This document shows, piece by piece, positions 1-64,000 of a stretch of 64,000 bases of DNA. Below the pieces are notes generated by a model. The model made no database searches, was not told the DNA's origin, and was given only the letters and a program-made list of their open reading frames with translations. The stretch is from a virus. Where the stretch lies: IMG/VR virus record IMGVR_UViG_3300021141_000706. One strand, 5' to 3'. A program made the position numbers and the translations under genes. Numbering within the stretch: position 1 is the stretch's first letter; each line of letters begins with the position of its first letter.

Positions 1-622
1 AGCTAAAAGAAAAGCCATTGAAGAAGCATCTGAATTAGGTACTTATAAAATGACCTTAAAAGGTCGTGGTGATATTAAATTCACTGGTGATTTCTATGTT
101 TATTTTTACTGGAATAATGATAATTTTGATGAAAGCTATGGAGATTGGAAATCATTTGATAGCAGTTCTCTTTGGTTACAATTTGACTTTTCTGTTTTAC
201 CAGCATCTGAAGAATCTAAAGAATTTACTCAAAATGTTCTTAATAAAGAAATAGGTCTTAATTATGACGGTAAATGTTATTTAGGTTCATTTGGTCTTAA
301 TCTAACACAAGGTGGTGCCTCTTATGATGAAAATGATAAACCAACATATGTTCTAAAACCTAATGGTGGATTCTATTTTGAGGAGTATGATAGTATAGCA
401 TGGTATATGGCTGATAGAGGATCTGCTCAGAAATTTAAGAAGATGCTTTATGATGTATTTGAGGGTAATATTGTTTGGAGAGAAACTCCACAATTACCTG
501 GTGGTGTGAAAGAACAAATCTTAGACTTCCTTTGTTCAGATATGGATCATACCTTAGAAGAGTTTGAAGAATTTATAGAATCTCTAAAACGAATAAGTGT
601 AAATAAACTTTATAAAGACTAG
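1..622 (+). CDS. Hypothetical phage protein, 5'-truncated by the window
   Basis: The frame of the 50..622 ORF is open back to position 2 (AKRKAIEEASELGTYKM...). No family recognised. Confidence 0.7.
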   Translation, partial: AKRKAIEEASELGTYKMTLKGRGDIKFTGDFYVYFYWNNDNFDESYGDWKSFDSSSLWLQFDFSVLPASEESKEFTQNVLNKEIGLNYDGKCYLGSFGLNLTQGGASYDENDKPTYVLKPNGGFYFEEYDSIAWYMADRGSAQKFKKMLYDVFEGNIVWRETPQLPGGVKEQILDFLCSDMDHTLEEFEEFIESLKRISVNKLYKD

Positions 623-990
623 TGAAATATCTAAAAAGATTTAATGAATCCTCTGACTTTACTCCAGAAGAAATAATGAAAGAATTAACTCTTGGATTAT
701 TAGATGCTGGTTTACAAGTTAATGTTTATTCTGGTGAATATAAAAAATCAAATCACCCAAGATTTGAAGGTGAGTTACATGTTGAGATAACTGATAATAA
801 TAAAGTATTTTGTAAAAACTATCCTGAAGATGATATGGATTGGTTATATGGTAAACCTGTTATTATGGATTTCTTTGATGAGCTAACAGACTTTGGTTTA
901 ATAAGAGATAAAGATTACAAAGTATATGGTGGTGGATTAAATGTTAATTTAGTCTTCCAAAAAGAAGGACTTAATAAAGTTAAACTATAA
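622..990 (+). CDS. Hypothetical protein with capsid-targeting-like leader (MKYLKRFNES)
   Basis: GTG start overlaps the upstream TAG. N-terminal leader motif. Shares an E-I-x-E-x-x-L-x-x-x-D-x-G block with ORFs 16504, 17335 (C-half) and 23784. Confidence 0.75.
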   Translation: MKYLKRFNESSDFTPEEIMKELTLGLLDAGLQVNVYSGEYKKSNHPRFEGELHVEITDNNKVFCKNYPEDDMDWLYGKPVIMDFFDELTDFGLIRDKDYKVYGGGLNVNLVFQKEGLNKVKL

Positions 991-1014
991 CCTGAAACTC
1001 TTTCAGGTTTTTTT
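989..1014 (+). terminator. Intrinsic terminator
   Basis: aacctgaaa-ctc-tttcaggtt hairpin followed by a T-run. Confidence 0.65.
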
Positions 1015-1016
1015 AT

Positions 1017-1035
1017 TATATTTGTAGAATATATA
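1017..1035 (+). promoter_or_regulatory. Adjacent host-type -7 element (TATATTTG) and AATATATA late-type element upstream of cca
   Basis: TATATTTG at 1017-1024 and AATATATA at 1028-1035, just before the ATG at 1041. No clear -33 TTTG seen. Confidence 0.5.
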
Positions 1036-1040
1036 CACAT

Positions 1041-2210
1041 ATGAAATTAAAAAGATATAATCAATTTTTAGAATCTAAATCTGATATGTGGGATATCATT
1101 CCACAATCAGTGAAAGAGTTACACGAACTATTTCAATCAGCAGGTAAGAAACTTTACTTAGTTGGTGGTTCAGTGCGTGACTTCTTAACTGGTGATAAAC
1201 CAAAAGATTTTGACTTAGCAACCGATGCTCTTCCAGATGAAGTTTTGGAAATTGTCGGAGATAAATTTAGAACTAACCTTCAAGGTAAAGCCTTCGGAGT
1301 TGTTGTAGTTTACACTAAAGAAGTTCCAGAAGGAATGGAAATTGCTACATTCAGAGAAGATGTTTCAAAAGGTCGTAACCCAGAAGTTAAATTGGGTGTT
1401 ACTATTGAAGATGATGTTAAGCGTAGAGACTTAACTTACAACTCTCTTTTCTATGATTTAGATACAAGACAAATCGTTGACTTAGTTGGTGGTAAAGAAG
1501 ATTTACAATCTGGTATTACGAGAATGGTTGGTGATCCTATTGAAAGATTTGATGAAGATTCATTAAGAATTTTAAGAGCATTTAGATTTGCTTCAAGATA
1601 TGAACATCCTTTACATAAAGATACTGAAAGTGCTATTGAGAAAAGAAAACAACTTCAAAACATTGATCCAGAGACTGGTGAAATGAAAAGAATTTCTCAA
1701 GAAAGAGTTTGGGAAGAAATGAAGAAAGCTTGGAAACAAGCCAAAGATTACAGATACTACTTATCATTCTTTACTAAGTTTGATATGTGGGATGAAGTAT
1801 TTCCTGTTGCTAACATCAATACTAATTTAGTTGATTCAAAAGACTTTATAGTTGTTGTTGCTAACTTATTTAAGAACGAATCCACTTTAGGTTTGACTGA
1901 TAGACTAGCTCAAGAATATAAGATTGAATTAGAAACAGCTACTAAAGTAACTTTCTTACTTTCGTTATTAAATTTCAAAGTAGAAGATGTATTTGATATT
2001 TACAAGAAAAGACAACAATGTGCTATCACTGATGCTACTATTTTAGAGTGGTTAAAAGTCGAAGGTATTGATACTGATACTTTAGTTAAGTTTGTTGAAT
2101 ACAAACCAAGTGTATCTGCTCAAGAACTTATGTCTCAAGGATTCAAGGGTAAAGATCTTGGTGATGAAATCAAAAGATTAGAGATAGAAAAATTTAAACA
2201 AATGCTATGA
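1041..2210 (+). CDS. cca: CCA-adding tRNA nucleotidyltransferase (class II)
   Basis: Motifs LVGGSVRD..PKDFDLAT, EIATFR, DVKRRDLTYN, RFDEDSLRILRAFRF, RISQERVWEE, and C-terminal GFKGKDLG. Preceded by an MKLKRYNQFLES leader. Confidence 0.9.
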   Translation: MKLKRYNQFLESKSDMWDIIPQSVKELHELFQSAGKKLYLVGGSVRDFLTGDKPKDFDLATDALPDEVLEIVGDKFRTNLQGKAFGVVVVYTKEVPEGMEIATFREDVSKGRNPEVKLGVTIEDDVKRRDLTYNSLFYDLDTRQIVDLVGGKEDLQSGITRMVGDPIERFDEDSLRILRAFRFASRYEHPLHKDTESAIEKRKQLQNIDPETGEMKRISQERVWEEMKKAWKQAKDYRYYLSFFTKFDMWDEVFPVANINTNLVDSKDFIVVVANLFKNESTLGLTDRLAQEYKIELETATKVTFLLSLLNFKVEDVFDIYKKRQQCAITDATILEWLKVEGIDTDTLVKFVEYKPSVSAQELMSQGFKGKDLGDEIKRLEIEKFKQML

Positions 2211-2671
2211 CACATAAATTAACTTATTTAAAAGATGCGGTTGGGAATAATTATGTTGGAATTAATATTCCAAATGAAGTTGTCGAACCACATTTAGAAA
2301 AACTAAAAGAAATTTTAGGTGAAGAAGATTTTGAAATCTTTACACAAAATCAAAAGACGAGAGATCACGGACACTATCACATTACTGTTATTAATGTAAT
2401 GGATTGTAACCGACTTTCTAAAGAAATGGGAATGGCTAACTTTGTTAAATCAGTTGAATTAGCATTTGATTATACTGTAGAAGATTTAGAACTATTAGGT
2501 GTTGGCATGGCTTCTAAGAATGCCAATACCGCTTACTTTATAGTTTGCTCATCTGATAGTTTAGATGCCGTTAGAACTCGTTTTAACTTACCTAAACAAG
2601 ACTTTCATGTTACACTTGGTTTCAATACTAAAGATGTGTTTGGTGTTCCAAAAAATTTGGTAATAAATTAA
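2207..2671 (+). CDS. 2H phosphoesterase (2',3'-cyclic phosphodiesterase / 2'-5' RNA ligase-like)
   Basis: Two HxT motifs (YHITV, FHVTLG) about 75 aa apart. ATGA overlap with cca. Confidence 0.8.
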   Translation: MTHKLTYLKDAVGNNYVGINIPNEVVEPHLEKLKEILGEEDFEIFTQNQKTRDHGHYHITVINVMDCNRLSKEMGMANFVKSVELAFDYTVEDLELLGVGMASKNANTAYFIVCSSDSLDAVRTRFNLPKQDFHVTLGFNTKDVFGVPKNLVIN

Positions 2672-2722
2672 AACTTTTTTTAATTTCTAAATAAGAAAGA
2701 AACAATTATAAATAAATTTAAA

Positions 2723-2998
2723 ATGGAACTATTTAATTATTACAGCATGGACGAGTGTCCAGAAAGAAAAGTGATCAAAAAAAGACTTACTCAATTAGAA
2801 GAAGAAGGCAAAATCGATTTTGATATCGATGGAGACATTCTTAAAATATCAGACTTAGATTTAGATGAAGATGAGGTTGCTGAGTTAGTAGAAATGTTTG
2901 ATAAATATGATGTCTTTCCTTATCCTGATTATGAAGAAGGAATAGATGATGAAGAAGATGATTACTATGATGGTTTTGACGAAGAAGACGATTATTAA
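2723..2998 (+). CDS. Small, highly acidic hypothetical protein
   Basis: 91 aa, D/E-rich throughout, with an acidic/aromatic tail. Confidence 0.7.
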   Translation: MELFNYYSMDECPERKVIKKRLTQLEEEGKIDFDIDGDILKISDLDLDEDEVAELVEMFDKYDVFPYPDYEEGIDDEEDDYYDGFDEEDDY

Positions 2999-3024
2999 TA
3001 TCAAATTGAATCAATAAGACCTAA

Positions 3025-3057
3025 TAAAAAAACCCAATCATTTGATTGGGTTTTTTA
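3025..3057. terminator. Bidirectional intrinsic terminator
   Basis: A-run, acccaatca-tt-tgattgggt, T-run, between convergent genes. Confidence 0.8.
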
Positions 3058-3058
3058 T

Positions 3059-5872
3059 TTAGAATGTATATTTAACTGAGGCTGATATTGTTTGACCAAA
3101 GTTTATGTTTTGCCAATTGTTATCACCTTTATCATACTTTTGATTACCGTTCAAGTCTTGGAAGTAAACTAAGTCTTGAGCTAAGATATCTTTTATATTA
3201 AGTTTTGTTTCAAAGTGTTTACCAAACTTTTTAGATACTTGAAAGTCTATAACATTTCTTCCATTTTCCCAAACTGAAGGCTCTTGAATATTACCTACAA
3301 TGTAAATTCTTTGACCAATTACATTATAAGATAAAGTTACTGTCATATCTTTCTTAGGTGTATTATAGAATATACCAGAGTTTATAATGTAAGGTGACTG
3401 ACCTTGTAGTGGTCTGTTCTCACCAGAACCAATGAAGTGACTCATATCAACTGTTGACTTTATTAAAGACAGGTTTGAATAAACTGTTATGTTATCCCAT
3501 ACTTTACTTTCTTTCTTACAGAATGTTCCTAAGTTATATCTAATTTCAAATTCAGCACCGATATTTGTTACTTTATTTACATTAGCGTAGTAAAGTTCAG
3601 GTGCTCCTGATGTACCAGTTCTATTGATTAACTCAATTGGATTCTCAAATGTTTTATAGAAACCAGATACAGATATGATTTGACCTTTACCAGGATACAT
3701 TTCCCATCTAACATCAAAGTTATCTATGGTAGCTCTTTTCAAATTAGGGTTACCACTTACTATATTATCAATAACAAAGTTATAGAAACTAAATGGTGCT
3801 AACTCTCTAAACTCTGGACGAGAAACTGTTCTATAATAAGAACCTCTTACTTTCATCTTTTTGTTTAACGAATAAACTATATTAACTGATGGTAAGAAAT
3901 CAACAACTGTTGTATCAATATGTTTATTTTCGTTAGAACCAAACTCAATATAATTAAATTGTTGATTATATGACTCTATTCTTAAACCACCAATGATTCT
4001 AAACTTCTCACCAATCTTTGTATCTGTCATTGCGAAAGCCGCATTTAGAAAAGAGTTGGCTTGATAACTATCATCAACATTTGTAGCTTCATCTAATTTG
4101 AAACCTCCTTGACCATTTGATAAAAGACCCATATTTTCTTGAGAGAATATCTCATCTGGTCCTAATAGTAGTAAGTTACTATTGAATGTGCTACCTGTTG
4201 GTTTGTATTGAGAGAACCCTAAGTTTCTTGATGAGAAATCACGAGTTCTGTATTGATGCCATCCACCTATCTTAAATTCATTTTCTATTTTATTAAAAGT
4301 AAAAGGAATAGACCAATCATAATTAGCACTGTAGATTTTCTCAGATGATTTAGACCAAAACATATTACCAGCCGCAGTTGGAATAGTTCCATTTTGTTGA
4401 ATAATAGCTGTCCATTGTTGAGTTGTATCATCTTCAAGTAATGAATACTTACGATAAACTAATCTTCTAAGATTTGGAATATCTCTTTTAACATCACTGA
4501 ATCCTAAATTCCAGTTCAATTTAGTTTTCTTAATCTCATGTTTACCATATAGTTGTTGAGTTAATAAATTGTTTTGTGTATACCAGAAGTTTGTTGATCT
4601 TTCCCATTGACGAGGATCATTATCCATCTCTCTAACACCGTTTCTAATATTTACTTTATCTTCTGAATTGATAGAATAAAGATTTTTGAATCTAATTATG
4701 TTCTTATCATTAATCTGATAAGCAAAGTTTAACATAGCACTATTCAAAATAGTTTGAGTAAATACAGAATCTTTCAATTCCATTTTTTGAACAACACCTG
4801 CTGATTGTTCTTCAAAGTCTCTTCTTACTGAGTTATTCATAGTAGAAGCACTTTGATAACTATAAGCGAAAGTTATACCAAGTGAGTTATCTTTTTTGAA
4901 TTTGATATATCTACCAATCGAGTATTGTAAACTACCAATTGGTAAAGCCAATCTTGATTTAGTTGACCAAGAAGTGTTAATCATTTTTGATAAATCCGCC
5001 TTATCTGACTTATTTAGAGTAGAAAAGTCTAAAGTACTTGGCATTGATTCAGGTAAACTTCTATAGTTAGAACCAAACCCTAAGAAGTCAGTAGAACTTC
5101 CTTGATAAGTTTTGAAGTTTTGAAATGTAGATATCGCATTGAATCCTAAACCATACTGAATACTTTGAAACTTAGAATCTTTTGGTTCAGATGTGCTGAT
5201 ATTAATAACACCACCAGCAAACTCACCTGGCATATCTGGTGAACCAGACTTCATAACAATTAGATTATCTAACATATTAGAAGGAAAGATATCAAATGAG
5301 AAAGCTTTTCTATCTGATTCTGAACTTGGTAGTGGAGAACCATTTATTAGAGCGAAGTTGTATCTATCATTTAGACCACGAATAACTACAAACTTATTAT
5401 CTTGTACAGAAGCACCACTCACTCTTTTGAATACATCTGATACTTTCGTATCTGGTGTTTTCTTAAAAGTTTCAGCATTAACACCATCTTGAACGACAGC
5501 ACTGTTGCTTTGTTGTTTAACTAAATCAACTGTTGATTCTTTATTAGCTTTAGCTTTAACTGTAACAGTTCCTATGTCTAAAGTTTTTTCCTTTAACTTT
5601 ATATTTAAAGTGTCTTTTGATGTCGCTTTAATGAATTGTGAATGATAACCCATGTATCTAAATTCTAAAGAGTAAGTAGGTTTATCTAAACCTTTCAATT
5701 CAAATTTACCATTTATGTCAGTTGTGGTTCCTTTTCCGGACTCACCTTGAATTAGTATCAACACGCCAATGACTGGCTCGTTTGAAATCGAGTCAGTCAC
5801 TGTGCCTGATATTTGTGAAAATGCTGTAAGTGTCGATATTAAGAATGTAAATATCAGTAAGAGTTTTTTCAT
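3059..5872 (-). CDS. TonB-dependent outer-membrane receptor, Bacteroidota type (CarboxypepD_reg-like N-domain, plug, beta-barrel)
   Basis: Signal peptide, ISGTVTDS..GTTTDINGKFEL, plug motifs IRGLNDRY and PGEFAGG, barrel motifs SRPEFRELAPF and GNPNLK, C-terminal YTF. Confidence 0.92.
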   Translation of the reverse strand: MKKLLLIFTFLISTLTAFSQISGTVTDSISNEPVIGVLILIQGESGKGTTTDINGKFELKGLDKPTYSLEFRYMGYHSQFIKATSKDTLNIKLKEKTLDIGTVTVKAKANKESTVDLVKQQSNSAVVQDGVNAETFKKTPDTKVSDVFKRVSGASVQDNKFVVIRGLNDRYNFALINGSPLPSSESDRKAFSFDIFPSNMLDNLIVMKSGSPDMPGEFAGGVINISTSEPKDSKFQSIQYGLGFNAISTFQNFKTYQGSSTDFLGFGSNYRSLPESMPSTLDFSTLNKSDKADLSKMINTSWSTKSRLALPIGSLQYSIGRYIKFKKDNSLGITFAYSYQSASTMNNSVRRDFEEQSAGVVQKMELKDSVFTQTILNSAMLNFAYQINDKNIIRFKNLYSINSEDKVNIRNGVREMDNDPRQWERSTNFWYTQNNLLTQQLYGKHEIKKTKLNWNLGFSDVKRDIPNLRRLVYRKYSLLEDDTTQQWTAIIQQNGTIPTAAGNMFWSKSSEKIYSANYDWSIPFTFNKIENEFKIGGWHQYRTRDFSSRNLGFSQYKPTGSTFNSNLLLLGPDEIFSQENMGLLSNGQGGFKLDEATNVDDSYQANSFLNAAFAMTDTKIGEKFRIIGGLRIESYNQQFNYIEFGSNENKHIDTTVVDFLPSVNIVYSLNKKMKVRGSYYRTVSRPEFRELAPFSFYNFVIDNIVSGNPNLKRATIDNFDVRWEMYPGKGQIISVSGFYKTFENPIELINRTGTSGAPELYYANVNKVTNIGAEFEIRYNLGTFCKKESKVWDNITVYSNLSLIKSTVDMSHFIGSGENRPLQGQSPYIINSGIFYNTPKKDMTVTLSYNVIGQRIYIVGNIQEPSVWENGRNVIDFQVSKKFGKHFETKLNIKDILAQDLVYFQDLNGNQKYDKGDNNWQNINFGQTISASVKYTF

Positions 5873-5878
5873 ATAGAA

Positions 5879-7462
5879 TTATTTTCTAACTATAATCTTT
5901 TTTGTTGTATTATCAACTTGTAAGAAATAGATACCATTCGTAAGTGTACTAACATCTAAACTAAGATTTCCTGATACTGTTTGAGTATTAATTACTCTAC
6001 CCATACCATCGATTAAAGTTACTTGTACTAATCTATCAGTTGTGATGTTTACATTGTTTGTAGCAGGGTTAGGGTAGATAGATACGTTTGTAGTTTTAGT
6101 AATCTCATTTACACTAACAAATCCACCAACAAATTTAGAGTTTGTGAAATCAGCTCCTGTTGCTACTAATGAAGTAGAATCTAATCTACAGTCAGGTGTA
6201 GTTCCTAATGTTGGAAAAGCATTGACCCAATTGATTTGAGATACTGAAGTTGTTGTATCATTTACTGAAGCAACTGTTGTAAAGAAAGTTGGTGTGGCAG
6301 TTACATAACTAGCACCTAAAGGTAGTTCAGTTAAAACATTGTTTGAGAAAACTAATGTTCCAGATGTTACGTTATTCTCACAAGAAGGACCTTCGATTGA
6401 TAATCCTTTTTCCCAACCAACTACTAAAGAGTTGAATACTGAGATAGAAGAGTTTCTTCTAATTCTAAAAGCTTTTTCAAATTTTTCACCAACTGGTAAA
6501 GATAAAGAACCATTTCCTTTAGCTCCAATAATTGTTAAGTTTGAGAATATTGCTGCTGTTTGTGGTGTGTTAGCTGAACCAGCCGCATCGTTATCTGATT
6601 CTAAACCGTTTGAGTCACCAGCCGCATCATACATAGTATTATCACGAATGATTAAACCAAATTGAATTCTACCTCTGTAACCAAAATCAGTATCGAAGTC
6701 ATCATCAATTCCTCTGTAAGCGATTAGATGTTTACAATCAACTGTGCCACCAAACCATTCGTAAGAGTCATCACCTGAGAAAGAAACTTGTATAAAGTCT
6801 ACTTGAGTTCCTCTACCAACTGAACCAAAAGTAATACCGTTGATTTCTTTGTTTGGTTCTAAAGCGATACCAGCAAATTCAATTCTTACATATTTTAATG
6901 AACCTGAGTTATCATTGTCATCTGATCCACCATATTGTGTATTAGCAGTTGGTACAATACCTTCAATGTTAGCAACACCACCTGGTTGATTATTTGTAGC
7001 TTGACCTAAGATAACTAAACCACCCCAGTCACCTTCAGCTCTATTACCAACTGATTCATTTGAAGTGAAAACGATTGGTAAGTTTTGTGTACCTTCAGCT
7101 ATTATTTTACAACCTTTAGTAACGATTAAAGTTGCTTGTGTTGCTTTGTCACCTCTGATAATTGTACCAGGTAAGATAGTTAATGTAGCTCCGTTAGTTA
7201 CATAGATTTTATTTTGTAATAAAACATTACCACCGATTGTTGTGTTTGTTGTAATGTCTGAGTTAAGTGTAGAAGTAGTTGAAGGATAGTTAGTGTTTTC
7301 TGGGTCGAAATTTGACCATCCATATGTCCAGTTTGTACCTGGTGTTCCATCAGTTACAGGGAATGCTCCTTTGTAAGATGTTGCTGTCCAAAATGTAGAC
7401 TGTGCGTTTAGACTAAGATTAAGACCAAGTCCGATTAAAATAAGAGTAAATAATTTTCTCAT
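5879..7462 (-). CDS. Secreted beta-helix-like protein with T9SS type A C-terminal sorting domain
   Basis: Signal peptide, GDWGGLVILG, SGSLKYVRIEFAG, DDSYEWFGG, DDDFDTD. CTD motifs IYPNPA..GIYFLQV..KKIIV. Confidence 0.88.
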   Translation of the reverse strand: MRKLFTLILIGLGLNLSLNAQSTFWTATSYKGAFPVTDGTPGTNWTYGWSNFDPENTNYPSTTSTLNSDITTNTTIGGNVLLQNKIYVTNGATLTILPGTIIRGDKATQATLIVTKGCKIIAEGTQNLPIVFTSNESVGNRAEGDWGGLVILGQATNNQPGGVANIEGIVPTANTQYGGSDDNDNSGSLKYVRIEFAGIALEPNKEINGITFGSVGRGTQVDFIQVSFSGDDSYEWFGGTVDCKHLIAYRGIDDDFDTDFGYRGRIQFGLIIRDNTMYDAAGDSNGLESDNDAAGSANTPQTAAIFSNLTIIGAKGNGSLSLPVGEKFEKAFRIRRNSSISVFNSLVVGWEKGLSIEGPSCENNVTSGTLVFSNNVLTELPLGASYVTATPTFFTTVASVNDTTTSVSQINWVNAFPTLGTTPDCRLDSTSLVATGADFTNSKFVGGFVSVNEITKTTNVSIYPNPATNNVNITTDRLVQVTLIDGMGRVINTQTVSGNLSLDVSTLTNGIYFLQVDNTTKKIIVRK

Positions 7463-7570
7463 GTTTGTTTTTTGTTGTTTTTTGTTTGTTTTAATGTATA
7501 TATGAATGGAGTCTGAATTGGAAAGTGTCTAAAAAAATTAAAAAATCCTACAACATAGAGCCAGTCTAAT

Positions 7571-7619
7571 GTTCTGTCTTTATTAACTAATTGTTAATTT
7601 TTGGTTGATCTATTGTAAA
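7571..7619 (-). promoter_or_regulatory. 11-bp-periodic direct repeats (candidate OmpR/PhoB-family operator) upstream of the T9SS/TBDR operon
   Basis: Plus-strand pentamers gttct 7571, attaa 7582, gttaa 7593, gttga 7604, gtaaa 7615. Confidence 0.35.
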
Positions 7620-7624
7620 TTTAA

Positions 7625-7656
7625 TTTGGTGTAATATAAAATCTTCCGTATCTTTG
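7625..7656 (+). promoter_or_regulatory. Bacteroidota primary-sigma promoter
   Basis: TTTG (7625), 20-nt spacer, TATCTTTG (7649). Confidence 0.75.
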
Positions 7657-7716
7657 TATTCACAAAGGAAGAGAAAGATTAAGAGATAAAAAAAAATAAA
7701 AAAATCTCTAAAAAAG

Positions 7717-7748
7717 TTTGACAAAACGAAAAAGTCTCCTTATCTTTG
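7717..7748 (+). promoter_or_regulatory. Bacteroidota primary-sigma promoter (second of a tandem pair)
   Basis: TTTG (7717), 20-nt spacer, TATCTTTG (7741), 40 nt before the ATG at 7789. Confidence 0.8.
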
Positions 7749-7788
7749 TAAAACAAATAAGATAAATCACTACTTAAAAAAAGAAAAT

Positions 7789-8409
7789 ATGGCAAATCTA
7801 TTCGCAAAAGCAAAGAAATCAGCACCAGCTAAAACAACTAAAGCTAAAGACGAGAAAGTTCGTATAGCTATTGAAGACAAAACCTTCTTCGATAAAATCG
7901 AAAAGTTAGAAGTACTACAAGACCAAATGAAAGTTGCGAAAGCGAAAGCAGATATGATTTCTGACGAGCTTCGTGACCTTGGTAAATCAGAGTGGGCTAA
8001 ACTTTATGACCAAACAGGTAAAAATCCTGGCTCTGTAATGTTAGAGCAAGTTAATGCTGAAGATGTTGCTCAATTGATGTTTATCCCTACTGATAAATAC
8101 ATCACAATCACTCCAGAAAGAGCTGAAGAATTACAAGAAACATACGGTGCTGAAATCGTTGAAGAAGAAACTACTTTCTCTTTTGACTCTGCTATGATTG
8201 AGAAATATGGTGAAATCCTTTCTCGTCTTATCGAAGAGTCTGATGAAATCAAAGACACTGATAAAGAAAAAATCATCAAAGCTACTACTAAGTACTCTGT
8301 AGCTAAAGGTACAATCGACAAGTTTGCTACCTACGGTGATGTAAACGAAGTGATGGATGCTGTAAAGCCAGTAGTAGCACTTAAAAACGTAGAAATTATC
8401 AAAGGATAA
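7789..8409 (+). CDS. Hypothetical early protein (basic N-terminus, coiled coil)
   Basis: 206 aa ORF behind two host-type promoters. No family recognised. Confidence 0.8.
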   Translation: MANLFAKAKKSAPAKTTKAKDEKVRIAIEDKTFFDKIEKLEVLQDQMKVAKAKADMISDELRDLGKSEWAKLYDQTGKNPGSVMLEQVNAEDVAQLMFIPTDKYITITPERAEELQETYGAEIVEEETTFSFDSAMIEKYGEILSRLIEESDEIKDTDKEKIIKATTKYSVAKGTIDKFATYGDVNEVMDAVKPVVALKNVEIIKG

Positions 8410-8420
8410 TATAAACTTTC

Positions 8421-8455
8421 TGAAAGTGAGTACATATATAATGAACTCACTTTCA
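8421..8455. other. 11-bp perfect hairpin with a CATATATA element in the loop, directly 5' of tRNA-Leu
   Basis: tgaaagtgagt (8421-8431) and actcactttca (8445-8455) flank the loop acatatataatga. Confidence 0.6.
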
Positions 8456-8458
8456 CTT

Positions 8459-8543
8459 GGTCGGGTGGTGGAATAGGTAGACACGAGGGACTTAAAATCC
8501 CTTGCCCCTAAAGGGCGTGCGGGTTCGATTCCCGCCTCGACTA
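8459..8543 (+). tRNA. tRNA-Leu (anticodon TAA), CCA not encoded
   Basis: Acceptor GGTCGGG/CTCGACT, anticodon arm AGGGA-CTTAAAA-TCCCT, long variable arm, T-arm GCGGG-TTCGATT-CCCGC. Confidence 0.93.
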
Positions 8544-8551
8544 CAAATATT

Positions 8552-8625
8552 GGTTGCGTAGCTCAGCTGGATAGAGCAACTCACTTCTAATGAGTAGGTC
8601 ACAGGTTCGAATCCTGTCGCGATCA
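8552..8625 (+). tRNA. tRNA-Arg (anticodon TCT), CCA not encoded
   Basis: Acceptor GGTTGCG/CGCGATC, D-arm GCTC/GAGC, ACTCA-CTTCTAA-TGAGT, T-arm ACAGG-TTCGAAT-CCTGT. Confidence 0.93.
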
Positions 8626-8638
8626 CAAATCAAATAAA

Positions 8639-8896
8639 ATGAGAACATCAATACTATCAGTGGCTGCTTTAGGAATTCTATCAATTGGTTTTATGTTTGG
8701 TTCAGTTGTATCAAACGGTAAACGTGAGAAGATAGAACAGTCTTATCAAAGTAAAATTGACTCACTAGGTCTTATAATTGAAGATAAAGACTGGCAAATT
8801 GAAGAATTAGAAAAAGAAATCTCTTTTAGAGAATCAGAAATTAGCTACTGGGGTCAAAAGTACGATTCGCTTCGATTCGAAGAAAATTGGCCCTAA
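8639..8896 (+). CDS. Small membrane-anchored coiled-coil protein
   Basis: N-terminal hydrophobic helix followed by a heptad-rich segment. Confidence 0.7.
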   Translation: MRTSILSVAALGILSIGFMFGSVVSNGKREKIEQSYQSKIDSLGLIIEDKDWQIEELEKEISFRESEISYWGQKYDSLRFEENWP

Positions 8897-8903
8897 TAAA
8901 GTA

Positions 8904-8980
8904 GCCCTTGGGCCTCGTTAAGCCTCTTACCCTAGTGGTAACGTAACGAGTGGGAGTAGGGTAACACCGACGCCTCCCAA
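8904..8980 (+). ncRNA. Candidate structured RNA within the tRNA cluster
   Basis: GC-rich island. Pairings ctcgtta/taacgag, ttacc/ggtaa and tgggag/ctccca, plus an alternative ttacccta/tagggtaa. Class not recognised. Confidence 0.45.
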
Positions 8981-8984
8981 ATTT

Positions 8985-9058
8985 GGTCCTGTAGCTCAGT
9001 TGGTTAGAGCAACTGACTCATAATCAGTAGGTCCACGGTTCGAGCCCGTGCGGGACCA
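8985..9058 (+). tRNA. tRNA with CAT anticodon, probably tRNA-Ile2 (lysidine type, reads AUA); elongator Met not excluded. CCA not encoded.
   Basis: Acceptor GGTCCTG/CGGGACC with C4-G69 and C5-G68 (TilS-type determinants), ACTGA-CTCATAA-TCAGT. No initiator features. Confidence 0.88.
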
Positions 9059-9075
9059 CTAAAAAAGAAAAGAAT

Positions 9076-9258
9076 ATGAATATGAATTTTATAAATGAAA
9101 ACATCGAAGTTCTAACTCAGTTAGAAAAAGAATTTCCAAATAATATGGAGTTTGGAAATGCTATTAGAAGTAGATTTATGGATGAAGAGTTCGTAAGAAG
9201 TCTACCCAATGACCAAGAGTTTGGTAAAGAAGTTAGAAAAATAATTAAAAATATCTAA
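9076..9258 (+). CDS. Small hypothetical protein with an internal duplication
   Basis: FPNNMEFGNAIR and LPNDQEFGKEVR repeats. Confidence 0.7.
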   Translation: MNMNFINENIEVLTQLEKEFPNNMEFGNAIRSRFMDEEFVRSLPNDQEFGKEVRKIIKNI

Positions 9259-9265
9259 AATAAAT

Positions 9266-9296
9266 TTTGTCGGTTCGAAAAAAGTTCCTACATTTG
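9266..9296 (+). promoter_or_regulatory. Bacteroidota primary-sigma promoter
   Basis: TTTG, 19-nt spacer, TACATTTG. Confidence 0.75.
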
Positions 9297-9328
9297 TATA
9301 AATAATTAAAAAACATAAAAAATAAGAT

Positions 9329-10468
9329 ATGGCTGAAATGACACAAAAATCCACAATGCCTCAATCAGTGATTGAGAATCTTTCAAAGTTAACCGAGAAA
9401 GAGCGTAAATACTTTGCCGTGATGTGGGCAAAATATGGTGTATTGAATATTACATCTAAACCAGGCGTTGCGAAGTCTGCTATTGGTAAATCAATTGCCG
9501 ATAAAATGAACTTCCGATATATGGATATTCGTTTGTCAATGGTTGACGAAACTGACGTGGGTTTGTATCCATCTATCAACGAAATTGAAGTTGATGGTAA
9601 GATGGTTAAGTGTTTGGACTTCGTTGTTCCTCGTTGGGCAGTTGAAGCTAACAAGCAACCAACGATTATCCACTTTGAAGAGTTGAACCGTGCTTCTCAG
9701 CAAGTTCGTAATGCCGCTCTTCAAATCCTACTTGAGCGTCAGATTGGTACTGACTTCAAATTCAACGATAGCGTACTTATGATGTCTTCTGGTAACTTAG
9801 GTGACGAAGACGGAACAGACGTTGAAGAGTTTGACTCTGCCTTGAACAACCGTTTGGTTCACATCAACCATACATTGTCAGTTGACGAGTGGATTAAAGA
9901 CTTCGCGATGGATAACTGTCACAAGTTAATCACCTCTTTCATCAAAGCTCACCCAGAGCAAATGTACAAAGGTGCCACTGAGAACACAAAGGCTTACGCT
10001 ACTCCACGTTCTTGGACTATGATGTCTAAGTTCATCACCGAAAACTTCGGTCAAGATGCTTCACCTCGTGAGTTCTTGCCTTTGTTGAAAGAGGTGGCAA
10101 GTGGTTACTTAGGTAACTCTGCTGTGAAGTTCGTTCAATACTGCGAAGATATGTTGAATATTTCTATCAACGATGTAATCAACAACTACGACGGTATCAA
10201 GAAAGACCTTGAGAAGTACAACCGTGATAAGAACTCTGAATTGATTCAATCATTGAAAGAGATCGATATCACCAAGTTGAATAAGAAACAACTTGACAAC
10301 GTTGTAAAGTTCTTGAACAACGTGGGTGATGATGAGAAAACCGCTTACTTGCTTTACATCTTAGATAACATCGCCGATGTAACGAACCCAACCTTGAAGA
10401 CTTTCTTGCTTCAGTTCGAAGACCTTCTTCGTACTATCAAGAAAATCAACAAGCCTGGTAGTAAGTAA
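9329..10468 (+). CDS. MoxR-like AAA+ ATPase (phage type) with variant Walker motifs
   Basis: SKPGVAKS (Walker A variant), IRLS..DETDVGL, IIHFEELNRA (Walker B), SSGN, ALNNRL, TPRSW. Confidence 0.82.
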   Translation: MAEMTQKSTMPQSVIENLSKLTEKERKYFAVMWAKYGVLNITSKPGVAKSAIGKSIADKMNFRYMDIRLSMVDETDVGLYPSINEIEVDGKMVKCLDFVVPRWAVEANKQPTIIHFEELNRASQQVRNAALQILLERQIGTDFKFNDSVLMMSSGNLGDEDGTDVEEFDSALNNRLVHINHTLSVDEWIKDFAMDNCHKLITSFIKAHPEQMYKGATENTKAYATPRSWTMMSKFITENFGQDASPREFLPLLKEVASGYLGNSAVKFVQYCEDMLNISINDVINNYDGIKKDLEKYNRDKNSELIQSLKEIDITKLNKKQLDNVVKFLNNVGDDEKTAYLLYILDNIADVTNPTLKTFLLQFEDLLRTIKKINKPGSK

Positions 10469-10489
10469 TCAGAACCAGCCAATCTGATT

Positions 10490-10525
10490 AAAAAGGGGAT
10501 GTCAGTATTGATATCCCCTTTTTTT
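10490..10525 (+). terminator. Intrinsic terminator
   Basis: aaggggatgtca-gtat-tgatatcccctt plus T-run. Confidence 0.8.
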
Positions 10526-10560
10526 CTAAACAAATTATTCATAAATAGATATAATCTACA

Positions 10561-10827
10561 ATGGAAACATATCAAGTACAACTGGTTCTAATAAATAAAT
10601 TCGGTGAGTTCAAAGGAAAACCAGCGGATATTGACGAAGAAAAATATGACAATTTAATTAAAATGTCTAGAACATTTTATGCCAGTGGTGGATTTGAATT
10701 AACATGTGAAGATGATTCATATGCTATATTTCCACCAAACATTGTAGAAGAATCTATATTAATAATAAATAAAAAAATCATAACTGATATAACATCAGAA
10801 GAAGGAGAAGAAAATGTACAAGAGTAA
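10561..10827 (+). CDS. Hypothetical protein
   Basis: 88 aa ORF, first of an overlapping gene run. Confidence 0.7.
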   Translation: METYQVQLVLINKFGEFKGKPADIDEEKYDNLIKMSRTFYASGGFELTCEDDSYAIFPPNIVEESILIINKKIITDITSEEGEENVQE

Positions 10828-11464
10828 GTTTAAACGTTTTGGAGGTGAATATATTCCAGACATAATAGAATACCTAAAGGACTATCTAAAAGATGATCCT
10901 ACTGCTACGATTACAGTTGGTTGCGACTCTATTCAAAAGAGACGTAGAACTGTTTATGCTGTTACGATTATGATGTATAATACAGATTTAAGAAATGGTG
11001 CTCACGTTATTTTCTTCCGTGAATCTTGTGATAAGATTAGAGATAATCAAGAAAGACTTTATAAAGAAGCTCAATATCTTCATGATGTTGGTGTTTATCT
11101 TGATGAAGAATTATCTAATTTTTATGAAAGAAAAGACTTAACTGAAATAGAAAGAAAAAGATATAAGTTTCACTTAGCCAAGTGTAATCACGAATATTCT
11201 CATGTACCACTACATCTTGAAGAAGGTGTAATGAATGCTATGAACTTAGTACCTGCTGATAGAATGTACTTTAGATTAGTTGATATTCATATTGACTTTA
11301 ATCCAAATGAAGGAACTAAGAATGAAAGAGGTGTTAGTAAGAATAAGTCTTATGCTGCCTATAAAGCTTATGTGCCTTGGTTAAGAGGTATGGGATTCAG
11401 AACTTGGGCTAAGCCGCTTGCCTTTGGAGCCACAACAGCGGCAGATCTTTTACTTCAAGACTAA
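10814..11464 (+). CDS. RNase H-like YkuK (DUF458) family protein
   Basis: ITVGCDSIQ, RLYKEA, DIHIDFN, KPLAFGATTAAD. Confidence 0.78.
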   Translation: MYKSKFKRFGGEYIPDIIEYLKDYLKDDPTATITVGCDSIQKRRRTVYAVTIMMYNTDLRNGAHVIFFRESCDKIRDNQERLYKEAQYLHDVGVYLDEELSNFYERKDLTEIERKRYKFHLAKCNHEYSHVPLHLEEGVMNAMNLVPADRMYFRLVDIHIDFNPNEGTKNERGVSKNKSYAAYKAYVPWLRGMGFRTWAKPLAFGATTAADLLLQD

Positions 11465-11465
11465 T

Positions 11466-11777
11466 ATGTTTCAAATAAATTCAATGCTATTAAGAAAAAT
11501 GGGGTGGACTGATCACAGTTCACCTACATTTAATAGTCCTAGATTTGATGATAATGACTTGGTTAGATTTTATATCAGACCAGAAACAATTTATTTTTTT
11601 ATAAAAGAACTTTCAGAAGAAGAAAAACAAATATCAAAAAATTCATATAAATTTGTAATTGGTAAAAGAGAAATTCAATTTGATTCTAATATAGAATTAA
11701 TTAGATTAATAATTGAAAATGAAGCTTGTAACGAAGATTATAAAAGGCACTTTAAATTAAATAAAATATTAAGATGA
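11466..11777 (+). CDS. Hypothetical protein with C-terminal tag (KRHFKLNKIL)
   Basis: ATG at 11466, right after the upstream stop, preferred over the track start at 11418. Confidence 0.65.
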   Translation: MFQINSMLLRKMGWTDHSSPTFNSPRFDDNDLVRFYIRPETIYFFIKELSEEEKQISKNSYKFVIGKREIQFDSNIELIRLIIENEACNEDYKRHFKLNKILR

Positions 11778-12376
11778 AAAAAGAAGTAAAAGTATTAGGT
11801 TTATCCTACAGTCAATCACAGTCAGGATCTTATGTTGTTGTTCTTTCTGAAAAGAAAGGCAAACGTAAATTACCTATCGTAATTAAACCATCAGACGCGC
11901 AACAAATCGCTTTGAAGATTGAAGGAGTTAAATCACCTAGACCTTTGACTCACGACTTGTTCAAAACAATCACAGATTCCTATCAAATTGATATTCAAGA
12001 AGTTTATATCTATGCTATCTTAGAAGGTATCTTCTATACTAAATTAATCACTTCAAATGGAGTTGAAGAAGCTGAGATTGATTGTACAGCGGGTGATGGT
12101 ATTGCTTTATCTATTGTTTATGGTTGTCCTTTATATGCTTCTAAGGAAGTTTTAGATTTATCTGGTGTTTACATCAATGACGATGGAAGTACTCTGGATA
12201 ATTCAAATATCGAAGACATTGATGATTACGAAGAAGACATTGAAGAAACTCCAAAAAGAGTTGTTTCTATTGAAGACTTAGAACATATGATTGAAGATGC
12301 TATCAGAAATGAAGAGTATGAAATTGCGGCTGAAATTCGTGATAGAATTGAAAAATTAAAAAAAGAAGGTAACTAA
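11774..12376 (+). CDS. Bifunctional nuclease family protein (DUF151/BFN) with C-terminal UVR domain
   Basis: LPIVI..AQQIA, PRPLTHDLF, EGIFY, DGIALS. UVR motif EEYEIAAEIRDRI. Bacteroidota-like N-terminus GLSYSQSQSGSY. Confidence 0.88.
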   Translation: MKKEVKVLGLSYSQSQSGSYVVVLSEKKGKRKLPIVIKPSDAQQIALKIEGVKSPRPLTHDLFKTITDSYQIDIQEVYIYAILEGIFYTKLITSNGVEEAEIDCTAGDGIALSIVYGCPLYASKEVLDLSGVYINDDGSTLDNSNIEDIDDYEEDIEETPKRVVSIEDLEHMIEDAIRNEEYEIAAEIRDRIEKLKKEGN

Positions 12377-12377
12377 T

Positions 12378-13214
12378 ATGGCATTATCGTATATCGGTGG
12401 TAAATCGAAAATCGGAACTTGGATTAGAAATTACATTCCAAACAATATTGAAACTTATGTAGAACCATTCTCAGGGATGTTCTGGGTATTCTTTAAGTTG
12501 AATACACCAAGTTTCAAAAATCTTAAAACTGTTGTTTACAATGACGTAAACCCGTTAAATGTAAACTTATATCTTTGTCTTAAAGATTATAAGAAGTTTT
12601 GGGATATGACTCAAAACACACCAATTGAAAACAAAGAGTTATTCAATAAATGTAAATCAGATTTATTTGATACTGAGTTTGTATTAGATATGAATAACCC
12701 TAACTTTGATATTGCTATCAAGTATGCTTATGTTTTAAGTCAAGTTTGGTCTGGTACCGATCCTAAAAAAGGTAACCTAATCTTAAAAGGTGGTTATGAA
12801 GGTAAAGATGGTGTTTATAAATCTAAGTTTGAAATCTTTAGAAGTAAACTAATTGATCCTAAATGGCACAGATACTTTGATGCTATTACGAACATTGAGA
12901 ATCTTGATTTTGAAGAAGTTATTAAGAAATATGATTCACCTACAACTTACTTCTATTGTGATCCACCATACTTCAAAACCGAAGACTATTATATCAATCA
13001 TGACTTTGGTATTCAAACACACGAAAGATTGGCTAATGCTTTGAAGGCTATGGAAGGTAGATTCTCATTAAGTTACTATCATTTTGATTTATTAGATGAT
13101 TGGTTTCCAAGAGAAGAATACACTTGGAAAGATAAAGAGTTTGCTAAGACCGCAATGGCTGTTCCTGGTAAGGCACAGACTAAAGGTACCGAGATTCTAA
13201 TAATGAACTACTAA
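12378..13214 (+). CDS. DNA adenine methyltransferase (Dam/D12 class)
   Basis: YIGGKS, YVEPFSG, YNDVN, FYCDPPY, EILIMNY. Confidence 0.9.
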   Translation: MALSYIGGKSKIGTWIRNYIPNNIETYVEPFSGMFWVFFKLNTPSFKNLKTVVYNDVNPLNVNLYLCLKDYKKFWDMTQNTPIENKELFNKCKSDLFDTEFVLDMNNPNFDIAIKYAYVLSQVWSGTDPKKGNLILKGGYEGKDGVYKSKFEIFRSKLIDPKWHRYFDAITNIENLDFEEVIKKYDSPTTYFYCDPPYFKTEDYYINHDFGIQTHERLANALKAMEGRFSLSYYHFDLLDDWFPREEYTWKDKEFAKTAMAVPGKAQTKGTEILIMNY

Positions 13215-13215
13215 G

Positions 13216-13554
13216 ATGATTATACTTACTTGTCAGTTAATCTTTGATAAAGGCGGTGAAAGAATACTTACCTCAGTTGTTTATGATGATATTACTGATA
13301 GATTTGTTAGAACGGCTCAAAAAATATCACCTGAATTAGTACAGGATTTAAATTCTAACAACCCTATGGTTGATATTAATGATGTTGTTAGTTTAGATTA
13401 TATTGATTATGTATTAGATGATGAAGAGTTAGAAGAAGTTATTGAAATGGTTGAAGATGGACCTGACAATGATATAATTAAAAAAGCAAAAGAATTTATT
13501 GTCTTCTATAAAAGAGATAAAAAAATAAAAAATATAATAGATGAAAAAGATTAA
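13216..13554 (+). CDS. Hypothetical protein with C-terminal tag (KRDKKIKNII)
   Basis: ORF in operon. Confidence 0.7.
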   Translation: MIILTCQLIFDKGGERILTSVVYDDITDRFVRTAQKISPELVQDLNSNNPMVDINDVVSLDYIDYVLDDEELEEVIEMVEDGPDNDIIKKAKEFIVFYKRDKKIKNIIDEKD

Positions 13555-14131
13555 GTCAGTTTTAATATCAGTTTTTGATAAAGAAGGATTAGAACCATTA
13601 GTTAGAATATTAAATGATAATGGTGTAAGAATTTACTCAACCGGTGGTACAGAAAAATTTATTAATGACTTAGGGGTTAATGTTATTTCTGTTGAAACAG
13701 TTACTGACTATCCATCTATCTTAGGTGGTAGAGTTAAAACTTTACATCCAAAAGTATTTGGTGGTATCTTAAATCGTAGAGAAAATGAAAAAGACCAATT
13801 AGAAATTTCAGCATTTGGAATTCCAGAAATTGATATGGTAATTGTTGATCTTTATCCTTTCTCAGAAACAGTTAAGAATGAATCATCAACACATCAAGAT
13901 ATAATTGAGAAGATTGATATTGGTGGTGTTTCTTTAATCAGAGCCGCTGGTAAAAACTATAAAGATGTTCTTATTGTTTCAAATAAGGACCAATATTCTG
14001 ATGTTTGTGAAATTTTAAGTACCCAAGAAGTCTCAACGTCATTAGAACAAAGAATGAAGTTTGCTGGTAAGTCATTTGAGTTAACTACTAAATATGATTC
14101 TGAAATAGCAGAATATTTTTATGAAATATAA
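13541..14131 (+). CDS. purH: Stand-alone IMP cyclohydrolase domain (N-terminal half of PurH only)
   Basis: LISVFDK, STGGT, GGRVKTLHP, VDLYPF, IDIGGVSLIRAAGKN. Ends at YDSEIAEY with no AICAR transformylase domain. Confidence 0.88.
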   Translation: MKKIKSVLISVFDKEGLEPLVRILNDNGVRIYSTGGTEKFINDLGVNVISVETVTDYPSILGGRVKTLHPKVFGGILNRRENEKDQLEISAFGIPEIDMVIVDLYPFSETVKNESSTHQDIIEKIDIGGVSLIRAAGKNYKDVLIVSNKDQYSDVCEILSTQEVSTSLEQRMKFAGKSFELTTKYDSEIAEYFYEI

Positions 14132-14438
14132 GAAGATAATTAAAGAGTGGAAAGAAGCAACACCACAAGAAGTCTGGGAAGGAGTTAAAGATAACTTTCT
14201 TTTTGGATTTATTGGAGCTACTTTAGTTGTCTTCATTGCCACAAAAACAGACTTAGCTGTTTTGATTGGTTATATGGCTTACTATATGTTTATGGGTAAG
14301 ATTGTTAATAGACCTAAGTATGTAACTGATTTAGGTAGAATGATTGTATTCCCTATCCCGTCTGCGTTAGGTGCTTTCACTGGTTATAAACTATCATATT
14401 TAATGATAGAACTTTTAAATCAATTGATGGGAAGTTAA
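14121..14438 (+). CDS. Small membrane protein
   Basis: About three hydrophobic segments. Confidence 0.7.
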   Translation: MKYKKIIKEWKEATPQEVWEGVKDNFLFGFIGATLVVFIATKTDLAVLIGYMAYYMFMGKIVNRPKYVTDLGRMIVFPIPSALGAFTGYKLSYLMIELLNQLMGS

Positions 14439-14475
14439 AAACTTTAATAAATAAGATATAAAAATATCTTTATTA

Positions 14476-14706
14476 ATGAAGTATAAACCCGGAGATGTCG
14501 TAATAAAAACCACTGGTGGAAATAAAATGACTGTCTTTGATAAAGTTAATGATAGTTATAAATGTCTTTGGTTTGTTGAAAGTTCAATGAATGAATCTGA
14601 GTTCAAAGAAGAAGAGATAGTCTCTCTAAATGAATATAAACGATTTCTAAAGACAGAAGAAAGAGAAGATAAGATTAACCAACTTCTTAATTCTTTTACC
14701 AATTAA
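14476..14706 (+). CDS. YodC/DUF2158-like small protein with C-terminal tag (EREDKINQLL)
   Basis: KPGDVV.KTTGGNKMTV...CLWF....F.EEE. Confidence 0.65.
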   Translation: MKYKPGDVVIKTTGGNKMTVFDKVNDSYKCLWFVESSMNESEFKEEEIVSLNEYKRFLKTEEREDKINQLLNSFTN

Positions 14707-15457
14707 TATTTACTACTTCTGGATTTGAATAAAGTGATTTAGAATAATAGTTATCAAATATATTTCTATACTTTTGTTGCCAAATCTCTACATCTGGAAT
14801 ATTCATTTCAGTCATTTTTCTACCTAAACCAGTTGACATATAAGCTTGTAACTCATCTGGTAAAACGTGGTCAGCATAACCATATTCAGTAATACACTTA
14901 TACATCATATCTTTTACCGTAGGATCACACTCATCATTCATTTTAGACATTTCTGCCTTATATTCAGGTAAAGTAAACCACATAGCGTGAGCAAATTCGT
15001 GTTCAAGTAAGCTATTTGATAACTCATCAACACCTAAAAGATAGTAGTTATGATCACCTTCTATTTCTTTAATTGTATTAATAGTTGATAACATTAATTT
15101 ATCCCAGTTGTTTATTTCATCTTCTGGTATATTAAACATACACTCTTCTAATATATTTGAAGGAATGTTAAATCCAGACCAATCAGAACCATATGTAAAC
15201 TGTTGTTTACCATAGTGTTGTTTGTAGATATTTACAAAGTCTGTTACCTTAAATTGTTTACCAATAATTTCTTCAAATGAAGATTCATAAAACTCTTGAG
15301 GTCTCATAAACATTAATGCTCTAGTGTGAGAGTCTGGAGCCTTTATTGCCCAAATATGATCACCACAATGATACAATTCAATTTGAGCTGAAAAAAGATC
15401 TATCTCAGGTCTCATATTTAATTCTTCTAAGAACAGTTTATACTTTTTAATAATCAT
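14696..15457 (-). CDS. HExxH zinc-metallopeptidase-like protein with capsid-targeting-like leader
   Basis: LLEHEFAHA, downstream DELQAY, leader MIIKKYKLFLEE. Confidence 0.65.
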   Translation of the reverse strand: MIIKKYKLFLEELNMRPEIDLFSAQIELYHCGDHIWAIKAPDSHTRALMFMRPQEFYESSFEEIIGKQFKVTDFVNIYKQHYGKQQFTYGSDWSGFNIPSNILEECMFNIPEDEINNWDKLMLSTINTIKEIEGDHNYYLLGVDELSNSLLEHEFAHAMWFTLPEYKAEMSKMNDECDPTVKDMMYKCITEYGYADHVLPDELQAYMSTGLGRKMTEMNIPDVEIWQQKYRNIFDNYYSKSLYSNPEVVNINW

Positions 15458-15461
15458 AGTA

Positions 15462-16499
15462 TTATTTAATTTTTAACGAGTAAAGTTTTAGTATATTTCT
15501 TTGTATTCTATTACCAGCTCTATTGATTCTCTTTTGAATGAATGCTAAAAACTTATCAACTGACATAGCTTTAACAGATTCACCCGATAAAGTAGGTTTG
15601 TCTTCTTCTCTACTAATAGAGCCCTCTCTATTTTTTATTAACTCATTAGCAAATCCATTTTTAACTCTTCTCAACATCATTTCAACATCAGCATCTGGAT
15701 AAACACTTAGTATCTTATCAGTCATTTTTTGTTTGAACTGATTAGCATCAAACTCTATCATCTTTGTAGCAAACTTCCAAGATGGTGCTTTTTCTTTTAC
15801 TTCTTCTATATCATATCTTTTAACATAAGGATAAGCATCTTGAGTCATTGCGTTAATTTCATGAAGTTCACTCCAGTAAACATAAAACCCAATCTCATCA
15901 TACCAAATCTTCCAAATATCTTTTCTAATCTTAGCTCTATTAGCATCTAAAGCCCAAGTAACATCAGTTGATACTTGACCTTTACCTTTTCTCATTCTAT
16001 TCCAACCCTCATAACCGTGATTTAATTCGTGTGTTATAGAAGATTCAATCTCAAGAGATAATCCTTCTCTATCATTAAGAACATCGCTTACAATAGCACC
16101 AATCTCAAGTACTAAATGAAGAGTAGCATCTGATCTATCATCAATTGCTGGTTTGATTGCTGAACCACCTTCTTCACCAATATTATAACAAGCACCAGTA
16201 CCAATATATTTCTTTTTTGATGTTGGAAATCTTTTAATAAAATCTTCATCAGTCATTGTTTTAAGTGTGTAATTAACAGACATTGATGAGATAGGATATT
16301 TGGACCAAATATCATTTTGAATAAATTGAGTTAAATCTTCTTGACTATATTCTTGAATGTGTGAATAATCTTTTTCACCGGATTCTAAAGCGATATCACA
16401 ATACTTATTGAACTCATCTAATAAGAACTGATTGTAGATAAGAGTAGCTTCTGCTACACCGTGTGCTTCAAATAATTGATATGATTTTAAGTGTTTCAT
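15462..16499 (-). CDS. HExxH zinc-metallopeptidase-like protein with capsid-targeting-like leader
   Basis: ITHELNHGY, downstream HEINA, leader MKHLKSYQLFEA, AATATATA at 16505-16512. Confidence 0.65.
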   Translation of the reverse strand: MKHLKSYQLFEAHGVAEATLIYNQFLLDEFNKYCDIALESGEKDYSHIQEYSQEDLTQFIQNDIWSKYPISSMSVNYTLKTMTDEDFIKRFPTSKKKYIGTGACYNIGEEGGSAIKPAIDDRSDATLHLVLEIGAIVSDVLNDREGLSLEIESSITHELNHGYEGWNRMRKGKGQVSTDVTWALDANRAKIRKDIWKIWYDEIGFYVYWSELHEINAMTQDAYPYVKRYDIEEVKEKAPSWKFATKMIEFDANQFKQKMTDKILSVYPDADVEMMLRRVKNGFANELIKNREGSISREEDKPTLSGESVKAMSVDKFLAFIQKRINRAGNRIQRNILKLYSLKIK

Positions 16500-16503
16500 T
16501 TCG

Positions 16504-16977
16504 TTATATATTAAAATAGACTAAGAACTTAACAGGTTTGTATTGTCCGTGACTAGCATTCAAATCCATTTTAACATCATATCCGGATTCTATTAGTCTT
16601 GAATTAGCGGTTAACATATCATCAAATAATCTAATACCTTCATTACCAATTACAGTAGAACCAAATTCATTTGATTCACCAGGTAGTTTAATATCAACGA
16701 TGATACAAACTTTATCTAACTTCTTTGACTTAGTTCCTAATTCAGAAGTTGATATAATTACTGGTAATTGATAATCTAAAAATCTATTTACATCACCTCT
16801 TTTTGGATCGAAACTAATATATCCACCTCTTTCAAATCCAGGAGATACCATAGAGTATGATATAATACCCATATCTTCAAAATCTAAAAATACTTCTCTC
16901 ACTTCAAGAAACTTACTTGAAATAATTTCTTTAGAATTACTTGTATTTTCATTAAAAGTAGACCAACGTTTAATCAT
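16504..16977 (-). CDS. Hypothetical protein with capsid-targeting-like leader (MIKRWSTFNEN)
   Basis: Start moved to the ATG at 16977, just downstream of the minus-strand AATATATA (16982-16989). Confidence 0.7.
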   Translation of the reverse strand: MIKRWSTFNENTSNSKEIISSKFLEVREVFLDFEDMGIISYSMVSPGFERGGYISFDPKRGDVNRFLDYQLPVIISTSELGTKSKKLDKVCIIVDIKLPGESNEFGSTVIGNEGIRLFDDMLTANSRLIESGYDVKMDLNASHGQYKPVKFLVYFNI

Positions 16978-16993
16978 ATAATATATATTAAAT

Positions 16994-17338
16994 ATGAAAC
17001 TCGATATCAATGAAGTTTACCACAATTATATAGTTAGAATAGTAATATTTGCTCTTTTTACTTTCAAAAGACAGATAAGACAACCAAATATTTATAAGAT
17101 TTCTGTTATAACTTTCACTATTAAAAGATTGCCTTGGAAAATTAATTTAGTAATTGATACTGGATTGAAATTAAATAAAGAAGATGAAAGAGAAATACTA
17201 CTTAATGAATTATTAGAGGGTATTGAAACAGATTATTTATCAACAGTTGTTGTTACATTTGTGACACCATTAAAAGAAGTTACGATGAGTATTGATTTAA
17301 GTGATGAAGAAAAGTATGAACACTATCTTTATTCTTAA
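16994..17338 (+). CDS. Hypothetical protein with an internal copy of the tag (EREILLNELL)
   Basis: 114 aa ORF divergent from 16977. Confidence 0.55.
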   Translation: MKLDINEVYHNYIVRIVIFALFTFKRQIRQPNIYKISVITFTIKRLPWKINLVIDTGLKLNKEDEREILLNELLEGIETDYLSTVVVTFVTPLKEVTMSIDLSDEEKYEHYLYS

Positions 17339-18627
17339 TATTCAAATATTACTTCAGCTCTTCTGTAGTTTAAGTCATATGAACTAAATCCAAAGATATC
17401 ACAGATTCTTTCAAATTTATCATCACAACTTTCTTCAGATGGTAATTCACCATCATAAGCATAAGAACTAAATTCTAATTTTGTTTCATAATCACCTATT
17501 CTTATACTTTCAACTCTGAATCCTAACTTTTCAACTTCTTCTCTTAACTCATCTTCATCAGGCAATTCGAATTTATCATTTTCAATATCTGTCTTACTAA
17601 ATTCAAAAAATACCCAATCAATTTTAACTTCTTTACCTTTTCCACTAGTTTCACTACGCCAAGCACCATCAGATCCTGCTCTAAAAGTAGAAAGAACCCA
17701 ACCATCTTCACCTAATCTACCAATTGTGGATTGCATGTTATCAAGCACTACCATTAAGTTATTATAACTACCATCTTTAGGTGAATAAACAATAGTAAAT
17801 TTACTAACCGTTTTATTTTTAGATACAAGAACTGGTTTGAAGTTTTGATACCTTGTATTCTTCTCAAGATAATCTGTATAAGTCATTTCACCAGTAGATG
17901 ATTTGAATGTTATCTTTTCACCTTCATCAATAAAGTCTAACATAGTATCAACTATCTTATCAACTTCATTTTCAATACCGTGTGATTCTCTTAAAAAAGA
18001 AACATACTTATCTACTTTTCTTTTCTTTAACTCACCATTATCAAATTTATAGTATTTATAATTACCATCTTTATTAAGAACAACATAGAAAGCATCTGGT
18101 TTAACATATTTCAAATAACTTTTTGTAGTTTGTAGTTGAGTTGAGTAGACATGGTCGATATAATCATCATCTGCCGTATGACCACCCGTCATTCCTCTTT
18201 TTTTGTTTTGTGACTTAGCAGTCTCAACATCAATTAAAATTAAGATAAACATTATCTTATATCCTAATTTTTGAGCGTCTTTTGTAATTTCAAAAACATT
18301 TATATCATTTGAGCCAGTTGTGTCATAGATAAAGTTTTGACCGCTTTTCATATAATGTTTTAATGAAGTAATATTTAATTCAGAAGCTCCTTTGTAATAG
18401 TCAGACTTGTCTTTAGTAAACAAATAAGAAACATCATCTGTTGAAAATGTTTTGATATTTGAATTATGAGGAACAATGAATCTATTGGCAAATGTAGACT
18501 TACCAGAACCAGGTAGACCTAAAAGAACAATGCCAAGTTTTTCTTTCATCCTATTGATTTCAGGAATAGGATCATTCTTAGAATACTCTTCATTTACAAA
18601 ACCACTGAAATTGTTAATAACTTTCAT
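17335..18627 (-). CDS. Zeta-toxin/AAA_33-like P-loop kinase fused to a second domain; capsid-targeting-like leader
   Basis: GLPGSGKST, FIYDTTG, RGMTGGH, leader MKVINNFSGFVNEE, internal KYVSFLRES. Confidence 0.75.
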   Translation of the reverse strand: MKVINNFSGFVNEEYSKNDPIPEINRMKEKLGIVLLGLPGSGKSTFANRFIVPHNSNIKTFSTDDVSYLFTKDKSDYYKGASELNITSLKHYMKSGQNFIYDTTGSNDINVFEITKDAQKLGYKIMFILILIDVETAKSQNKKRGMTGGHTADDDYIDHVYSTQLQTTKSYLKYVKPDAFYVVLNKDGNYKYYKFDNGELKKRKVDKYVSFLRESHGIENEVDKIVDTMLDFIDEGEKITFKSSTGEMTYTDYLEKNTRYQNFKPVLVSKNKTVSKFTIVYSPKDGSYNNLMVVLDNMQSTIGRLGEDGWVLSTFRAGSDGAWRSETSGKGKEVKIDWVFFEFSKTDIENDKFELPDEDELREEVEKLGFRVESIRIGDYETKLEFSSYAYDGELPSEESCDDKFERICDIFGFSSYDLNYRRAEVIFEY

Positions 18628-18658
18628 ATTTTTTATATATTAAATTTTCAATAATCAT

Positions 18659-18689
18659 TTTGTTTATCAAGAAAAGTTTCCTATATTTG
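18659..18689 (+). promoter_or_regulatory. Bacteroidota primary-sigma promoter
   Basis: TTTG, 19-nt spacer, TATATTTG. Confidence 0.75.
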
Positions 18690-18706
18690 TAGAAACAATT
18701 TTATAT

Positions 18707-19561
18707 ATGAAAGGCTTTAGAAACTACAACAAAACAGAACTCTTCAACACAATCGATAAAATTTCCATTGAAAAGGTTGGAAGTCAGGTTGTCACTAAAT
18801 TTGACAATCGTGTTATAAACACATCAAATGTCTCTAATCGTTATGAGATTTTTGATATTGTTAAGTATCTAAAAGACAAGATTGAACTTATTGAGAAAAA
18901 CTTTACCATCACTAAATATAATTTTAGATTGACAAGAGGTCAACAATCACTTACACTTGTTTCCGATAGTGTTGAGATTGGTGGTGTTGAATTCCATAAA
19001 TCATTTTACATACTAAACTCAACTGATAAATCAAGACGTTTGAGTTTCAATGCTGGTCTGAAATCAGATAACTTCTATACCATCGGTATGAACAATGTTG
19101 GAATGAATAAGAAACACCTTACTGGTGTTACACAAGCCGCAGAAGATGCTTCAGTTGGTTTGAACGGTGAAACATTTGACGAACAAATTGAATCTTTACA
19201 ATCTTTAGTAGGACATCGTATACATTTTTCTAAACTTCGTCAGATTATTCTTGGTGATAAAGAAGAAATTCCACAAATCAATCACCGTAAGTTTGATGCG
19301 TTTAAGAACACAGTTCGTTATGCTAGTTCTGACCGTAAAATTAACTTAACATCTGAGCAACATAAGCAATTGTTTCAAAATTCTGAAGCAATGAAAGAAG
19401 TTGAGCACGATTTTTACTTAGATGCTTTCTGGTCTTTTCAAATGTATTTGAGATTGTTTAATAAGCAAGATTCTCACATTATTAAGAATGAGACAGAACG
19501 AATTATGAAAATGACTCAGTGGGCTGTTCGTAATTCAGTTTTGGAAGCTTTAGGAATTTAA
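18707..19561 (+). CDS. Early protein, possibly DUF932-like; C-terminal tag (VRNSVLEALGI)
   Basis: VSNRYEIFD and ILNSTDKSRRLSFNAG resemble the DUF932 S..Y and NSHDGS blocks (weak). Confidence 0.6.
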   Translation: MKGFRNYNKTELFNTIDKISIEKVGSQVVTKFDNRVINTSNVSNRYEIFDIVKYLKDKIELIEKNFTITKYNFRLTRGQQSLTLVSDSVEIGGVEFHKSFYILNSTDKSRRLSFNAGLKSDNFYTIGMNNVGMNKKHLTGVTQAAEDASVGLNGETFDEQIESLQSLVGHRIHFSKLRQIILGDKEEIPQINHRKFDAFKNTVRYASSDRKINLTSEQHKQLFQNSEAMKEVEHDFYLDAFWSFQMYLRLFNKQDSHIIKNETERIMKMTQWAVRNSVLEALGI

Positions 19562-19583
19562 TTATATTTGTAAAAAGAAAAAT

Positions 19584-20090
19584 ATGTTAAGAGAAGATAA
19601 TTCAGGATTTGTTAATTTTCCTATACCAGGTAAAGTTTTCAATCGTTTAGAGACTGGTAAGACATTTGTATATCTTGTTGCGTTTGATTCTGAGGATGTA
19701 TCAAACAAAGCATATGAGTTATCTAATCTTAGATTAATATCTACTGGTACTTTCATTGCTGATGATATCAGTATGAGAGCCAGACCAAAGACATCTGGTA
19801 AAATGTCTATTGATGAACTTATTAAGAATAAGTTAAAAGATGATGAATATGATAATCTTTATTTTCCAAACTCTGGTGATAAAGACGATCTTAAAAAGTT
19901 AATGTCTATTCCTTTAACAACTTGTATTTGTATGGGTTGGTCTGATTATACTTTTGATGTAAAAGATGATTTAGGATTTTGGAATGCTTCGTTCAGAGAC
20001 TTAACAAATGAAGGTAGAAAACTTTACTACTCAATAAAAAAGTTACACAATAATAAAGAAGTTAGAATTTTAACTTTTAACAATATTTAA
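19584..20090 (+). CDS. Hypothetical protein
   Basis: 168 aa, preceded by TTTG (19540), 19-nt spacer, TATATTTG (19563). Confidence 0.7.
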   Translation: MLREDNSGFVNFPIPGKVFNRLETGKTFVYLVAFDSEDVSNKAYELSNLRLISTGTFIADDISMRARPKTSGKMSIDELIKNKLKDDEYDNLYFPNSGDKDDLKKLMSIPLTTCICMGWSDYTFDVKDDLGFWNASFRDLTNEGRKLYYSIKKLHNNKEVRILTFNNI

Positions 20091-20122
20091 TTTGTGTTAG
20101 TCAAAAATAAAAACTAAATTTG
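20091..20122 (+). promoter_or_regulatory. Bacteroidota primary-sigma promoter
   Basis: TTTG, 20-nt spacer, TAAATTTG. Confidence 0.7.
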
Positions 20123-20138
20123 TATAAAAAATAACCAT

Positions 20139-21524
20139 ATGGCATACGAAAGAAAAACATTTGATTTAATCATATCAGAAGAGTTAAAAGCCGTGTTATC
20201 AGAAATTGAATCTGATTCACAGGTAGCAAGATTGTTACTAAAGAAAAGACATGATAAAGAAGACTTGGTTGATGATCCAATCAATTTCATTTCTGTTGCT
20301 CAAGATAAAACTAAAGTTTCTTATCTAACTACAGATAGGATTGCTAAAATTGAAGACCCTTCTTTATACTGGTCTTCTTCTCGTAGATTTGCCGTAAAAC
20401 CGGGTGGATTTATTTCTAAATTATTCAAAGACATTCCGGCTAAAGAGGTAGAGAAATTCTCTAACCTTTATCGTGCTCAGTCTAACAAGGCTAAGTTCAC
20501 ATTCAAAATAGTTGATGGTGATTATATCAAAACTTACTACCATATCAACTCATATGCTCAAGAGCGTGGTACGCTTGGTGCTTCTTGTATGAAGTATGAC
20601 AACTGCCAAGATTATTTTGGTATCTATACAGAGAACACTGACAAAGTAAAATTGTTAGTTATGTTAAACGAAGATGGTGGTCTTATGGGTCGTGCTCTTC
20701 TATGGGACTTTGATACTAATAAGATTATGGATCGTATTTATACGATTGTTGATGAAGAGTTTGTATTCCAATTCAAAAAATGGGCAACTGATAACGGTTA
20801 CCTTTATAAATCAGAGCAAAACTGGTATAATACTTTGTTCTTTGAAAACCTTTCAACTGAAAAGAAAGAGTTAAAACTTTCTATCAAGTTAGATAACTCA
20901 AAGTTTAGACGTTATCCTTATGTTGATACATTCAAATTCTTCGATGAAGAAAAAGGATTGTTATTGAACTATATGGAGGGTCATGAGTTCAGAACACTTT
21001 GTGCTTCTGATGGTGGTAAATACGGCTCAGACTATTTAGCATTTGATGATATTGACCGTGTTCTTCGTCATAGAGGTGATTCAGTTTATGTTCGTTACTT
21101 AGACATCAGAACTTCTCATAATAATGTTAACTACTCTGAAATTCATGATCAATACATTCTTTGTAGAGACGCTAGATATGATGAAGAAATTGGTGAATAT
21201 CTTTTCAATGAAGAGAATGATAGATTCAACAACACTGAGAGAATCAATGAGAGAAGAGAATATCTTAGAAAGAGAAGAGAAGAAAAAGAAAAAACTCCTC
21301 GTAAAAAGAAATCTACATCTTCTTGGATTGAATCTCTTATGGGTAGCTCTGGTTTAACTGAAGATACTATTAACGAAGTGTATCAAAGAATAACTCAACA
21401 AACTGGTATTCCTCAAGGTTACTTTAGTTTGGATTATGATTATGCTAATACTGTAGCGAGAGACAACTACACTGTTGTTCCACAAGATGAAGAACCTGTT
21501 CCAGTACCAGAACCTGAACAATAA
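20139..21524 (+). CDS. Conserved phage-type protein (SCM / GRALLW / MDRIY / PYVDTF motifs), function unknown
   Basis: 461 aa. I recall this motif set from phage hypothetical proteins. Confidence 0.7.
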   Translation: MAYERKTFDLIISEELKAVLSEIESDSQVARLLLKKRHDKEDLVDDPINFISVAQDKTKVSYLTTDRIAKIEDPSLYWSSSRRFAVKPGGFISKLFKDIPAKEVEKFSNLYRAQSNKAKFTFKIVDGDYIKTYYHINSYAQERGTLGASCMKYDNCQDYFGIYTENTDKVKLLVMLNEDGGLMGRALLWDFDTNKIMDRIYTIVDEEFVFQFKKWATDNGYLYKSEQNWYNTLFFENLSTEKKELKLSIKLDNSKFRRYPYVDTFKFFDEEKGLLLNYMEGHEFRTLCASDGGKYGSDYLAFDDIDRVLRHRGDSVYVRYLDIRTSHNNVNYSEIHDQYILCRDARYDEEIGEYLFNEENDRFNNTERINERREYLRKRREEKEKTPRKKKSTSSWIESLMGSSGLTEDTINEVYQRITQQTGIPQGYFSLDYDYANTVARDNYTVVPQDEEPVPVPEPEQ

Positions 21525-21528
21525 TACA

Positions 21529-21553
21529 CAAACCCTCGTCAAGAGGGTTTTTT
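21529..21553 (+). terminator. Intrinsic terminator
   Basis: aaaccctc-gtcaa-gagggttt plus T-run. Confidence 0.75.
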
Positions 21554-21607
21554 ATTTTAAACTTTATCACTATTTCCGTATAAAACATAAAAATATAGTG
21601 ATGATAG

Positions 21608-22360
21608 ATGATAGAATTGCTTCGCAATCAACTAGACTGTTTTGAGGATATTAAATTTGAATTTGACCCGGTAGCTCACCGATACACATATGAAGGTGAA
21701 CCTTTTATTTCTGTAACAAGATTCATACAACAATTTCATAAACCGTTTGAACAAGACTACTGGTCTAAAAAGAAAGCCGAACAAGCCGGAGTTCCACAAG
21801 ATTGGATTTTAGCCGAGTGGAAAAAATTAAATGATTATGCCAACGAAGTTGGTACAGATACTCACCAATGGATTGAAGATTACTTTAATCAAATATGGAA
21901 ACCACTTCCAAATAACTTAGATGTTATACATCGCATAAATAAATTCAATAAGATTTATGCTAAACAATTATTCAAGTTAGAACCATTGAAGTTCGAGGTA
22001 AGAGTATTCTCACCAAAGTGGAAAATAGCTGGAATGATTGACTCTTTATTTTTATATAGAGGTAAGATTTACATTCTTGACTGGAAAACTAATAAAGATT
22101 TTACAGATGATAATCATCCTAAAGGAATCTATGAGAAATTACTTGCTCCTTTTCAAGACCATTTCAAAAATCATCTTAATGAATACTCAATACAACTTTC
22201 ACTTTACTCACTTATCTTAGAAGAGTGGGGCTTTCAAGTAGGTGGTGCTTACATTGTTCACATTGGACCAGGAGATGAAGATGCTGAATTATATAAAGTA
22301 GTTGATATGAGAGACAATCTAAAATTATTCTTAAATGGATCTATACAAGAGTCTAATTAA
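21608..22360 (+). CDS. PD-(D/E)XK RecB/Cas4-like exonuclease
   Basis: SVT, GTDTH, FEV, AGMID, ILDWKT, YSIQLSLY. Confidence 0.85.
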   Translation: MIELLRNQLDCFEDIKFEFDPVAHRYTYEGEPFISVTRFIQQFHKPFEQDYWSKKKAEQAGVPQDWILAEWKKLNDYANEVGTDTHQWIEDYFNQIWKPLPNNLDVIHRINKFNKIYAKQLFKLEPLKFEVRVFSPKWKIAGMIDSLFLYRGKIYILDWKTNKDFTDDNHPKGIYEKLLAPFQDHFKNHLNEYSIQLSLYSLILEEWGFQVGGAYIVHIGPGDEDAELYKVVDMRDNLKLFLNGSIQESN

Positions 22361-22640
22361 TGACGATGAATTCTTAGATTACTTCTGTGATGTCTTAGAG
22401 GATAACATTTCCGAAAAAGCAAAATATAAAGTTAGTATTGGTTTTAAGAAACATGACATGTCTATATTCTTTTTTATAGATGGTTCATCTATATTACAGG
22501 TTATGCCTGATAAGGATTTACAATACACATATGCTAATGTTCCTTCTTATGAAGATGAAATACAACATTCGATTAATATTATTGAGAAACAATATAAACG
22601 AGATAAAACGATAGAAGATATCATAAAAAAAGAGAGTTAA
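22335..22640 (+). CDS. Hypothetical protein with C-terminal tag (KRDKTIEDII)
   Basis: ORF overlaps the nuclease gene. Confidence 0.65.
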   Translation: MDLYKSLINDDEFLDYFCDVLEDNISEKAKYKVSIGFKKHDMSIFFFIDGSSILQVMPDKDLQYTYANVPSYEDEIQHSINIIEKQYKRDKTIEDIIKKES

Positions 22641-22658
22641 ATATTTAACTCTCTTTTT
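22625..22658. terminator. Bidirectional terminator
   Basis: aaaaagagagttaaa-ta-tttaactctcttttt between convergent genes. Confidence 0.75.
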
Positions 22659-22678
22659 GTTTATAGATATTTTACAGA

Positions 22679-23167
22679 TTAGATTTGTGGACCTACAGCT
22701 TCACCTGAAACAGTTTCAACTTCAGTGTAGTACACACCTTTTTCTTTAATAACTTCTAAGATTTGCTCAGTAGCATCGATGTTATCTGTATTAAAAATAA
22801 CTTCCATTTTACCCATAACCAAATTGATTGAATTAGCAGTAGCCCATTCTTCAACAATAACTGCTAGTTGTTCAAAAACATTTGTATTTAATTCATCAGA
22901 CATTTCTTTAAGTTTTCTTTTAAAGTCTTGGTCTAATTTCATTAATTTGTCTTGGATTTGTCTAAATGCTTCCATATCTCTTTTTTGAGATGCTTCATCC
23001 AGTACTAAATCTGATTGAGATCTTTTAATGATAGTTTCCATTTCCTTTTTATCAGGATCTATACTTTCTAACATTTTTCTTTTTTCAGATTCGATTTGTT
23101 TGTAACCTTCAACATATGGTTGAAAGTTTCTTGTTAAAACTTCAAAGTCTATTACTCTTAATTCCAT
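22679..23167 (-). CDS. Skp/OmpH-family chaperone lacking a signal peptide
   Basis: RVIDFEVL..FQPY start, long coiled coil, A..NSINLVM, IDATEQILEVI end. Confidence 0.7.
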   Translation of the reverse strand: MELRVIDFEVLTRNFQPYVEGYKQIESEKRKMLESIDPDKKEMETIIKRSQSDLVLDEASQKRDMEAFRQIQDKLMKLDQDFKRKLKEMSDELNTNVFEQLAVIVEEWATANSINLVMGKMEVIFNTDNIDATEQILEVIKEKGVYYTEVETVSGEAVGPQI

Positions 23168-23221
23168 TTAAAATATTTTTTCTTATTATAGATTAAATAG
23201 GTAAAAATGTTTAATGATTAT

Positions 23222-23773
23222 TTAAGAAAGAAGATAGTCAATAGCCACTTTATATCTATTAACTAGATTAGTTTCCTCTGATGCTTGAGGATTTTCAATA
23301 TTTACTATTACACTTGATGTTGCTCCAAGCTTAGTAACTTCTAAATAAGTAACTCTTGTACCAATCAATTTAGCGTATTGTTTATTTTGTAAATAATATT
23401 TAGCGTCTTCTGAGAGTTGATCCATTTCTAGAATCTTACCAAGATTCTGATTATTATTATCTCTGAAAATATTAAATCCCATTTGATAAACACCCTTTGT
23501 ATCTAAAGCTTTTTTAATTTTTTTAGAAACGGGTGTGTTTGTTTGAAATAATATCTCTTCCCAAGTTTTATTTTTAACATCTGCTATACTAGAATAATCT
23601 TTTATGTCAATTTGATAACTATAAAATAAAGTTAATTCAAGGTAATTATAATCACCTTTAGAGATTAAATCATCTATTATTTTATGATACTCATAGATTT
23701 GTTCTCTACCTTTTGTAGCTAACTTATCTATTTGATTAAATATCTTTTGAATTTTCTTTTTATCTGGACTCAT
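23222..23773 (-). CDS. Hypothetical late protein
   Basis: 183 aa, AATATATA at 23778-23785. Confidence 0.7.
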   Translation of the reverse strand: MSPDKKKIQKIFNQIDKLATKGREQIYEYHKIIDDLISKGDYNYLELTLFYSYQIDIKDYSSIADVKNKTWEEILFQTNTPVSKKIKKALDTKGVYQMGFNIFRDNNNQNLGKILEMDQLSEDAKYYLQNKQYAKLIGTRVTYLEVTKLGATSSVIVNIENPQASEETNLVNRYKVAIDYLLS

Positions 23774-23783
23774 AATTTATATA

Positions 23784-24224
23784 TTAATCTTCTACTCCGT
23801 CTTCATCATGACTAGAGTGTTGTATATGACAAACGATAGAAAACATAGAAGATTCAGCAAATGAAAACTCTGGTTCAAATCCTACTGTATATCCCATTGA
23901 GTTTAGTCTTTCTTTAATATCATCTAGTAATGAAAATAAATTAGTCATCTCTTTACTCATTGCTAGTAAATCGGTACAACCCCAAGTATTACCAGCGTCA
24001 ATCCAACCAAATGAATTTTGAGATTCTTTCTTTAAATCAAAGTGGTATTTACCATAGTTACCCAAAGTGTTTGAGCCGTTGCTATAAAACTTATCAATAT
24101 ATCCTAGGTCAAAAACTTCAATAAATATTTCCTTTATATCTTCTACACTTAGATATTCAACTTTAGATTCAAATGTTTTGAAGTCTAATATATTACGCTC
24201 CTGCTGCTGCTTCACCGCCACCAA
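23784..24224 (-). CDS. Hypothetical protein with leader-like ILDFKTFES (start uncertain)
   Basis: No ATG near the leader; the TTG/GTG starts overlap the upstream gene. Confidence 0.6.
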   Translation of the reverse strand: MVAVKQQQERNILDFKTFESKVEYLSVEDIKEIFIEVFDLGYIDKFYSNGSNTLGNYGKYHFDLKKESQNSFGWIDAGNTWGCTDLLAMSKEMTNLFSLLDDIKERLNSMGYTVGFEPEFSFAESSMFSIVCHIQHSSHDEDGVED

Positions 24225-25317
24225 TTATTTTATCAATCTCGGCAACTTTGTCTTTGTTAGCTTCATCGGAAATAAAGTCAACGAAAGTTCCTACTTTCTT
24301 TATGTTTTCCGGGTTCTTGGTTTTTAAATCACCTAGTTTTTTAACTAAGTCTTCTTGACCTTCTGCTTTTACTTCTTCAGTCTTCATAAGTATATCACCC
24401 ATTGTCTTAGTAAAATCAGCTCCTTCAAATGATACTTTATCTCCTTCTATTTTAGAAATCTTTTTAATACCAATTGCTTCAGCCTGAAGTTCTTTCATCT
24501 TACCTTCATTTGGTTTCTTCTTATCATCATCTGTTAAGGCATCCCATTTAGCTTGGTCAAACTTCTCTCTTTTATAAACTACATTATCTCCTACTTTATA
24601 TCCACCTTCTGGACCAGCCTCAGGTACCGGTATTTTTCTAGATTCTAAATTTTTATTAACCTCTTCCTCTGTAATAGCATCTGCGAATTTATCAAGTTGA
24701 GGAAAAAGTGTTTTCTCACACCAGTTAACAATAGCATCTTTTTTCTTTTTACCATCAGTAGCAGCAGTTAATAACTTTTTAACATCTGGTAAGTGAGTCA
24801 TATCTTTCAAATCAATATTAATTTTCTTAGGATCTACTTTACCATCTGTTGATGCTCCGAATTTATATTGAACAATAGCCTTGGTTCTAATTGTGTTAAA
24901 GAAATATTCAAATGTTGCGTACTGAGAGCTTGCTGGTTCACCTTCTTGTGGTGGATAAGCTTTCTTCAAAGTTTCGTAAAGTGGAGCTAATCCTTGTTTA
25001 CCTAAAACTCCAGTTTCTGGATTTAAGATACTATCAACTAATGTTAATGCGTCTTGATCATTTGCCTCTGGTTTCTTTTTGAACTCATCCATAACATTCT
25101 TGAATAAGTAGTTATTATCGGCTGGGTTAAACGGATTATCAGCAATCCAATCTTTAACCTCTGTTGTATCAGGATCTTCTCCTAATTTTTTCAACTCCTC
25201 CATTGCTTTAGTCCACAAACCTTTAAAAAAGTTTATAACACCACCTAACAACTCTTCATTAATAGGTTCTAAATTTTTAGATGTTCTGTGTGATTCAAAT
25301 GTTTTTACATATTTCAT
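24193..25317 (-). CDS. Putative internal virion protein (MKYVKTFES leader)
   Basis: Leader, second site INEE followed by an amphipathic helix, AATATATA at 25342-25349. Confidence 0.7.
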   Translation of the reverse strand: MKYVKTFESHRTSKNLEPINEELLGGVINFFKGLWTKAMEELKKLGEDPDTTEVKDWIADNPFNPADNNYLFKNVMDEFKKKPEANDQDALTLVDSILNPETGVLGKQGLAPLYETLKKAYPPQEGEPASSQYATFEYFFNTIRTKAIVQYKFGASTDGKVDPKKINIDLKDMTHLPDVKKLLTAATDGKKKKDAIVNWCEKTLFPQLDKFADAITEEEVNKNLESRKIPVPEAGPEGGYKVGDNVVYKREKFDQAKWDALTDDDKKKPNEGKMKELQAEAIGIKKISKIEGDKVSFEGADFTKTMGDILMKTEEVKAEGQEDLVKKLGDLKTKNPENIKKVGTFVDFISDEANKDKVAEIDKIIGGGEAAAGA

Positions 25318-25419
25318 AATATACAATTTATTTCTATGATTTATATATTATTTTTTCATTTTCATTTTATTAAACCAAATACCTAAATTTTCATATAAAC
25401 TTCAAATAATTAAATTATA

Positions 25420-25896
25420 ATGGAAAAAATCGATTCACTCAATCAAGTTGCTGAATTTCACAGAACTTTTAACGCACCAATCTTAGACACACCTCAAATC
25501 CCATCTGAACAAAGATGTCAACTTCGTGTATCTCTTTTACAAGAAGAGTTAGACGAATTAGCTCAAGCTCTTAAAGACAAAGATATTGTTGAAGTTGCTG
25601 ATGCTCTTTGTGATATTCAATATGTACTTTCTGGTGCTGTATTGGAATTTGGCTTAGGAGATAAATTCGTAGACTTATTCAATGAGGTTCAAAGAAGTAA
25701 TATGTCTAAAGCTTGTTCAACTGAAGAAGAAGCTCAAAAAACTTTAGAACATTACAAACAAAAAGATGGTACAGAAGGCTACTATAAAGAAATAAATGGT
25801 AAGTGGTTAGTTTACAGAACATCAGATGATAAAGTTCTTAAATCTATCAACTACTCACCAGCTGACTTGATTTGGCAATTAAAAAAATATATTTAA
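25420..25896 (+). CDS. MazG-like all-alpha NTP pyrophosphohydrolase (dUTPase-like)
   Basis: VAEFHRTF, LLQEELDEL, EVADALCDIQYV, EVQRSNMSK, KVLKS..YSP. Confidence 0.88.
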   Translation: MEKIDSLNQVAEFHRTFNAPILDTPQIPSEQRCQLRVSLLQEELDELAQALKDKDIVEVADALCDIQYVLSGAVLEFGLGDKFVDLFNEVQRSNMSKACSTEEEAQKTLEHYKQKDGTEGYYKEINGKWLVYRTSDDKVLKSINYSPADLIWQLKKYI

Positions 25897-25897
25897 A

Positions 25898-26920
25898 ATG
25901 AAAACAATTTTAATAACAGGAGGAGCAGGGTATATTGGATCACACACAGTTGTAGAACTGCTAAAAAATCCTGAGTATGATGTTATTATAATTGATAACT
26001 TTTCAAACTCAAATCCTGAAATCATTAATCGACTTTATGACTTAGTAAAAAGACCAATTAAAATCTATCATAGAGATTGTAGAGATCAGATGGATGATAT
26101 TTTATCTGAACACAAAGTAGATTCTATTATTCACTTTGCTGCTTATAAAGCTGTTGGTGAATCAGTTGAAAGTCCTATTCAATACTATGATAATAATATC
26201 AATTCTTTATTGAATATGTTAGATACGGCTAAACATTTCGGTATTAAAAACTTTGTATTCTCTTCTTCTTGTTCACTTTATGGTAATCTAAAAGAACTAC
26301 CCGCAACTGAAGAATCTTCTTTATCTGAACCAGAATCACCTTATGCTTATACTAAATTAATAGGTGAACAAATTCTTAAAGACTTCTCAAAAGTTAATCC
26401 TGACTTTAAGATTGTTTCTTTAAGATACTTTAATCCAGTTGGTGCTCACGAATCTGGTTTGATTGGTGAATCACCGATTAACAAACCAAATAACATCTTG
26501 CCTGTAATTTGTAACTCTGCTGAAACTGGTGAAGAGATGATGGTATTTGGTAGTGATTATGAAACAAGAGATGGTTCTTGTATTAGAGATTATGTTCATG
26601 TTTCTGATATCGCTGAAGCTCATGTTAAAGCATTTGAATATTTAATAAGTGATAACTCTTTAAGTTATGATGTTTATAACTTAGGATTAGGAATAGGTAA
26701 TAGATTTGAATCTAATGGATTGTCTGTACTTGAAGTTATTAATGCCTTTGAAAGAGTTAATAATGTTAAAGTTAATTATAAAATAGGTGATAGAAGAAGT
26801 GGTGATGTTGTTGAAATATACTCTAACTCAACTAAAGCCAGAAAAATAGGATGGAAGCCAGTAAGAACAGTTGATGATATGGTATCAAGTGCTTGGAAGT
26901 GGCATAAAAATAAAATATAA
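25898..26920 (+). CDS. galE: UDP-glucose 4-epimerase
   Basis: TGGAGYIGSH, HFAAYKAVGES, FSSS, YAYTK, LRYFNPVGAH, DGSCIRDYVHV. Confidence 0.95.
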   Translation: MKTILITGGAGYIGSHTVVELLKNPEYDVIIIDNFSNSNPEIINRLYDLVKRPIKIYHRDCRDQMDDILSEHKVDSIIHFAAYKAVGESVESPIQYYDNNINSLLNMLDTAKHFGIKNFVFSSSCSLYGNLKELPATEESSLSEPESPYAYTKLIGEQILKDFSKVNPDFKIVSLRYFNPVGAHESGLIGESPINKPNNILPVICNSAETGEEMMVFGSDYETRDGSCIRDYVHVSDIAEAHVKAFEYLISDNSLSYDVYNLGLGIGNRFESNGLSVLEVINAFERVNNVKVNYKIGDRRSGDVVEIYSNSTKARKIGWKPVRTVDDMVSSAWKWHKNKI

Positions 26921-26923
26921 AAT

Positions 26924-27769
26924 ATGAATATTGGAATTATAGGACAAGGATTTGTCGGTAGTGCTGTATATGAAGGAATGAAAAATTACTTTGAAACTTA
27001 CACATTTGATTTAAATGGAAAATGTACAGAACAATCATTGTTTAGTTTAATAGAAAAATCTGATATGACTTTTCTTTGTTTACCAACACCAATGAGAAAA
27101 ACAGGAGAATGTGATTTATCAATTGTTAGAAATTGTCTCTCTCAAATAGATTTGATTGTTAAATCATTAGATAAAAAAGATTTTATTGTTATTATAAAAT
27201 CAACAGTTCCACCTGGGACAACAGAATTACTAAATAAGGAAAATGAAAACATACATATTGTTTTCAATCCAGAATTCTTAACAGAAGCTAATGCGGTTGA
27301 GGATTATAAGAATCAAAATAGAATTATTGTTGGTGGTGATAGACCATATACATCTAAAGTAAAAAATGTATTTGAGAAAGCTTTTCCACAAGTTACAATT
27401 GTTAAAACAAGTTCTACAATTGCTGAGATGATTAAGTATGTAACAAATACTTTCTTAGCAACTAAAGTTTCTTTTGCTAATGAGATGTATCAAATTTGTC
27501 AAGGATTGGATATTGATTATGATAAAGTAATTGAATATGCTCGTTATGATAACCGATTAGGAAATTCACATTGGTCAGTACCAGGACCAGATGGTGACTT
27601 TGGATATGGTGGTCATTGTTTCCCTAAAGACATTGCGGCTTTACAATATGTAGCTAAAGAAATGAATGTTTCTACTACTGTGTTAAATGCTTCAATTGAA
27701 AAGAATAAAGAAGTTAGAACTGATAAAGATTGGGAAAAACAAATCGGAAGAGCTGTCTCAGAAGATTAA
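26924..27769 (+). CDS. ugd: UDP-glucose/GDP-mannose 6-dehydrogenase (short form lacking the C-terminal domain)
   Basis: GQGFVG, CLPTP, IKSTVPPG, NPEFL, AEMIKY..NTFLATKVSFANE, GYGGHCFPKD. Confidence 0.88.
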   Translation: MNIGIIGQGFVGSAVYEGMKNYFETYTFDLNGKCTEQSLFSLIEKSDMTFLCLPTPMRKTGECDLSIVRNCLSQIDLIVKSLDKKDFIVIIKSTVPPGTTELLNKENENIHIVFNPEFLTEANAVEDYKNQNRIIVGGDRPYTSKVKNVFEKAFPQVTIVKTSSTIAEMIKYVTNTFLATKVSFANEMYQICQGLDIDYDKVIEYARYDNRLGNSHWSVPGPDGDFGYGGHCFPKDIAALQYVAKEMNVSTTVLNASIEKNKEVRTDKDWEKQIGRAVSED

Positions 27770-27770
27770 T

Positions 27771-27802
27771 TTTGGCTAAAATAAAAATTGTTTGTATATT
27801 TG
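27771..27802 (+). promoter_or_regulatory. Bacteroidota primary-sigma promoter
   Basis: TTTG, 20-nt spacer, TATATTTG. Confidence 0.7.
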
Positions 27803-27806
27803 TAAC

Positions 27807-28169
27807 ATGAACATTTCCAACCACGAGAAGAAAAGACGACAACATGAGAAAGAGTTGAAGTCTTTTAGAAATAAAATGGGTAAACATATTGTTTGGTTTG
27901 ATTCTTTATCAAAGACCAAGCAATATGATTTGCTATTTGGTTGGAAAAGAGAGAAGAATTCTAACAAGTTACAAGCACCGGAAGAGAAAACAATCCTGAG
28001 ACCTGCTTATGTTGGTTATAGAAGAAAGATGGTAAAACAAAAAATTACTTCTTATCCATCATCACTTAAACACTTTATAGTTAAGTGTAGAGTGAATCCT
28101 CAATTTCAACCACATAGAACAAGAGTTAGGGATGCGGCTATTGATATACTTTTAAATAGTAAAAAATAA
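27807..28169 (+). CDS. Basic hypothetical protein with C-terminal tag (VRDAAIDILL)
   Basis: ATG at 27807 lies downstream of the promoter. Confidence 0.65.
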   Translation: MNISNHEKKRRQHEKELKSFRNKMGKHIVWFDSLSKTKQYDLLFGWKREKNSNKLQAPEEKTILRPAYVGYRRKMVKQKITSYPSSLKHFIVKCRVNPQFQPHRTRVRDAAIDILLNSKK

Positions 28170-28184
28170 TAAAAAACAACATAT

Positions 28185-29147
28185 ATGAAAATTTTCAGCG
28201 GATCATCAAGTCAAGAATTAACAAACCAGATTTGTCAAATTCTAAACAAAGAACAACAACGTTTCTCTTCAATGGGTATTGTTGAACAAGAAATTATCCC
28301 AGGTAAATTAAAAATTGATAAATTCTCAGATGGTGAAATTCTACCATTATTTCAAGAATCTGTCAGAGACGAAGATGTCTTCCTTGTACAAACAACAAAC
28401 AGTTCAGATAACATAATGGAAACATTATTAGTTATTGATGCTGCTAAAAGAGCTGGTTGTAAATCATTTACATTAGTTGCTCCTTTTCAAGCTTACTCTC
28501 GTCAAGATAAAACAGACCATCTTCGTTCTTCAATTGGCTCTAAAGTATTAGCCGATATTTTAACCACGGCTGGTATGACACGAGTAATGACTATTGACTT
28601 ACACGCTTCTGCTATTCAAGGTTTTTATAATGTGCCTGTTATTCACTTGAATGGTAACAAAATCTTTATTGATTACATCAAAGAACATCAAATTGAAGAC
28701 CTAACAATTGTTGCTCCCGACCAAGGTGCTGTTAAAAGAGCTTCTGACTTCTGTAAAGCTTTCCCAGATGCTTCATTCGCAATGATTAATAAGAAAAGAA
28801 TTAAACCAAATGAGATTCATTCAATGGAACTTGTTGGTGATGTCACTGGTCGTAATGTTATCATTGTTGATGATATGGCTGATACCTTAGGAACTATGTG
28901 TAAAGCCGCTGAACTTCTTATGGAGAAAGGTGCGAAGTCTGTTAGAGCGATTGCTACTCACGGTATTCTAAGTGGTAAGGCTTATACAAACTTAGAGTCT
29001 TCAGTTTTAACTGAGTTATTAGTATCTGATTCTATTCCAGCAAAATTGTCACCTAAGTTGAAAGTTATTTCTTGTGATAACATTATTGCTAGGTCTATCT
29101 GGGGTTTAGTTAACAAGAAAAGTATCCACGAATTAAACTCAATCTAA
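28185..29147 (+). CDS. prs: Ribose-phosphate pyrophosphokinase
   Basis: FSDGE, AYSRQDK, IDLHA..IQGF, VAPDQGA, IVDDMADTLGT, ATHG. Confidence 0.95.
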   Translation: MKIFSGSSSQELTNQICQILNKEQQRFSSMGIVEQEIIPGKLKIDKFSDGEILPLFQESVRDEDVFLVQTTNSSDNIMETLLVIDAAKRAGCKSFTLVAPFQAYSRQDKTDHLRSSIGSKVLADILTTAGMTRVMTIDLHASAIQGFYNVPVIHLNGNKIFIDYIKEHQIEDLTIVAPDQGAVKRASDFCKAFPDASFAMINKKRIKPNEIHSMELVGDVTGRNVIIVDDMADTLGTMCKAAELLMEKGAKSVRAIATHGILSGKAYTNLESSVLTELLVSDSIPAKLSPKLKVISCDNIIARSIWGLVNKKSIHELNSI

Positions 29148-29476
29148 TGTTAGACGATACAGATAATTATATAAAAGATAATCTTCAAAATATCATTGAT
29201 GGTAAGTTTGATGATAAGTTTTCAAAAGAACAATTAAAGATGATGTTAGAAATGTCATTTTTATATAATCATATTAGTGTTGAAAATGATTCAGTTATAT
29301 TTGAGTATGATAGTCAGGAATTAAAAATCTCAGGTATTAATGACCTTGTACATTCAATACCAACCGGTATAGATTATAAAAATCAAATATTTTCAACGAT
29401 TAAAAGTGATGTAGTTTTCAAATCGGCTCTTACTCAATTTTTGAGAGATAAAAAAATTAATGAAATATTAGAATGA
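29147..29476 (+). CDS. Hypothetical protein with C-terminal tag (LRDKKINEILE)
   Basis: ORF in operon. Confidence 0.65.
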   Translation: MLDDTDNYIKDNLQNIIDGKFDDKFSKEQLKMMLEMSFLYNHISVENDSVIFEYDSQELKISGINDLVHSIPTGIDYKNQIFSTIKSDVVFKSALTQFLRDKKINEILE

Positions 29477-29841
29477 AAGTATTTTTAATAGACATAGACG
29501 GAACTTGTTGTGATGATATAATGAACGAAGATGCTCATTTATATCCAACAGCTAAAGTGATTGAAGGATCACTTGAACAAATTAATAAGTGGTATGAAGA
29601 AGGTAATCATATCACTTTCTTTACTGCTCGAGAATCAAAAGATAGAGAAGTTACAATCAAATGGTTAGATGATAACGGTTTTAAGTACCATGGTTTGGTA
29701 ACTGATAAACCAAGATGTATAAACCCAGAAGATGAATATGTTTGGGTTGATAATAGAAAAGTAAGAGGTATTACATATAATTCAGTTTGGGGCGATCTCA
29801 AAGAAGTGAATAAAAAAATTTTAACATTTGGAGATGAATGA
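29473..29841 (+). CDS. Small cap-less HAD-superfamily phosphatase
   Basis: LIDIDGT, FFTAR, KP, WVDN. Confidence 0.8.
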   Translation: MKVFLIDIDGTCCDDIMNEDAHLYPTAKVIEGSLEQINKWYEEGNHITFFTARESKDREVTIKWLDDNGFKYHGLVTDKPRCINPEDEYVWVDNRKVRGITYNSVWGDLKEVNKKILTFGDE

Positions 29842-30487
29842 TTTTAAAAATTTAGGAATTAAATACGGTACAGATAAAGTAAATCCGCATGGTTATAACT
29901 TTTTCTACCCTAGATACTTAGAGCCTTTTAGAGGTGATGAATTTAACATGCTTGAAATTGGATATCTAAAAGGTCATTCTTGTAGAATGTGGCAAGAATA
30001 TTTTCCTAAAGCAAATATATTCGCAATGGACATAAATATAGAAGGTAGATTTGAAAATCATACAGTATTTAAAGGTGACCAATCAAATATAAATGACTTA
30101 AATAGAGTCTCTAATGAAATAGGTTCAGCTAAATTTATTATTGATGATGGTAGCCATCAACCCACACATCAAATAGAAACCTTTAATTTTTTATTTAAGA
30201 ATCTATTAGAACCAGGTGGTGTTTATATAATCGAGGATATTGAGTGTAACTATTGGGATGAGGAATCTTCAATATATGGATATAAAATAGGTTTATTCAA
30301 TGCCATCGATTATACAAAAAAACTAATAGATTATGTGAATAGTGAGTTTTCAAAAAAAGAAAATAAACTAAAAATATCGTCAATTACTTATGCTCAAAAT
30401 TGTATAATAATCACAAAACAAACCAAAGAAGAAGAAATCTATTTCAATAGAAATTATAGATTCTCAAACTGTCTAAAATATAACTAA
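29834..30487 (+). CDS. Class I SAM-dependent methyltransferase (sugar O-methyltransferase-like)
   Basis: KYGTDK..HGY, MLEIG, GDQS, IIDDGSH, PGGVYIIED. Confidence 0.82.
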   Translation: MNDFKNLGIKYGTDKVNPHGYNFFYPRYLEPFRGDEFNMLEIGYLKGHSCRMWQEYFPKANIFAMDINIEGRFENHTVFKGDQSNINDLNRVSNEIGSAKFIIDDGSHQPTHQIETFNFLFKNLLEPGGVYIIEDIECNYWDEESSIYGYKIGLFNAIDYTKKLIDYVNSEFSKKENKLKISSITYAQNCIIITKQTKEEEIYFNRNYRFSNCLKYN

Positions 30488-31128
30488 TGAGTTACTTAAA
30501 TGAAATAAAAGCTTATATGAGAGATATCAATCTTGACATCCTAATGAATTGTCCGGATGTCAAGATTGATATTTCCAAAAGATACTATAATAAGTTTAGA
30601 CTTTTTTACCCAAGTCGTAAGCTTATTAAATACACTACCGAAATTGGTGGTGTCTTGGTTGGATCAAGAGCAATTCGTTGCTTTACAATTGATGGTAAGC
30701 CAATTCTTGAGAGAAGAGTAAATGATTGGGATTTTATTGTTACTCTTGATATGGCATTTAAGATTTGTGATGATATGGGAATTGAAGAAATTCCACAAAT
30801 TGATGGTGTGATAAGTGTTAAGAATCAAAGAAGATGGGCTCACCCAGACTATCAAAGTGCTTACAGAGTTGGACCAGTTGATGTTCAGTTGATTGTAAAA
30901 GAAGAACTGCCTGATTATACAGAGGTTGATGGGGTTAGAATTGCTAACTTTGGTTATTCTGTTTCACAAAAGATTGGATTGACTACTGATTTACAAAGTA
31001 AATTGAGTGGTAAAACTCCAAACCATAGAGTACCTGAAAGTATAGATGAGCAATATCACAAACACATTTCTGATATGAAAGAAATGATTATAAAATTTAA
31101 TAGTTTAAAATGGAAACAACCAGCTTAG
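30487..31128 (+). CDS. Putative nucleotidyltransferase (pol-beta fold); tag-like MRDINLDIL near the N-terminus
   Basis: LVGSRAI...NDWDF (GS plus DxD), later VDV. Confidence 0.55.
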   Translation: MSYLNEIKAYMRDINLDILMNCPDVKIDISKRYYNKFRLFYPSRKLIKYTTEIGGVLVGSRAIRCFTIDGKPILERRVNDWDFIVTLDMAFKICDDMGIEEIPQIDGVISVKNQRRWAHPDYQSAYRVGPVDVQLIVKEELPDYTEVDGVRIANFGYSVSQKIGLTTDLQSKLSGKTPNHRVPESIDEQYHKHISDMKEMIIKFNSLKWKQPA

Positions 31129-32021
31129 CAAATATATTAGACGGTAAATTAGTATCTAATCACATACTCACAGGAGTTAAAGAAAAGATAGATAAACACG
31201 TTGATGAATCTAAAGAAAGATTAGGATATACAATTGCTAAACCAAGTATGGCTATTGTTCTTGTTGGTAATAATCCTGCTTCTGAATCTTATGTCAAAGG
31301 TAAATTAAAAGCCTGTGAGAAAGCCGGTATCAATCATCATTTAATTAGATTTGACGAATCTATATCTGCGTTTGATTTATTAACAGAAGTTAAGAATCTA
31401 AACAAATCTTCTTATGATGGTTTTATAGTTCAACTTCCTTTACCTGCTCATATTAAACCTGATCCTATTATCAATGAGATCAGTGCTTACAAAGATATTG
31501 ATGGGTTTCATCCACTTAACTTTGGTAAGATGGCTTTAGGTCAAAAGGCTATGAGACCAGCAACTGCTTATGGTATTCTAAAGTTGTTAGAGTATTATCA
31601 AATTGAAACAAAAGGCAAACATGTAGTTGTGATTGGTCGTTCAAATATTGTCGGTAAACCTATTTCTATTATGCTAGGTAATGACTTTAACATCGGACGA
31701 GCTACTGTTACCTCATGTGATATTAACACTCCCAAATCGCTCCTAAATGAAGAATGTCAAAAAGCAGATATCGTTATTGTTGCTGTTGGTAAACCTTGTT
31801 TAGTAACTGCTGATATGATTAAAGAAGGCGCGGTTGTTATTGATGTGGGTATTAATAAATTAGATACTGGTAAGTTAGTTGGTGACTGTGACTTTGGTGC
31901 TATTGCTGAGAAAGCAAGTTGGGTTACTCCTGTACCAGGTGGTGTTGGACCAATGACTATATCTGGTTTGATTCTAAATACTTATGAGGCTTGGAAGATG
32001 AAAAACTTTATTCAGGAATGA
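31110..32021 (+). CDS. folD: Methylene-THF dehydrogenase/cyclohydrolase
   Basis: YVKGK, VQLPLP, KDIDGFHP, GRSNIVGKP, IDVGIN, TPVPGGVGPMT. Confidence 0.96.
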   Translation: METTSLANILDGKLVSNHILTGVKEKIDKHVDESKERLGYTIAKPSMAIVLVGNNPASESYVKGKLKACEKAGINHHLIRFDESISAFDLLTEVKNLNKSSYDGFIVQLPLPAHIKPDPIINEISAYKDIDGFHPLNFGKMALGQKAMRPATAYGILKLLEYYQIETKGKHVVVIGRSNIVGKPISIMLGNDFNIGRATVTSCDINTPKSLLNEECQKADIVIVAVGKPCLVTADMIKEGAVVIDVGINKLDTGKLVGDCDFGAIAEKASWVTPVPGGVGPMTISGLILNTYEAWKMKNFIQE

Positions 32022-32278
32022 AAGTAAAGTGTTTGAATATCAGTAAATACAATCAATATGATAGACTACCTCTAACAGTAGGTAAAGTATATGATGTGAT
32101 AGAGGTTACACATATTCCTTTCAATTCCAGGAGGTATGATGATTATACAGGACCTTTCTATAAACTAGTTAATGATAATGGTGAATTATCAGGTTACACA
32201 GATGAATGTGTTAGAGTTCTTACTTTAGATGAAAAGAGAGAATTAAAAATTGAAGATTTACTTAATGGAGTTCTATAA
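32018..32278 (+). CDS. Small beta-barrel-like phage protein with C-terminal tag (KRELKIEDLL)
   Basis: MKVKC..LTVGKVYDV, ATGA overlap with folD. Confidence 0.7.
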   Translation: MKVKCLNISKYNQYDRLPLTVGKVYDVIEVTHIPFNSRRYDDYTGPFYKLVNDNGELSGYTDECVRVLTLDEKRELKIEDLLNGVL

Positions 32279-32558
32279 CTTATTTAAGATAGTATTTTCA
32301 ATTGTAATTTACATTATACTATCACCAGTCATTATTCCTATTTTATTAATCAATGAAGTAAGATGGAATAAAGGTGTTTGTAGAAAGTGTAACTCTGATA
32401 GATATTATTTAGATTTCAGACCAGATAAGTTTATTAATCATCACTATGTTTGTAAGAAGTGTGGATATAGATTCTTATCATCAAGACATAGAATTCAACC
32501 AAGTGATAACCAATTAAAAACTCTTATAAGAGGTAATAAGATAAATAAAATATTATAA
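32265..32558 (+). CDS. Membrane-anchored Zn-ribbon protein with C-terminal tag (IRGNKINKIL)
   Basis: TM helix, CRKC...CKKC. Confidence 0.65.
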   Translation: MEFYNLFKIVFSIVIYIILSPVIIPILLINEVRWNKGVCRKCNSDRYYLDFRPDKFINHHYVCKKCGYRFLSSRHRIQPSDNQLKTLIRGNKINKIL

Positions 32559-32559
32559 A

Positions 32560-32847
32560 ATGATTTATCCATCAAGAATAAAAGGTCAGGAATATCCTCT
32601 TAGTAAGGGGGATATTGTTGTTTGTATAACTGAGAGTTTTCAAGAGTTCACTTATGGTAAGCAATATCAACTTTATTGTGATTTCGATTTAAACGTTTCG
32701 GTGACACACCGTTATTCAACTCTTCCAATTAACTCTGACTTAGGAAATCAACCTTTACCTGCTTATTACTCACCAACTGGTTATTACTTTCTACCTCTTC
32801 ATATTTGGAGAGAATTGAAAATAAACAAAGTATTGGAAAATGAATAG
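32560..32847 (+). CDS. Small phage protein with C-terminal tag (WRELKINKVL)
   Basis: KGDIVVC..FTYGKQY, similar to ORF 32018. Confidence 0.68.
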   Translation: MIYPSRIKGQEYPLSKGDIVVCITESFQEFTYGKQYQLYCDFDLNVSVTHRYSTLPINSDLGNQPLPAYYSPTGYYFLPLHIWRELKINKVLENE

Positions 32848-33094
32848 AATATTGAAAATTGGAGACAGAGTTAGGAATGTAAGAGTAGGTGTTTATAAAG
32901 ATGAACCTATTGTTATAGTTGGTGAATCTGACAATAACAATTCACTTAAAATTAAATTTAACAGATATCATATTAAATATCTAAATGTTTTTACTGTTAG
33001 TGGTGATAATATGATGTCTTGGGTAGATGAAAGTGATATAGTTTTAGATATAGAATATTATAGAAACGAAAAATTAAATAAGATATTAGAATGA
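32840..33094 (+). CDS. Small SH3/KOW-like protein with C-terminal tag (YRNEKLNKIL)
   Basis: KIGDRV...WVDESDI. Confidence 0.68.
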   Translation: MNRILKIGDRVRNVRVGVYKDEPIVIVGESDNNNSLKIKFNRYHIKYLNVFTVSGDNMMSWVDESDIVLDIEYYRNEKLNKILE

Positions 33095-33960
33095 TTGCTA
33101 TATGTTCATTAGTTAGAAAACCTTTTAATTTTGATACCTGGGTTAATTATCATATAAGTATAGGCGTTTCTAAATTTCTTTTAAGTGTTGAAGACACACC
33201 AGAACTTAAAGAGGTGATTGATAGTTATGGTGAATTGATAGAAGCTGAATACATTTCAATGGATTCTAAGGATAAGTTTTATGATAGAAACTATTGGACT
33301 CTAATGGATAGACAAAAGACTTTTGTTACCAAATCAATAGAAAGATGTAAAGAGTTATCAATTGAATGGTTGATACATGTTGACACTGATGAACTTTTAT
33401 GGTGTGGTGATTCTGTATTAGATTTAGTAAATAATGTAAGTAAAGATGTTGATTATATAACTGTCAAAAATTATGAAGCTGTTTATACATCAGATGATTT
33501 AGAAAATCCTTTTCTACAAACTAATACATTTATCAGCTCAAATATGACCGCATATGATAGTGGTAAAAGTATAGGTAGAATTTCACCAAATTTAGAATTC
33601 AGAGGAGCTCATGCTTTCACTGGACAACACCAAAATATAGAAACTAAAAAGGCAGTTGTTTTACATTTTGAATCTGCTACATTTGAAAAATGGTTTGAGA
33701 AATTCAACAATATAACTAATTCATATAATTTTTCAGATACTCAAGGGATGGGAGAGTATATGATAGATGATATGAAAAATGAAATAAAAGAAGTTCCTAT
33801 AACTTTTTATCGAGATTCATCAAGACTTGTACGATCAGGTGACATAAAAAAGTGTAGAGAGTATTATAACAAAATGAAAGTTTCTAGATATAACCCTCAT
33901 ACTTGGAAGTTATACTGGACACCATTACTACCAGAAAAAAATAGCCACTGGTTAAGATAA
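33091..33960 (+). CDS. GT-A fold glycosyltransferase (GT2/GT92-like)
   Basis: WVNYH..IG, RQ, WLIHVDTDE, GKS, VLHFE...WFEKF. Confidence 0.78.
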   Translation: MIAICSLVRKPFNFDTWVNYHISIGVSKFLLSVEDTPELKEVIDSYGELIEAEYISMDSKDKFYDRNYWTLMDRQKTFVTKSIERCKELSIEWLIHVDTDELLWCGDSVLDLVNNVSKDVDYITVKNYEAVYTSDDLENPFLQTNTFISSNMTAYDSGKSIGRISPNLEFRGAHAFTGQHQNIETKKAVVLHFESATFEKWFEKFNNITNSYNFSDTQGMGEYMIDDMKNEIKEVPITFYRDSSRLVRSGDIKKCREYYNKMKVSRYNPHTWKLYWTPLLPEKNSHWLR

Positions 33961-33970
33961 ATAATAAATT

Positions 33971-34315
33971 ATGACAAAAATATATTTAGCAATTCCGTAT
34001 TCAAGATACGAAGAAAAAAGTTTTAAGTTAGCCAATGAAATTGCGGCTCAATTAATTAATATGGGCCACGTTGTGTTCTCACCAATCAGTATGTCACATC
34101 CAATTGCGGTTCACGGTAATCTAAAAGGTGACTGGGAAACTTGGAAAAGAATTGATTTTGAATTCATTAAATGGTGCGATGAGGTAGTAGTTGTAAACTT
34201 TGATGAAGAAGCTGTTGCTAACTCAACAGGTGTTCAAGGTGAATTAGAATTTGCTACAGAACTTGGTAAAAATATCAGATATTACTATGACAAGTCACGA
34301 GTGGAGAATAACTGA
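33971..34315 (+). CDS. DUF1937 / nucleoside 2-deoxyribosyltransferase-like protein
   Basis: IYLAIPYS, VFSPISMSH, W..ID..FI..CD, STGVQGELEFA..LGK. Confidence 0.75.
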   Translation: MTKIYLAIPYSRYEEKSFKLANEIAAQLINMGHVVFSPISMSHPIAVHGNLKGDWETWKRIDFEFIKWCDEVVVVNFDEEAVANSTGVQGELEFATELGKNIRYYYDKSRVENN

Positions 34316-34574
34316 TATGATTGAAAAGGGATTAGTCAGCTATGTCAAAGGTGAAAAGGTTGTACTATTCCGTAGAAAATCAAATGGTTATCCAAAAGGA
34401 ATTAAAGACGGTGTTGAATATACTATAAGAGGAATCTATGGTGAAGGTATTGAAGTTGCCTTAAATTCTTCTAATGGTATTGGTTTGTTACAATCAATAA
34501 AAGTACACAGAAGTTATATGATTCCAAAATATGCTCTACGAGATATCAATCTTAAAAAACTTCTTAATAGTTAA
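34287..34574 (+). CDS. Small protein with C-terminal tag (LRDINLKKLL)
   Basis: ORF in operon; start uncertain. Confidence 0.6.
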   Translation: MTSHEWRITDMIEKGLVSYVKGEKVVLFRRKSNGYPKGIKDGVEYTIRGIYGEGIEVALNSSNGIGLLQSIKVHRSYMIPKYALRDINLKKLLNS

Positions 34575-34603
34575 ATACTATAATAAAAAACAAAAAAGAA
34601 TAA

Positions 34604-35782
34604 ATGGGAAAATTAGCCTTAAACTTTATCTGTAAAGATGAATCACATGTAATTGGTAAAATGCTTGAAAGTTGTAAAACTATCACTGACTTAATCGTAG
34701 TTAATGATACTGGATCAACTGACGGTACACAAGATATAATCAGAAAATTCGGTGAAGAAAATAACATACCAACGTATGTTTTTGAAAGACCTTTCGATGA
34801 CTTTGAAAAAAGTAGAACTCACGCAATGGAAAAACTTCGTGATGTTGTTAAAGAATTAGGTTGGGATCCAAACAAAGTTCATGGATATTGGTTTGACTGT
34901 GATGAGACTTTAATAATTGATCCTAAGTTTAGTAAAGACCAATTTGTTAATGACCTTTATATGATCAACACTTTCATTGGTCAGATGAAATACACTCGTA
35001 ATACTTTCTTCAAAGTTTCTAAACCTTTTAGATGGTATGGTCCAATTCACGAATTTATTGTTTGTGATGAACAAAATATCACATCTGGTTTAGCTGAAAA
35101 TATTCACGTTGATGTTAAGATGACTGGTGCTTCTTGGCAAGGTGATATCCCAACTAAATATAAGAATCACGCTTTTGTATTAGAAAAATATATTGATGCT
35201 AATCGTCAAGATCCTCGTTGGATTTTTTATACAGCTCAATCATATCATGATTCTGCTTCTATGCCTGATAATAAAGAAGAAAATGAAGAAAGATTGCGTA
35301 GAGCACTGAAGTACTATAAAGAAAGAGTTAATAGAACTGACGGATATGCTGAAGAGATTTATTATTCTCAGTTTCGTATTGGAACTATTATGAGAAGTTT
35401 AGAAGAACCTTGGAACCTAACACATCAAGAGTTATTAAAAGCTTACAATATGGATCCGACGAGAGGCGAATCTATTAAAATCATCATTGATTACTATCTA
35501 CAAATGAATGAGTGGAATATGGCTTATCTTTACTCTAAGTTTGCTAAAGTAAATTTTCACGGTAAGAATCCTTATCCTAATAGATTATTATTCGTTGATG
35601 AAGCACTTTATATCTGGAAGTTTGCTGAAGCTCATGCTGCCACTTGTTTCTACACAGGTAGAATGGACGAGGCTAAGGCTACATACCAAGAGATAGTTAA
35701 TATTTCTAAAACATCACCACAATACTTTACTCCAGAAGACTTTGCTAAACTACAACAAAATGCTCAATTCTTCAATAGATAA
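34604..35782 (+). CDS. GT2 glycosyltransferase with C-terminal TPR-like helices
   Basis: ICKDE, NDTGSTDGT, DFEKSR, FDCDE, WYGPIHE, RWIFYTAQSY, PTRGE. Confidence 0.85.
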   Translation: MGKLALNFICKDESHVIGKMLESCKTITDLIVVNDTGSTDGTQDIIRKFGEENNIPTYVFERPFDDFEKSRTHAMEKLRDVVKELGWDPNKVHGYWFDCDETLIIDPKFSKDQFVNDLYMINTFIGQMKYTRNTFFKVSKPFRWYGPIHEFIVCDEQNITSGLAENIHVDVKMTGASWQGDIPTKYKNHAFVLEKYIDANRQDPRWIFYTAQSYHDSASMPDNKEENEERLRRALKYYKERVNRTDGYAEEIYYSQFRIGTIMRSLEEPWNLTHQELLKAYNMDPTRGESIKIIIDYYLQMNEWNMAYLYSKFAKVNFHGKNPYPNRLLFVDEALYIWKFAEAHAATCFYTGRMDEAKATYQEIVNISKTSPQYFTPEDFAKLQQNAQFFNR

Positions 35783-35784
35783 AG

Positions 35785-36264
35785 ATGATAAAGATAATAG
35801 TAGCAACATCAAAGAATAAAGTTATTGGTAACAATAATGAATTGATATGGAAACTATCATCTGATCTTAAACGATTCAAAGAATTAACTACTGGTCATCC
35901 AGTTGTGATGGGTAGAAAAACTTATGAATCAATTGGTAAACCTCTTCCTAATAGAAGAAACATAATCATAACGAGAAACTTAGAATACGAAGTTAATGGT
36001 TGTGAGGTAGTTTCTTCTTTAGAAGAGGCTTTACTTTTAACAAACAATGATTGTTTTATTATCGGTGGTGGTGAAATCTACAAACAATCATTAGAAGTAG
36101 CTGATAAAATTTATCTAACACTTGTTCATAAAGACTTTGAAGGTGATACAACATTCCCTGAATTAGGTAAAGAGTGGGCTACAATTGATACTAAAGACTT
36201 TGACGCTGATGAAAAAAACGAATATAACTATTCATTTATAGAATATGACAGATATGAATTCTAA
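35785..36264 (+). CDS. folA: Dihydrofolate reductase
   Basis: VIG..NELIW..SDLKRFK, MGRKTYESI..PLPNR, IIGGGEIY, GDTTFP. Confidence 0.96.
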   Translation: MIKIIVATSKNKVIGNNNELIWKLSSDLKRFKELTTGHPVVMGRKTYESIGKPLPNRRNIIITRNLEYEVNGCEVVSSLEEALLLTNNDCFIIGGGEIYKQSLEVADKIYLTLVHKDFEGDTTFPELGKEWATIDTKDFDADEKNEYNYSFIEYDRYEF

Positions 36265-36820
36265 GAAAGGTAAATTAATTATGGTAATGGGTCCACCTGC
36301 TAGTGGTAAAAGTACATTAGCCGCTGAAGTTCATACAGAACTAAAGAAGAAAGGAATCAATTCTGCTTTCGTTAGTGAAGCAGCAACCGATTATATTGCT
36401 GAGTATGGAGTTCCTAACTCACCGTCAGATCAGATGGTGATTTTCTATAAACAGTTAAACAGAGAGAAGATGTTTTTAGAGTCAAAAGATTATATTATCT
36501 GCGACTCTAGTTCTATTCTTAATTACTTTTACTTTAGATCTTTATTTTCAACAGAACTTACTAATAAAGATATTGCTTCTATCAATCATATTCAAAAGGA
36601 AATTCTAAAACATATCAATACAATCGATATGGTGTTCTATGTACCACCGATCGATACAGATACTAATGATGGTATCAGATTTCACCAGGGAGATGAAATA
36701 AAGAGACTTGGTGTCTTAATTAAGTCTTACTTAGAGATGGAGAATATTACTCACCAAGATTTAACAACGGTTGATATGAAAGACCGTGTTGATTACATAA
36801 TCAAATCTATTTTAAAATAA
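36245..36820 (+). CDS. P-loop nucleotide kinase (AAA_28/NadR-like)
   Basis: GPPASGKST, VSEAA, IICDS, DGIRF. Confidence 0.78.
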   Translation: MTDMNSKKGKLIMVMGPPASGKSTLAAEVHTELKKKGINSAFVSEAATDYIAEYGVPNSPSDQMVIFYKQLNREKMFLESKDYIICDSSSILNYFYFRSLFSTELTNKDIASINHIQKEILKHINTIDMVFYVPPIDTDTNDGIRFHQGDEIKRLGVLIKSYLEMENITHQDLTTVDMKDRVDYIIKSILK

Positions 36821-36823
36821 GAA

Positions 36824-36876
36824 ACCCATTCATTTCTGAATGGGTCTGTCAAGGGATGCTATCCCAAGAGGGGTTC
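36824..36876. other. Two tandem hairpins between convergent genes (terminator plus an extra stem)
   Basis: acccattca-tttc-tgaatgggt and gggat-gct-atccc. Confidence 0.5.
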
Positions 36877-37920
36877 TTATTTATATGATTTTATAATAGA
36901 AGAAATCTCAGCTTTAATTTTACCTAACTCTTCATATCCAAATTCTTTAGGGAATTTATTACCTACTTTCTTAACACCAACATAGTCAGATCTAAACATT
37001 ACCTGACCGATATGTTCATCACAACAATGAATTTCAAAGTCATCTCCTGTTTGTTTTACTTTACAATCTTTTTGAGATGTAACTAAATCTTTAACTTTCT
37101 TTCTGAAAGAATCTTTCTTATCAGCTTTTACTTCTGTGTGTTTGTCTTTAGTTCTTACTGATTTCTCAGCAACACCTTCACCTAACCAACTTGGTTTACC
37201 CATACCATCTTGCCAACCGCCTTCTGATCCAGAGTCATCATATCTTTCATCATCTCTTGGGTACATTCCATCTGGATCTTCTTTTTGAGATCTTCTTATT
37301 CTCTTTTCTCTTTTCTCAGCATCTTCTTTAGCTTTATGTGGAAAATTAGAGATTTCTGTTTTTTCTGATGGAGATAATTCCTCATCAGATTCATTAAGAG
37401 ATTCAACAATTAAATCATCTAATTCATCTAATTTATATTTACCTATTGATTTAGAAATTTTATAATCAGATATCTTTTTCAATAACCATTCTAAATCTTC
37501 TTTCTTCTTTTCATCAGTTGCTTTGGCAAAACTTTTTTCAACACTTTCAATTAATTTATTTTTAACCTCACTGAACTTAAATCCATTAGGATATTCTTTT
37601 TTGAACTTTTCAACTTTCTTTTCTAATTCTCTTCTTTCATTTGGTGTTAAATCCGAATTCTCTTTAGCTAGTTTCTTTTTAACTTCTTCAATATCTAATG
37701 CTAACTTAACAACATTATCTAAAACAGCTTTAACAACCCTCCATTTATTCTCAATTGAAATAGTTTTACCAATTACTTTTAATAAAAGTGGAACTAATGG
37801 CTTCAATAAGAAACCAACTATTTTGAATGGTAGTTTAAGTATATCACCAATTAGTCCTTCGTTAATCATTTCTTGATTATAAGACTCATTAAATTTTTCC
37901 CAGTTTTGGATATTTTTCAT
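36877..37920 (-). CDS. Putative internal virion protein (MKNIQNWEKFNES leader, several xNE sites)
   Basis: Leader, INEG followed by a hydrophobic helix, internal LNES. Confidence 0.7.
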   Translation of the reverse strand: MKNIQNWEKFNESYNQEMINEGLIGDILKLPFKIVGFLLKPLVPLLLKVIGKTISIENKWRVVKAVLDNVVKLALDIEEVKKKLAKENSDLTPNERRELEKKVEKFKKEYPNGFKFSEVKNKLIESVEKSFAKATDEKKKEDLEWLLKKISDYKISKSIGKYKLDELDDLIVESLNESDEELSPSEKTEISNFPHKAKEDAEKREKRIRRSQKEDPDGMYPRDDERYDDSGSEGGWQDGMGKPSWLGEGVAEKSVRTKDKHTEVKADKKDSFRKKVKDLVTSQKDCKVKQTGDDFEIHCCDEHIGQVMFRSDYVGVKKVGNKFPKEFGYEELGKIKAEISSIIKSYK

Positions 37921-37962
37921 AAATAGATTTTATTTTATAGTGTATATATAAAATTATAAGCA

Positions 37963-37989
37963 CAAAAAAAACTCACCGAAGTGAGTTTC
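37963..37989 (-). terminator. Intrinsic terminator
   Basis: aaactcac-cgaa-gtgagttt with a long A-run on the plus strand. Confidence 0.72.
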
Positions 37990-38006
37990 TTAAATATTAT
38001 TTGAAA

Positions 38007-38660
38007 TTATTTACTTAATAATCTGATTAAGTCTTCAGTGATTTTAGTAATCATCTTCTTACCTTCAACTTCTACTAATGGAATATTTTTAACCATTGAA
38101 TATTTATCATTACCATCTACACTAATTTTAGAAATAGCTTCAATAAACTTAGCATCTTTACCATATTTCTTAGTGTAATATCCTTTTAACTCATTAACGA
38201 ATTTAGACAAATCAACACCTTCTTTAACGTTATATTTAACCATTTGAAGTTCGTTGTCTTGTTTTTCAACCATAATATACCAAATAGACTTCTTAGAAAC
38301 TTTAACATTCTCAAGAAAGTTATAAGCTTTAGATGCTTTAGTGTTTTTAGGGAATTTAGCAACTTTACCAAAAGTTTCTACTTTACCTTCATGAGTTTTA
38401 TCACCAGTTTCATCAATATCATTTTCAAATTCATCTTCGTCAGAAGGTAAATCTACTGTTTGGTCTTGAGGTATCAAGTTTTTTCTTGAAGCTGGTTTTT
38501 CAATTTTCTTAGAATCTCTAGACAAATTAGGATTTGCCGGCAAATCTGAATCAGTCATAGGTTTAACATCCAATGAAGGATTAACCTCTTCTATCTTTGA
38601 TTTACCTTTGATATCAGAGAATTTCTTGAACCCAACAATCTTTTTATTTTCTTCTGCCAT
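38007..38660 (-). CDS. Hypothetical late protein (disordered N-half)
   Basis: 217 aa, AATATATA at 38685-38692. Confidence 0.72.
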   Translation of the reverse strand: MAEENKKIVGFKKFSDIKGKSKIEEVNPSLDVKPMTDSDLPANPNLSRDSKKIEKPASRKNLIPQDQTVDLPSDEDEFENDIDETGDKTHEGKVETFGKVAKFPKNTKASKAYNFLENVKVSKKSIWYIMVEKQDNELQMVKYNVKEGVDLSKFVNELKGYYTKKYGKDAKFIEAISKISVDGNDKYSMVKNIPLVEVEGKKMITKITEDLIRLLSK

Positions 38661-38724
38661 TTGATTTTATTACGTTTTGTCTATTATATATTAAATAATT
38701 TATTTAGTTTTTCGATTTTTGAAA

Positions 38725-38979
38725 TTATCTTTGTTTCCAATGATATTTATCTACCATATAGTTCTTAAAGTTCTTTATAATATTCATTTGGTCAAACATT
38801 ATAGAAACTAAGGGTTGCATTCTTTTCAACCAAGTATTCATTACATCATTCTCAAACATATGAGGCGATAAAGTTTTATCAAGTATTGTCTCATCATATC
38901 TAATATACTTATCATTATCATCATCGTGTAGATGCTTCATATGAATCATTTCAGGTAACTGTCTTTCTTCGTATAACAT
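38725..38979 (-). CDS. Small hypothetical protein downstream of the baseplate gene
   Basis: 84 aa, starts 2 nt after the stop of the baseplate gene. Confidence 0.65.
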   Translation of the reverse strand: MLYEERQLPEMIHMKHLHDDDNDKYIRYDETILDKTLSPHMFENDVMNTWLKRMQPLVSIMFDQMNIIKNFKNYMVDKYHWKQR

Positions 38980-38981
38980 AA

Positions 38982-40703
38982 TTAAATTGGTCTATTTTTT
39001 CCGTCAACTGAGCCTTTTTTGATAATATTAACAGATTTTAAACCGTTACCATCAATATCATCTGAGTAATAAAGACCATTTCTATCAAACCAACCACCTC
39101 TAATAATAGGAATTTCATTTGGCTCAAATACAATATCACCTAAAATAGAATCTAATCCTTTAGTTTCTGTTGGAATATAGTCAGGATTTATTGTTGATAC
39201 TGATATATCATTTTGATAACTTGAATTATATTTATTCAATTTATTTTGAGCATCAGTCATTGCGCTCTTGTGATAGTCTTCGTTCTTTTTTGCTACAAAT
39301 TGAACATCAACTGAGTGTATATCTTTAATAGTTGAAAGATTTCTAATAATATCTAATTTAGGTATTCTATCAATTCTCGATAAGTCTAAGAAATAGTTAG
39401 AAATAACTTCTAAAATTTGAGAGTTAACTGAATCATCTAAAGCATCTGCGTATGGTATAACATAAACATTCATAACATAATAAGATAAGTCTGGTGATTT
39501 GATTCTATACTTTTTAGTTAATTGTAAATTACCACCAGTCTTCAAATACTTATCAATTTTTGATATCTCATAAGAATCTAAGCTAAATGCTTTAATATCA
39601 ATTGTAAAGTAATCAGAATCTGAACTTTTGAATAATTTAATATTTGGTGTTGCCATTATGAAAATAGTACCACTTCTTTCATAAGCGTTAACGTGCGAAA
39701 ATACACCTAACTTTTTAATTTCATAAGCATATTGTTGAGGTAAACCTAATACAAAGTTATTAGAAGCAATAGGAAGAATGTTTTTAGTAAACATTAAATC
39801 TTCTTTATCAGCACCAAAATTAATATCTGTATAAATATCAATATCAAATACTTTTGTTATATCTAAAGTATCTCCATTTCCGTCGAATACATCATCTAAG
39901 AATTTCCAATCATTTCTAGTTCTTCTGTAAATATTTCCATTAGCACCATCAGTTTTTATATAACTTATAAATATTCTTGAACTAATTTCAGGAATAGCAC
40001 CAAAACCACCGTTTCCGAATATAACATCAATACCACCATTAAATCCTGTTCTAACTACACAAGCTTTTTCCTCTGGTATCATTTCCCAAATGTGTTTTTT
40101 AATTGACCAGTATTCACCATTAACTAAAACTTCTACATTAAAGTTTTCAACATCTTTAACTGAACTTTCCGAAAAGTTAAATGTTTGTAATTGAGTACCA
40201 TCACCTGTTCTTGAGTTTTCATTCCATTCACCTTGAATGATAGGTATAAAAAATTGATAGTTAGGAGTTATTTTATGACTAACTCTCTCAACACCTGTAT
40301 TAAGCATGTAGTATAAACTATTTGTTTCATTTTTTATTTTAGTTCTATTGACAATTAAAATTCTACCACCAGGTATTTCTTTATCTAAATCAATATTACT
40401 TTTTAATGTAAATCTTAATGTACCTGTAGCACTTATGCCTCTACCTGGATTATGACCAGCAAATATAGCAGCATTTCTTATAATTCTTTCATTTAGTGAG
40501 TTGTTATCACCTAAATCAAATTGATTAATAGCATTTTTCAAATATAAAAAAGACATTTGGTGTAGATTCTCTAATACTGAAAGAATCTGACCATAAGGTG
40601 AAGCAGGGCTGAAAAGAATCTGACCTTTATTATGTTGTTCTCTCAGATAAACCTCAATCTGATATTTGATATTTGTATAAGTAATCTCTATAAAATTTGC
40701 CAT
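38982..40703 (-). CDS. Baseplate wedge protein (T4 gp6 / baseplate J-like)
   Basis: N-terminal SPYGQIL..L, AAIFAGHNPGRGISATG, IIQGE, DVIFGNG.FG.IP, ISYIKTDG..GN, FGAD.E: pattern of gp6-like wedges. Confidence 0.75.
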   Translation of the reverse strand: MANFIEITYTNIKYQIEVYLREQHNKGQILFSPASPYGQILSVLENLHQMSFLYLKNAINQFDLGDNNSLNERIIRNAAIFAGHNPGRGISATGTLRFTLKSNIDLDKEIPGGRILIVNRTKIKNETNSLYYMLNTGVERVSHKITPNYQFFIPIIQGEWNENSRTGDGTQLQTFNFSESSVKDVENFNVEVLVNGEYWSIKKHIWEMIPEEKACVVRTGFNGGIDVIFGNGGFGAIPEISSRIFISYIKTDGANGNIYRRTRNDWKFLDDVFDGNGDTLDITKVFDIDIYTDINFGADKEDLMFTKNILPIASNNFVLGLPQQYAYEIKKLGVFSHVNAYERSGTIFIMATPNIKLFKSSDSDYFTIDIKAFSLDSYEISKIDKYLKTGGNLQLTKKYRIKSPDLSYYVMNVYVIPYADALDDSVNSQILEVISNYFLDLSRIDRIPKLDIIRNLSTIKDIHSVDVQFVAKKNEDYHKSAMTDAQNKLNKYNSSYQNDISVSTINPDYIPTETKGLDSILGDIVFEPNEIPIIRGGWFDRNGLYYSDDIDGNGLKSVNIIKKGSVDGKNRPI

Positions 40704-40714
40704 ATAGCTATTTA

Positions 40715-41047
40715 TTATTTATTTAATTCGTTTAAGTACTCTTCAGAGAATCTATTTTTTTCAAAAATCTCTTTAACATCAGATGTTAAATCATCTATGC
40801 TTGAAAATCTATCAACAAAATCAGCACTTTCATTAAGTGGATTTTCTGAATAAGACCAATTGAAACTATAGTTTTCCAATTCTTTTTTAGATACTACCAT
40901 CTTAACTTCTTTACCTTCATTGATAATAGAAACTTCAATGTAGTTACCAAGTTTTAAATTTGATTTTTCTTCTATTTTAATCTCTGAATTTAGAAACTGT
41001 GAAAGAAGGTCACCGTGAATCTTATTGATATTATATTTAAAGTCCAT
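40715..41047 (-). CDS. Hypothetical late protein
   Basis: AATATATA at 41068-41075. Confidence 0.68.
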   Translation of the reverse strand: MDFKYNINKIHGDLLSQFLNSEIKIEEKSNLKLGNYIEVSIINEGKEVKMVVSKKELENYSFNWSYSENPLNESADFVDRFSSIDDLTSDVKEIFEKNRFSEEYLNELNK

Positions 41048-41168
41048 TTTTTTGAATTTATTTTATTTATATATTAAATTAGACCTACTACTTATCATAT
41101 TTTTAGACAAAATTAAAATTGGTAGTTTTTATAATAAATATATACCTTATAAAATATAGAAAATAGAA

Positions 41169-41888
41169 ATGGGTTTAACAGACATAGCATCAATTATGGA
41201 GAAATATGGTTTCAAAGGATCCATATTTGTTATATTTGTGTTTTTGATAATATCAATGCTTAAAAGTAGTTGGTTTAGTGGCGTTTTGAGTAAACTATCT
41301 GATAGTTTTGTCGAAAAATTTATGAGAAGTAAAGTAAAAGATGTTAACTCTCATGTTAAAGCAATTGCTGACTCTGATATTACTAATCACGATATCTTTA
41401 ACTATATTGACTTCTGGACCTACTCTAAAGTTCCTACAATTCAATTCTCAACTGAATACAGAACTGCTGTATTTAGAAAATACCTAACAATTTATCTTAA
41501 ATCTTATAAAAGAAAAATATCTGAGTTTGTTAATTCCAAAGAGTATCAAGAGATGGATGATGCTAAAGTTTGGAAAGCACTTCTTAACTTAATTAATAGC
41601 ATAGTTTATGATTATGAAAAAGAAATGATTGAGTCTGGTTTACCTAAGATTGTTGTTGATAAGATGAAAGCTAAAAACAATGATACAATCACTTTAACGA
41701 TTGATTTGATTGAAGGTATTTGTAATTCTCAATTTTATGATTCAGAAAAGAACTTCTTAAAAGTTTATTCTATTCTTAATATCTTATTATCTGTATTGGA
41801 AAATACAATCTCTAATTCAGAGAATGTTTGTAACTCTATTAATGGTCAATTGAAAGGTCTAAAATTTGACGGTAAGGTAGAACCTTAA
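41169..41888 (+). CDS. Late membrane protein with N-terminal TM and large soluble domain (holin candidate)
   Basis: One strong TM helix (SIFVIFVFLIISML), AATATATA at 41137-41144. Holin role is inference only. Confidence 0.55.
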   Translation: MGLTDIASIMEKYGFKGSIFVIFVFLIISMLKSSWFSGVLSKLSDSFVEKFMRSKVKDVNSHVKAIADSDITNHDIFNYIDFWTYSKVPTIQFSTEYRTAVFRKYLTIYLKSYKRKISEFVNSKEYQEMDDAKVWKALLNLINSIVYDYEKEMIESGLPKIVVDKMKAKNNDTITLTIDLIEGICNSQFYDSEKNFLKVYSILNILLSVLENTISNSENVCNSINGQLKGLKFDGKVEP

Positions 41889-42430
41889 TCCATTAAATCA
41901 TAAACATCATCTGAAGAAAATTCATGATCAGTAATCTTCAAGTCATAATCTTTATATTCTTGAAAATCAATATCATCAGCATCTAATCTTCTGCTTATTG
42001 AATCATTTTTATCTTGTCTACCTAAAAGTCTTGATTCTCTTACTCGTCTATCAATATCTAAGTAAACTACAAAACATCCTTTTCTCATTTCAGGTGTTAG
42101 ATTATTAAACTCACCTGGTGTCATTATAAATACCTGTGATTCATTGAACTCTTGTAAAGTTACTCCGTAGTACCAAGTCTCTGGTTCTCTACCTTCTGGA
42201 GTAACATTAAATGTTTGATAAGTTAAAAATTTATTTTCGTTGATTGATTCTGTGAATTGTTCATCGCTAACAAAGTTATAAGTAATACCTTGTTGTTCGT
42301 GCTTTCTTTGAGGTCTTGTTGTCCATTTTAGACATCCTTTTAATCCTCTTTCTACAAGTTTTCTCATTAAGTAATCTTTTCCACTTCCGGATTTTCCTAA
42401 GATAATTACTTTTTCATTCTTAACAATCAT
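41885..42430 (-). CDS. gmk: Guanylate kinase-like protein
   Basis: GKSGSGKD, TTRPQR..E..G..YNFVS, WYYG, RRL..D..DF. Confidence 0.85.
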   Translation of the reverse strand: MIVKNEKVIILGKSGSGKDYLMRKLVERGLKGCLKWTTRPQRKHEQQGITYNFVSDEQFTESINENKFLTYQTFNVTPEGREPETWYYGVTLQEFNESQVFIMTPGEFNNLTPEMRKGCFVVYLDIDRRVRESRLLGRQDKNDSISRRLDADDIDFQEYKDYDLKITDHEFSSDDVYDLMD

Positions 42431-42522
42431 TTAGTTAATAAATTTATTAGTTATAATTTGGAATTATTAAAAAGTTTAAGTATAGTTATTTTAATATATA
42501 ACCAAAATAGAAATATAATAAT

Positions 42523-43605
42523 ATGTCGGGGAAATATCTTACTGCTTTCACTAATGGTGTTCCAATACCAGGATTTGAAAATATAGGAAAAATAGCGGTT
42601 GATACTGAACCAGGATCAGGTGACTACTCACTTGGTAATTTTGTTGGTGGTGTTTCAAACTCTTATGATACCAATGGATATATTATTATATCAGATACAA
42701 CTACAGCTGGTATAGCCGGAAGATCAACTGGTGGTAATACAACAGGAACAGCATCTGCTAACCAACCAACCTTTTGGGTATCTACTCAAAAAACAGATAG
42801 TAGCTTTTTAGATTTAGTTAATAATTTACCAGCAAGATCAGGACAATCAGCTTTTGATAATGCTACAAGTGGTGCGGTTGAGGCGAGTACTTGGTTATCA
42901 TCAAATGGTTACTGGACTTCATATGTAGCTCCTGTTCTATCTTTAGATGCTGGTAATACAGCAAGTTATCCAGGAACTGGAACAGTTTGGACAGATTTGG
43001 TAGATGGTAAAGAATTTAATTTACTTGGAGCGCCAAGCTCAGGAGTACCAACATATCAATCGGGAGATGGTGGTAAAATTCTTTTCTATGCGGCTGGTGG
43101 TCACTATGCTGTTTGTAATACAAGTTTACCATCAATGACTAAATTCACATTATCAATTTGGCATTATTGGAATGGTGGTAATAGTGGTGGTCTTCCTTGT
43201 ATAATATCAGAAATCTATCCGGGTACTAATGGAAAAATTAATTATTTCTTAGGTAATTTACAAGGTAATGGTTTAAGAGGTGGGTATTTTAATGGAGGAT
43301 TTCAAATGTCTTCTGTAATTCCTGAAGCCGTTAACATAACTACTAATAATTGGTATCATATAGTTGTTACCTGTGACTCAAGCCAAGTTGTTAAAATTTA
43401 TTTAAATAATACGTTAATTTCTCAAAATCAAACATCGGGAGATCAACCAACATCAAGTAATGGTGGAATACATTTAATGAGAAGATGGGATAATGCTGAG
43501 TTTTGGGATGGTTACCTGGCTAAAGTTGATATCTATAATAAAGATCTTAGTCAAGCACAAATTACTGAAATTTGGGATTCAAACAGATCAAGATTTGGAT
43601 TGTAA
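42523..43605 (+). CDS. LamG/concanavalin-A-like domain virion protein
   Basis: LDAGNTASYPGTGTVWTDL, WYHIVVT, KIYLN, IYNKDLS..I; AATATATA at 42493-42500. Confidence 0.8.
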   Translation: MSGKYLTAFTNGVPIPGFENIGKIAVDTEPGSGDYSLGNFVGGVSNSYDTNGYIIISDTTTAGIAGRSTGGNTTGTASANQPTFWVSTQKTDSSFLDLVNNLPARSGQSAFDNATSGAVEASTWLSSNGYWTSYVAPVLSLDAGNTASYPGTGTVWTDLVDGKEFNLLGAPSSGVPTYQSGDGGKILFYAAGGHYAVCNTSLPSMTKFTLSIWHYWNGGNSGGLPCIISEIYPGTNGKINYFLGNLQGNGLRGGYFNGGFQMSSVIPEAVNITTNNWYHIVVTCDSSQVVKIYLNNTLISQNQTSGDQPTSSNGGIHLMRRWDNAEFWDGYLAKVDIYNKDLSQAQITEIWDSNRSRFGL

Positions 43606-43851
43606 TTATCTAATTGGTTTGTAATTAGGAATAGCACCTTTGTAATTGTTGTTACTTTTTCTGATTTCTTCGTGTTCAGCTTCTGCTGCCGCTTGATATT
43701 CAGGATCATTCTTTTCGTCTTGTTTACAAGTCATACAGATGACATCTTCGTTAAACATAGACATTGTAGTAACACCATTAGTCGGTTCACCACATCTATC
43801 ACAGATAGATTTATTCATTCCAAAAGATTCGTATGTTTTTAAGTGTTTCAT
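43606..43851 (-). CDS. Small Zn-finger protein with capsid-targeting-like leader (MKHLKTYESF)
   Basis: CDRC...MSMFNEDVICMTC. Confidence 0.75.
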   Translation of the reverse strand: MKHLKTYESFGMNKSICDRCGEPTNGVTTMSMFNEDVICMTCKQDEKNDPEYQAAAEAEHEEIRKSNNNYKGAIPNYKPIR

Positions 43852-43852
43852 A

Positions 43853-44356
43853 TTATTTCTTAATAGTGTTTACATCAGTCTTTTGGAAGTTATCAAAGTT
43901 CATAACTTTCTTTTCACCGTTCTTAGTTTGACCTGCGGTAAAGTCTTGTCTTTTAGCAAAAACATTTTTAAGAGCCTTCAAATCTAATTTCTTTTCTCTG
44001 GACTTTTTACCAGTTCTAGCACCATGATTAGAACCCATCACAGGAATCTTTTGAAACATTCTATTAGATCCACCTGGGTTATAAGGAACAGAGACATCAC
44101 CTGATCCAGCCTTACCACCACCTGATGCCCAACTTGTACCAATTGTTTGTCCTGCTAAACCTGAAGGTTGAGCATTAACAACAGCACCCATACCACCCAC
44201 TGAACCAGCAGGTCCGCCGGTAGCTGAAGTATTTTCAATTAATAATTCTCTTTGGGATATTTTCTCACAAAGTTTCAAATATCCTTCTTCAGAAGAAAGA
44301 TTTTCTTGTTCCATTTTCTCTTTTAAGAGATATAATTGATGTAATGACATTTTCAT
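43853..44356 (-). CDS. Gly-rich late protein
   Basis: LIE followed by a Gly-rich tract, AATATATA at 44361-44368. Confidence 0.7.
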   Translation of the reverse strand: MKMSLHQLYLLKEKMEQENLSSEEGYLKLCEKISQRELLIENTSATGGPAGSVGGMGAVVNAQPSGLAGQTIGTSWASGGGKAGSGDVSVPYNPGGSNRMFQKIPVMGSNHGARTGKKSREKKLDLKALKNVFAKRQDFTAGQTKNGEKKVMNFDNFQKTDVNTIKK

Positions 44357-44370
44357 ATTGTATATATTAA

Positions 44371-44673
44371 TTAGTGATTTCTATTTAAATCGAATGTTAT
44401 TTCATACCCGTTTTTTTCAGACCATTCTCTAACAACATCTATCTTATCACCTAATTTAAATGGAAGATTAAGTTCTTCTAATTTTATTTCAGAATAAATC
44501 TTCATATCAGTGATGACATTTTTAACTTGTGTATAATAAATATGTAATTCAAACTTCTTAGACTTTCCTAAGAACCAACTTTTATGATAGCCTTCTATAG
44601 CTAAATGATTCATAAATCTTCTTATGTTTGAACCACCCATAAATTCATTAAAATTTTTTATTTTATTACTCAT
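44371..44673 (-). CDS. Hypothetical protein with leader (MSNKIKNFNEF)
   Basis: 100 aa ORF. Confidence 0.68.
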   Translation of the reverse strand: MSNKIKNFNEFMGGSNIRRFMNHLAIEGYHKSWFLGKSKKFELHIYYTQVKNVITDMKIYSEIKLEELNLPFKLGDKIDVVREWSEKNGYEITFDLNRNH

Positions 44674-44735
44674 AAATATCCGAACAAATAACTGTTTGTA
44701 TTATATATAATTTATCAAATTCGGAAAAACAATCA

Positions 44736-45368
44736 ATGAATAAATTAAAGCAACTTGAAATAAAAAAATTAATGAAGGAATTAGACTTCGTTGAGTCCGA
44801 TTTTACATATAAAAACGAGATAGTACATGAAGCTGATAGTAACTTTATAAAAAGTGTTAATGATTTATTAGAACAACATCCTTTATTGAAAGACGTATTT
44901 GATAAAAAGATTAATAATAAAATAGATAATATCTTTCAAAGAAGAACTGAAGAGTTAAAAGATAAAATAGAAACTATAAATGAATCATATCAAGAGGATT
45001 CAATTGAGGAAGAAGTTATAGTTGAAAAGATTATTGATAAAAAAGTTAGAAAGTTATACAGAGAAATAGCCAAAATAACACATCCAGATAGAATTGATAA
45101 TAGAAAATTAAATGACCTTTATATTAAGGCAACTATTTATTATAACAATAATGATATTGCTGGTACTTATTCAATATGTAACGAATTAGATATAGAGTAT
45201 GAGCCAGATGATTCTGATAATCAATTAATATCTGGTAAAATAAATGGTCTTAAAAGTAGAATATCATTTATGGAATCAACATTAACTTGGGTTTGGTATC
45301 ACTCAACAGATGATAAGGAAAAAGAACAAATGATTTTAGGATATATTAAGAATCAATTAGATAATTGA
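44736..45368 (+). CDS. J-domain-like (HPD) protein
   Basis: KVRKLYREIAKITHPDR, flanked by coiled coils. Confidence 0.7.
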   Translation: MNKLKQLEIKKLMKELDFVESDFTYKNEIVHEADSNFIKSVNDLLEQHPLLKDVFDKKINNKIDNIFQRRTEELKDKIETINESYQEDSIEEEVIVEKIIDKKVRKLYREIAKITHPDRIDNRKLNDLYIKATIYYNNNDIAGTYSICNELDIEYEPDDSDNQLISGKINGLKSRISFMESTLTWVWYHSTDDKEKEQMILGYIKNQLDN

Positions 45369-45989
45369 TACTGTGACTTTTCTGTCGTTTAATAAAGATT
45401 GAAGTTCATCTTTTCTAAAGAATCTTTTGTAGACATCATTTTCTTTATCAAGATTCTGAAGCTCCCAAGTATTACCATCAGATGTAACATAGATATAGTT
45501 CCCATCACCATCAGTTACTTCAATTGTTTTAGATGATAGTTTATCATAGAACTTTTTAACATCACCATTTATCTTAAAAAACTTAACATCTTCCCATTCT
45601 TTATTAGTTTCATTCCAAACTTGAAAAGTAATGTAAAGAGGATTTTCTAACTCATTTGAGCTAATATCATAAATAAACATCCATTTACAAGGTTTGTTAA
45701 CAAATGTTTGATACTCTTCTGTGTTTTGAACTGGTGATTTCTTTAGACCTAAAGAAGATAATGAGTTAATGAATTCAATATTATCTGATAAGAAGTCTAA
45801 ACTTAATCGTCCATCATAAAAATCTTTAGGTAGTTTCAAAGTATCAAAGATATCTTTCTCTTCTGCTGAAATTGCTGATAGAAGTACATCATGCCATATA
45901 TTCATTGATTCTAATATATCAACTGACATAACCATAAGGTCAATCACCAATGACTCTTTGAACTTATTATATGATTTTATTACTCTCAT
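45357..45989 (-). CDS. Hypothetical protein with leader (MRVIKSYNKFKES)
   Basis: 210 aa, shares a palindromic promoter with 46047. Confidence 0.72.
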   Translation of the reverse strand: MRVIKSYNKFKESLVIDLMVMSVDILESMNIWHDVLLSAISAEEKDIFDTLKLPKDFYDGRLSLDFLSDNIEFINSLSSLGLKKSPVQNTEEYQTFVNKPCKWMFIYDISSNELENPLYITFQVWNETNKEWEDVKFFKINGDVKKFYDKLSSKTIEVTDGDGNYIYVTSDGNTWELQNLDKENDVYKRFFRKDELQSLLNDRKVTVSII

Positions 45990-46010
45990 TTCAAAAAAGA
46001 ATTAATTAAT

Positions 46011-46026
46011 TTAATATATATATTAA
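46011..46026. promoter_or_regulatory. Palindromic bidirectional late-type promoter TTAATATATATATTAA
   Basis: AATATATA on both strands, centred between two divergent leader-bearing genes. Confidence 0.65.
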
Positions 46027-46046
46027 AATACTACAACACAAATCTA

Positions 46047-47426
46047 ATGAAATGGCTAAGAGATTATAAATTATTCAAGGAAGCAAGACAAGAGAAGGTT
46101 TCTTATAAGAACCTAGTTGGAGAAATCTGTACTGCGATGGTTTTGTTAAACAACGAATTCCTTGATAATATATTAGATAGAGGTTTGAAAGCTAGATATT
46201 CTGAAAATTCAGAAATATTTATCACAGACTTAAAGAATCTTCTTCTAGCTAAGAACAGATTAAACTTAGGTAGATTTGAAGGTGATACTTGTGTTACTGA
46301 TGATGAGATATCTAAAGCTAGCCTATTATTTGATTCAATTGAATTTGACATTGAAAAAGATTGGGATAAATTAGTTGCTGCTAGAACAACTGCTAGAAAT
46401 ATTATTGATAAATTATTATTAGATTCTAAATTAAAACCTGAGATGATTAAAAACATTTTCTGGATTGGTCCTAATAAAGATTCTGATCATCAAGAGGATA
46501 TAGTTGTTGAAGATAAAGATGGTAATCAATATAGTTTTTACTTAAACAAAAACTTAGCAACTCAAAAGTCTGCTTCATTTAATTTATTTGCGGATGAGTT
46601 AATTGGTGCTGATATTGATAGATTATACAAAGAAGATTATTTATCTAAATGGGATAAACTAACTCAAGAGTGGATTAGATTAATTTATGAAAATGCTAAT
46701 AAAAATATTCAACAGTTGATTGAGAAGTTTATTGATGCTAAAAGAATTGATACTATTGGTTATTTTGAATACTTTGATATAAGACACAAAGATCCTAAGT
46801 TCAAACATTTAGGTGAATTCATACAAGAATATGATAAAAACATTCTTAAATTCTCTGACTTAATGAATGAGATTTGGAAAAGTAAAGAAAATAGCTTTAT
46901 GGATTCTGAAAGAGTTACCAAAGAGTGGATGGAAATTAAAATAGTTATTCTTAACTCTAAAATTCTTGAAAATCTTTTAACATCAAGTCTTAAATCAAAT
47001 CACACAGATGATATCCAAAAAGCTGAAGATGGTTGGAAACTTGCTGGTGGTACAGTTAAGATGAAATTATTTAAGACTTTAGTTGAGAAGATGGGTTGTT
47101 TAGAAAGACCTATTTACTTCTTAGGTAAAAATGGTGATATCTTTAATTTAGTTCCTTCAAGAGAATTCTTTAGAGAACATTATGATGACTTAAAAATCAA
47201 ATTTGATTATCATGTTAATTTTGAAGTTAGTGAAGAAGAAGAGAATAATGATTTTACAATAAAAATAAAATTAGAGTTAGACGATACTACTTTAATTGAT
47301 ATGTTTATTATTGTTAAGTTCTCTGGTGGTGAGATGTCTGGTAAGTTATCTGCTAAATATAAATTTGATATTGCCGACAACTTCAACTATTTAATTTCAA
47401 AAAAACAGTCTAATCAGTCAGAATAA
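46047..47426 (+). CDS. Hypothetical protein with leader (MKWLRDYKLFKEA)
   Basis: 459 aa. WIGP...EDIVV faintly recalls a degenerate PD-(D/E)XK fold. Confidence 0.72.
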   Translation: MKWLRDYKLFKEARQEKVSYKNLVGEICTAMVLLNNEFLDNILDRGLKARYSENSEIFITDLKNLLLAKNRLNLGRFEGDTCVTDDEISKASLLFDSIEFDIEKDWDKLVAARTTARNIIDKLLLDSKLKPEMIKNIFWIGPNKDSDHQEDIVVEDKDGNQYSFYLNKNLATQKSASFNLFADELIGADIDRLYKEDYLSKWDKLTQEWIRLIYENANKNIQQLIEKFIDAKRIDTIGYFEYFDIRHKDPKFKHLGEFIQEYDKNILKFSDLMNEIWKSKENSFMDSERVTKEWMEIKIVILNSKILENLLTSSLKSNHTDDIQKAEDGWKLAGGTVKMKLFKTLVEKMGCLERPIYFLGKNGDIFNLVPSREFFREHYDDLKIKFDYHVNFEVSEEEENNDFTIKIKLELDDTTLIDMFIIVKFSGGEMSGKLSAKYKFDIADNFNYLISKKQSNQSE

Positions 47427-47477
47427 CTTTTAGGAATACATGATATAAAAATATATATCTAAAATCTTAAAAATTAA

Positions 47478-50400
47478 ATGGCTTTACCAGGATTATTTCC
47501 AATTTACCCAGATCCAGTTCCAATGTTGTATCAGGTTTCGCTATCATTGCCGATGCCTGAACCAAGTAAGATAGCCTTATCTGTTGGTGTAACATCATCT
47601 AATCCATTTTTAGTTCCAAATGTAGATTTCCTACAAAGTTTCATCAAAGGTGATATTGGTATCAGTGATAAGATGATGAAAGAAGCAATGTTTAAGAATT
47701 TTAATAGTCCTATTGCTCAGAAAGATGAAAAAGTATTCAAACAATTTGCTAAAGTAACAAATTTTGATATACCAGATGTTAATAAATATAAAAAAGATGG
47801 TAAGATTAAACTTCCAAAAGAAGATGTTAATTTACCACCAATGGATGGTATTGGTTTTAAAGGTTTTGAAAAAACAATGCTAACATCAATGTTTGAAACT
47901 CAAAAGCCTTACTTTGAAGTTGCTAAATTAGTAATTGGTAATATTGCTAAGATAGAAGACATTATTGCTAGAGTTATGCCTTTATTGGGTGTTCCATTAT
48001 CAACAAAGTCGTTAAAACCTGTTGGTAATATTGGAGTTAATGATGGTAGACCAAAAGCAATTGGATATCAAAATGCTAAAGAAATAAAAGTTGCTCTTGC
48101 TAAGTTACAAGAGTTCTCTAAAAGTGGTTCTAGAGTAAAGATTGATAAGTATGGTAATGCTGAAAGAATTAAAGATCCAATTGGACCAACTGCTAGTGCT
48201 GCCGGCCCTGGTTCAAATCAAGATGCTAGCGGTAATAAAACTTGGGAAATAGTATCAACTGTTTATTCAACTGGTGTTTTCAAGCCAGATATTGAGTACA
48301 AATATATTTATGTTGACTTACCACCTGAAAAAGAAAAGCCAGAAGAAGTAACTGATTTAAATTTAGAAGATGATGACCCATACAACAAATATAAACCTGA
48401 AAGAATTATCTTAGGTATATTTAGAGCTGATGGTACACCACTTAATCCTAATGAAATACTTAAAACTGTTGGATTAGATTCAAACTTTAATTTAACCTAT
48501 GTTAATACACCATTCAAAAGAGCTGATTGGATGTTAAGATCACCAAAGTGGCAAATGGATAATCTTTATCCAAATAATGAAATAACACTAGCAGAGCCTG
48601 TCAGAAATGCTTGGCCCTCTTTAGGTTCTCCAACATTTACTTGGGAAAGATATGCTGGTGTAGATAAACAAAATAGTAAAACTAAACCAAATCATAATAA
48701 TCCTGGTCAAGAGTGGCAATTGAAAAAGTATAAAAAGGGTGACAAGAATTTAATAAACAATGAAGACGCTATTGAAGGTTCTCCAGTTATTGTTAGTTTT
48801 GATTTAACTGATACTGATTCACATAAGTCATTTTTTACTGATATTGTTAAGTATAAAATGTATCAACAAGAAGAGGTTGCTGATTTTTCAGTAGAACCTA
48901 AATTACACACAGAAAGAATTGAAAAGGATAAAGTAGCTAGTGTTATAATTAATAATTTTAATGTTCCGGCCCACGTTCAGAATGTTTATTTATATGGACA
49001 AGCTAAAGCTTCTGTTTATAAAGAAGTTAACGGTAAACCAGCTTTTCCAGACTTAATGAGAATGTCATTTAAACCATTTAGATTTTATTCAAATGATGCC
49101 AAGTATGATGGTAAAATAACAGAATATAATAAAACACAAAATATACCAGCTGGTTATATTTGGATTGACCCAGAAGCTGACTATGAGACAAAAATAATTA
49201 GAATTGATCCAAGTACAAATATTGAGTTTGAAGAAGCTAAAGGTGAAGCAGAGATTAAATCTAATATTAAATCATTTGTTAAAAACAAAGTTATATTCAA
49301 AGTTTCTAATAATCAAAATTTCAATATTGATATAAGAAAGAATAATTTAAATGTAGAATCATTTACCAATGTTAATGAATATGTTTTAGAAAATTGGAAT
49401 TATAAGTCAGATGTTTCACTTGCTCCTGAAAAAAGAATTGAAAACGGTAATACTTATGTAGCTTCTATTTGGTCTGAAAATTCAATAAAAGAATATGCTG
49501 ATAAATCAGGCACAATCATTCTACGCAGAGAATTAGGCGCTTTGAGTCTATCGGACTTATTAAATGGAAGTAATAACTTACTAAATGTTTATCAATTAGT
49601 TAAGAGTAATCGTATATGGCAGTATCAAAAGTATAAATGGATAATGTCAACTAAACAAATAGCTATATTAAGTATGGTAGGAATGACATCACCTGCTTTA
49701 TTAATCTCATTAGTTTCTATTTATGAGAATGATCCAAATGCTAATTATACTATTAATTTAAATGTAGGTGACTTTATAGATAATTTGGATGATTTGTTAA
49801 TCAATGCCTCTGATGAATTCAATAAAAAAGTTAACTTTGATTTTGACTTTGTTGGTACAACTTATCGTTTTAATTTACCAATAGGTGATATTCTTAAAGC
49901 AATAAACAATATATTACCAGATGGTGATATAAAAAATGGTATTGTTTCTAGTTTGAAAAGTATAGGTTTCTCATATACTTTTAGATTGAGAGATTTATTT
50001 CCACGCAAAGAATTTGTTAAGTTAGATGATGGTATAACTTTGTTACCAGATAAACAAAAAACTAGAATACTACTAGAAAATGGAGTAATTAAAAAATGGT
50101 ATTATACTTATAATAAATTATTTATTGGTAAACTACCAAATTTCCCAGAAAATTATGAGACTTTACCGACTTTTGGTAAAGAGAAAACACTTTTATTAGA
50201 CTATGATAAATCATTAGATGAGAATTCTAACTTATTAATAACATCAACCTCAAAAGATATTCCTCTTTATAAAATAAAAGCAGAGAATACTAACTTTCCT
50301 TATGGTAAGATAATTGATCCATCAAAGATTACAAATGATGCTTTAACTAAAGATGAATTATTTTCTACTGGTAAATACGGTGCTGGTGGTCCTGAGAATC

Positions 50401-52271
50401 CTCAAGAAATTGAAGTTATTAAAAGATATATGCTTACTGACTTAGATACTGAGTCTTACTATGTTATAGAAGGTGTCTTAGTTGATAAAAATAAACAAAC
50501 TGAAGATGTTAAAGTAGGTGCCGGTGCGGGAGGACCAGGTGGTGGATATTATAAACTACCACACGCTATTGGCGCGGCTAAAGTATTTTTATCATTTGTA
50601 GTTGATATTGTAACAAAACTTATTCCACAAATAGTAAAACTCATTTCTTTATTTACCAACCCAGCAAAATTTGTTGTTGAGATATTAAAAGAAAAAATGG
50701 GTGAAGGTTTTTCTATCTTTTCAAAAGATTCTTTTAAAGCATTTGAATCTGCTAAGAAAGAAAAAGATAAAATGAAAGATAAGAAACCATCGGAAAGATC
50801 TAGAAATGTAAAAGATATATTTAAGAATTCACCTATTTCAAATCACGTTTTTGTTAATAAAAAAGGCGATTATAAATTTCTTTTAGATGGATTAGCTTTG
50901 TTACCGTTTTCTATTTTTGGAAAAGATTTACCATTTGGAATGGATATGAACTTTGATAAACTACCTGATGGTGTTCCAATAAATTTAATATTCAAAGAAA
51001 GTTTAGATAAAGCAAAAGTAAAAAACATTCAAGATTTCTTAAAACCAAAAATAAAAGATTTCAAAGGAACAGGTGCTAATGGCTTAGCAGGTGGTTTGAA
51101 CTTGTCAGAGTTAAAGTCATTTAAGGATGATCCTCTTTATAAATCAACTAAAGATAAAGGTAAAATTAATCCAAATGATAACTTTGATATTCTAGATATC
51201 AAATACTCAACCGGTTCATTTATAAATGGTGTTAACTATAATTATGTTTATGTAAGTGAAGATACTGAGAAATTATTAAATGAATCTAATAATATATTAC
51301 AGACACCTGATGAATCTGTTAACTTAGAAAATGCTCAAAAGAAATTAGATGAGTTAGATAATGCTTTGAAAAAAGATCCTACTAACAAAGCTCTGAAAGA
51401 TATGATTGGTAAACTTAAAGCTAAGTTTAGAGGGTTAAATGATAACTCACAACCTCTTCTAAAAATGTTATTAGGTTTTGTAACACTACCTATAAAAATA
51501 ATAGGTGGTATAATTAAATGGTTAATGGATTTCTTCAAAGGTCTAACAAATCCTCTTACACTTCCATCGAAAATAGTTGAGTTGTTATCTTTTAGTTGGC
51601 TAATGAAATTTCTCACACCATTAGGTATATTAGAATTGGCTGGTGTTAAATTTGAGCCTAAAAAATTGGCTGAGTGGTGTGCTTTAGTTAAAGTTCCAAA
51701 CCCAAAACCACCAAATGTCGCTCCTAAAATTCCAGATGGTTTTAATCTACCAACTGATCTTCCTTATAAAGATGCTTCACCAAAAGGTAAGTTTTTGATA
51801 CCGGATGACTATGAGTTAGTAGATTTGAATCAAGTTATTAGTATGCCGTTTATGCCTAAGTTACCAACTTATACCGCTAGACAATATAGAGAAAACTGTG
51901 TTAGACCTGTTAAATTAATAGTTCCATTCCTTTGTTTATTTGAAAAAGTAATCAATGGTATTATTGATTTTATTTGGTCAACATTAGGACTTGAGGCTTT
52001 AATACCAGCACCTCATATTAAATTATGTAGCAAATCACCTGATCCAGATATAAGTGATTTGGTGAAAATTAAAAAAGATTTAGAAAAAGACAGTAGTGAA
52101 CCTACAAAAGATACTGGTGATACTAATAAAGATAATGTTATACCAACAGATGCTGGATTTTTATATGATATTACACTTGATGATGGTACTGTTATCAAAG
52201 GTTTAGACTATGATGGTCTTCAAAAATACGTCAAAGACCACGAAGATATTGGATATGATTTTAAATTCTAA
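47478..52271 (+). CDS. Large (1597 aa) late protein, probably virion-associated
   Basis: AATATATA at 47450-47457, Pro-rich ends, amphipathic helices in the C-terminal third. No family recognised. Confidence 0.7.
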   Translation: MALPGLFPIYPDPVPMLYQVSLSLPMPEPSKIALSVGVTSSNPFLVPNVDFLQSFIKGDIGISDKMMKEAMFKNFNSPIAQKDEKVFKQFAKVTNFDIPDVNKYKKDGKIKLPKEDVNLPPMDGIGFKGFEKTMLTSMFETQKPYFEVAKLVIGNIAKIEDIIARVMPLLGVPLSTKSLKPVGNIGVNDGRPKAIGYQNAKEIKVALAKLQEFSKSGSRVKIDKYGNAERIKDPIGPTASAAGPGSNQDASGNKTWEIVSTVYSTGVFKPDIEYKYIYVDLPPEKEKPEEVTDLNLEDDDPYNKYKPERIILGIFRADGTPLNPNEILKTVGLDSNFNLTYVNTPFKRADWMLRSPKWQMDNLYPNNEITLAEPVRNAWPSLGSPTFTWERYAGVDKQNSKTKPNHNNPGQEWQLKKYKKGDKNLINNEDAIEGSPVIVSFDLTDTDSHKSFFTDIVKYKMYQQEEVADFSVEPKLHTERIEKDKVASVIINNFNVPAHVQNVYLYGQAKASVYKEVNGKPAFPDLMRMSFKPFRFYSNDAKYDGKITEYNKTQNIPAGYIWIDPEADYETKIIRIDPSTNIEFEEAKGEAEIKSNIKSFVKNKVIFKVSNNQNFNIDIRKNNLNVESFTNVNEYVLENWNYKSDVSLAPEKRIENGNTYVASIWSENSIKEYADKSGTIILRRELGALSLSDLLNGSNNLLNVYQLVKSNRIWQYQKYKWIMSTKQIAILSMVGMTSPALLISLVSIYENDPNANYTINLNVGDFIDNLDDLLINASDEFNKKVNFDFDFVGTTYRFNLPIGDILKAINNILPDGDIKNGIVSSLKSIGFSYTFRLRDLFPRKEFVKLDDGITLLPDKQKTRILLENGVIKKWYYTYNKLFIGKLPNFPENYETLPTFGKEKTLLLDYDKSLDENSNLLITSTSKDIPLYKIKAENTNFPYGKIIDPSKITNDALTKDELFSTGKYGAGGPENPQEIEVIKRYMLTDLDTESYYVIEGVLVDKNKQTEDVKVGAGAGGPGGGYYKLPHAIGAAKVFLSFVVDIVTKLIPQIVKLISLFTNPAKFVVEILKEKMGEGFSIFSKDSFKAFESAKKEKDKMKDKKPSERSRNVKDIFKNSPISNHVFVNKKGDYKFLLDGLALLPFSIFGKDLPFGMDMNFDKLPDGVPINLIFKESLDKAKVKNIQDFLKPKIKDFKGTGANGLAGGLNLSELKSFKDDPLYKSTKDKGKINPNDNFDILDIKYSTGSFINGVNYNYVYVSEDTEKLLNESNNILQTPDESVNLENAQKKLDELDNALKKDPTNKALKDMIGKLKAKFRGLNDNSQPLLKMLLGFVTLPIKIIGGIIKWLMDFFKGLTNPLTLPSKIVELLSFSWLMKFLTPLGILELAGVKFEPKKLAEWCALVKVPNPKPPNVAPKIPDGFNLPTDLPYKDASPKGKFLIPDDYELVDLNQVISMPFMPKLPTYTARQYRENCVRPVKLIVPFLCLFEKVINGIIDFIWSTLGLEALIPAPHIKLCSKSPDPDISDLVKIKKDLEKDSSEPTKDTGDTNKDNVIPTDAGFLYDITLDDGTVIKGLDYDGLQKYVKDHEDIGYDFKF

Positions 52272-52322
52272 TAAACATTTTAATTAACTTTAGATATAAC
52301 TAAAAACATAAAAATAATTCAT

Positions 52323-52538
52323 ATGGGAAAAGCAGCAAAAGAACATCGTAGAAAAGTTCAAGCAAGAAACAACAAATTAAAGCAAGAAAAAGACAAGGTT
52401 CAAAAGTTTCAAAGAGAGTTTATCATGAATATGATTAAACAAGAACAAGAAAAAGGAATGTTTGAAAATAATCAAACTATCAACCCAGTCATTGACGGAC
52501 CAGCTATCGATACAACAATTGAAGGACCTTCAATTTAA
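52323..52538 (+). CDS. Small basic protein
   Basis: MGKAAKEHRRKVQARN, 71 aa. Confidence 0.72.
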   Translation: MGKAAKEHRRKVQARNNKLKQEKDKVQKFQREFIMNMIKQEQEKGMFENNQTINPVIDGPAIDTTIEGPSI

Positions 52539-52549
52539 TATTATTTAAA

Positions 52550-52726
52550 CTAGATAAGGCTTTGTTTGATTGAACTAGATAATTTAGTTCTTTCAAACAA
52601 AGCCTTATTTATTTTAGCAACCAGATACTTTCTAGCTAGTTCCGTCTTAGGGCAAGATGGTTTTTCCATCTTACACTTAATTAAGTACCAATTTGCTAAA
52701 AGAATTGAATCTACGTCTTGTTTCAT
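52550..52726 (-). CDS. Possible 58-aa basic ORF not in the track (MKQDVDSILLANWYLIKCKMEK...)
   Basis: Translated by hand from ATG 52726 to TAG 52550. A TATATATA element lies about 25 nt upstream. Confidence 0.45.
   Translation of the reverse strand: MKQDVDSILLANWYLIKCKMEKPSCPKTELARKYLVAKINKALFERTKLSSSIKQSLI
52554..52608. repeat. Long inverted repeat (16-bp perfect outer arms plus inner stem)
   Basis: ataaggctttgtttga / tcaaacaaagccttat, inner gaacta/tagttc. Confidence 0.8.
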
Positions 52727-52784
52727 TTATTAAATAAACTTTTAATGACATTATATATAAAAAAATAAAACTAATTTTCTTATT

Positions 52785-53870
52785 TTGAAAAATAAATCTA
52801 AATACATCGGTCCAACTCTAAATCTTAATGTAAATAAAGATGATGCTGAGTTAAATGACTTTTTATATTGTTGGGAGCAATTTGAATCTCGACCTAATAA
52901 AATAGTTATACATAATACATATTCAACAAAATTATTTGTTGATGTATTAAACACATACATAATTGAAAGAAACTTCTTTACTGAGGTTTTACCAGATGAA
53001 GAAAAATTCATCATCAATGATAAAATGTTTGTTAAATTAAGTGAAGATACTTATTGTTCTTATATCATAATTGATAGAAAACATGAAAACTCTATGGTTA
53101 ATGAAGTAACCTTCTTTTATAAATCAGAAGATAACTTTGAAACTATACAAGAAATAGTTGAAAAATTAAATGATTGTATTGTTAATTTTGAAGAAGATGA
53201 ATCTAATAAGTTAAGCACCATAGCTCTCAGTTCTACAAGTGGTTTAGAAATTGAACCAATTGATATGTCTGAGTTTGATATTGATAACTTCTCACTTTAC
53301 TATGCTAAACAAACTGGAAAAGATATTAATAAACTTATAAAAGAAATTAAGAAGTCTAATAAAGGTTTAAGTATTCTTCACGGTGAAAGAGGTACTGGTA
53401 AAACATCTGTTATCAACTACATAGCTTCTAAATTAGACAGAACTGTTATCTTCATACCTAACAATATGATCGAACACACTATAAACAATCCAGAGTTCAG
53501 AAAGTTCTTAAAAAGATATAGTAAGCCAGTTATTATTATAGATGATTGTGAAATGCTTTTTCACGAATACTTTACTAAATCTAATATGTTCGCAAATAAT
53601 CTTTTACAAATGGTTGATGGTTTTTTATCAGATTCAATGGAAGTTAATATAATTGCTATATTTAATGTTGAAGATGAAGATGAAATAGATCATTCACTCT
53701 TAGAATCAAATAACTTAATCAGAGTAATTGACTTTGAATATTTATCACCAATTGAATCGGTAGAGTTATCTGAATATCTAGGTAATAATAAACAATATAA
53801 AAACAAAACTACGGTTTTAGATATAATAAGGAATAAGAAACCTAAAGAACGTAAAGAGTTTGGTTTCTAA
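52785..53870 (+). CDS. AAA+ ATPase
   Basis: HGERGTGKT, IIIDDCE, NLLQMVDGFL; TTG start. Confidence 0.82.
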   Translation: MKNKSKYIGPTLNLNVNKDDAELNDFLYCWEQFESRPNKIVIHNTYSTKLFVDVLNTYIIERNFFTEVLPDEEKFIINDKMFVKLSEDTYCSYIIIDRKHENSMVNEVTFFYKSEDNFETIQEIVEKLNDCIVNFEEDESNKLSTIALSSTSGLEIEPIDMSEFDIDNFSLYYAKQTGKDINKLIKEIKKSNKGLSILHGERGTGKTSVINYIASKLDRTVIFIPNNMIEHTINNPEFRKFLKRYSKPVIIIDDCEMLFHEYFTKSNMFANNLLQMVDGFLSDSMEVNIIAIFNVEDEDEIDHSLLESNNLIRVIDFEYLSPIESVELSEYLGNNKQYKNKTTVLDIIRNKKPKERKEFGF

Positions 53871-53886
53871 AAAAAATATATATACT

Positions 53887-54219
53887 ATGATTTCGGAACT
53901 AAAAGACGATGAGATACTTGAATTTCTAATGACTTCAGAGTTTGAGGATGATTATTCTCCAACTGAGTTAAAGTATTTATTAATTAAATGGAGATATTTT
54001 TATAGACTTAAACAAGGAAACTTAGAAAGAAAAACAGTTGACTTTGAAGGTCAAATACAAAATTTGGAAAATAAAATTAAAGGTCAAGAAAAAGAAAAAT
54101 TGAATTTACAAGTTCAATTAGCTGATAAGCAAAACGTCATTGATAGTATGAAAAACAGAAATCTTACACTCAAGGAAAGATGGTCTGGAAAAATTATTCT
54201 TAAAGAAAATGAAAATTAA
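53887..54219 (+). CDS. Coiled-coil hypothetical protein
   Basis: ATG at 53887 just after AATATATA (53875-53882). Confidence 0.68.
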   Translation: MISELKDDEILEFLMTSEFEDDYSPTELKYLLIKWRYFYRLKQGNLERKTVDFEGQIQNLENKIKGQEKEKLNLQVQLADKQNVIDSMKNRNLTLKERWSGKIILKENEN

Positions 54220-55333
54220 TGAATTTAAAAAATTAGAAGAAAAAATAAATGGTCAGAATTTTAACCAAGGATATAAAAATATCAATGTGGTTATGTTATT
54301 ACTTTCTATTTTTGGACACTTTGCTTCTATATTTTTAGCTTACTTTGCTTTATCAAAAGTATTAGGTGGTGTTATTGAAAATAATCCTGTTGCTGTATTT
54401 ATAGCTTCTATTGTTATGTTAAGTGGTCTTGAATTACTTAAAAGAGATATCTTTGATAAATTTAGTATTCAATATTTAAAGGTCAAAGCATTCACAAAAG
54501 ATGTTTTACCTTTATTTATATTAAGTTTAGCAATTATTGGTACATCATTTTATGCTTCTATTAATGGTGCTAAAGAATTCTCTTCTAAAGAAGCTGTAAT
54601 TGAACAAACTCAAAAAGAAAATGTTAATCAATTCTCTGATAGTTTAACTAAAGTTTATAATGTTAAAATTACTGATATTGAGGCTGAGATTAAAGTAAAC
54701 AAAGATAAGCTTGATGCTAAAGATAAAGAACAAACTGAACTTGAAGCAATTCAACCACCAACTCGTTCTCAAAAAAGTAGAATAAAAGACTTAAAAGATG
54801 AGAAAACAACTTTAAGATCAGATATTACTAAATTAGAAGCAGATGAGACTACTGTTAAGACTGAACTTGCTACTAAAATTAAAGAACACGAAACAACTGT
54901 TGGAGCTGAGACAGAAGATAAAAAGAAAGATAATAGTTCAAACTCATTGGCTTTTATCTTAATCTCAACTTTAATTGAGTTAGTTATCTTAGCTGGTGTT
55001 TATTTTAACGAATACTATAAATTCCGTTCTTATAAAGAATTTAGAGATAGACTTGAAAAAGATCCTAACTATCAAAAATGGATGCTTTACGATCAGATGC
55101 TAAATATTATTTACACAGAAGATACTAAAATGAATCAAAAGTTACCTGCTAATAAAGGTATTGCTGATATGTGTAAAGTAAATGATATTATTGTTATGCC
55201 TAAAGATGTAACAGACTTCTTAAAAGTTATGAATGGGTTAGGTATTATCAAAACATCAGGCTCAAGTAGATATGTTAACAAACAAAGAGATTTAGCTTTT
55301 GAGATTCTAAGAAAACAATTTAATATTCAATAA
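54209..55333 (+). CDS. Multi-pass membrane protein with a long coiled coil
   Basis: Three N-terminal TMs, ~120-aa coiled coil, fourth TM, soluble tail. Confidence 0.75.
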   Translation: MKINEFKKLEEKINGQNFNQGYKNINVVMLLLSIFGHFASIFLAYFALSKVLGGVIENNPVAVFIASIVMLSGLELLKRDIFDKFSIQYLKVKAFTKDVLPLFILSLAIIGTSFYASINGAKEFSSKEAVIEQTQKENVNQFSDSLTKVYNVKITDIEAEIKVNKDKLDAKDKEQTELEAIQPPTRSQKSRIKDLKDEKTTLRSDITKLEADETTVKTELATKIKEHETTVGAETEDKKKDNSSNSLAFILISTLIELVILAGVYFNEYYKFRSYKEFRDRLEKDPNYQKWMLYDQMLNIIYTEDTKMNQKLPANKGIADMCKVNDIIVMPKDVTDFLKVMNGLGIIKTSGSSRYVNKQRDLAFEILRKQFNIQ

Positions 55334-55362
55334 TAAAAAAGCCACTCTATGAGTGGCTTTTT
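55334..55362 (+). terminator. Intrinsic terminator
   Basis: aaaagccactc-tat-gagtggcttttt. Confidence 0.8.
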
Positions 55363-55435
55363 TATTTGTACTAAAGAATAAAATCCAAAGAAAGTGTCAT
55401 TTTTAATATATAAACCATAAAAAATAAAAATATTT

Positions 55436-55651
55436 ATGGAATACTTAGACAAATATGACAAATTAGTTAAGTTACTTACTGAGGATTTTGAAATCGAAGG
55501 AAAGAATTTTAACTTGAAAGAAGACTTTGAAAAGTTTTTTGTTAAAGGAAACAAAACAGCAGGTACTCGTATCAGAAGAGCCATGCAAGAGTTAAAAAAG
55601 ATATCTCAAGAAGTTAGAAATGATGTTCAAGAGTACAAAGGTAAAATATAA
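55436..55651 (+). CDS. Hc1-like (histone H1-like) small DNA-binding protein
   Basis: KFFVKGNKTAGTRIRRAMQELK...R signature; AATATATA at 55405-55412. Confidence 0.8.
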   Translation: MEYLDKYDKLVKLLTEDFEIEGKNFNLKEDFEKFFVKGNKTAGTRIRRAMQELKKISQEVRNDVQEYKGKI

Positions 55652-55669
55652 ATTACTTAAATCATTAAT

Positions 55670-55697
55670 AAAAGTCGAACAAATGTTCGACTTTTTT
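55670..55697 (+). terminator. Intrinsic terminator
   Basis: aaaagtcgaaca-aa-tgttcgactttt. Confidence 0.75.
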
Positions 55698-55719
55698 CAT
55701 TTAGAAAAATATAAATAAA

Positions 55720-56595
55720 ATGATAACCATAATCGCTCATAACAATAATTCTGGACTAACAAAAGATATAATTATACTCACTGATATTTTAAGTAAGATA
55801 GGTAAAGTTGAATTTAGAGATAATTCTGATAAGTTAGAACCACTTAGTGACGATAATGAAATTTGTATATTCTTAGAATCACTTGACAGAAGATACTATG
55901 GTAAATACAATATATTAATTCCCAATCAAGAATGGTTTTTTAGAGAATGGATTCAAGAGTTAGTAAATTTCCAATCAATTTTTGTTAAAACAAAAATAGC
56001 ATATCAAATATTTAGTAATGTACACAATAACGTTCACTACATAGGATTCACATCATTTGATATGTATAAAGATGTCGAGAAAGTAAAAGAATGTTTTCAT
56101 ACTCAAGGTAAATCGATTAATAAAGGAACAGAAATTTTAACTAATTGGAATATAAGTATGCCAAAACTTAATATAATATCGAAGAGTCAAATAATAAAAC
56201 CCAATGTTAACTTTATAGGAAATAGGTTAGATGATTCTGAATTTATAGATATGGCTAACCGAAACCTAATACACATTTGTCCATCAACTGTTGAAGGGTG
56301 GGGTCATTATATAAATGAAGCTAAATCAATGGCAAATGTTGTTGTTACAACCAACGCAAGACCAATGAGTGAATTAATAACAGACTCAAGATTTCTTTGT
56401 GAAGTAGTTGATGTTGAAAAGAGGTTCAATAAATTAGGTAAATGGTCAATAACAAACATTCAGAAAATAGAATCTGTATTATCTAACATAATAGATTTAG
56501 ACTTAATCGAAATAGGAAAACAAAATAGAATTGAATTCTTAGAGAATGATAAAGAGTTCAAGGAGAGACTTATAAACTCGATGAAGACTATTTAA
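55720..56595 (+). CDS. GT-B (GT4-like) glycosyltransferase
   Basis: GLTKD, LIPNQEWF, H..GKS..KGT, HICPS..EGWGHYINEA, TTNARPMSE. Confidence 0.78.
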   Translation: MITIIAHNNNSGLTKDIIILTDILSKIGKVEFRDNSDKLEPLSDDNEICIFLESLDRRYYGKYNILIPNQEWFFREWIQELVNFQSIFVKTKIAYQIFSNVHNNVHYIGFTSFDMYKDVEKVKECFHTQGKSINKGTEILTNWNISMPKLNIISKSQIIKPNVNFIGNRLDDSEFIDMANRNLIHICPSTVEGWGHYINEAKSMANVVVTTNARPMSELITDSRFLCEVVDVEKRFNKLGKWSITNIQKIESVLSNIIDLDLIEIGKQNRIEFLENDKEFKERLINSMKTI

Positions 56596-57052
56596 CAACT
56601 TCTATTATTACTTTGACTCTACCGGAAGATAAATTAGCAATTGAATCAAAAGCACAGATACTCAAATCAATTCTATTTGGTGACTTATTACCCATTCGGT
56701 CGATTACTTTAACAATAATAGATTCATTATTACTTAAATTAGTTACTTTCAAATAAGTTCCAAATTCTGCGTGATTATATGCTGCTGTTAAAGAATCTTT
56801 ATGAAATCTCTCACCAGATGCTGTATAGTGATTGTGTAAATTATACCAAGTAGCACTATGAATCTCGTCAAAAGATGTTTTAATTTCTTCAGGTCTAATA
56901 ATCTTAATAGAAGATTTAATGATTTTAGTTGTAGTCTTAGTATCAATGATAACAGACTTGTCGATTTTATTTACAACACTTTCTTTATCACTTTTTTGAA
57001 ATATAAACGTGATAAAAAGAGTAAGTAAAATTATTTTAATTTTTTTATTCAT
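56588..57052 (-). CDS. rlpA: RlpA-like double-psi beta-barrel lytic transglycosylase
   Basis: N-terminal anchor, ATWY..TASGERF..LTAA, FGT.LKVTN, VKVIDR, RIDLS..AF..IA. Confidence 0.88.
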   Translation of the reverse strand: MNKKIKIILLTLFITFIFQKSDKESVVNKIDKSVIIDTKTTTKIIKSSIKIIRPEEIKTSFDEIHSATWYNLHNHYTASGERFHKDSLTAAYNHAEFGTYLKVTNLSNNESIIVKVIDRMGNKSPNRIDLSICAFDSIANLSSGRVKVIIEVVK

Positions 57053-57115
57053 AATTGTTTTATAGGAAAAGCAGATTGTTGTTTTAATATATATAGTACA
57101 AATTGAGATTTATAT

Positions 57116-57700
57116 ATGAAAAAATTCAGTAACATATCAAACGTAAAGGTTTCAGAAGAACCTAAAGTAGAAGTTAAACAGTTAAACGAAGAAGAAATGT
57201 TTAAGGTTAAAGTTATGAACTTGATGGAACAACTTCTTTCTATTAGAACATATGGTCCAATTGATAGATATTTAAGAGCTGGTAGTATCAAAGTTGCTGG
57301 TAAAGAAATGTTCTTAGAAGCTTTAATGGATTTGTTAAAAGATAAATCTTCAAAAGAAGAAAAGAAAATATTAGAATCATTAAAATCCTCAGTATCTGAT
57401 TGGGAAACAATCGATTCTAAAATTGATGAGGTAAATCAAAAGATCGCTGAAGGTCAAGAAAAAGATAAAATGATTCCACATAGAAATAAACTTAAATCTC
57501 TTTATAATAATTACGGCCAAGACGAAGAAATGTTTATGAATATGGTTCAAGAGTCTTGTAGTAAAATTACAAATGCTGAATCAGCTTACCTAAGAGGTTT
57601 AACTGCTGAATATATGGCAAATGAAGGTAAATATCCAAAAGAAGTATTTACTAAAGTATCTGAGTTATTTAAGGAAAAGTCTAAACAATTAAGTAATTAA
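57116..57700 (+). CDS. Hypothetical late protein
   Basis: AATATATA at 57086-57093, weak leader MKKFSNI. Confidence 0.72.
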   Translation: MKKFSNISNVKVSEEPKVEVKQLNEEEMFKVKVMNLMEQLLSIRTYGPIDRYLRAGSIKVAGKEMFLEALMDLLKDKSSKEEKKILESLKSSVSDWETIDSKIDEVNQKIAEGQEKDKMIPHRNKLKSLYNNYGQDEEMFMNMVQESCSKITNAESAYLRGLTAEYMANEGKYPKEVFTKVSELFKEKSKQLSN

Positions 57701-57714
57701 TTCATAAAATCTTT

Positions 57715-58383
57715 ATGAATGATCTTAATATAGATTACATAAATGATATCCTATCTACTTCTGTTATATCACACAAAAATTTAATTGGTGAAACACTATT
57801 TGTTAATAGCAATCCTGCTAAGGTAGAATCTGTTGAAGTTAAAAAAGTTAATAATAGTATTGTTACTAGTAGAACAAGTAATGATTATAAACTAGATTCA
57901 ACTACAACTGAAATCAAGAATCTTGATACGCCTTCTTTGATGTGTTCAATATCATTATTACTTGATAATCAATTTATTAAATCATTAGAAATATTTGGTA
58001 CAGATGAATTAGAGTTCTATAAGAAAGGAATTATGAAGTTACTCAGTAAGCCAAATCCACAAGTTATAGTTGATGAGATAGGTGAATACTACGACTGGGT
58101 TATAACATCACCTAAAATTTTCAATTACTTATCAAAACATAAAAACTTTGAATCTTTAACAGATGAGAAAGTAACTTCAATAAAGTTAAGAGGTAAGATA
58201 AATCAACTAAGTTTATTTGTAACAGATAATGTTGATAACGATACTTTATTCAAAGGAAGTTGTAAAGATAGTTCAAGTGTTATGTTAGATAGATTAAATA
58301 TATCTAAAGAATCAAATATATATAATGTTAAGGTTGATTATTTATTTATCAATCGAGGCGTTAGAAAATTGATTTTAGAATGA
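57715..58383 (+). CDS. Hypothetical protein, possibly a degenerate gp23/gp24-like capsid-fold paralog
   Basis: LLDNQFIKSL...DWVITSPKIFNYL...RGKI..LSLFV...LFKG recalls the C-half of T4-like capsid proteins (weak). Confidence 0.5.
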   Translation: MNDLNIDYINDILSTSVISHKNLIGETLFVNSNPAKVESVEVKKVNNSIVTSRTSNDYKLDSTTTEIKNLDTPSLMCSISLLLDNQFIKSLEIFGTDELEFYKKGIMKLLSKPNPQVIVDEIGEYYDWVITSPKIFNYLSKHKNFESLTDEKVTSIKLRGKINQLSLFVTDNVDNDTLFKGSCKDSSSVMLDRLNISKESNIYNVKVDYLFINRGVRKLILE

Positions 58384-58616
58384 GTGAACTAACAGATAAT
58401 CAACTTGATAAACTTTATGAAATGTCTGAGATACATTTCAAATGGTTTCAAATATACTGTCCTGATACTAAATACGAAGAAGTGTTACAACTTAATCATA
58501 TTAAGATGATGAGTATAATGAGCGGGTGTTCAGATTGCTCAGAAGATATGTTAGACTTTATCTTTGATGCTATCATTAGAGATTACAAAGAAATGTTAAA
58601 AGATTATAGTAAATAA
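58380..58616 (+). CDS. Small hypothetical protein
   Basis: ATGA overlap, CSDC. Confidence 0.62.
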   Translation: MSELTDNQLDKLYEMSEIHFKWFQIYCPDTKYEEVLQLNHIKMMSIMSGCSDCSEDMLDFIFDAIIRDYKEMLKDYSK

Positions 58617-58673
58617 TTAAAAAAAACAATTTTTAAAATAAATATATACATTATTAAAAAAATAATTAAAACT

Positions 58674-59204
58674 ATGAAATACGTTAAAACCTTTGAAAAC
58701 TTTTCTCAGGAAATGAGCTCTGAGATGGCACAAAGAGAACAAGAATTAGATATTAATTCACCCGAATATAAAGAGATGTTATTAAAAATAGCAGATGAAA
58801 AGGGAATTGATAATGCTGAGGTTCTTAAAATTCATGATGAAATAAAAGATTTACCAGTTGAGACAAACGAAGAGGTTGGTCCTATCGCTCTTCTTCTTGT
58901 TATTCCTATGTGTGTGACTTTATTTCTTACTAGTATGGGATTAAATGCTCTTACCGCACGCAAAGGTCTTAAAACATATATAACCGATTTAGCTAAGGGT
59001 AAAGTTACTGAATTAATCAAGAAAGATCCGAATCTTGCTGACAATTATGAGAATTTAGTAAGTAAAGCATATGACGAAATGATGAATGACAAAGAATTCA
59101 TAGCGAAAGTAAAAAAAGAGCAAGGTGATGGTTTATTCGTCCGTGGTCAAGAAAAATGGAAGGGATCGGGTGGTGTTACATTCGGTACAGCTGGTCGTTT
59201 TTAA
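58674..59204 (+). CDS. Putative internal virion/membrane protein (MKYVKTFENF leader)
   Basis: Leader, TNEE followed by a TM helix, AATATATA at 58641-58648. Confidence 0.72.
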   Translation: MKYVKTFENFSQEMSSEMAQREQELDINSPEYKEMLLKIADEKGIDNAEVLKIHDEIKDLPVETNEEVGPIALLLVIPMCVTLFLTSMGLNALTARKGLKTYITDLAKGKVTELIKKDPNLADNYENLVSKAYDEMMNDKEFIAKVKKEQGDGLFVRGQEKWKGSGGVTFGTAGRF

Positions 59205-59221
59205 TAGAATACTTTATAAAT

Positions 59222-59255
59222 AAAAAAAGAGTCCATAATAGGACTCTTTTTTTTT
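59222..59255. terminator. Bidirectional terminator
   Basis: aaaaaaagagtcc-ataata-ggactctttttttt. Confidence 0.8.
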
Positions 59256-59571
59256 ACATATTCTTTTGTAAATATTCTATGACAGACTTATACTTGAATG
59301 AGATTTTATATTTTTTGTAAAAAATAACAAACACACCGAGTGATAGTAAAGTGTTGGTTGATACTACTAAAATATTAGGTAATATAGAAATGCAAATTAC
59401 AGTTGATAATACTGAGAAAGCAAGTAAGTACTTAAAGTATCTTAGTGATTTATCCGAAATTGACTTAAATAATCTAAGATCATTAATAAGTTCTCTTTTA
59501 TCGAACACGTCTAAAGTTTGAAAGTATTCAACTAAGCTTGAGTTATCTGGTTTTTTAGAAATGAGAGTCAT
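59254..59571 (-). CDS. Two-TM membrane protein
   Basis: Two hydrophobic helices, host-type TATATTTG on the minus strand at 59600-59607. Confidence 0.65.
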   Translation of the reverse strand: MTLISKKPDNSSLVEYFQTLDVFDKRELINDLRLFKSISDKSLRYFKYLLAFSVLSTVICISILPNILVVSTNTLLSLGVFVIFYKKYKISFKYKSVIEYLQKNM

Positions 59572-59643
59572 TTAATAAATTTTTTAGTGATTATTTATAC
59601 AAATATATTAAATTATTTTTAATACCAAAATTATTAAGCTCCT

Positions 59644-59671
59644 AAAAAGAGTTCTTATTGAACTCTTTTTT
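59644..59671 (-). terminator. Intrinsic terminator
   Basis: aaaaagagttc-ttatt-gaactcttttt. Confidence 0.72.
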
Positions 59672-59674
59672 ATT

Positions 59675-60064
59675 TTAAATAAGTTTATCTAAAGAATTTC
59701 TTCTACGATATTTTTGTTTAGACTTTTCTACTTCATCTTCAATCATGTTGTTACCATATCCCATGTAGTTTCCATAATAAAGAAGTGTTGCGTCTCCTAA
59801 ATTCTCTTTAATACAATCATCACAGATAGCAATAATAAATTGGTCACCATCGTGTGTTGATCCATAACCGGCATCAATGATATGAATAATACCATTATCA
59901 ATCATTTCATTATTAACATTAACTAAACTACCATCTGGTCTTTTAGAATCTTTCCAAAGAATATCTTCTTCGTGTTGAGGTGGTGAATCTTCGGTTGAGA
60001 TTTTAGAACTAACAGGTGGTGTGTTAGGAATTACATTATTTTTCTTACAACAAATACAATACAT
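59675..60064 (-). CDS. Zn-binding hypothetical protein with C-terminal tag (RRNSLDKLI)
   Basis: CICC...GYGSTHDG...ICDDC. Confidence 0.72.
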   Translation of the reverse strand: MYCICCKKNNVIPNTPPVSSKISTEDSPPQHEEDILWKDSKRPDGSLVNVNNEMIDNGIIHIIDAGYGSTHDGDQFIIAICDDCIKENLGDATLLYYGNYMGYGNNMIEDEVEKSKQKYRRRNSLDKLI

Positions 60065-60210
60065 TATAAATTAAATATTTTTTTAATTTTCATTTTTCTT
60101 ATGAGTGCCTTTCTAATATTAACTCCAATATTATATGCTAATTGAGTTCTTGGATATAAACTAGCAAAGTCTAAATTTACTATAATCGGTGAAGTCTCTA
60201 TAGGTTCCAT
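60064..60210 (-). CDS. 48-aa micro-ORF not in the track: PolB motif-A-like peptide plus C-terminal tag
   Basis: MEPIETSPIIVNLDFASLYPRTQLAYNIGVNIRKALIRKMKIKKIFNL; TAATG coupling to the next gene. Confidence 0.65.
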   Translation of the reverse strand: MEPIETSPIIVNLDFASLYPRTQLAYNIGVNIRKALIRKMKIKKIFNL

Positions 60211-60323
60211 ATTCTTTTAATTTTTTCTTTTCTTTTTTCTTTTCTTTCCAATCTTTTAGCAAGTTGTAGTATTAAAGTAGTTTGATAACTCATAGACTCA
60301 CCACCTTTTATCATTGAATTCAT
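60198..60323 (-). CDS. 41-aa micro-ORF not in the track, essentially a helix plus the C-terminal tag
   Basis: MNSMIKGGESMSYQTTLILQLAKRLERKEKRKEKIKRIWNL; ATGA coupling to the upstream NTase gene (alternative starts 60314, 60293). Confidence 0.6.
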   Translation of the reverse strand: MNSMIKGGESMSYQTTLILQLAKRLERKEKRKEKIKRIWNL

Positions 60324-60925
60324 TTCTCAGCTACTTTTCTAAAGTCTGTTAAAATTTCATTTCTAAGTTCTCTGAATTCAGTATCTAATTCTTCCCAAGT
60401 CCATCTTTTACTTTTAATTTTATTCCAGATAAAGTTGGCACAAGAGAAGTCAGTAATTCTACCAGAGGTTGCCACTTGAGTAGCAAACATAGGAATTCTT
60501 AAAGAGTGAAATAAAGATTTAACTCCAATGTAATAATCATCTTGTTCTAACTTTTTCTTCGACTTCACCCAACTATTAGAACTAATATGTGATGTAGCGT
60601 GTCTCAGTTTAGCCAGGTTCAACTTTAAATCGTATTTGATAGTCTCTTTCAACTTAGCCCAATCAGGTGCCCAAATACACTCTAAATTGTTTATACGATG
60701 CCATTCTAAGTCAGCCTTAAACTTATCTGGAGTATAAACGTGAATGTTATATAAACCATTCTTAATTTCAATTACCTCAACAGAGTTATTAGCAACCATA
60801 ATGATATCCCAATCTGAGTCAGAGTTGGAAGTGGAATAAATTTGACTACCAAAAATATAAACATTGAACACACGACTTGTGTGTATTCCAGATGCTTTAA
60901 TTATTGTTTCTAATGTTGGTATCAT
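60320..60925 (-). CDS. Pol-beta superfamily nucleotidyltransferase with a helical C-domain
   Basis: YIFGSQIY.T...SDWDII, SWVKSKKKL, KSLFHSLRI. Confidence 0.8.
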   Translation of the reverse strand: MIPTLETIIKASGIHTSRVFNVYIFGSQIYSTSNSDSDWDIIMVANNSVEVIEIKNGLYNIHVYTPDKFKADLEWHRINNLECIWAPDWAKLKETIKYDLKLNLAKLRHATSHISSNSWVKSKKKLEQDDYYIGVKSLFHSLRIPMFATQVATSGRITDFSCANFIWNKIKSKRWTWEELDTEFRELRNEILTDFRKVAEK

Positions 60926-61143
60926 ATTCCTAACTCTTTTAATTTCTCTTTTCTAATTTTATCTAAACTGATTAAGTTTGATTCATGAACTCCAATTTTA
61001 GAACCTAAATCATTTATCAATTCAATGTAAACACCGTCAGAAGAGTAAACCACTAGACCATTCCAATCTCCTTCATATACTTTATTTTCAGTCATGTCAG
61101 ATCTTTTATGCCAATCACTTCTTGGTTTATATACCCATTTCAT
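60922..61143 (-). CDS. Small protein with C-terminal tag (IRKEKLKELGI)
   Basis: Coupled ORF; MTENKVY..LINDLG similar to 32018. Confidence 0.7.
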   Translation of the reverse strand: MKWVYKPRSDWHKRSDMTENKVYEGDWNGLVVYSSDGVYIELINDLGSKIGVHESNLISLDKIRKEKLKELGI

Positions 61144-61406
61144 ATTCCTAATTGTTCTAAAGTGTTATCTAATTTCAATTCTTTATTCCATTCTTCTAAA
61201 TCTTTCAAAGAATACTCACGACTAATCCATTTACCACCATATCCACTACTATCATACACTGCCTTTTCGGTACTATACCACACAACGGCTTTAGCTCTAT
61301 CATATTCAACATACAATCCATTAAACGGTGTTTCTACACTGATGAGTAAACCTCTACCATCTTTTGTATTTACTTCTTGAAATATTCTTAAAAAACTTGG
61401 TTTCAT
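61140..61406 (-). CDS. Small protein with tag variant (KLDNTLEQLGI)
   Basis: Coupled ORF. Confidence 0.68.
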   Translation of the reverse strand: MKPSFLRIFQEVNTKDGRGLLISVETPFNGLYVEYDRAKAVVWYSTEKAVYDSSGYGGKWISREYSLKDLEEWNKELKLDNTLEQLGI

Positions 61407-61942
61407 ATTCCTATCTTACTTAATATCTTACTTCTAATGTTTGCCTTTGTGTCCCAATAATCTTTCGTATCAAGATAATATAAATTCATACTACCTTTTG
61501 TTTGTGAGTTAAATGTTGGTTCTATAAATCTTATCTTCCAATCACCATCATCTTCATCTACATTTAGAATAACTAACTCTGTTCCTTTCGGAACTTTCCA
61601 CCAGTTTGGTTTCTGACTTTGGTCAGAAGTGTTAATGAACTTCCTAAACTGACCATCATAGTAAAAGTCTTTCTTAACAATAACAATCTCACCAGCCTCA
61701 GGAACATCATACTTACTTCTATCAAACTTAACTTTATCATTCATTATATTCATTCTAAAGATAACAAATAAACAAACAATAGTTATTGCTGATATACTCA
61801 CGAAAAGACCTGTAACGCCACCAAAATGTAAAGGTAGTGTAAATAAAAGAACAGATAACAACAATAAACTAAGTTTAATCATTTCATTATTATCTAACCA
61901 ACGATTGAATCTATAAAAACTATTTTTTAACATACTAACCAT
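61403..61942 (-). CDS. Two-TM membrane protein with C-terminal tag (IRSKILSKIGI)
   Basis: Two TMs followed by a beta-rich domain. Confidence 0.7.
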   Translation of the reverse strand: MVSMLKNSFYRFNRWLDNNEMIKLSLLLLSVLLFTLPLHFGGVTGLFVSISAITIVCLFVIFRMNIMNDKVKFDRSKYDVPEAGEIVIVKKDFYYDGQFRKFINTSDQSQKPNWWKVPKGTELVILNVDEDDGDWKIRFIEPTFNSQTKGSMNLYYLDTKDYWDTKANIRSKILSKIGI

Positions 61943-62268
61943 ACACTTTCTTTTGGTGTTTTATCTAAAACTTCATTAATTTTAATTTCTCTTTTGTAAG
62001 CAATCATCTTACTTAAAGTTTCTCTCAAGAAACTTAAAGTCTTTTGCTTTCTCATATCACTTCTATAGTGAGTGTGTTCAATTTCATCAATATGATAATT
62101 CATCATTACAATATCCACCGTCATGTCTTGGTAATAGTTATTAGAATGCCTCCAATAAATAATCTCACCATCTTTTAAGATGATATAATCTTTCTTCTCA
62201 TTGAAAGGACATTGAAGTTCTTCAATGATATGATAATATTCTCCGTTACTATTTACTACAAATCTCAT
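61927..62268 (-). CDS. Hypothetical protein with C-terminal tag (KREIKINEVL)
   Basis: Coupled ORF. Confidence 0.68.
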   Translation of the reverse strand: MRFVVNSNGEYYHIIEELQCPFNEKKDYIILKDGEIIYWRHSNNYYQDMTVDIVMMNYHIDEIEHTHYRSDMRKQKTLSFLRETLSKMIAYKREIKINEVLDKTPKESVWLVC

Positions 62269-63212
62269 GAGCCAAACAAACTATTTAATAAATCATCACG
62301 ATGAAAAGCCATATCCTCAAAATGTGAATAAGGGAAATAATTACTACGATTTAATTCATCAGTAATGTAAACCTGTAAATATCCGTTTGAGTTCAAACTA
62401 CTACTTCTAACCTCATATGATTTGTTAGCAACTAAAGCAATTTTATTACCATAAGGAACATCTTTCAAACACTTTAACATAGTTCCGTTAGGAACATTCA
62501 TTGAGCTTTTAATTTTATTTGAAATAGATGAAATAATATACTCTGAATTTAATTTACGAAAGTCAATTTTAGTTTCTTCCATAATCTCTACAAAACTACC
62601 TAATAGTTTCCTAGTAATATCAATCTCACGCTTAGGAACACTATCAAAGTTTAATTCTTGAACCGTATACCACCTAATACTATTAAATAGTTGTGATTGG
62701 TTAACAAATTTCTCATAGAAATATTGTTTTGAATCATCATAAACCTCAACATTGTTTTGAATAATGTAATTCAAAAGAGGAATAATACAAGATTTCAAAC
62801 CATCAATACTTTCACCACCTCTGCGACCGTAACTCATACGACCTCTTCTTGTTAAAGCGGGTTTAGAAACCCAACGACCATTTAATAAACGATCGAATTG
62901 AGGACCATCCATTAGAATCTCATTGAATTGTCTTTGGGTTCTATTCATAAAAAACTTTTTCAATCTAACATTTTGAGTAGACTCAGCAATCAATGCCTTC
63001 GATTTTCGCCAAGTCATTCCTTCTATAACAGGATTAAATTTATCATTATATTTCATGAAATCCCAAAACTCAGCAAAGTATTGAAGTCCAATATTTCTCA
63101 TAACATTGGAATTAACCTCACCTCTCTCATATTCGGAGATAATTGGAAACAATTCTTTAGCTTCTGCGTAAGTTGCTAAGTTTTTTTTAATTAGATCGTA
63201 GTTTAACTTCAT
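62265..63212 (-). CDS. Hypothetical protein; C-terminal small barrel plus tag (HRDDLLNSLF)
   Basis: 315 aa; last ~70 aa (LKC..LVANKSYEV..ITDE..FPYSHFE) resemble ORFs 32018 and 32560. Confidence 0.72.
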   Translation of the reverse strand: MKLNYDLIKKNLATYAEAKELFPIISEYERGEVNSNVMRNIGLQYFAEFWDFMKYNDKFNPVIEGMTWRKSKALIAESTQNVRLKKFFMNRTQRQFNEILMDGPQFDRLLNGRWVSKPALTRRGRMSYGRRGGESIDGLKSCIIPLLNYIIQNNVEVYDDSKQYFYEKFVNQSQLFNSIRWYTVQELNFDSVPKREIDITRKLLGSFVEIMEETKIDFRKLNSEYIISSISNKIKSSMNVPNGTMLKCLKDVPYGNKIALVANKSYEVRSSSLNSNGYLQVYITDELNRSNYFPYSHFEDMAFHRDDLLNSLFGS

Positions 63213-63517
63213 ATTTTATTTAAGAGTTTAGTGATACTTTCTTTCATATCAGATAATTCAGGAACACCGGCTCCAATATAAACAATAGCAATGTTTTTCT
63301 TAGGAGCAATTAACCCTCTGACAGATTCCTTCATATATCTTTTGATTTTGTTTCTATCAACAGCTCTTTTGAACTTCTTAGATGAAACAGCGAATAAGAA
63401 TTTTGTAGAATCAGAGTCTAAGAATTTAATCAAAACAAATCCATCTGAAAGGTACTTGCCCTTTTCAAATAGATTGTCGATCTCAGACTTTCCTCTCATT
63501 ATAAAATCTTTTTTCAT
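63209..63517 (-). CDS. rnpA: Ribonuclease P protein subunit
   Basis: EIDNLFEKG, FAVSSKKFKRAVDRNKIKRYMKESVR (RNR-type motif, Bacteroidota-like). Confidence 0.85.
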   Translation of the reverse strand: MKKDFIMRGKSEIDNLFEKGKYLSDGFVLIKFLDSDSTKFLFAVSSKKFKRAVDRNKIKRYMKESVRGLIAPKKNIAIVYIGAGVPELSDMKESITKLLNKI

Positions 63518-63522
63518 AAGTA

Positions 63523-63553
63523 CAAAGATAATAAATAAATTCTAATAAACAAA
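63523..63553 (-). promoter_or_regulatory. Bacteroidota primary-sigma promoter for the rnpA operon
   Basis: Minus strand TTTG, 19-nt spacer, TATCTTTG. Confidence 0.75.
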
Positions 63554-63581
63554 AAAACCCACCAATTACTTGGTGGGTTTT
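63551..63581 (-). terminator. Intrinsic terminator after clpP
   Basis: aaaacccaccaa-ttac-ttggtgggtttt. Confidence 0.78.
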
Positions 63582-63598
63582 AACTCTTACGAAAATAA

Positions 63599-64000
63599 TT
63601 ACTTCTTTGGAGTTCTCTTAGTAGGAGTTACTTTAGTAGTTATACTTGGAGTAGTCTTACTTGATAACTCAGGCATATGTAAGATTTCCTTTTGATAGTA
63701 ATCTTCAAAACCATCCATCAAAGTTGTAATTGAAGATGTTTTATCACTAATGATAATTTCATCAATAAATCCAAAGTCTAATGCTTCTTGTGAATTCAAC
63801 CACTTGTCTCTACGAGCACTTTCTAAAACTTCATCAAATGATCTACCAGAGTTCTCAGCCAACATCTTAAACAAGATGTAGTTGTACTTTTCAGACTCCA
63901 TTTGTGAGATACGATTATCTTGAACGTGTCCTTGAGCACCTGAACTAACTTGGTGAATCATTACTTTAGAAAAGTTCAATGAAGAACGTTTTCCTTTTGT
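63599..64000 (-). CDS. clpP: ClpP protease (C-terminal part; gene runs off the window) with a T/K/P-rich tail
   Basis: KGKR....SKVMIHQVSSGAQG (catalytic His), RDKWL (Asp), EALDFGFIDEI; frame open to 64000. Confidence 0.9.
   Translation of the reverse strand, partial: TKGKRSSLNFSKVMIHQVSSGAQGHVQDNRISQMESEKYNYILFKMLAENSGRSFDEVLESARRDKWLNSQEALDFGFIDEIIISDKTSSITTLMDGFEDYYQKEILHMPELSSKTTPSITTKVTPTKRTPKK

What the first reader, a model, noticed from the sequence alone, without database searches (positions are those of the whole stretch)
622..59204. About 14 proteins share a T4-like capsid-targeting leader: a predicted packaged and injected enzyme payload
Seen: N-termini MKYLKRFNE|S (622), MKLKRYNQFLE|S (cca, 1041), MIIKKYKLFLE|E (15457), MKHLKSYQLFE|A (16499), MIKRWSTFNE|N (16977), MKVINNFSGFVNE|E (18627), ILDFKTFE|S (~24190), MKYVKTFE|S (25317), MKNIQNWEKFNE|S (37920), MKHLKTYE|S (43851), MSNKIKNFNE|F (44673), MRVIKSYNKFKE|S (45989), MKWLRDYKLFKE|A (46047) and MKYVKTFE|N (58674). 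The bodies are mostly unrelated, and most of these genes sit just behind the AATATATA element. Established: T4 internal proteins carry a ~10-aa capsid-targeting sequence (MKTYQEFIAE type) that the gp21 prohead protease cleaves after Glu, and they are ejected with the DNA. Inference: this phage uses the tag at scale to load a CCA enzyme, a zeta-like kinase, two HExxH peptidase-like proteins and a Zn finger into the head, for action before any phage transcription.
Basis: partly seen in the sequence, partly recalled or inferred. Interest (0 to 1): 0.88.

Follow-up and report, generated by a model that had tools for sequence, protein, structure and literature searches.

The report
T4-like capsid-loading tag, huge phage
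About one in eight proteins of this huge freshwater phage starts with the same 10-12-residue tag, which resembles the signal phage T4 uses to load proteins into its capsid; the phage therefore probably packs dozens of unrelated proteins into its head, but no experiment has shown this.

Summary
Twelve or thirteen of the 14 listed N-termini are real starts of the form M-K/R-H/Y-L/I-K-x-Y/F-x-x-F...E. The ~24190 entry has no ATG, and 16977 fits the profile only weakly.

In a 476-kb syntenic relative, 74 of 622 proteins (12%) carry the tag, against 5 of 2404 internal-Met controls. Their bodies fall into 69 unrelated BLAST clusters. Synonymous change in the tag codons equals that downstream, so selection acts on the peptide.

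A profile built only from these tags ranks T4 ipIII, ipII and ipI 4th to 6th of 2184 candidate starts in T4. The two conserved aromatics have the spacing of T4 Tyr4 and Phe7, which published work identifies as the targeting residues.

The relatives encode a T4-type portal and capsid protein, and a gp21-type protease with its His and Ser fused to a scaffold. That scaffold holds 11 tandem YSEY(L/I)AE units, nearly the T4 tag core YQEFIAE.

My reading is a T4-type capsid-targeting propeptide used at about 20 times T4's scale. Cutting after the first Glu is not supported: the Glu position varies. AATATATA is a phage promoter, not a strictly late one. Injection and pre-transcription action are untested.

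This scan found similar tags before, on other phage DNA. I found no paper describing them in huge phages.

The parts
622..990 (+). Tagged ORF of unknown function, 122 aa; (V/M)KYLKRFNES; GTG start
   Evidence: Profile score 21.4 bits when read with M. The G001 ortholog at 378309 is 90% identical and starts ATG-MKYLKRFNES. No AATATATA upstream; it is the second gene of its unit.
1041..2210 (+). CCA-adding/poly(A) polymerase-family enzyme with tag MKLKRYNQFLES; the catalytic head domain starts at residue 38
   Evidence: PF01743 at 5.5e-30 over residues 38-159. AATATATA ends 5 nt before the ATG. The tag is kept in 9 IMG/VR orthologs. A 38%-identical homolog has the variant ...KNFTEWVNES.
14696..15457 (-). 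Tagged ORF, 253 aa; MIIKKYKLFLEE; has an HEFAH motif
   Evidence: Profile score 7.2 bits. The ortholog starts MRIIKTYKLFLEK. No Pfam match.
15462..16499 (-). Tagged ORF, 345 aa; MKHLKSYQLFEA; has an HELNH motif
   Evidence: Profile score 22.2 bits. AATATATA ends 5 nt upstream. No Pfam peptidase match.
16504..16977 (-). Weak or short-form tag, 157 aa; MIKRWSTFNEN
   Evidence: Profile score only 3.0 bits. AATATATA ends 4 nt upstream. No ortholog in G001.
17335..18627 (-). P-loop kinase (AAA_33 / zeta-toxin-like), 430 aa; tag MKVINNFSGFVNEE
   Evidence: PF13671 at 4.4e-9 and PF06414 at 1e-8. Profile score 9.9 bits. AATATATA ends 6 nt upstream.
23784..24224 (-). Doubtful member: ...ERNILDFKTFES with no ATG start
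   Evidence: The tag-like peptide lies 11 codons into a TTG-started ORF. The gene is absent from G001. Profile score 6.1 bits if started at the Ile.
24193..25317 (-). Tagged ORF, 374 aa; MKYVKTFESHRTSKNLEPINEE
   Evidence: Profile score 18.9 bits. AATATATA ends 24 nt upstream. A second I-N-E site ends at residue 21.
36877..37920 (-). Two-module tagged protein, 347 aa; MKNIQNWEKFNES. The second module starts after ...SLNESDE at about residue 182
   Evidence: The G001 ortholog (176 aa) is the second module alone behind its own tag: MKYLKRFNE-ELSPAEK, against the window's ...SLNESDE-ELSPSEK. The two are 87% identical over residues 175-347.
43606..43851 (-). Tagged 81-aa CxxC protein; MKHLKTYESF
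   Evidence: Best profile score in the window, 25.2 bits. Ortholog 94% identical. The LR745206.1 ortholog has a decayed tag, MDNLETFESF.
44371..44673 (-). Tagged ORF, 100 aa; MSNKIKNFNEF
   Evidence: Profile score 11.2 bits. No ortholog in G001.
45357..45989 (-). Tagged ORF, 210 aa; MRVIKSYNKFKES
   Evidence: Profile score 16.3 bits. AATATATA ends 27 nt upstream. Orthologs in G001 and LR745206.1 keep the tag.
46047..47426 (+). Tagged ORF, 459 aa; MKWLRDYKLFKEA
   Evidence: Profile score 15.7 bits. AATATATA ends 26 nt upstream. Orthologs keep the tag.
58674..59204 (+). Tagged ORF, 176 aa; MKYVKTFENF
   Evidence: Profile score 22.8 bits. AATATATA ends 25 nt upstream. No ortholog in G001.

Best explanation
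The shared N-terminus is a T4-type capsid-targeting propeptide.

It is a short amphipathic helix (M-K/R-H/Y-L/I-K-x-Y/F-x-x-F, then a Glu). Its two aromatic residues are spaced like T4 Tyr4 and Phe7. I infer that this helix docks newly made proteins onto the scaffolding core of the assembling prohead.

That scaffold is the C-terminal part of a gp21-type protease-scaffold fusion. It is built from about 11 tandem YSEY(L/I)AE-NLDKNI units, so the tag looks like one free copy of the scaffold's own repeat.

After the shell closes, the fused protease is expected to cut scaffold and tags after hydrophobic-x-Glu sites, often hydrophobic-Asn-Glu. The mature proteins would stay in the head.

Cargo would amount to about 12% of the proteome. 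Most are small proteins of unknown function. A few are enzymes: a CCA-adding enzyme, a zeta/PNK-like kinase, NUDIX and DeoC.

Shown here: the tag and its enrichment; selection at protein level; likeness to the T4 tag; the T4-type head genes and the scaffold repeats in relatives; the promoter link.

Inferred: docking, cleavage, retention in the virion and ejection with the DNA.
For: 1. Enrichment and unrelated bodies.

2. Protein-level selection. Synonymous differences affect 20 of 78 conserved tag codons and 40 of 138 in the next 22 codons. DNA-pattern hits use many synonymous codons: 36 in G001 and 58 in LR745206.1, against 0 for the reversed-pattern control.

3. Likeness to T4. A profile built only from G001 tags ranks T4 gp61.1 (MKTFKEFIKE) first. 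It ranks ipIII, ipII and ipI 4th to 6th of 2184 ATG-started peptides in six frames of 135 kb of T4. Published mutagenesis places T4 targeting at residues 4 and 7 and processing at 8 and 10 (PMC9026906). Here, positions 7 (Y/F in 55 of 74) and 10 (F in 37 of 74) are the most conserved apart from Met1 and the basic and aliphatic residues at positions 2-5.

4. Machinery in the 72-92% identical syntenic relative: portal PF07230 at 4e-60; capsid protein PF07068 at 6e-27; protease 27% identical to T4 gp21 at E = 1e-5, with GE-x-x-HP His and VSSR Ser conserved; its profile hits only PDB 5JBL, T4 gp21, at 9e-9.

5. Scaffold link. The T4-core shape aromatic-x-x-aromatic-[LIV]-x-E occurs 82 times in the proteome. 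Twenty-one occurrences start in the first 10 residues of a protein (about 2.2 expected, p = 4e-14). Eleven are tandem repeats in the scaffold. The repeats are kept in LR745206.1, LR756501.1, LR756504.1 and 75 IMG/VR relatives. PTm1 lacks both the repeats and the tag.

6. Cleavage motif. 76% of tagged proteins have hydrophobic-x-E ending by residue 16, against 24% of others. The protease-scaffold ORF has the most hydrophobic-N-E sites in the proteome. The capsid-protein propeptide ends ...SINE-N. The protease keeps an N-terminal L-I-x-E like T4's LIE-9.

7. Natural module swap at an x-N-E joint.

8. Tagged genes share the promoter class of the terminase, portal, baseplate and tail-fibre genes: 55 of 74 lie in AATATATA-led units, against 179 of 548 others.
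Against: There is no virion proteomics, N-terminal sequencing or other experiment for any member of this clade.

The window's own genome could not be searched, so the head genes were shown only in relatives.

The Glu position is heterogeneous, and 24% of tags lack a hydrophobic-x-E site by residue 16.

Seventy-plus cargo species is far beyond any documented case for a short T4-type tag.

The tagged bodies are on average acidic (net -0.041 per residue against -0.010), unlike the basic T4 internal proteins.

Tagged genes are no more variable between the window and G001 than other genes: 9 of 13 against 58 of 77 are conserved. The hypervariability of the T-even IP loci is therefore not seen.

AATATATA also drives UvsX and NrdA homologs, so late-only expression is not shown.

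The T4 rank test rests on one or two independent T4 sequences, with E-values of 0.07-0.55 each.
Confidence: 0.6

Rival explanations
1. The tag is an address or docking helix for a partner other than the prohead. Candidates are a phage chaperone, a replication or assembly factory, or a regulator that gathers or times one class of phage proteins. Its likeness to the T4 tag would then be shared ancestry of a generic amphipathic helix.
For: The phage has a second tag, a C-terminal R-D/E-x-K-I/L-x-x-I/L-L/I helix on 57 proteins. It overlaps the N-terminal tag in only 1 protein and almost never lies behind AATATATA (1 of 57). Together the two tags mark over 20% of the proteome, which suggests a general sorting logic. 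Some tagged proteins are enzymes with obvious cytoplasmic roles: the CCA enzyme, NUDIX and DeoC. The tagged bodies are acidic.
Against: No alternative partner was identified. The tag's closest formal match in T4 is the internal-protein tags. Its core shape is the repeat unit of the prohead scaffold. Hydrophobic-x-E sites are enriched right at its end. G001 has no radical-SAM enzyme of the kind linked to another phage tag.
Confidence: 0.22
2. The shared start is an expression element. It would be a favoured 5' coding sequence or nascent peptide that helps translation on the short-leader or leaderless mRNAs made from AATATATA promoters in a host without Shine-Dalgarno pairing.
For: AATATATA often ends only 4-7 nt before the ATG, so many transcripts would be nearly leaderless. 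The first codons are A-rich (AAA, AAR).
Against: The synonymous-site change rate in the tag equals that downstream. Substitutions are conservative at the amino-acid level (K/R, L/I/V, Y/F/W) and use many codons. The tag also occurs 19-28 nt from the box and on internal operon genes with no box. About 100 AATATATA-led genes lack it.
Confidence: 0.08
3. The pattern comes from chance, low-complexity bias, or one expanded paralog family.
For: The genome is 30% G+C, and Lys, Asn, Phe, Tyr and Glu are common.
Against: 49 observed against 0.74 in shuffles that keep each N-terminus's own composition. 69 body clusters among 74 proteins. The same tag occurs in phages whose capsid proteins are only 52-70% identical.
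Confidence: 0.01

Closest known systems
Phage T4 capsid-targeting sequence (CTS) of internal proteins IPI, IPII and IPIII, removed by the gp21 prohead protease (Mullaney & Black 1996, as reviewed in PMC9026906 and PMC3012670)
   Same: A short N-terminal peptide shared by otherwise unrelated proteins. It starts MK, has two aromatic residues three apart, and is followed by a hydrophobic-x-Glu site. The phage has T4-type portal, gp21-type protease, scaffold and gp23-type capsid protein. A profile of the tag picks out the T4 IP tags.
   Different: The tag has three extra residues in front (MK-H/Y-L before K-T-Y). The position of the Glu varies. It sits on about 74 proteins per genome instead of 3-4, including enzymes of RNA and nucleotide metabolism. 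The cargo bodies are acidic rather than basic. The protease is fused to the scaffold. Nothing has been shown experimentally.
[quoted passage not shown]
   Same: The idea that a conserved tag lets a phage swap the proteins it loads into the head.
   Different: Here the tagged genes are spread over the whole genome and are not more variable than their neighbours. The scale is about 20 times larger.
Processed ejection and inner-body proteins of giant phages phiKZ, 201phi2-1 and SPN3US (PMC5694885, PMC7411985)
   Same: These giant phages have a gp21-related protease that cuts many head proteins after Glu, and tens of MDa of packaged protein.
   Different: Their propeptides are mostly over 100 residues and are not one shared short tag. 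Their cut motif is given as S/A/G-x-E (from memory, not checked here). They belong to a different phage lineage with virion RNA polymerases.
Tenacibaculum phage PTm1 'prohead core scaffolding protein and protease' (RefSeq NC_049340.1, ORF-300)
   Same: The same protease-scaffold fusion lies next to a related capsid-protein gene (29% identity) in a cultured phage of Bacteroidota.
   Different: PTm1's scaffold has other repeats (LSEGIEKWI-like). Its genome has no hit to the tag pattern.

Membership tests
T4-type capsid-targeting sequence (CTS) system | A short (10-19 aa) N-terminal peptide shared by otherwise unrelated proteins | tested here: met
   74 of 622 proteins in G001 and 11-13 in the window carry it. 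Bodies fall into 69 of 74 separate BLAST clusters. Conservation fades after residue 12.
T4-type capsid-targeting sequence (CTS) system | Sequence likeness to the T4 CTS, including the two aromatic residues needed for targeting (T4 Tyr4 and Phe7) | tested here: met
   Tag profile ranks ipIII, ipII and ipI 4th to 6th of 2184. Y/F at position 7 in 55 of 74 and F at position 10 in 37 of 74, the same i / i+3 spacing. The role of the T4 residues is taken from PMC9026906.
T4-type capsid-targeting sequence (CTS) system | The tag ends in a prohead-protease site, (L/I)-x-Glu in T4 | tested here: inconclusive
   56 of 74 have hydrophobic-x-E ending by residue 16, against 134 of 548 others. However, the Glu position varies (8, 9, 11 or 12), and forms such as KTYES have Thr at P3.
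T4-type capsid-targeting sequence (CTS) system | A gp21-family (S77) prohead protease with catalytic His and Ser in the same genome | tested here: met
   Met in close relatives only. G001 59876-62038: BLASTP against T4 gp21 gives 1e-5, with His and Ser aligned to H85 and S140. Its profile hits only 5JBL at 9e-9. G002 also has it. The window's own genome could not be searched.
T4-type capsid-targeting sequence (CTS) system | A T4-type prohead: gp20 portal, gp23 capsid protein and a scaffolding core | tested here: met
   PF07230 at 4e-60 and PF07068 at 6e-27 in G001. The scaffold domain has 11 YSEY(L/I)AE repeats, and T4 gp22 has one similar unit, KEWLAENK.
T4-type capsid-targeting sequence (CTS) system | Tagged proteins are physically in the prohead or virion, with the tag removed | not testable with these tools
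   Needs virion mass spectrometry or N-terminal sequencing.
T4-type capsid-targeting sequence (CTS) system | Cargo is ejected into the host with the DNA | not testable with these tools
   Needs infection experiments.
Leader tag read by a radical-SAM/SPASM maturase (as proposed elsewhere in this scan for an RB43 tag) | A radical-SAM enzyme encoded in the same genome, near the tagged genes | tested here: not met
   PF04055 has no match in G001, while it rings in all 14 control genomes.

The most novel reading that the evidence does not exclude
The capsid-targeting tag is a free copy of the scaffold's own repeat unit (aromatic-x-x-aromatic-L/I-A-Glu). Cargo would enter the head by co-assembling as a mimic of the scaffold and be released by the same cuts that dismantle it. 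This clade of 470-735-kb phages has exploited that rule to load 70 or more different proteins. These include a tRNA/RNA-repair set (CCA enzyme, PNK-like kinase, ligase-like proteins) that would be delivered with the DNA before any phage gene is expressed. If so, the tag would work as a sequence-only predictor of virion cargo in uncultured T4-related phages.
Probability: 0.3. Interest if true: 0.85.

Novelty: new variant of a known kind. Interest (0 to 1): 0.62.

Why it matters
If the tag works as in T4, a simple sequence rule predicts the packaged and probably injected proteome of huge phages that nobody has cultured. It gives a list of 70 or more candidate first-strike proteins per genome. 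Most have unknown function; a few are RNA-repair and nucleotide enzymes.

The match between the tag and the scaffold's tandem repeat also suggests a concrete answer to an open T4 question. The reviews I read (PMC9026906, PMC3012670) say only that the CTS has affinity for the core, and I found no partner named there. The answer is testable with peptides and recombinant scaffold.

The practical side is the same as for T4: such a tag is a handle for loading chosen proteins into phage heads.

Tried and rejected
- Complex prediction of the scaffold part (residues 171-720 of the G001 protease-scaffold ORF) with the 81-aa tagged protein gave no answer (score 0.00, controls not run). I do not use it either way.
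The window's own protease, portal and capsid genes could therefore not be located. The exact window sequence is not in IMG/VR, and megablast against INPHARED phages found nothing.
- The cultured relative PTm1 was examined as a possible bridge to published virion data. It has neither the tag (0 pattern hits) nor tagged N-termini around its head module.
- The search for homologous proteins on the protease returned only near-identical sequences, too shallow for a profile. The 50%-cluster search supplied the diversity instead.
- Two apparent tagged enzymes in G001 are borderline profile hits and should not be counted as tagged. One is a primase-like protein (the PHROG primase hit, which I assign to MKHIKKHPVND, 8.7 bits, without a per-protein check). 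The other is a Glu/Gln-type tRNA synthetase (which I take to be the 541-aa MDMKYIKTRNRFLAES, 12.0 bits).
- PHROGs gave no structural annotation for most large AATATATA-led proteins.
- I considered and rejected 'AATATATA = late promoter only' and 'tagged genes are hypervariable'.


Full report
**What the window is**

The window is 30% G+C. It has no Shine-Dalgarno sequences, it has TAnnTTTG-type host promoters, and it carries three tRNA genes. No whole genome is held for it.

Its 1597-aa protein matches only the 635-642-kb uncultured megaphages LR745206.1 and LR756502.1, at 35-38% identity.

The CCA-enzyme gene led to close relatives in IMG/VR. The best is a 476,236-bp contig that CheckV rates 97% complete, handle G001. 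I fetched it whole. Window positions 613-64000 are collinear with G001 378301-441107 at 72-92% nucleotide identity. Genome-wide statements below are for G001; window statements are marked as such.

**The observation**

Thirteen of the 14 quoted N-termini are at the stated places.
- 622 uses GTG. Its ortholog uses ATG and has the same peptide.
- The ~24190 item is not a normal start. ILDFKTFES lies inside a TTG-started ORF with no ATG, in a gene that G001 lacks.

In G001, the strict core M-[KR]-x-[LIVM]-[KRNQ]-x-[FYW] heads 49 of 622 ORFs. Shuffles of each protein's own first 20 residues give 0.74, and the rate per internal position is 0.1%.

A profile of the first 12 residues finds 74 N-termini at 8 bits or more. 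It finds 5 among 2404 internal-Met segments, and 3.8 per 622 shuffled N-termini. Forty-nine of the 74 are the seeds themselves. The other 25 compare with an expectation of 1-4.

In the window, 11 genes score 9.8-25 bits. 14696-15457 scores 7.2 and 16504-16977 only 3.0.

With the first 20 residues removed, the 74 proteins form 69 BLAST clusters. Their median length is 174 aa. Only about eight have a Pfam domain: CCA enzyme, NUDIX, DeoC, zeta/AAA_33 kinase, OmpA-like and a DnaJ-type zinc finger, plus two borderline tag calls, a primase-like protein and a Glu/Gln-type tRNA synthetase.

**Is it a peptide or a nucleotide signal?**

I compared nine window-G001 ortholog pairs. Of 78 tag codons with the same amino acid, 20 differ synonymously. 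In the next 22 codons the figure is 40 of 138. There is therefore no extra constraint on the RNA.

The replacements seen are K/R, L/I/V and Y/F/W.

A degenerate DNA pattern for M-K/R-H/Y-L/I-K-x-F/Y hits 36 times in G001 and 58 times in LR745206.1. The pattern read backwards hits 0 times. The hits use many synonymous codons.

The tag also occurs on operon-internal genes that have no promoter box.

**Anatomy of the tag**

Per position among the 74:
- position 1: M
- position 2: K 49, R 15
- position 3: H 25, Y 25
- position 4: L 44, I 19
- position 5: K 51
- position 6: T, K or other
- position 7: Y 28, F 27
- position 8: E, N or K
- position 9: E, L or S
- position 10: F 37
- positions 11-12: E or S
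- after position 12: noise

The first Glu sits at position 8 (YES-F forms), 9 (FNES), 11 (YKLFE) or 12 (YKLFIE). Phe10 is conserved beyond Glu8.

**Link to T4**

I fetched 135 kb of T4. The internal proteins begin MKTYQEFIAE-A (IPII, IPIII) and MKTFKEFTST...ITE-A (IPI).

The G001-only profile was run over all 2184 stop-free ATG-started 20-mers in six frames of T4. It ranks gp61.1 (MKTFKEFIKE) first and ipIII, ipII and ipI 4th to 6th.
- Single E-values are weak, at 0.07-0.55.
- Counting the T4 tags as one or two independent sequences, the chance of these ranks is about 3e-3 to 8e-6.

Long-form tags here, such as MIKKYLQFIKEA and MKLKRYNQFLES, align residue for residue with M-KTYQEFIAEA.

A review of the T4 work reports that targeting depends mainly on residues 4 and 7 and processing on residues 8 and 10. 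It also reports that the first ten residues suffice for packaging (PMC9026906; see also PMC3012670 and PMC5694885). T4's Tyr4 and Phe7 are three residues apart, which is the spacing of the conserved Y/F7 and F10 here.

**The machinery**

G001 has these genes:
- A T4-type portal at 54435-56162 (PF07230, 4e-60).
- A gp23-type capsid protein at 62115-63809 (PF07068, 6e-27).
- Homologs of the terminase, sheath, gp4 and gp25.
- A 720-aa ORF at 59876-62038, just upstream of the capsid gene.

The N-terminal 170 residues of that ORF are a gp21-type protease.
- The Pfam S77 match is below its cut-off.
- BLASTP against T4 gp21 gives 27% identity over 150 residues at E = 1e-5. GEFDHP aligns with GELNHP (His85) and VSSRAAG aligns with VSSRGLG (Ser140).
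- The family has 3086 cluster representatives.
- A 12-sequence profile hits one PDB entry only: 5JBL, the T4 prohead protease, at 9e-9.

RefSeq annotates the PTm1 counterpart as 'prohead core scaffolding protein and protease'.

**The scaffold repeat**

The rest of the 720-aa ORF is a scaffold-like region. It contains eleven aromatic-x-x-aromatic-(L/I)-A-Glu units, mostly YSEY(L/I)AE. Ten of them form a tandem 14-residue repeat. An acidic, His-rich stretch and a C-terminal domain follow.

YSEY(L/I)AE is nearly the T4 tag core YQEFIAE. T4 gp22 has one such unit (KEWLAENK), and its N-terminus MLKEQLIAEA resembles the tag.

Across the G001 proteome, the shape aromatic-x-x-aromatic-[LIV]-x-E occurs 82 times.
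- 21 occurrences start within the first ten residues of a protein (about 2.2 expected, Poisson 4e-14).
- 11 are the scaffold repeats.

Repeat counts in relatives:

| Genome or set | Copies |
|---|---|
| LR745206.1 | 11 |
| LR756501.1 | 13 tandem copies, plus one isolated match |
| LR756504.1 | 11 |
| 75 IMG/VR relatives | 9-12 |
| 130 diverse homologs | 3 or more in 78 |

All three of these megaphages carry tag-like N-termini.

LR756500.1 has degenerate repeats, and no tag appeared in a 42-kb sample. PTm1 has different repeats and no tag-pattern hit in its whole genome.

This co-occurrence is suggestive. It is not phylogenetically independent.

**Cleavage**

Hydrophobic-x-Glu is 2.8-fold enriched at residues 6-16 of tagged proteins (8.5% against 3.0%). 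56 of 74 have such a site ending by residue 16, against 134 of 548 other proteins. The residue after the Glu is mostly Ser, Glu or Ala.

Hydrophobic-Asn-Glu stands out:
- 27 of 74 tagged proteins have it by residue 30, against 38 of 548 others.
- The protease-scaffold ORF has the most copies in the proteome, 7. One is a nearly invariant (V/L)-N-E-S at the end of the protease domain.
- The capsid-protein propeptide ends SINE-N before the conserved core.

The protease also keeps an N-terminal L-I-x-E, like T4's LIE-9.

A natural experiment points the same way. The window protein 36877-37920 is tag + 170-aa module + ...SLNESDE-ELSPSEK.... Its G001 ortholog is MKYLKRFNE-ELSPAEK.... The same cargo module thus follows either a tag or another module, joined at an x-N-E site.

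These points fit a T4-like Glu-specific protease. No cut has been shown.

**Promoter**

AATATATA lies within 60 nt upstream of 133 of 622 G001 genes. The spacing is bimodal: 4-7 nt, which implies near-leaderless mRNA, or 19-28 nt.

| Comparison | Tagged genes | Other genes | Statistic |
|---|---|---|---|
| G001, box within 60 nt | 31 of 74 | 102 of 548 | OR 3.2, p = 3e-5 |
| G001, gene in a box-led unit | 55 of 74 | 179 of 548 | |
| Window, box within 60 nt | 8 of 13 | 10 of 77 | p = 4e-4 |

The box precedes the terminase, portal, gp25 homolog and a tail-fibre protein. It also precedes a UvsX homolog and the NrdA reductase. It is therefore a phage-specific promoter class that includes the structural genes, not a proven late-only one.

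The CCA gene also has a host-type TATATTTG element just upstream.

**Points against, and limits**

- Tagged bodies are acidic on average.
- Tagged genes are not more variable than other genes.
- The number of tagged proteins is unprecedented for a short tag. One copy of each tagged protein totals only about 1.8 MDa (16,075 residues). T4 carries about 1000 internal-protein molecules, and SPN3US carries over 40 MDa of ejection proteins (PMC3012670, PMC7411985).
- A second, C-terminal tag exists on 57 proteins. It is mutually exclusive with this one and lies off the AATATATA class. It shows that this phage uses peptide addresses more widely, which keeps a non-capsid reading alive.
- G001 has no radical-SAM enzyme.
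- The complex prediction gave no answer.

**Literature and novelty**

The T4 CTS, and the idea that T4-like phages use it to vary their packaged proteins, are established (PMC9026906, PMC3012670).

I found no paper linking capsid targeting to huge phages. A broad jumbo-phage comparative paper does not mention propeptides or internal proteins.

Earlier entries of this scan report similar tags in other uncultured T4-related and Bacteroidota megaphages. The class is therefore not new to the scan.

What I believe is new here:
- the whole-genome count (12% of proteins);
- the objective T4 ranking test;
- the demonstration of the gp21-type protease-scaffold fusion in this clade;
- the finding that the tag core equals the scaffold's tandem repeat.

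**Verdict**

The feature is real. It is most likely (about 0.6) a T4-type capsid-targeting propeptide used at very large scale.

Cutting after the first Glu, strict late expression and injection remain unproven.

Noticed in passing
Relative G001 59876-62038 (locus L047); also LR745206.1 about 198500-200700 (L144), L141 17487-19910, L143 17647-19941: The prohead protease is fused to a scaffold that holds 11-13 tandem 14-residue repeats, NI-x-YSEY(L/I)AE-N/H-L-D-x. Each repeat ends in the classic T4 gp21 site (L/I)-A-E and nearly equals the T4 CTS core YQEFIAE. The repeats are conserved in 75 IMG/VR relatives (9-12 copies).
   Followed up: partly
Phage T4 record NC_000866.4 18966-19130, minus strand (locus L044): T4 gp61.1, annotated hypothetical, begins MKTFKEFIKE. 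It is the top hit of my tag profile in T4, above the known internal proteins. It may be an unrecognised CTS-bearing protein.
   Followed up: no
Window 11466-11777, 13216-13554, 14476-14706, 29147-29476, 32018-32278, 32265-32558, 32560-32847, 32840-33094 (all + strand): A second shared tag at the C-terminus: R-D/E-x-K-I/L-x-x-I/L-L/I. In G001 it ends 57 proteins (1.2 expected), overlaps the N-terminal tag in only one protein, and lies behind AATATATA in only 1 of 57 cases.
   Followed up: partly
Window, e.g. upstream of 1041, 16499, 16977 and 18627 (4-6 nt) against 25317, 45989, 46047 and 58674 (24-27 nt): The distance from AATATATA to the ATG is bimodal, 4-7 nt or 19-28 nt. The first class would give leaderless or nearly leaderless mRNAs.
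   Followed up: partly
Window 2207-2671 (+): A 2H phosphoesterase (PF22547, 1e-20) overlaps the CCA gene's stop by ATGA. It has no tag. With CCA it forms a possible tRNA 3'-end repair pair in which only the first enzyme is tagged.
   Followed up: partly
Window 3059-5872 and 5879-7462 (both minus strand): Two large proteins (937 and 527 aa) have Bacteroidota-style signal peptides (MKKLLLIFTFLISTLTAFSQ..., MRKLFTLILIGLGLNLSLNAQ...). They lie in a stretch with no nucleotide match in G001 and are likely secreted or surface proteins of host origin.
   Followed up: no
Window 8459-9059 (+): Three tRNA genes: Leu(TAA), Arg(TCT) and Met(CAT).
   Followed up: no
Relative G001 56656-58536 (minus) and 63890-64576 (+): An RNase II/R-type exoribonuclease (RNB, 1e-110) and an NFACT-R RNA-binding-domain protein (6e-17) sit inside the head-gene module, between the portal and protease genes and just after the capsid gene.
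   Followed up: no
Window 47478-52271 (+): A 1597-aa protein led by AATATATA has no Pfam match. It is conserved at 35-38% identity only in the 635-642-kb megaphages and is probably a large structural protein.
   Followed up: no

Follow-up and report, generated by a model that had tools for sequence, protein, structure and literature searches.

A CCA-type nucleotidyltransferase gene and a 2H-SAK phosphoesterase gene in a huge phage: plausible parts of a kit for tRNA finishing and repair

Near the beginning of the 64,000-nucleotide stretch of viral DNA analysed here (the window), a gene for a tRNA nucleotidyltransferase, cca, runs into a gene for a small phosphoesterase of the 2H type, which raises the question of whether the two enzymes serve the same RNA ends. 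The window belongs to a huge phage that is kin to the Mahaphage genomes (634-642 kb), and its host is of the Bacteroidota type. Among GenBank phages, homologues of the 2H protein occur in only three uncultured genomes of 634-642 kb; the closest relative of the window, G001, is colinear with it at 72-91% nucleotide identity. Judged from sequence, cca and 2H would most likely be part of a phage kit for the finishing and repair of tRNAs, a plausible variant of known phage RNA repair.

The first gene (cca, 1041..2210, + strand) encodes a class II CCA-type tRNA nucleotidyltransferase of 389 aa, in which a 15-aa N-terminal leader shared with other phage proteins precedes an internal Met16. Class II CCA enzymes are marked by an RRD in motif B, the templating residues EDxxR in motif D and a flexible loop between motifs A and B. 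In the cca product, the Pol-beta nucleotidyltransferase head displays motif A as GGSVRD (42-47) and DFD (56-58), and motifs B-E are represented by RRD (128-130), DLVGGKEDL (147-155), EDSLR (172-176) and ERVWEE (221-226), motif E reading ER as in CCA enzymes. The protein matches PF01743 (Pfam, E 5.5e-30) and phrog_2244, ‘tRNA nucleotidyltransferase’ (PHROG, 2e-59); among solved structures it comes closest to the CCA-adding enzyme of Planococcus (6ibp, E 1.7e-31), to which residues 18-205 align, flexible loop included. PRK10885 matches with its profile positions 2-208 of 409 only and no HD family match was obtained in Pfam or NCBIfam, in keeping with the proposal of a CCA enzyme devoid of an HD phosphatase domain. 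HMM scores fail to tell a CCA-adding enzyme from a poly(A) polymerase: the NCBIfam pcnB and CCA models both reach ~150 bits, pcnB slightly more, and all are far below their cut-offs.

The specificity for C-C-A is supported only indirectly, by the phage's own tRNA genes, and the cca product is predicted to be a CCA-adding enzyme. None of the three tRNA genes of the window (Leu-TAA, Arg-TCT and Met-CAT; 8459..9059, + strand) encodes CCA, nor do 49 of the 53 in G001. Because these genes stop at discriminator-C-A/T-A, C75 and A76 have to be added. The tRNAs of the window are likely substrates of the cca product; given the missing CCA, the simplest job of the enzyme is the maturation of the phage's own tRNAs, and in these huge phages CCA must be added to nearly all of them.

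The second gene (2207..2671, + strand) encodes a stand-alone 2H-SAK phosphoesterase of 154 aa, a predicted RNA 2',3'-cyclic phosphodiesterase that matches PF22547 in Pfam (1e-20, 74.7 bits against a cut-off of 27 bits). The two HxT motifs attributed to it earlier are indeed present (HIT 58-60, HVT 134-136); across 66 relatives, H58, H134 and D143 do not vary, and at least 90% of the sequences have T60 and T136. The predicted model (pLDDT 97) has a 2H fold: the 21 best structural matches in VIA (Z 7.8 to 4.7; next match Z 3.1) are without exception 2H enzymes, LigT (1vgj), drCPDase, MHV ns2 and CNPase among them, and the top matches in BFVD are 2H-SAK proteins.

For 2H-SAK, no NCBIfam entry exists and no report was found in a literature search; the function of the family is read here from its fusions and neighbours. 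2H-SAK is fused to a PTP-SAK phosphatase, an AAA_33 kinase and an RNA_ligase domain (L048, L055), to PTP and kinase (L052) or to PTP (L053); further fusions are kinase-2H (P0245) and 2H-HAD_PNKP (P0249), and in L045 it directly follows Pnkp, which comprises kinase and HAD_PNKP. These fusions and the Pnkp neighbour favour the healing of RNA 2',3'-cyclic-phosphate ends over the degradation of immune signals, and it is from them that the cyclic phosphodiesterase activity of the window protein is predicted; the role in RNA end healing suggested beforehand thus finds its basis in the family. A DNA pattern scan for bacterial 2H-SAK returned one true member, flanked in Thalassotalea by ligA/DUF3392 on one side and an M48 peptidase on the other, an uninformative setting, and one further match by chance.

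The window protein consists of the 2H domain only; in most orthologues a C-terminal extension of ~95 aa, the sole addition to 2H, follows. This extension has no known fold; its confident model (pLDDT 91) resembles no other structure convincingly (Z 5.0 at best, all Foldseek E values 0.058 or above). A profile of the full-length 245-aa orthologues yielded weak PDB matches to AcrIII-1/DUF1874 proteins (2x4i and 6scf, E ~0.02), a lead that was dropped when a second profile, built from the extension alone, did not reproduce them.

How tightly are the two genes bound to each other? They overlap by ATGA at 2207-2210, on which the earlier note had based translational coupling. The overlap is real, but it is ordinary in the window, where 9 of 64 same-strand junctions have it, and it recurs in only two of 34 distinct related loci. 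Linkage as such is frequent in the same survey: 2H comes straight after cca in 16 loci, and in 11 more cca is no more than 4 kb upstream, with unrelated inserts between the two (27 of 34 in all, at 2H identities down to 42%); in the remaining seven, cca is beyond the flank of 2H. The genes that intervene in relatives are DFP, ankyrin, exonuclease and orphan genes; in at least one relative, cca and 2H are ~50 kb apart. The pair is linked in most related huge phages, but its translational coupling is not conserved, and the relation is probably one of loose co-expression rather than that of an obligate pair. No cca-2H fusion protein was seen in word-limited searches. As only one phage clade shows the linkage, common descent may be all that lies behind it. 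The neighbour that 2H keeps most constantly is the third gene of the unit, orf2723 (2723..2998, + strand), which encodes an acidic orphan protein of 91 aa that belongs to no Pfam, PHROG or Atlas family; it comes within 400 nt after 2H in 29 of the 34 loci, and no terminator separates it from 2H in the window. Across the corresponding 40 kb of G001, no Rfam match to RNase P RNA was obtained.

The cca transcription unit begins after an intrinsic-terminator-like hairpin (989..1009, + strand) that closes the gene before it and has a stem of nine pairs with a T-run behind it (TTTTTATTAT). Next come TATATTTG(TA) and AATATATACA, both promoter-like (1017..1036, + strand), as had been noticed before. 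The former is a Bacteroidetes-type -7 box (1017-1024), and TAnnTTTGTA occurs 21-40 nt upstream of eight ORF starts; the latter, 4 nt upstream of the cca ATG, matches a phage-specific motif preceding ~20 ORFs, and the 7-mer ATATATA is found in 23 upstream regions against 1.5 expected.

The leader of the cca product, MKLKRYNQFLES, recurs on ~14 of 90 window ORFs and is kept on most cca orthologues, yet missing from some. It had been likened to a capsid-targeting sequence; the leader and its recurrence stand, but its end, F-L-E-S, does not fit the (L/I)-x-E rule of T4. In relatives, the T4 head protease family (S77) gave a weak, sub-threshold match. Since the 2H protein has no such leader and some cca orthologues are without it, virion delivery of a two-gene module finds no support.

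These observations are best accommodated, with about even confidence on our part, by a tRNA-care operon of cca, 2H and orf2723, in which cca finishes tRNAs and 2H heals cyclic-phosphate ends, the two being loosely linked. The main job of cca would be to finish the phage's own ~50 tRNAs, and it could also rebuild trimmed CCA ends. The 2H enzyme most likely opens 2',3'-cyclic phosphates on (t)RNA ends left by metal-independent RNases or by spontaneous cleavage. After damage at the 3' end, the opened ends could be passed to the CCA enzyme for extension; alternatively, after breaks in the anticodon loop, 5' phosphorylation may be followed by sealing through Rnl1 or Rnl2. In the five related genomes covered by the repair-gene searches (G001, G003, G004 and W01 among them), PTP-SAK and RtcB were not found. 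No phosphomonoesterase partner of 2H came to light, and a 2'- or 3'-phosphate would stay behind after ring opening. What the analysis shows are the identities of the genes, their catalytic motifs, the 2H fold, the layout of the operon, the synteny counts, the tRNA genes without CCA and the ligases and kinases of the relatives; substrate, regiochemistry, the sequence of steps and any role in counter-defence are what we infer.

Which of the two routes 2H feeds depends on its partners. Rnl1 and P-loop kinases are present in all five relatives; in G001 there is Rnl2 as well, and Rnl1 has an HD protein next to it. With these ligases and kinases at hand, repair by ligation may draw on 2H no less than the rebuilding of CCA does. 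An unlikely alternative goes further: 2H would work only with the phage kinase and an Rnl1-type ligase in a repair of anticodon loops like that of yeast and plant Trl1, and its adjacency to cca would be inherited gene order. The cyclic phosphate would be converted to 2'-phosphate/3'-OH, followed by 5' phosphorylation, ligation and removal of the 2'-phosphate by Tpt1 or host KptA. This would agree with the presence of Rnl1 in all five relatives, with the kinase ORF that immediately precedes it in G004 and W01 and with the reported use of a 2H CPD domain by Trl1 (PMC6379707). HAD_PNKP was detected in only one of the five relatives, and with the T4-type Pnkp phosphatase missing from four, another 3'-end healer is needed. 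G003 has Tpt1, and there a single stretch of ~9 kb holds cca, 2H, the orf2723 homologue and Rnl1, all in the same orientation and with two genes' distance from the orf2723 homologue to Rnl1. However, Tpt1 is absent from the other four relatives, and in four of the five genomes 2H is ~50 kb from Rnl1 but beside cca.

The E. coli CCA enzyme, a class II nucleotidyltransferase with a fused HD phosphohydrolase, removes 2',3'-cyclic phosphate (Yakunin et al. 2004, as cited in PMC6961547); its use of the fused domain for end healing, invoked in the earlier note, is thus a real precedent. The phage genes could be a split, non-homologous equivalent of CCA/HD, in which 2H-SAK opens the ends, cca rebuilds them and orf2723, perhaps as a partner or a nuclease decoy, completes the set, directed against an unknown Bacteroidota defence or toxin that clips acceptor ends; we regard this as rather unlikely.

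The original proposal of a dedicated two-gene tRNA 3'-end module against toxins or defences, in which 2H opens, a HAD protein dephosphorylates and cca rebuilds, possibly inside the virion, appears quite improbable as a whole. Its elements hold up in part: both enzyme identities, the linkage (adjacency in 16 of 34 loci, overlap in the window) and the 2H-SAK fusions are as it would have them, cca is without the HD domain that heals ends in E. coli, and the tag resembling the T4 capsid-targeting sequence, together with the weak head protease match, would suit packaging. On the other hand, the CCA-less phage tRNAs already account for cca, the coupling is not conserved, with foreign genes intervening, the leader, which ends against the T4 rule, is not found on 2H or on part of the cca orthologues, and these hosts are not known to have a defence that cleaves acceptor ends. 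The phosphatase candidate does exist as a small HAD-like ORF (29473-29841), but it lies among nucleotide-metabolism genes of the window and has no homologue in G001, though G001 keeps cca-2H.

Very improbable, in our estimate, is a 2H enzyme unrelated to cca that acts against signalling, either by degrading cyclic oligonucleotide immune signals of the host, in the manner of Acb1, or by hydrolysing small cyclic phosphates, ADP-ribose 1'',2''-cyclic phosphate for example. The 2H fold is common to Acb1 and the poxvirus cGAMP phosphodiesterases, and both are found among the structural matches, but RNA-acting 2H enzymes match equally or better (Z 7.8 to 7.0), and neither PDB nor PHROGs gave a sequence match to Acb1. 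Two bacterial proteins (P0201, P0263) fuse 2H-SAK to Cap15-like TM and cyclic-dinucleotide receptor domains, whereas RNA-end enzymes are the partners in most of the informative fusions. NAD-salvage genes adjoin 2H in G003, and a signalling role for phage 2H enzymes is raised in PMC7824862; the weak AcrIII-1 (ring nuclease) match of the extension, as described above, was not reproduced. A nucleotidyltransferase other than a CCA enzyme, such as a poly(A) polymerase, with the pair acting on 3' ends of mRNA or other RNA, is barely credible: the marginally higher pcnB score and the presence of E. coli PAP among the PDB matches are set against a CCA-adding enzyme as the best PDB match, the ER of motif E, the PHROG annotation and dozens of CCA-less tRNA genes in the phage.

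Under the preferred reading of a loosely linked tRNA-care operon, even in its ordinary form, a likely role is assigned to 2H-SAK, a very abundant metagenomic family with 731 representatives, and orf2723 and the 95-aa extension are flagged as unexplained constant companions of the 2H enzyme. If 2H does hand healed ends to cca, tRNA 3'-end repair would have evolved a second time, independently, and one might suspect that tRNA acceptor ends come under attack in some hosts when phages infect them.

Several known systems invite comparison. T4 internal proteins bear the capsid targeting sequence MKTYQEFIAE, which is cleaved according to the (L/I)-x-E rule; the phage tag is likewise a short N-terminal M-K-..-Y-x-x-F-x-E common to unrelated proteins, but it has the deviating F-L-E-S end and does not extend to 2H. 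Acb1 of T4 and FBB1 (7t26, 7t27) is, like the window protein, a small phage 2H-fold enzyme of ~150 aa with two HxT motifs. A PDB sequence search detected no relationship between them, and the structural similarity to 7t27 (Z 6.2, rmsd 3.6 over 105 residues) is of the order seen for other 2H enzymes; unlike Acb1, the window protein has a family context that points to RNA ends.

Swiss Army Knife (SAK) proteins (Pfam 2H-SAK, PTP-SAK, HAD_SAK), reportedly defined by Burroughs and Aravind in 2016, have a 2H domain of the same Pfam family as that of the window. On viral contigs, the fused forms run 2H, phosphatase, kinase, ligase, and the fungal and plant tRNA ligase Trl1 is composed of ligase, kinase and 2H CPD domains. 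SAK proteins are multidomain by definition, whereas in the window 2H stands alone; ligase and kinase are separate, distant genes, and the relatives have no PTP-SAK. With E. coli CCA/HD, the phage pair shares motifs A-E of the nucleotidyltransferase core, and it would likewise join CCA addition with removal of cyclic phosphate from tRNA 3' ends. It differs in that the candidate healer has an unrelated 2H fold and is encoded by a separate, loosely linked gene, cca itself being free of HD, and in that the 2'-nucleotidase/phosphatase activity is not accounted for.

A further counterpart is the RNA repair toolkit of jumbo phages described in silico (Iyer et al. 2021, PMC7824862), which comprises Rnl1, Rnl2, RtcB, Pnk, 2H, HAD phosphatases and a CCA-adding enzyme. 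The component families are the same, and so is the proposed logic, in which 2H would clear cyclic ends and the CCA enzyme would restore 3' ends; the relatives studied here also have Rnl1, Rnl2 and kinases. The available text of that survey lists the parts without a conserved cca-2H-orf2723 operon and without a 2H-SAK subfamily that has a private ~95-aa extension in Mahaphage-like phages. RNA repair with 2H and CCA enzymes in jumbo phages is already on record there in silico, and the conserved cca-2H-orf2723 operon represents a modest new variant of it.

The cca gene (1041-2210, +; 389 aa) and the 2H gene (2207-2671, +; 154 aa) are both real ORFs that overlap by ATGA, as claimed in the earlier note, and orf2723 (2723-2998, +; 91 aa, acidic) follows 51 nt after 2H. 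Together they are a conserved, loosely linked operon in Mahaphage-like phages, comprising a CCA-adding enzyme, a stand-alone 2H protein of the 'Swiss Army Knife' (SAK) RNA repair family (2H-SAK) and an orphan acidic protein. The window has a G+C content of 30%, and its first 3 kb share 69-74% nucleotide identity with the genomes of two uncultured phages (634 and 642 kb); genomes in this size range are assigned to the Mahaphage clade, whose predicted hosts are Bacteroidetes (Al-Shayeb et al. 2020, PMC7162821). Upstream of cca are a terminator hairpin (989-1009), a Bacteroidetes-type -7 box (TATATTTG, 1017-1024) and, 4 nt 5' of the ATG, AATATATACA; no terminator was found between 2H and orf2723, and the next gene beyond, for a TonB-dependent receptor, is convergent. 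The host-like TAnnTTTGTA precedes eight window ORFs, 21-40 nt before the ATG, and a (T)TTAATATATA-like phage motif precedes about twenty, 4-10 nt before it; the 7-mer ATATATA occurs in 23 upstream regions of the window versus 1.5 expected. Given the upstream hairpin, the lack of an internal terminator and the recurrence of both motifs in the window, cca-2H-orf2723 appears to be one transcription unit served by two types of promoter. The two promoter-type elements noticed earlier are both present, and either could be the early or the late class. The proximity of (T)TTAATATATA to the ATG suggests very short or absent leaders. About 28 window ORFs carry the two motifs taken together (for example at 1017-1036, 18682-18706, 19563-19583 and 20115-20138, and before 15462(-), 17335(-), 23222(-), 43853(-) and 57116), cca having both. 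The receptor directly after the operon (3059-5872, -; 937 aa) is neighboured by a protein of 527 aa with a sorting tail for type IX secretion (5879-7462, -), and in two related loci (L009, L027) secreted proteins similar to these two stand between cca and 2H.

An ATGA overlap is ordinary for this genome, being found at 9 of 64 same-strand junctions of the window (any overlap at 23). Fifty-four viral loci with a 2H relative were collected and then examined for cca and orf2723; the linkage counts refer to 34 distinct loci of the window's 2H subfamily (39-90% identity). In 16 of the 34, no more than 300 nt separate the end of cca from the start of 2H, with a true overlap in only 2. In 11 loci cca stands within 4 kb of 2H, but inserted genes without any link to RNA lie between them (orphans, a CoaB-like DFP, an ankyrin protein, an exonuclease), and in 7 it falls outside the flank examined, in one of these genomes ~50 kb away. 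The most constant neighbour of 2H is the orf2723 homologue, at most 400 nt downstream in 29/34 loci; orf2723 itself has a very acidic tail, and no family was found for it. No cca was found near the more distant 2H-SAK genes (<37% identity) of the viral loci collected, and database searches revealed no cca-2H fusion. Within one clade, cca and 2H are thus genuinely linked, and the link persists fairly well. It is a loose one, however, and could largely be inherited gene order.

Family searches with the cca protein hit the poly(A) polymerase/CCA head domain (5.5e-30) and, among PHROGs, 'tRNA nucleotidyltransferase' (2e-59). HMM scores do not tell CCA-adding enzymes and poly(A) polymerases apart. 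Motifs A to E are present with the expected spacing, and residues 18-205 align to the solved Planococcus CCA-adding enzyme, flexible loop included. They detected no HD domain in it, in agreement with the earlier note. The phage's own tRNAs are likely substrates: the three in the window (8459-9059) have discriminator A followed by CAA, CAA and CTA, so that none encodes CCA. In the closest relative (G001, 476 kb), which is colinear with the window and 72-91% identical to it in nucleotide sequence, CCA follows only 4 of 53 tRNA genes (ARAGORN) and nearly all read N-CAA or N-CTA, so that C74 is encoded and the last two nucleotides are missing. Hence C75 and A76, at least, have to be added to almost every tRNA that the phage encodes, a need that is sufficient alone to explain a phage cca; CCA-adding enzymes have already been reported in huge phages (PMC7162821). 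In G001 (L068-L071), several tRNAs for Lys, Glu, Asn, Thr, Gln and Ile are called at 83-88 nt (e.g., 219872-219959, 231626-231712, 257011-257097), alongside copies of normal length (72-76 nt) that share the anticodon; the extra length could come from a long variable arm or an intron, or be an artefact. In three related lineages a homing-endonuclease-like insert breaks cca into two ORFs (L003:2090-3139, L023:2356-3033, L037:2552-3427), one insert being GIY-YIG-like as judged by eye. An 816,658-bp contig is on record for a cca protein (P0275) that shares 99% identity with that of the window; the largest phage genome reported has 735 kb (PMC7162821), and the contig may come from a larger relative or else be a concatemer or mis-assembly.

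The 2H protein scores 74.7 bits against a Pfam 2H-SAK threshold of 27 bits, and the histidines of both HxT motifs are invariant among 66 relatives. In a Foldseek-independent search with its structure model (pLDDT 97), the 21 best matches, with Z from 7.8 down to 4.7, are without exception 2H enzymes (next match Z 3.1), among them LigT, Deinococcus CPDase, coronavirus ns2, CNPase, Usb1, AKAP18, ASCC1, Acb1 and poxvirus cGAMP phosphodiesterase. As modelled, the 2H fold is certain; the predicted structure by itself leaves subfamily and substrate unsettled. A C-terminal extension of ~95 aa is present in most orthologues but missing from the window copy and four others; a weak first match of this extension to the AcrIII-1 ring nuclease did not recur, and a model of the extension gave no convincing fold match. 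The role of 2H is best indicated by its family context, in which the partners of 2H-SAK follow a grammar of RNA end healing and sealing. Proteins of 828-838 aa on two viral contigs (L048, L055) are ordered 2H (N-terminal), PTP-SAK phosphatase, P-loop kinase, Rnl2-type RNA ligase; shorter forms are 2H-phosphatase-kinase (L052) and 2H-phosphatase (L053). On a 345-kb phage contig (L045) the 2H-SAK gene lies directly 3' of Pnkp (kinase plus HAD_PNKP), and kinase-2H and 2H-HAD_PNKP fusions exist among database representatives.

Within this context, 2H could equally feed a Trl1-like ligation, in which the cyclic phosphate is opened to 2'-phosphate/3'-OH, followed by kinase, Rnl1-type ligase and Tpt1. 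A T4 Rnl1-type ligase and P-loop kinases occur in all five related genomes searched, with a kinase ORF just upstream of Rnl1 in two; RtcB and PTP-SAK are absent from all five, and a Pnkp-type HAD and Tpt1 are each found in only one, the latter in G003. The Rnl1 gene of G001 has those of an Rnl2-type ligase and a protein with an HD domain as neighbours and lies ~50 kb away from cca-2H. In G003, cca, 2H, NUDIX, NAMPT, PRPP synthetase, an orf2723 homologue (L083:1775-2044, -; 35% identity, E 4e-13; two genes upstream of Rnl1), a 176-aa ORF and Rnl1 share one strand within ~9 kb, interrupted by one opposite-strand zinc-finger ORF. Genes for NAD salvage, encoding the NUDIX protein, a NAMPT-like protein and PRPP synthetase, thus stand between 2H and the orf2723-Rnl1 group (L083, G003 248-253 kb), ~12 kb from Tpt1, which fits NAD-dependent removal of a 2'-phosphate in that phage. 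Less probably, 2H may act on cyclic-nucleotide signals, since Acb1 and the viral cGAMP phosphodiesterase have the same fold and two bacterial proteins (P0201, P0263) combine Cap15-like transmembrane helices, a cyclic-dinucleotide receptor and, C-terminally, a 2H-SAK domain; these fusions may be CBASS-type effectors or self-limiting sensors.

A strict tRNA 3'-end heal-and-rebuild module for counter-defence is improbable: the proposed phosphatase, a small DxDxT HAD protein (29473-29841) with weak LNS2 and acid-phosphatase matches, flanked by PRPP synthetase and FolD, is not a conserved partner, having no homologue anywhere in G001 although G001 keeps cca-2H, and no other phosphomonoesterase partner emerged for the step after ring opening. 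The leader of cca, MKLKRYNQFLES, is one instance of the tag M-K-x-[LIV]-K-[KR]-[YFW]-x-x-F-x-E, which heads about 14 of 90 window ORFs otherwise unrelated in sequence (starts 622, 1041, 14696(-), 15462(-), 16504(-), 17335(-), 24193(-), 36877(-), 43606(-), 44371(-), 45357(-), 46047 and 58674). The tag is similar to the capsid targeting sequence of T4, yet it ends in F-L-E-S, whereas the T4 cleavage rule is (L/I)-x-E; the T4 head protease family gave only a sub-threshold match in relatives. Most cca orthologues have the tag, some beginning at the Met16 equivalent instead. Leader-driven packaging of cca into the virion would be possible but is unsupported, and it would leave out 2H, which lacks the tag. 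In related loci the tag starts many ORFs, including ten paralogues in a run (G003 236-240 kb). One tagged window protein (17335-18627, -; 430 aa), 75% identical to a G001 protein, has a P-loop kinase domain (AAA_33 4.4e-09, Zeta_toxin 9.9e-09) and could be a polynucleotide or small-molecule kinase.

For the broader reading of the operon as one of general tRNA care, the chances appear evenly balanced. In the scheme already proposed for jumbo phages by Iyer et al. (2021, PMC7824862), ATP-grasp ligases act on ends that 2H enzymes have freed of the cyclic phosphate, and CCA-adding enzymes rebuild the 3' ends of tRNAs. Functionally, cca-2H is most like this jumbo-phage RNA repair toolkit and the E. 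coli CCA enzyme, which carries a fused HD cyclic phosphodiesterase (PMC6961547). The absence of the HD domain places the phage enzyme outside the HD-fused class, and its 2H neighbour, unlike the multidomain SAK proteins, stands alone.

Follow-up and report, generated by a model that had tools for sequence, protein, structure and literature searches.

The T4 capsid targeting sequence (CTS), carried by internal proteins IPI-III and Alt, is an address peptide of about ten residues common to unrelated phage proteins. Encapsulin cargo-loading peptides, which are G/S/L-rich, and the capsid-targeting tail of the HK97 protease lie at the C terminus of unrelated cargo and are read by one shell protein, and AAA+ protease degrons and adaptor tails (ssrA LAA-COOH, MuA-type basic tails and the SspB ClpX-binding tail) are short C-terminal elements through which a single unfoldase receives many kinds of protein. 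Known Clp degrons lack structure and occupy the last residues of the protein. The window, a 64,000-nucleotide stretch of viral DNA (IMGVR_UViG_3300021141_000706), encodes small proteins with a short C-terminal tail, for which we found no published description in the literature. About one in six proteins of a giant freshwater phage, for the most part small early-gene products with unrelated sequences, carry this tag, which would act as an address label.

A C-terminal motif in the window and its relatives

All 19 C-terminal tails listed in the original prediction are present in the window, as are the two non-terminal copies that it placed in the ORFs at 16994 and 30487; the coordinates attached to the tails were gene starts or ends rather than motif positions, which are given in Table 1. 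The gene set comprises 99 greedy-called ORFs (20,669 aa in total). A strict pattern, R..K[IL]..[ILV][LIGFW], has 11 of its 12 matches within 8 aa of the C terminus, and a loose pattern, R...[IL]..[ILV][LIGFW], has 17 of 23 C-terminal. Shuffling with the composition of each protein's last 20 aa preserved gives mean C-terminal counts of 0.09 (strict) and 0.63 (loose), and none of 2000 shuffles reaches the observed count for either pattern. The K/I/N-composition artefact named beforehand as a possible refutation is therefore removed, and the tag is confirmed in the window.

Table 1. Tag motifs in the window, with the reading frames that carry them (distances in aa from the stop unless stated)
Motif	Position	Strand	ORF	Distance	Remarks
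RHFKLNKIL	11745..11771	+	11418/11466-11777 (119 aa)	1	LR745206.1 ortholog RHFKLNKLL
RDKKIKNII	13513..13539	+	13216-13554 (112 aa)	4	
REDKINQLL	14662..14688	+	14476-14706 (76 aa)	5	downstream gene convergent
RNSVLEALG(I)	19529..19555	+	18707-19561 (284 aa)	end of ORF	LGI-type variant; ortholog RNSVLESLGI
RDKTIEDII	22599..22625	+	22335-22640 (101 aa)	4	downstream gene convergent
RDAAIDILL	28128..28154	+	27792/27807-28169 (125 aa)	4	ortholog REAAIDLLL
RDKKINEIL	29444..29470	+	29147-29476 (109 aa)	1	
RELKIEDLL	32237..32263	+	31991/32018-32278 (95 aa)	4	
RGNKINKIL	32529..32555	+	32250/32265-32558	very C terminus	zinc ribbon (CxxC...CxxC) between TM helix and linker
RELKINKVL	32809..32835	+	32560-32847 (95 aa)	3	ortholog (30% identity overall) ends RDKQLTEII
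RNEKLNKIL	33062..33088	+	32840-33094 (84 aa)	1	
RDINLKKLL	34539..34565	+	34251/34287-34574 (107 aa)	2	
RRNSLDKLI	59678..59704	-	59675-60064 (129 aa)	very C terminus	ortholog RRKNLDDLI
RKMKIKKIF	60073..60099	-	60064-60210 (48 aa)		cationic; mini-protein; LR745206.1 ortholog 83154-83393
RKEKIKRIW	60207..60233	-	60198-60323 (41 aa)		cationic; hardly more than helix and tag
RKEKLKELG(I)	60928..60954	-	60922-61143 (73 aa)	end of ORF	LGI-type
RSKILSKIG(I)	61409..61435	-	61403-61942 (179 aa)	end of ORF	LGI-type; ortholog RNNILNKLGI, body identity 27%
REIKINEVL	61966..61992	-	61927-62268 (113 aa)	12	most internal among accepted tags
RDDLLNSLF	62274..62300	-	62265-63212 (315 aa)	2	LR756502.1 fragment ends RGSLLDSLLGD
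REILLNELL			16994-17338	40 from end	non-terminal copy
RDINLDILM			30487-31128	residues 12-20	non-terminal copy

The prediction of about 20 tagged proteins was sound as an observation and far too small in extent. In LR745206.1, a whole relative of 635 kb with ~70% amino-acid identity to the window, 167 of 995 ORFs are tagged, including 24-33% of those of 60-160 aa. The C-terminal enrichment proposed as a check is found in this relative as well as in the window: in LR745206.1, 110 of 131 strict and 167 of 266 loose matches fall within 8 aa of a C terminus, with the distance peaking at 1-2 aa. Ortholog pairs between the two comprise 7 with the tag in both, 46 with it in neither and no real discordance; the pattern is kept at 27-35% body identity, and the non-motif residues of the tail differ.

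The consensus of the window clade is R-[DEN]-x-K-[IL]-x-x-[IL]-[LG]. Two more distant genomes have their own versions, R-K-x-[IK]-I-x-x-L-[LI]-COOH in LR756504 and R-T-K-L-[IM]-D-x-M-L-N in LR756501, such that the lineage-specific consensus has drifted in concert on mostly unrelated bodies. A profile search of the outgroups LR756500 and Lak-B5 gave no matches to the tag. Sub-variants cluster in gene arrays, and seven genes in a row at 374589-376409 of LR745206.1 carry the LGI ending. Separately, the body of the 48-aa mini-protein contains a family-B polymerase motif-A-like segment, DFASLYP; its Pfam DNA_pol_B match (E=0.022) is below the cut-off.

Protein-level conservation, predicted helix structure and gene class

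Conservation was predicted to act on protein rather than DNA, and codon usage and gene orientation support this. Codons at R1, K4, I/L5, I/L8 and L9 match genome usage (e.g., AGA 0.70 vs 0.76), I and L swap freely, and position 2 is D, E or N in 82% of tags. A convergent gene lies downstream of 37 of 166 tagged genes (22% lack a co-directional downstream gene), which shows that the tail does not serve to start translation of the gene that follows.

The tag is also portable across unrelated proteins, as originally proposed, on sequence-unrelated bodies and at least two predicted folds. With tails removed, window bodies show no BLAST similarity to one another, the 167 tagged bodies of LR745206.1 fall into 165 BLAST components, and profile clustering of 270 tagged bodies from four genomes yields 237 clusters. 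Pfam searches with 150 tagged proteins matched only 8 families; a ClpP match among them was a false positive. Since some bodies may share small folds (SH3-like barrels) beyond the reach of sequence methods, part of the set may have a very old common origin.

AF2 models end in a helix in both folds predicted, a Royal/PWWP-like barrel and a TM helix with a zinc ribbon. In ORF 14476-14706, a DUF2158 β-barrel (residues 6-47 by Pfam, the model stopping short of the tail) is followed by a C-terminal helix at residues 51-75 (mean pLDDT 87). The tail residues R, D, K and N are invariant among 20 metagenomic orthologs, and residues after the motif vary. In the zinc-ribbon protein, a TM helix (3-32), a low-confidence linker (73-82) and a terminal helix (81-96) are predicted, and R-x-N-K-I-x-K-I is invariant in 9 metagenomic orthologs. 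The description of the helix as amphipathic holds poorly: its mean hydrophobic moment is 0.24, the same as for 15-mers drawn at random from internal positions.

Tagged genes are assigned to non-late, early or middle classes from promoter motifs, in line with the host-sigma or middle-type operons first proposed. The AATATATA box precedes 4% of C-tag-first units vs 76% of N-leader-first units, and a host-type TAnnTTTG box, enriched among tagged genes, precedes 29% of the former. Tagged genes are depleted of [AT]ATATATA, the box 5' of major capsid, other structural and N-leader genes. This N-leader is CTS-like (MKYLKTFE..., MIKKYNQFLE...) and occurs on ~70 proteins in the same genomes. The original prediction noted no protein with both tag and N-leader; the two are nearly exclusive, with one overlap (~13 expected) between 182 C-tag and 70 N-leader proteins in LR745206.1. 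In the window, the protein encoded at 45357-45989 starts N-leader-like and contains RKDELQSLL 10 aa from its end, a match missing from the original list and probably due to chance.

A putative receptor and competing explanations

We favor, at a probability of roughly 0.55, a model in which the tail is a portable docking motif for one shared, co-evolving putative receptor. The tail would be a single C-terminal α-helix with one conserved stripe, a short linear motif of consensus K(-4) ... R1-[D/E/N]-x-K-[I/L]5-x-x-[I/L]8-[L/G/I/F]9 that typically ends 0-2 residues before the stop and is kept on hundreds of sequence-unrelated, mainly 60-160 aa, non-late proteins. The variable body would supply an individual activity and the constant tail delivery to a common place or machine. 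We infer the receptor from the concerted drift of the consensus in each lineage, which suggests a single partner; because it would co-evolve with the tail, it is most likely phage-encoded. Serving ~170 different clients would demand a highly abundant hub if binding is stoichiometric, or else only a transient contact.

The leading candidate for this receptor, although rather unlikely in this specific form, is the phage's own Clp system, with the tail as a degron limiting the lifetime of early proteins or as a handle delivering whatever the body has bound. LR745206.1 encodes a 701-aa ClpC-like protein (AAA, AAA_lid_9/UVR, AAA_2, D2-small, GVGF loop) that lacks the N-domain, the part of Clp to which adaptors usually bind. 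Among six related genomes the ClpC-like gene is present in 4/4 with the tag and 0/2 without it, a distribution that any clade-specific gene would match. There are two ClpP in LR745206.1, one of them 3' of an early-type TAnnTTTG box; a 210-aa protein ending RDYKIQKIME follows it. The tag differs from known Clp degrons in being helical and lying 0-8 residues from the end.

The same drift of the consensus would also arise if the tails bound one another, the helix acting as a sticker that assembles hetero-oligomers or a condensate and needs no separate receptor. The clustering of sub-variants in arrays, such as the seven LGI genes, and the nearly tag-only 41-aa ORF would fit such co-assembly. However, the helix is apolar at just four or so positions, and the stripe that they form includes an invariant Arg; a moment no higher than random makes it poor material for a stable bundle, and one tail per protein provides no multivalency; we regard mutual binding as unlikely. 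An intrinsic stabilizer, capping tiny proteins and shielding their C termini from host tail-recognizing proteases without a specific partner, would explain the enrichment on 60-160 aa proteins and the barrel protein's helix directly after its fold, as in PWWP/Royal domains. It is quite improbable, as a generic cap needs no invariant Arg, fixed spacing or lineage-wide change of consensus, and the helix of the zinc-ribbon protein is set off by its linker.

A shade less probable again is a virion packaging signal that docks cargo inside the capsid or scaffold. The C-terminal position on unrelated cargo is as in encapsulins, a huge capsid has room for many proteins, and exclusivity with the N-leader fits two alternative signals for one destination, but the scarcity of the capsid/N-leader box before tagged units, the implausibility of 170 cargo species and a motif unlike encapsulin peptides argue against it. 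We consider it very improbable that the tail is a MinD/FtsA-type helix parking early proteins at the inner membrane: tags of the cationic subclass, RKxKIxxIF on tiny proteins and in some cases with an FGG end, resemble the MinD tail, but MinD/FtsA tails have moments of 0.41-0.61, no more than 16% of tags satisfy the HeliQuest lipid-binding discriminant, and position 2 is mostly D, E or N. A nucleic-acid-level signal (initiation or reinitiation, promoter, recombination site) or composition artefact is largely refuted by the shuffles, the 22% of genes without a co-directional downstream gene, otherwise ordinary R, I, L and G codons with I/L interchange, and orthologs that hold the pattern despite changed DNA and other residues, although, where a tagged gene has a co-directional neighbor, the two abut or overlap in 74% of cases, and A-ending codons are mildly preferred at positions 8-9 (ATA 0.75 vs 0.52).

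Comparison with known systems

The preferred docking motif can be set against each described system. The T4 CTS is an N-terminal sequence of late gene products that has an L/I-x-E protease site as its end, whereas the tag is C-terminal and non-late. Encapsulin and HK97 peptides are of a different sequence type, cargo and shell are expressed together in those systems but the late box is avoided by tagged genes, and the tag has far more clients. Unlike AAA+ degrons and adaptor tails, the putative docking tag forms a predicted helix with an invariant Arg and need not end at the carboxylate. In SPO1, the adaptor-like early protein gp53 binds host ClpC (PMC6873191). The tag-bearing phages encode a ClpC-like protein, without an N-domain, and ClpP of their own.

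The tag core [DEN]2-x-x-[IL]5-x-x-[IL]8-[LF]9 has the spacing of the PIP box, Q-x-x-[LIM]-x-x-[FY]-[FY], and like PIP and MIM1 motifs (the ESCRT-III MIM1 helix binds the MIT domain of Vps4) it occurs at the extreme C terminus of many unrelated proteins. Compared with PIP box, MIM1 and LxxLL, which are helical docking motifs for hubs of eukaryotes and archaea, it lacks Gln or an aromatic pair and has one more residue that is invariant, an Arg. The relatives yielded no clamp of gp45 or DnaN type. The poxvirus ankyrin/PRANC (F-box-like) proteins differ in having a folded domain, homologous ankyrin bodies and use of host SCF, in contrast to 9-14 residues on unrelated bodies. Like the tag set, they form a viral multigene set that combines a variable binder with a constant C-terminal handle, which in PRANC plugs into a degradation machine.

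Occurrence, portability and selection of the tag

All 19 C-terminal tails quoted in the original prediction are present in the window; the tails are real, but the positions attached to them are those of gene starts or ends. Their common motif, R-x-x-K-[IL]-x-x-[IL]-[LG] (the tag), lies 0-8 residues from the end of sequence-unrelated proteins. With a strict pattern, R..K[IL]..[ILV][LIGFW], and matches counted as C-terminal when at most 8 residues from the C terminus, 11 of 12 strict and 17 of 23 loose matches in the window's 99 open reading frames (ORFs) are C-terminal. When the last 20 residues were shuffled within each protein, the means were 0.09 strict and 0.63 loose C-terminal matches, and the observed counts were equalled in 0 of 2000 shuffles, so an explanation by K/I/N composition falls. 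Against the 11 strict C-terminal matches observed, a nucleic-acid signal or artefact is scarcely credible.

A 573-aa protein of the window (G+C ~30%) is 68-71% identical to proteins of LR745206.1 (635 kb) and LR756502.1 (642 kb), both uncultured huge phages, 33-39% identical to those of LR756504, LR756501/3 and LR756500, and ~30% to those of Prevotella Lak phages, so the window belongs to a member of this huge-phage group. Tags were counted in the complete LR745206.1 and in 400 kb of sequence from each of LR756504.1 and LR756501.1. The expected C-terminal enrichment recurs in the 995 ORFs of LR745206.1, where 110 of 131 strict and 167 of 266 loose matches lie within 8 residues of the C terminus, most often 1-2 residues from it. 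The tag is carried by 24-33% of ORFs of 60-160 aa versus ~1% of those above 300 aa, and tagged genes are dispersed, being rarest around the capsid gene (0, 0 and 1 in the bins at 140-200 kb). A profile built from the window tails matched 36 times in LR745206.1, 32 times in LR756502.1 and 10 times in LR756504.1, with no match in LR756501, LR756500 or Lak-B5. Tblastn of a 21-aa tail, too short a query, found no match in all phage records, and tblastn with the window ORF 33091-33960 also returned none.

The bodies that carry the tag, taken without their tails, are diverse. Those of the 19 window proteins show no BLAST similarity to one another, 167 bodies of LR745206.1 form 165 BLAST components, and iterated profile searches sort the 270 bodies of four genomes into 237 clusters, 216 of them singletons. 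A single paralogous family was rejected, as both approaches detect little whole-protein homology; some tagged barrels may be kin at the fold level. Among 150 tagged proteins only a handful have Pfam matches at E<=0.001 (metallophosphatase, HD, UVR, DUF6501, lectin and Gp23 fragments). Wherever the window and LR745206.1 have a real ortholog pair, its two members agree in tag status (7 pairs tagged, 46 untagged). Two apparent tags were discarded: RYGMIDEIL in ClpP homolog 1 of LR745206.1 is the native ClpP C-terminal helix, a false positive, and the internal RNAALQILL of a MoxR-type protein is read as belonging to the ATPase fold.

Codon usage, convergent neighbors and ortholog tails agree that conservation acts on the protein and not the DNA, as originally proposed. 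At conserved tag residues, compared with the genome, arginine codons are AGA 0.70/0.76 and AGG 0.17/0.12, and isoleucine codons ATA/ATT/ATC are 0.49/0.41/0.09 versus 0.52/0.38/0.09. Ile and Leu interchange at tag positions, and A-ending codons are only mildly in excess at positions 8-9, counted from the motif arginine (R1). The next gene downstream is convergent for 37 of 166 tagged genes in LR745206.1 and, in the window, for the DUF2158-barrel gene and one further tagged gene (see table). In an ortholog pair with 35% body identity the tails read RELKINKVL and RDKQLTEII, with the pattern kept and the remaining tail residues changed; in two sets of metagenomic orthologs (n=20 and n=9) the motif residues are invariant and those that follow differ in both number and sequence. 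The tag is real, selected at the protein level, and proteome-wide.

Shape, sub-variants and lineage-specific versions

The logo has the core R1 [D/E/N]2 x K4 [I/L]5 [N/K/D]6 x [I/L]8 [L/G/I/F]9, preceded by [S/T](-5) K(-4) [S/Q](-3) E(-2) h(-1) and followed by 0-8 variable residues; K(-4), R1, position 5 and positions 8/9 line up along a single helical stripe. One sub-variant, ...L-G-I-COOH, accounts for ~18% of tags and is frequent in gene arrays. A window protein with a DUF2158 barrel (Pfam residues 6-47) is predicted by AlphaFold2 to form five strands and a 25-residue helix (51-75) with the tag inside it (mean pLDDT 87); among solved folds the model comes closest to PWWP/Royal-type barrels and to chains of eukaryotic/archaeal 60S/50S ribosomal subunits. 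In a second window protein, comprising a transmembrane helix and a CxxC...CxxC ribbon, a linker with pLDDT <50 precedes the tag, which is predicted to form a helix of its own (81-96).

A cationic sub-variant, R-K-x-K-I-x-x-I-F, is found on proteins of 41-83 aa, which contain pieces of essential proteins of the phage itself. The polymerase-B motif A, DFASLYP, occurs in two of them, with 90-91% identity over 10-11 aa to an LR745206.1 family-B polymerase ORF; this ORF covers profile positions 21-151 of 453 and ends shortly after motif A, so the polymerase gene appears split. Three match separate parts of the Gp23 capsid profile at 16-21 bits, under the 24.4 cut-off. These mini-proteins are possible decoy or bait peptides.

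A de novo search for gapped triplets enriched in C termini, run genome by genome, recovered R..KI and RD.K in LR745206.1, RK..I and R...I..L (69 tails versus 28 body matches) in LR756504.1, and R..L...M and RT...D in LR756501.1. The LR756504.1 logo is R-K-x-[I/K]-I-x-x-L-[L/I], mostly at the extreme end, and that of LR756501.1 is E-[F/W]-K-N-h-K-R-T-K-L-[I/M]-D-x-M-L-N; the two versions sit on mostly unrelated bodies (50/60 and 17/20 components, respectively). All three versions share K(-4), R1 and positions 5, 8 and 9. When a consensus shifts jointly on dozens of unrelated proteins within a lineage, the pattern is the one expected of a shared, co-evolving reader, but tails that read one another should show the same shift. 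The simplest reading, to which we give a probability of roughly 0.55, is that the tag docks early/middle small proteins on a shared reader. Tail-to-tail co-assembly, which accounts for the joint shift equally well, is rather unlikely, and a cap that stabilizes each body without a partner is improbable.

Other recurrent short motifs occur in these relatives. LR756501.1 (L036, L039-L058) has 45 copies in 400 kb of [L/I]-D-P-Y-G-E-E-x-W-[D/E/N/S] on unrelated proteins, nine of them 4-5 residues from the C terminus and the others N-terminal or in linkers; this motif is absent from the window's clade. Two small ORFs of LR756500.1 (L037, 8054 and 17138) end in NADDFGFL(DN), an acidic-aromatic tail that recalls SSB or clamp-binding tails.

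Gene class and candidate machinery

About 70 LR745206.1 proteins carry a T4-CTS-like N-terminal leader (N-leader; MKYLKTFE..., MIKKYNQFLE...). The leader and the tag, which the original prediction saw together on no protein, are nearly exclusive: one of 182 tagged LR745206.1 proteins has both, versus ~13 expected. The N-leader goes closely with a [T]AATATATA box upstream of its genes; AATATATA lies within 70 nt upstream of 76% of N-leader-first units, 4% of C-tag-first units and 27% of all units. Because the box, in the form [A/T]ATATATA, is found ahead of the Gp23-type capsid gene and neighboring large structural genes of LR745206.1 as well, it is probably the late promoter. TAnnTTTG, the Bacteroidota-type -7 box, precedes 29% of C-tag-first units versus 13% of all units. 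Judged by these motifs, the tag appears to mark non-late genes, in line with the operon classes originally proposed; this argues against a packaging signal, a quite improbable reading.

Among specific versions of docking to a shared reader, turnover or delivery directed by Clp leads, as a tentative proposal. An SPO1 early phage protein acts as an adaptor on host ClpC (PMC6873191). The ClpC-like unfoldase of LR745206.1 carries a GVGF ClpP-docking loop, and its first ~40 residues are acidic and of low complexity; no Clp_N domain was found in it. ClpP homolog 1 has TAnnTTTG 12 nt upstream, and the next gene encodes a 210-aa protein ending RDYKIQKIME. The ClpC-like gene is also present in LR756502 (81%), LR756504 (44%) and LR756501 (48%; M-domain stretch unaligned) and absent from LR756500 and Lak-B5, a distribution that, on only six related genomes, matches that of the tag. 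One co-folding job pairing this protein with the window's DUF2158-tag protein scored 0.00, which gives no verdict either way.

A divergent AAA ATPase of the window has homologs with the same distribution as the ClpC-like gene, and no PDB or subfamily assignment was found for it. It was rejected as the hub, since only its ATPase core is conserved; its FGF/IGF end is suggestive only. Two coiled-coil genes, the second encoding a membrane protein, lie downstream of it, and its LR745206.1 ortholog has a late-type box upstream. The window also encodes an OmpH/Skp-family protein (Pfam E=2.9e-12) with no signal peptide evident at its start; this protein could act as a holdase in the cytoplasm, or coiled-coil character alone could explain the match. 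An enzyme run lies among the tagged orphans.

Coordinates of the features discussed
Feature	Genome	Coordinates (strand)	Locus
RKxKIxxIF mini-protein	window	60064-60210	
RKxKIxxIF mini-protein	window	60198-60323	
RKxKIxxIF mini-protein	LR745206.1	83154-83393	L007
RKxKIxxIF mini-protein	LR745206.1	255010-255237	L015
RKxKIxxIF mini-protein	LR745206.1	222206-222391	L014
RKxKIxxIF mini-protein	LR745206.1	440158-440361	L025
Family-B polymerase ORF	LR745206.1	232803-234344	L014
Gp23-type capsid gene	LR745206.1	200752-202434	
ClpC-like unfoldase, 701 aa: D1, UVR-type M-domain, D2, D2-small domain	LR745206.1	423224-425329	L024
ClpP homolog 1	LR745206.1	123556-124221	L009
ClpP homolog 2	LR745206.1	75119-75859	L006
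AAA ATPase, 180-aa N-domain; C-terminal FGF (IGF in relative)	window	52785-53870	
Coiled-coil protein	window	53860-54219	
Coiled-coil membrane protein	window	54209-55333	
MoxR-type protein	window	9329-10468	
Enzyme run: RNase H-like, bifunctional-nuclease + UVR, D12 adenine methyltransferase, MGS/AICARFT-IMPCHase N-terminal fragment	window	10814-14131	
DUF2158-barrel tagged protein	window	14476-14706	
Tagged gene, convergent neighbor	window	22335-22640	
OmpH/Skp-family protein	window	22679-23167 (-)	
Transmembrane/CxxC-ribbon tagged protein	window	32250-32558	
573-aa protein	window	38982-40703	
N-leader gene	window	1041	
N-leader gene	window	14696-15457 (-)	
N-leader gene	window	24193-25326 (-)	
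N-leader gene	window	43606-43851 (-)	
N-leader gene	window	46047	
N-leader gene	window	58674	

More speculatively, and we think it unlikely, the tag could be the constant handle of a phage adaptor library. The library's fast-evolving bodies would serve as baits for host factors, immune sensors for example, and would include the mini-genes that are fragments of the major capsid protein and the DNA polymerase motif A of the phage itself. Through the shared helix, the phage's ClpC-like/ClpP protease, expressed early, or some other common machine would receive each bait with its prey and destroy or sequester them. If true, this would be a natural PROTAC-like counter-defense with a lineage-specific handle-receptor code.

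Huge phages consist mostly of orphan genes that offer no handle for study. The tag, distinct from the capsid-type leader, marks ~17% of the proteome and roughly 30% of small proteins, and it sorts orphans into functional classes by sequence alone. Its reader, once found, would place ~170 proteins per genome from a single experimental entry, and the lineage versions provide a built-in specificity test. If the Clp machine of the phage itself proved to be the reader, bacteria would harbor a proteolysis or targeting system run by a virus. A further use of the motif could be as a portable engineering tag.

Comparison with known tags

No description of the tag was found in full-text literature searches. 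A T4-type CTS is N-terminal, is followed by an L/I-x-E prohead-protease site and is expressed late with the head genes; the tag shows none of these features, the last judged by motifs only (late box 4% versus 76%). Like encapsulin/HK97-type cargo-loading peptides, it is a C-terminal peptide on unrelated proteins, but such cargo is co-expressed or co-located with the shell gene and resides inside the particle, whereas tagged genes are dispersed and without the late box. MinD/FtsA targeting sequences are strongly amphipathic cationic helices with hydrophobic moments of 0.41-0.61. The tag, with a mean net charge of +1.5, has a moment of 0.24, the same as in internal segments drawn at random, and only 16% of tags have a HeliQuest D above 1.34; the helix originally proposed is predicted, but its amphipathic character is weak, and a membrane helix is very improbable.

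UVR motifs form a helical hairpin, ...A-A-x-[LI]-R-D-x-[IL]-x-x-L, in heptad register. Kinship with them was rejected, as the apolar residues after R-D are displaced by one position in the tag logo, read by eye; PF02151 (UVR) matches one of 150 tagged proteins. Likeness to the first SAP/HeH helix was likewise rejected, the register being one residue off. The PIP-box, Q-x-x-[LIM]-x-x-[FY]-[FY], has the same spacing, but the tag lacks the Gln and the aromatic pair. Neither PF00712 nor PF02916 was found in five relatives; the PF02916 control matched nowhere, so this profile negative cannot establish the absence of a sliding clamp. An ssrA-like degron is an unstructured apolar tail at a free carboxylate, in contrast to a predicted helix with 0-8 trailing residues. 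MecA- and SPO1 gp53-like ClpC adaptors bind the N- or M-domain, and the phage ClpC-like protein, although without an N-domain, keeps a UVR-type M-domain.
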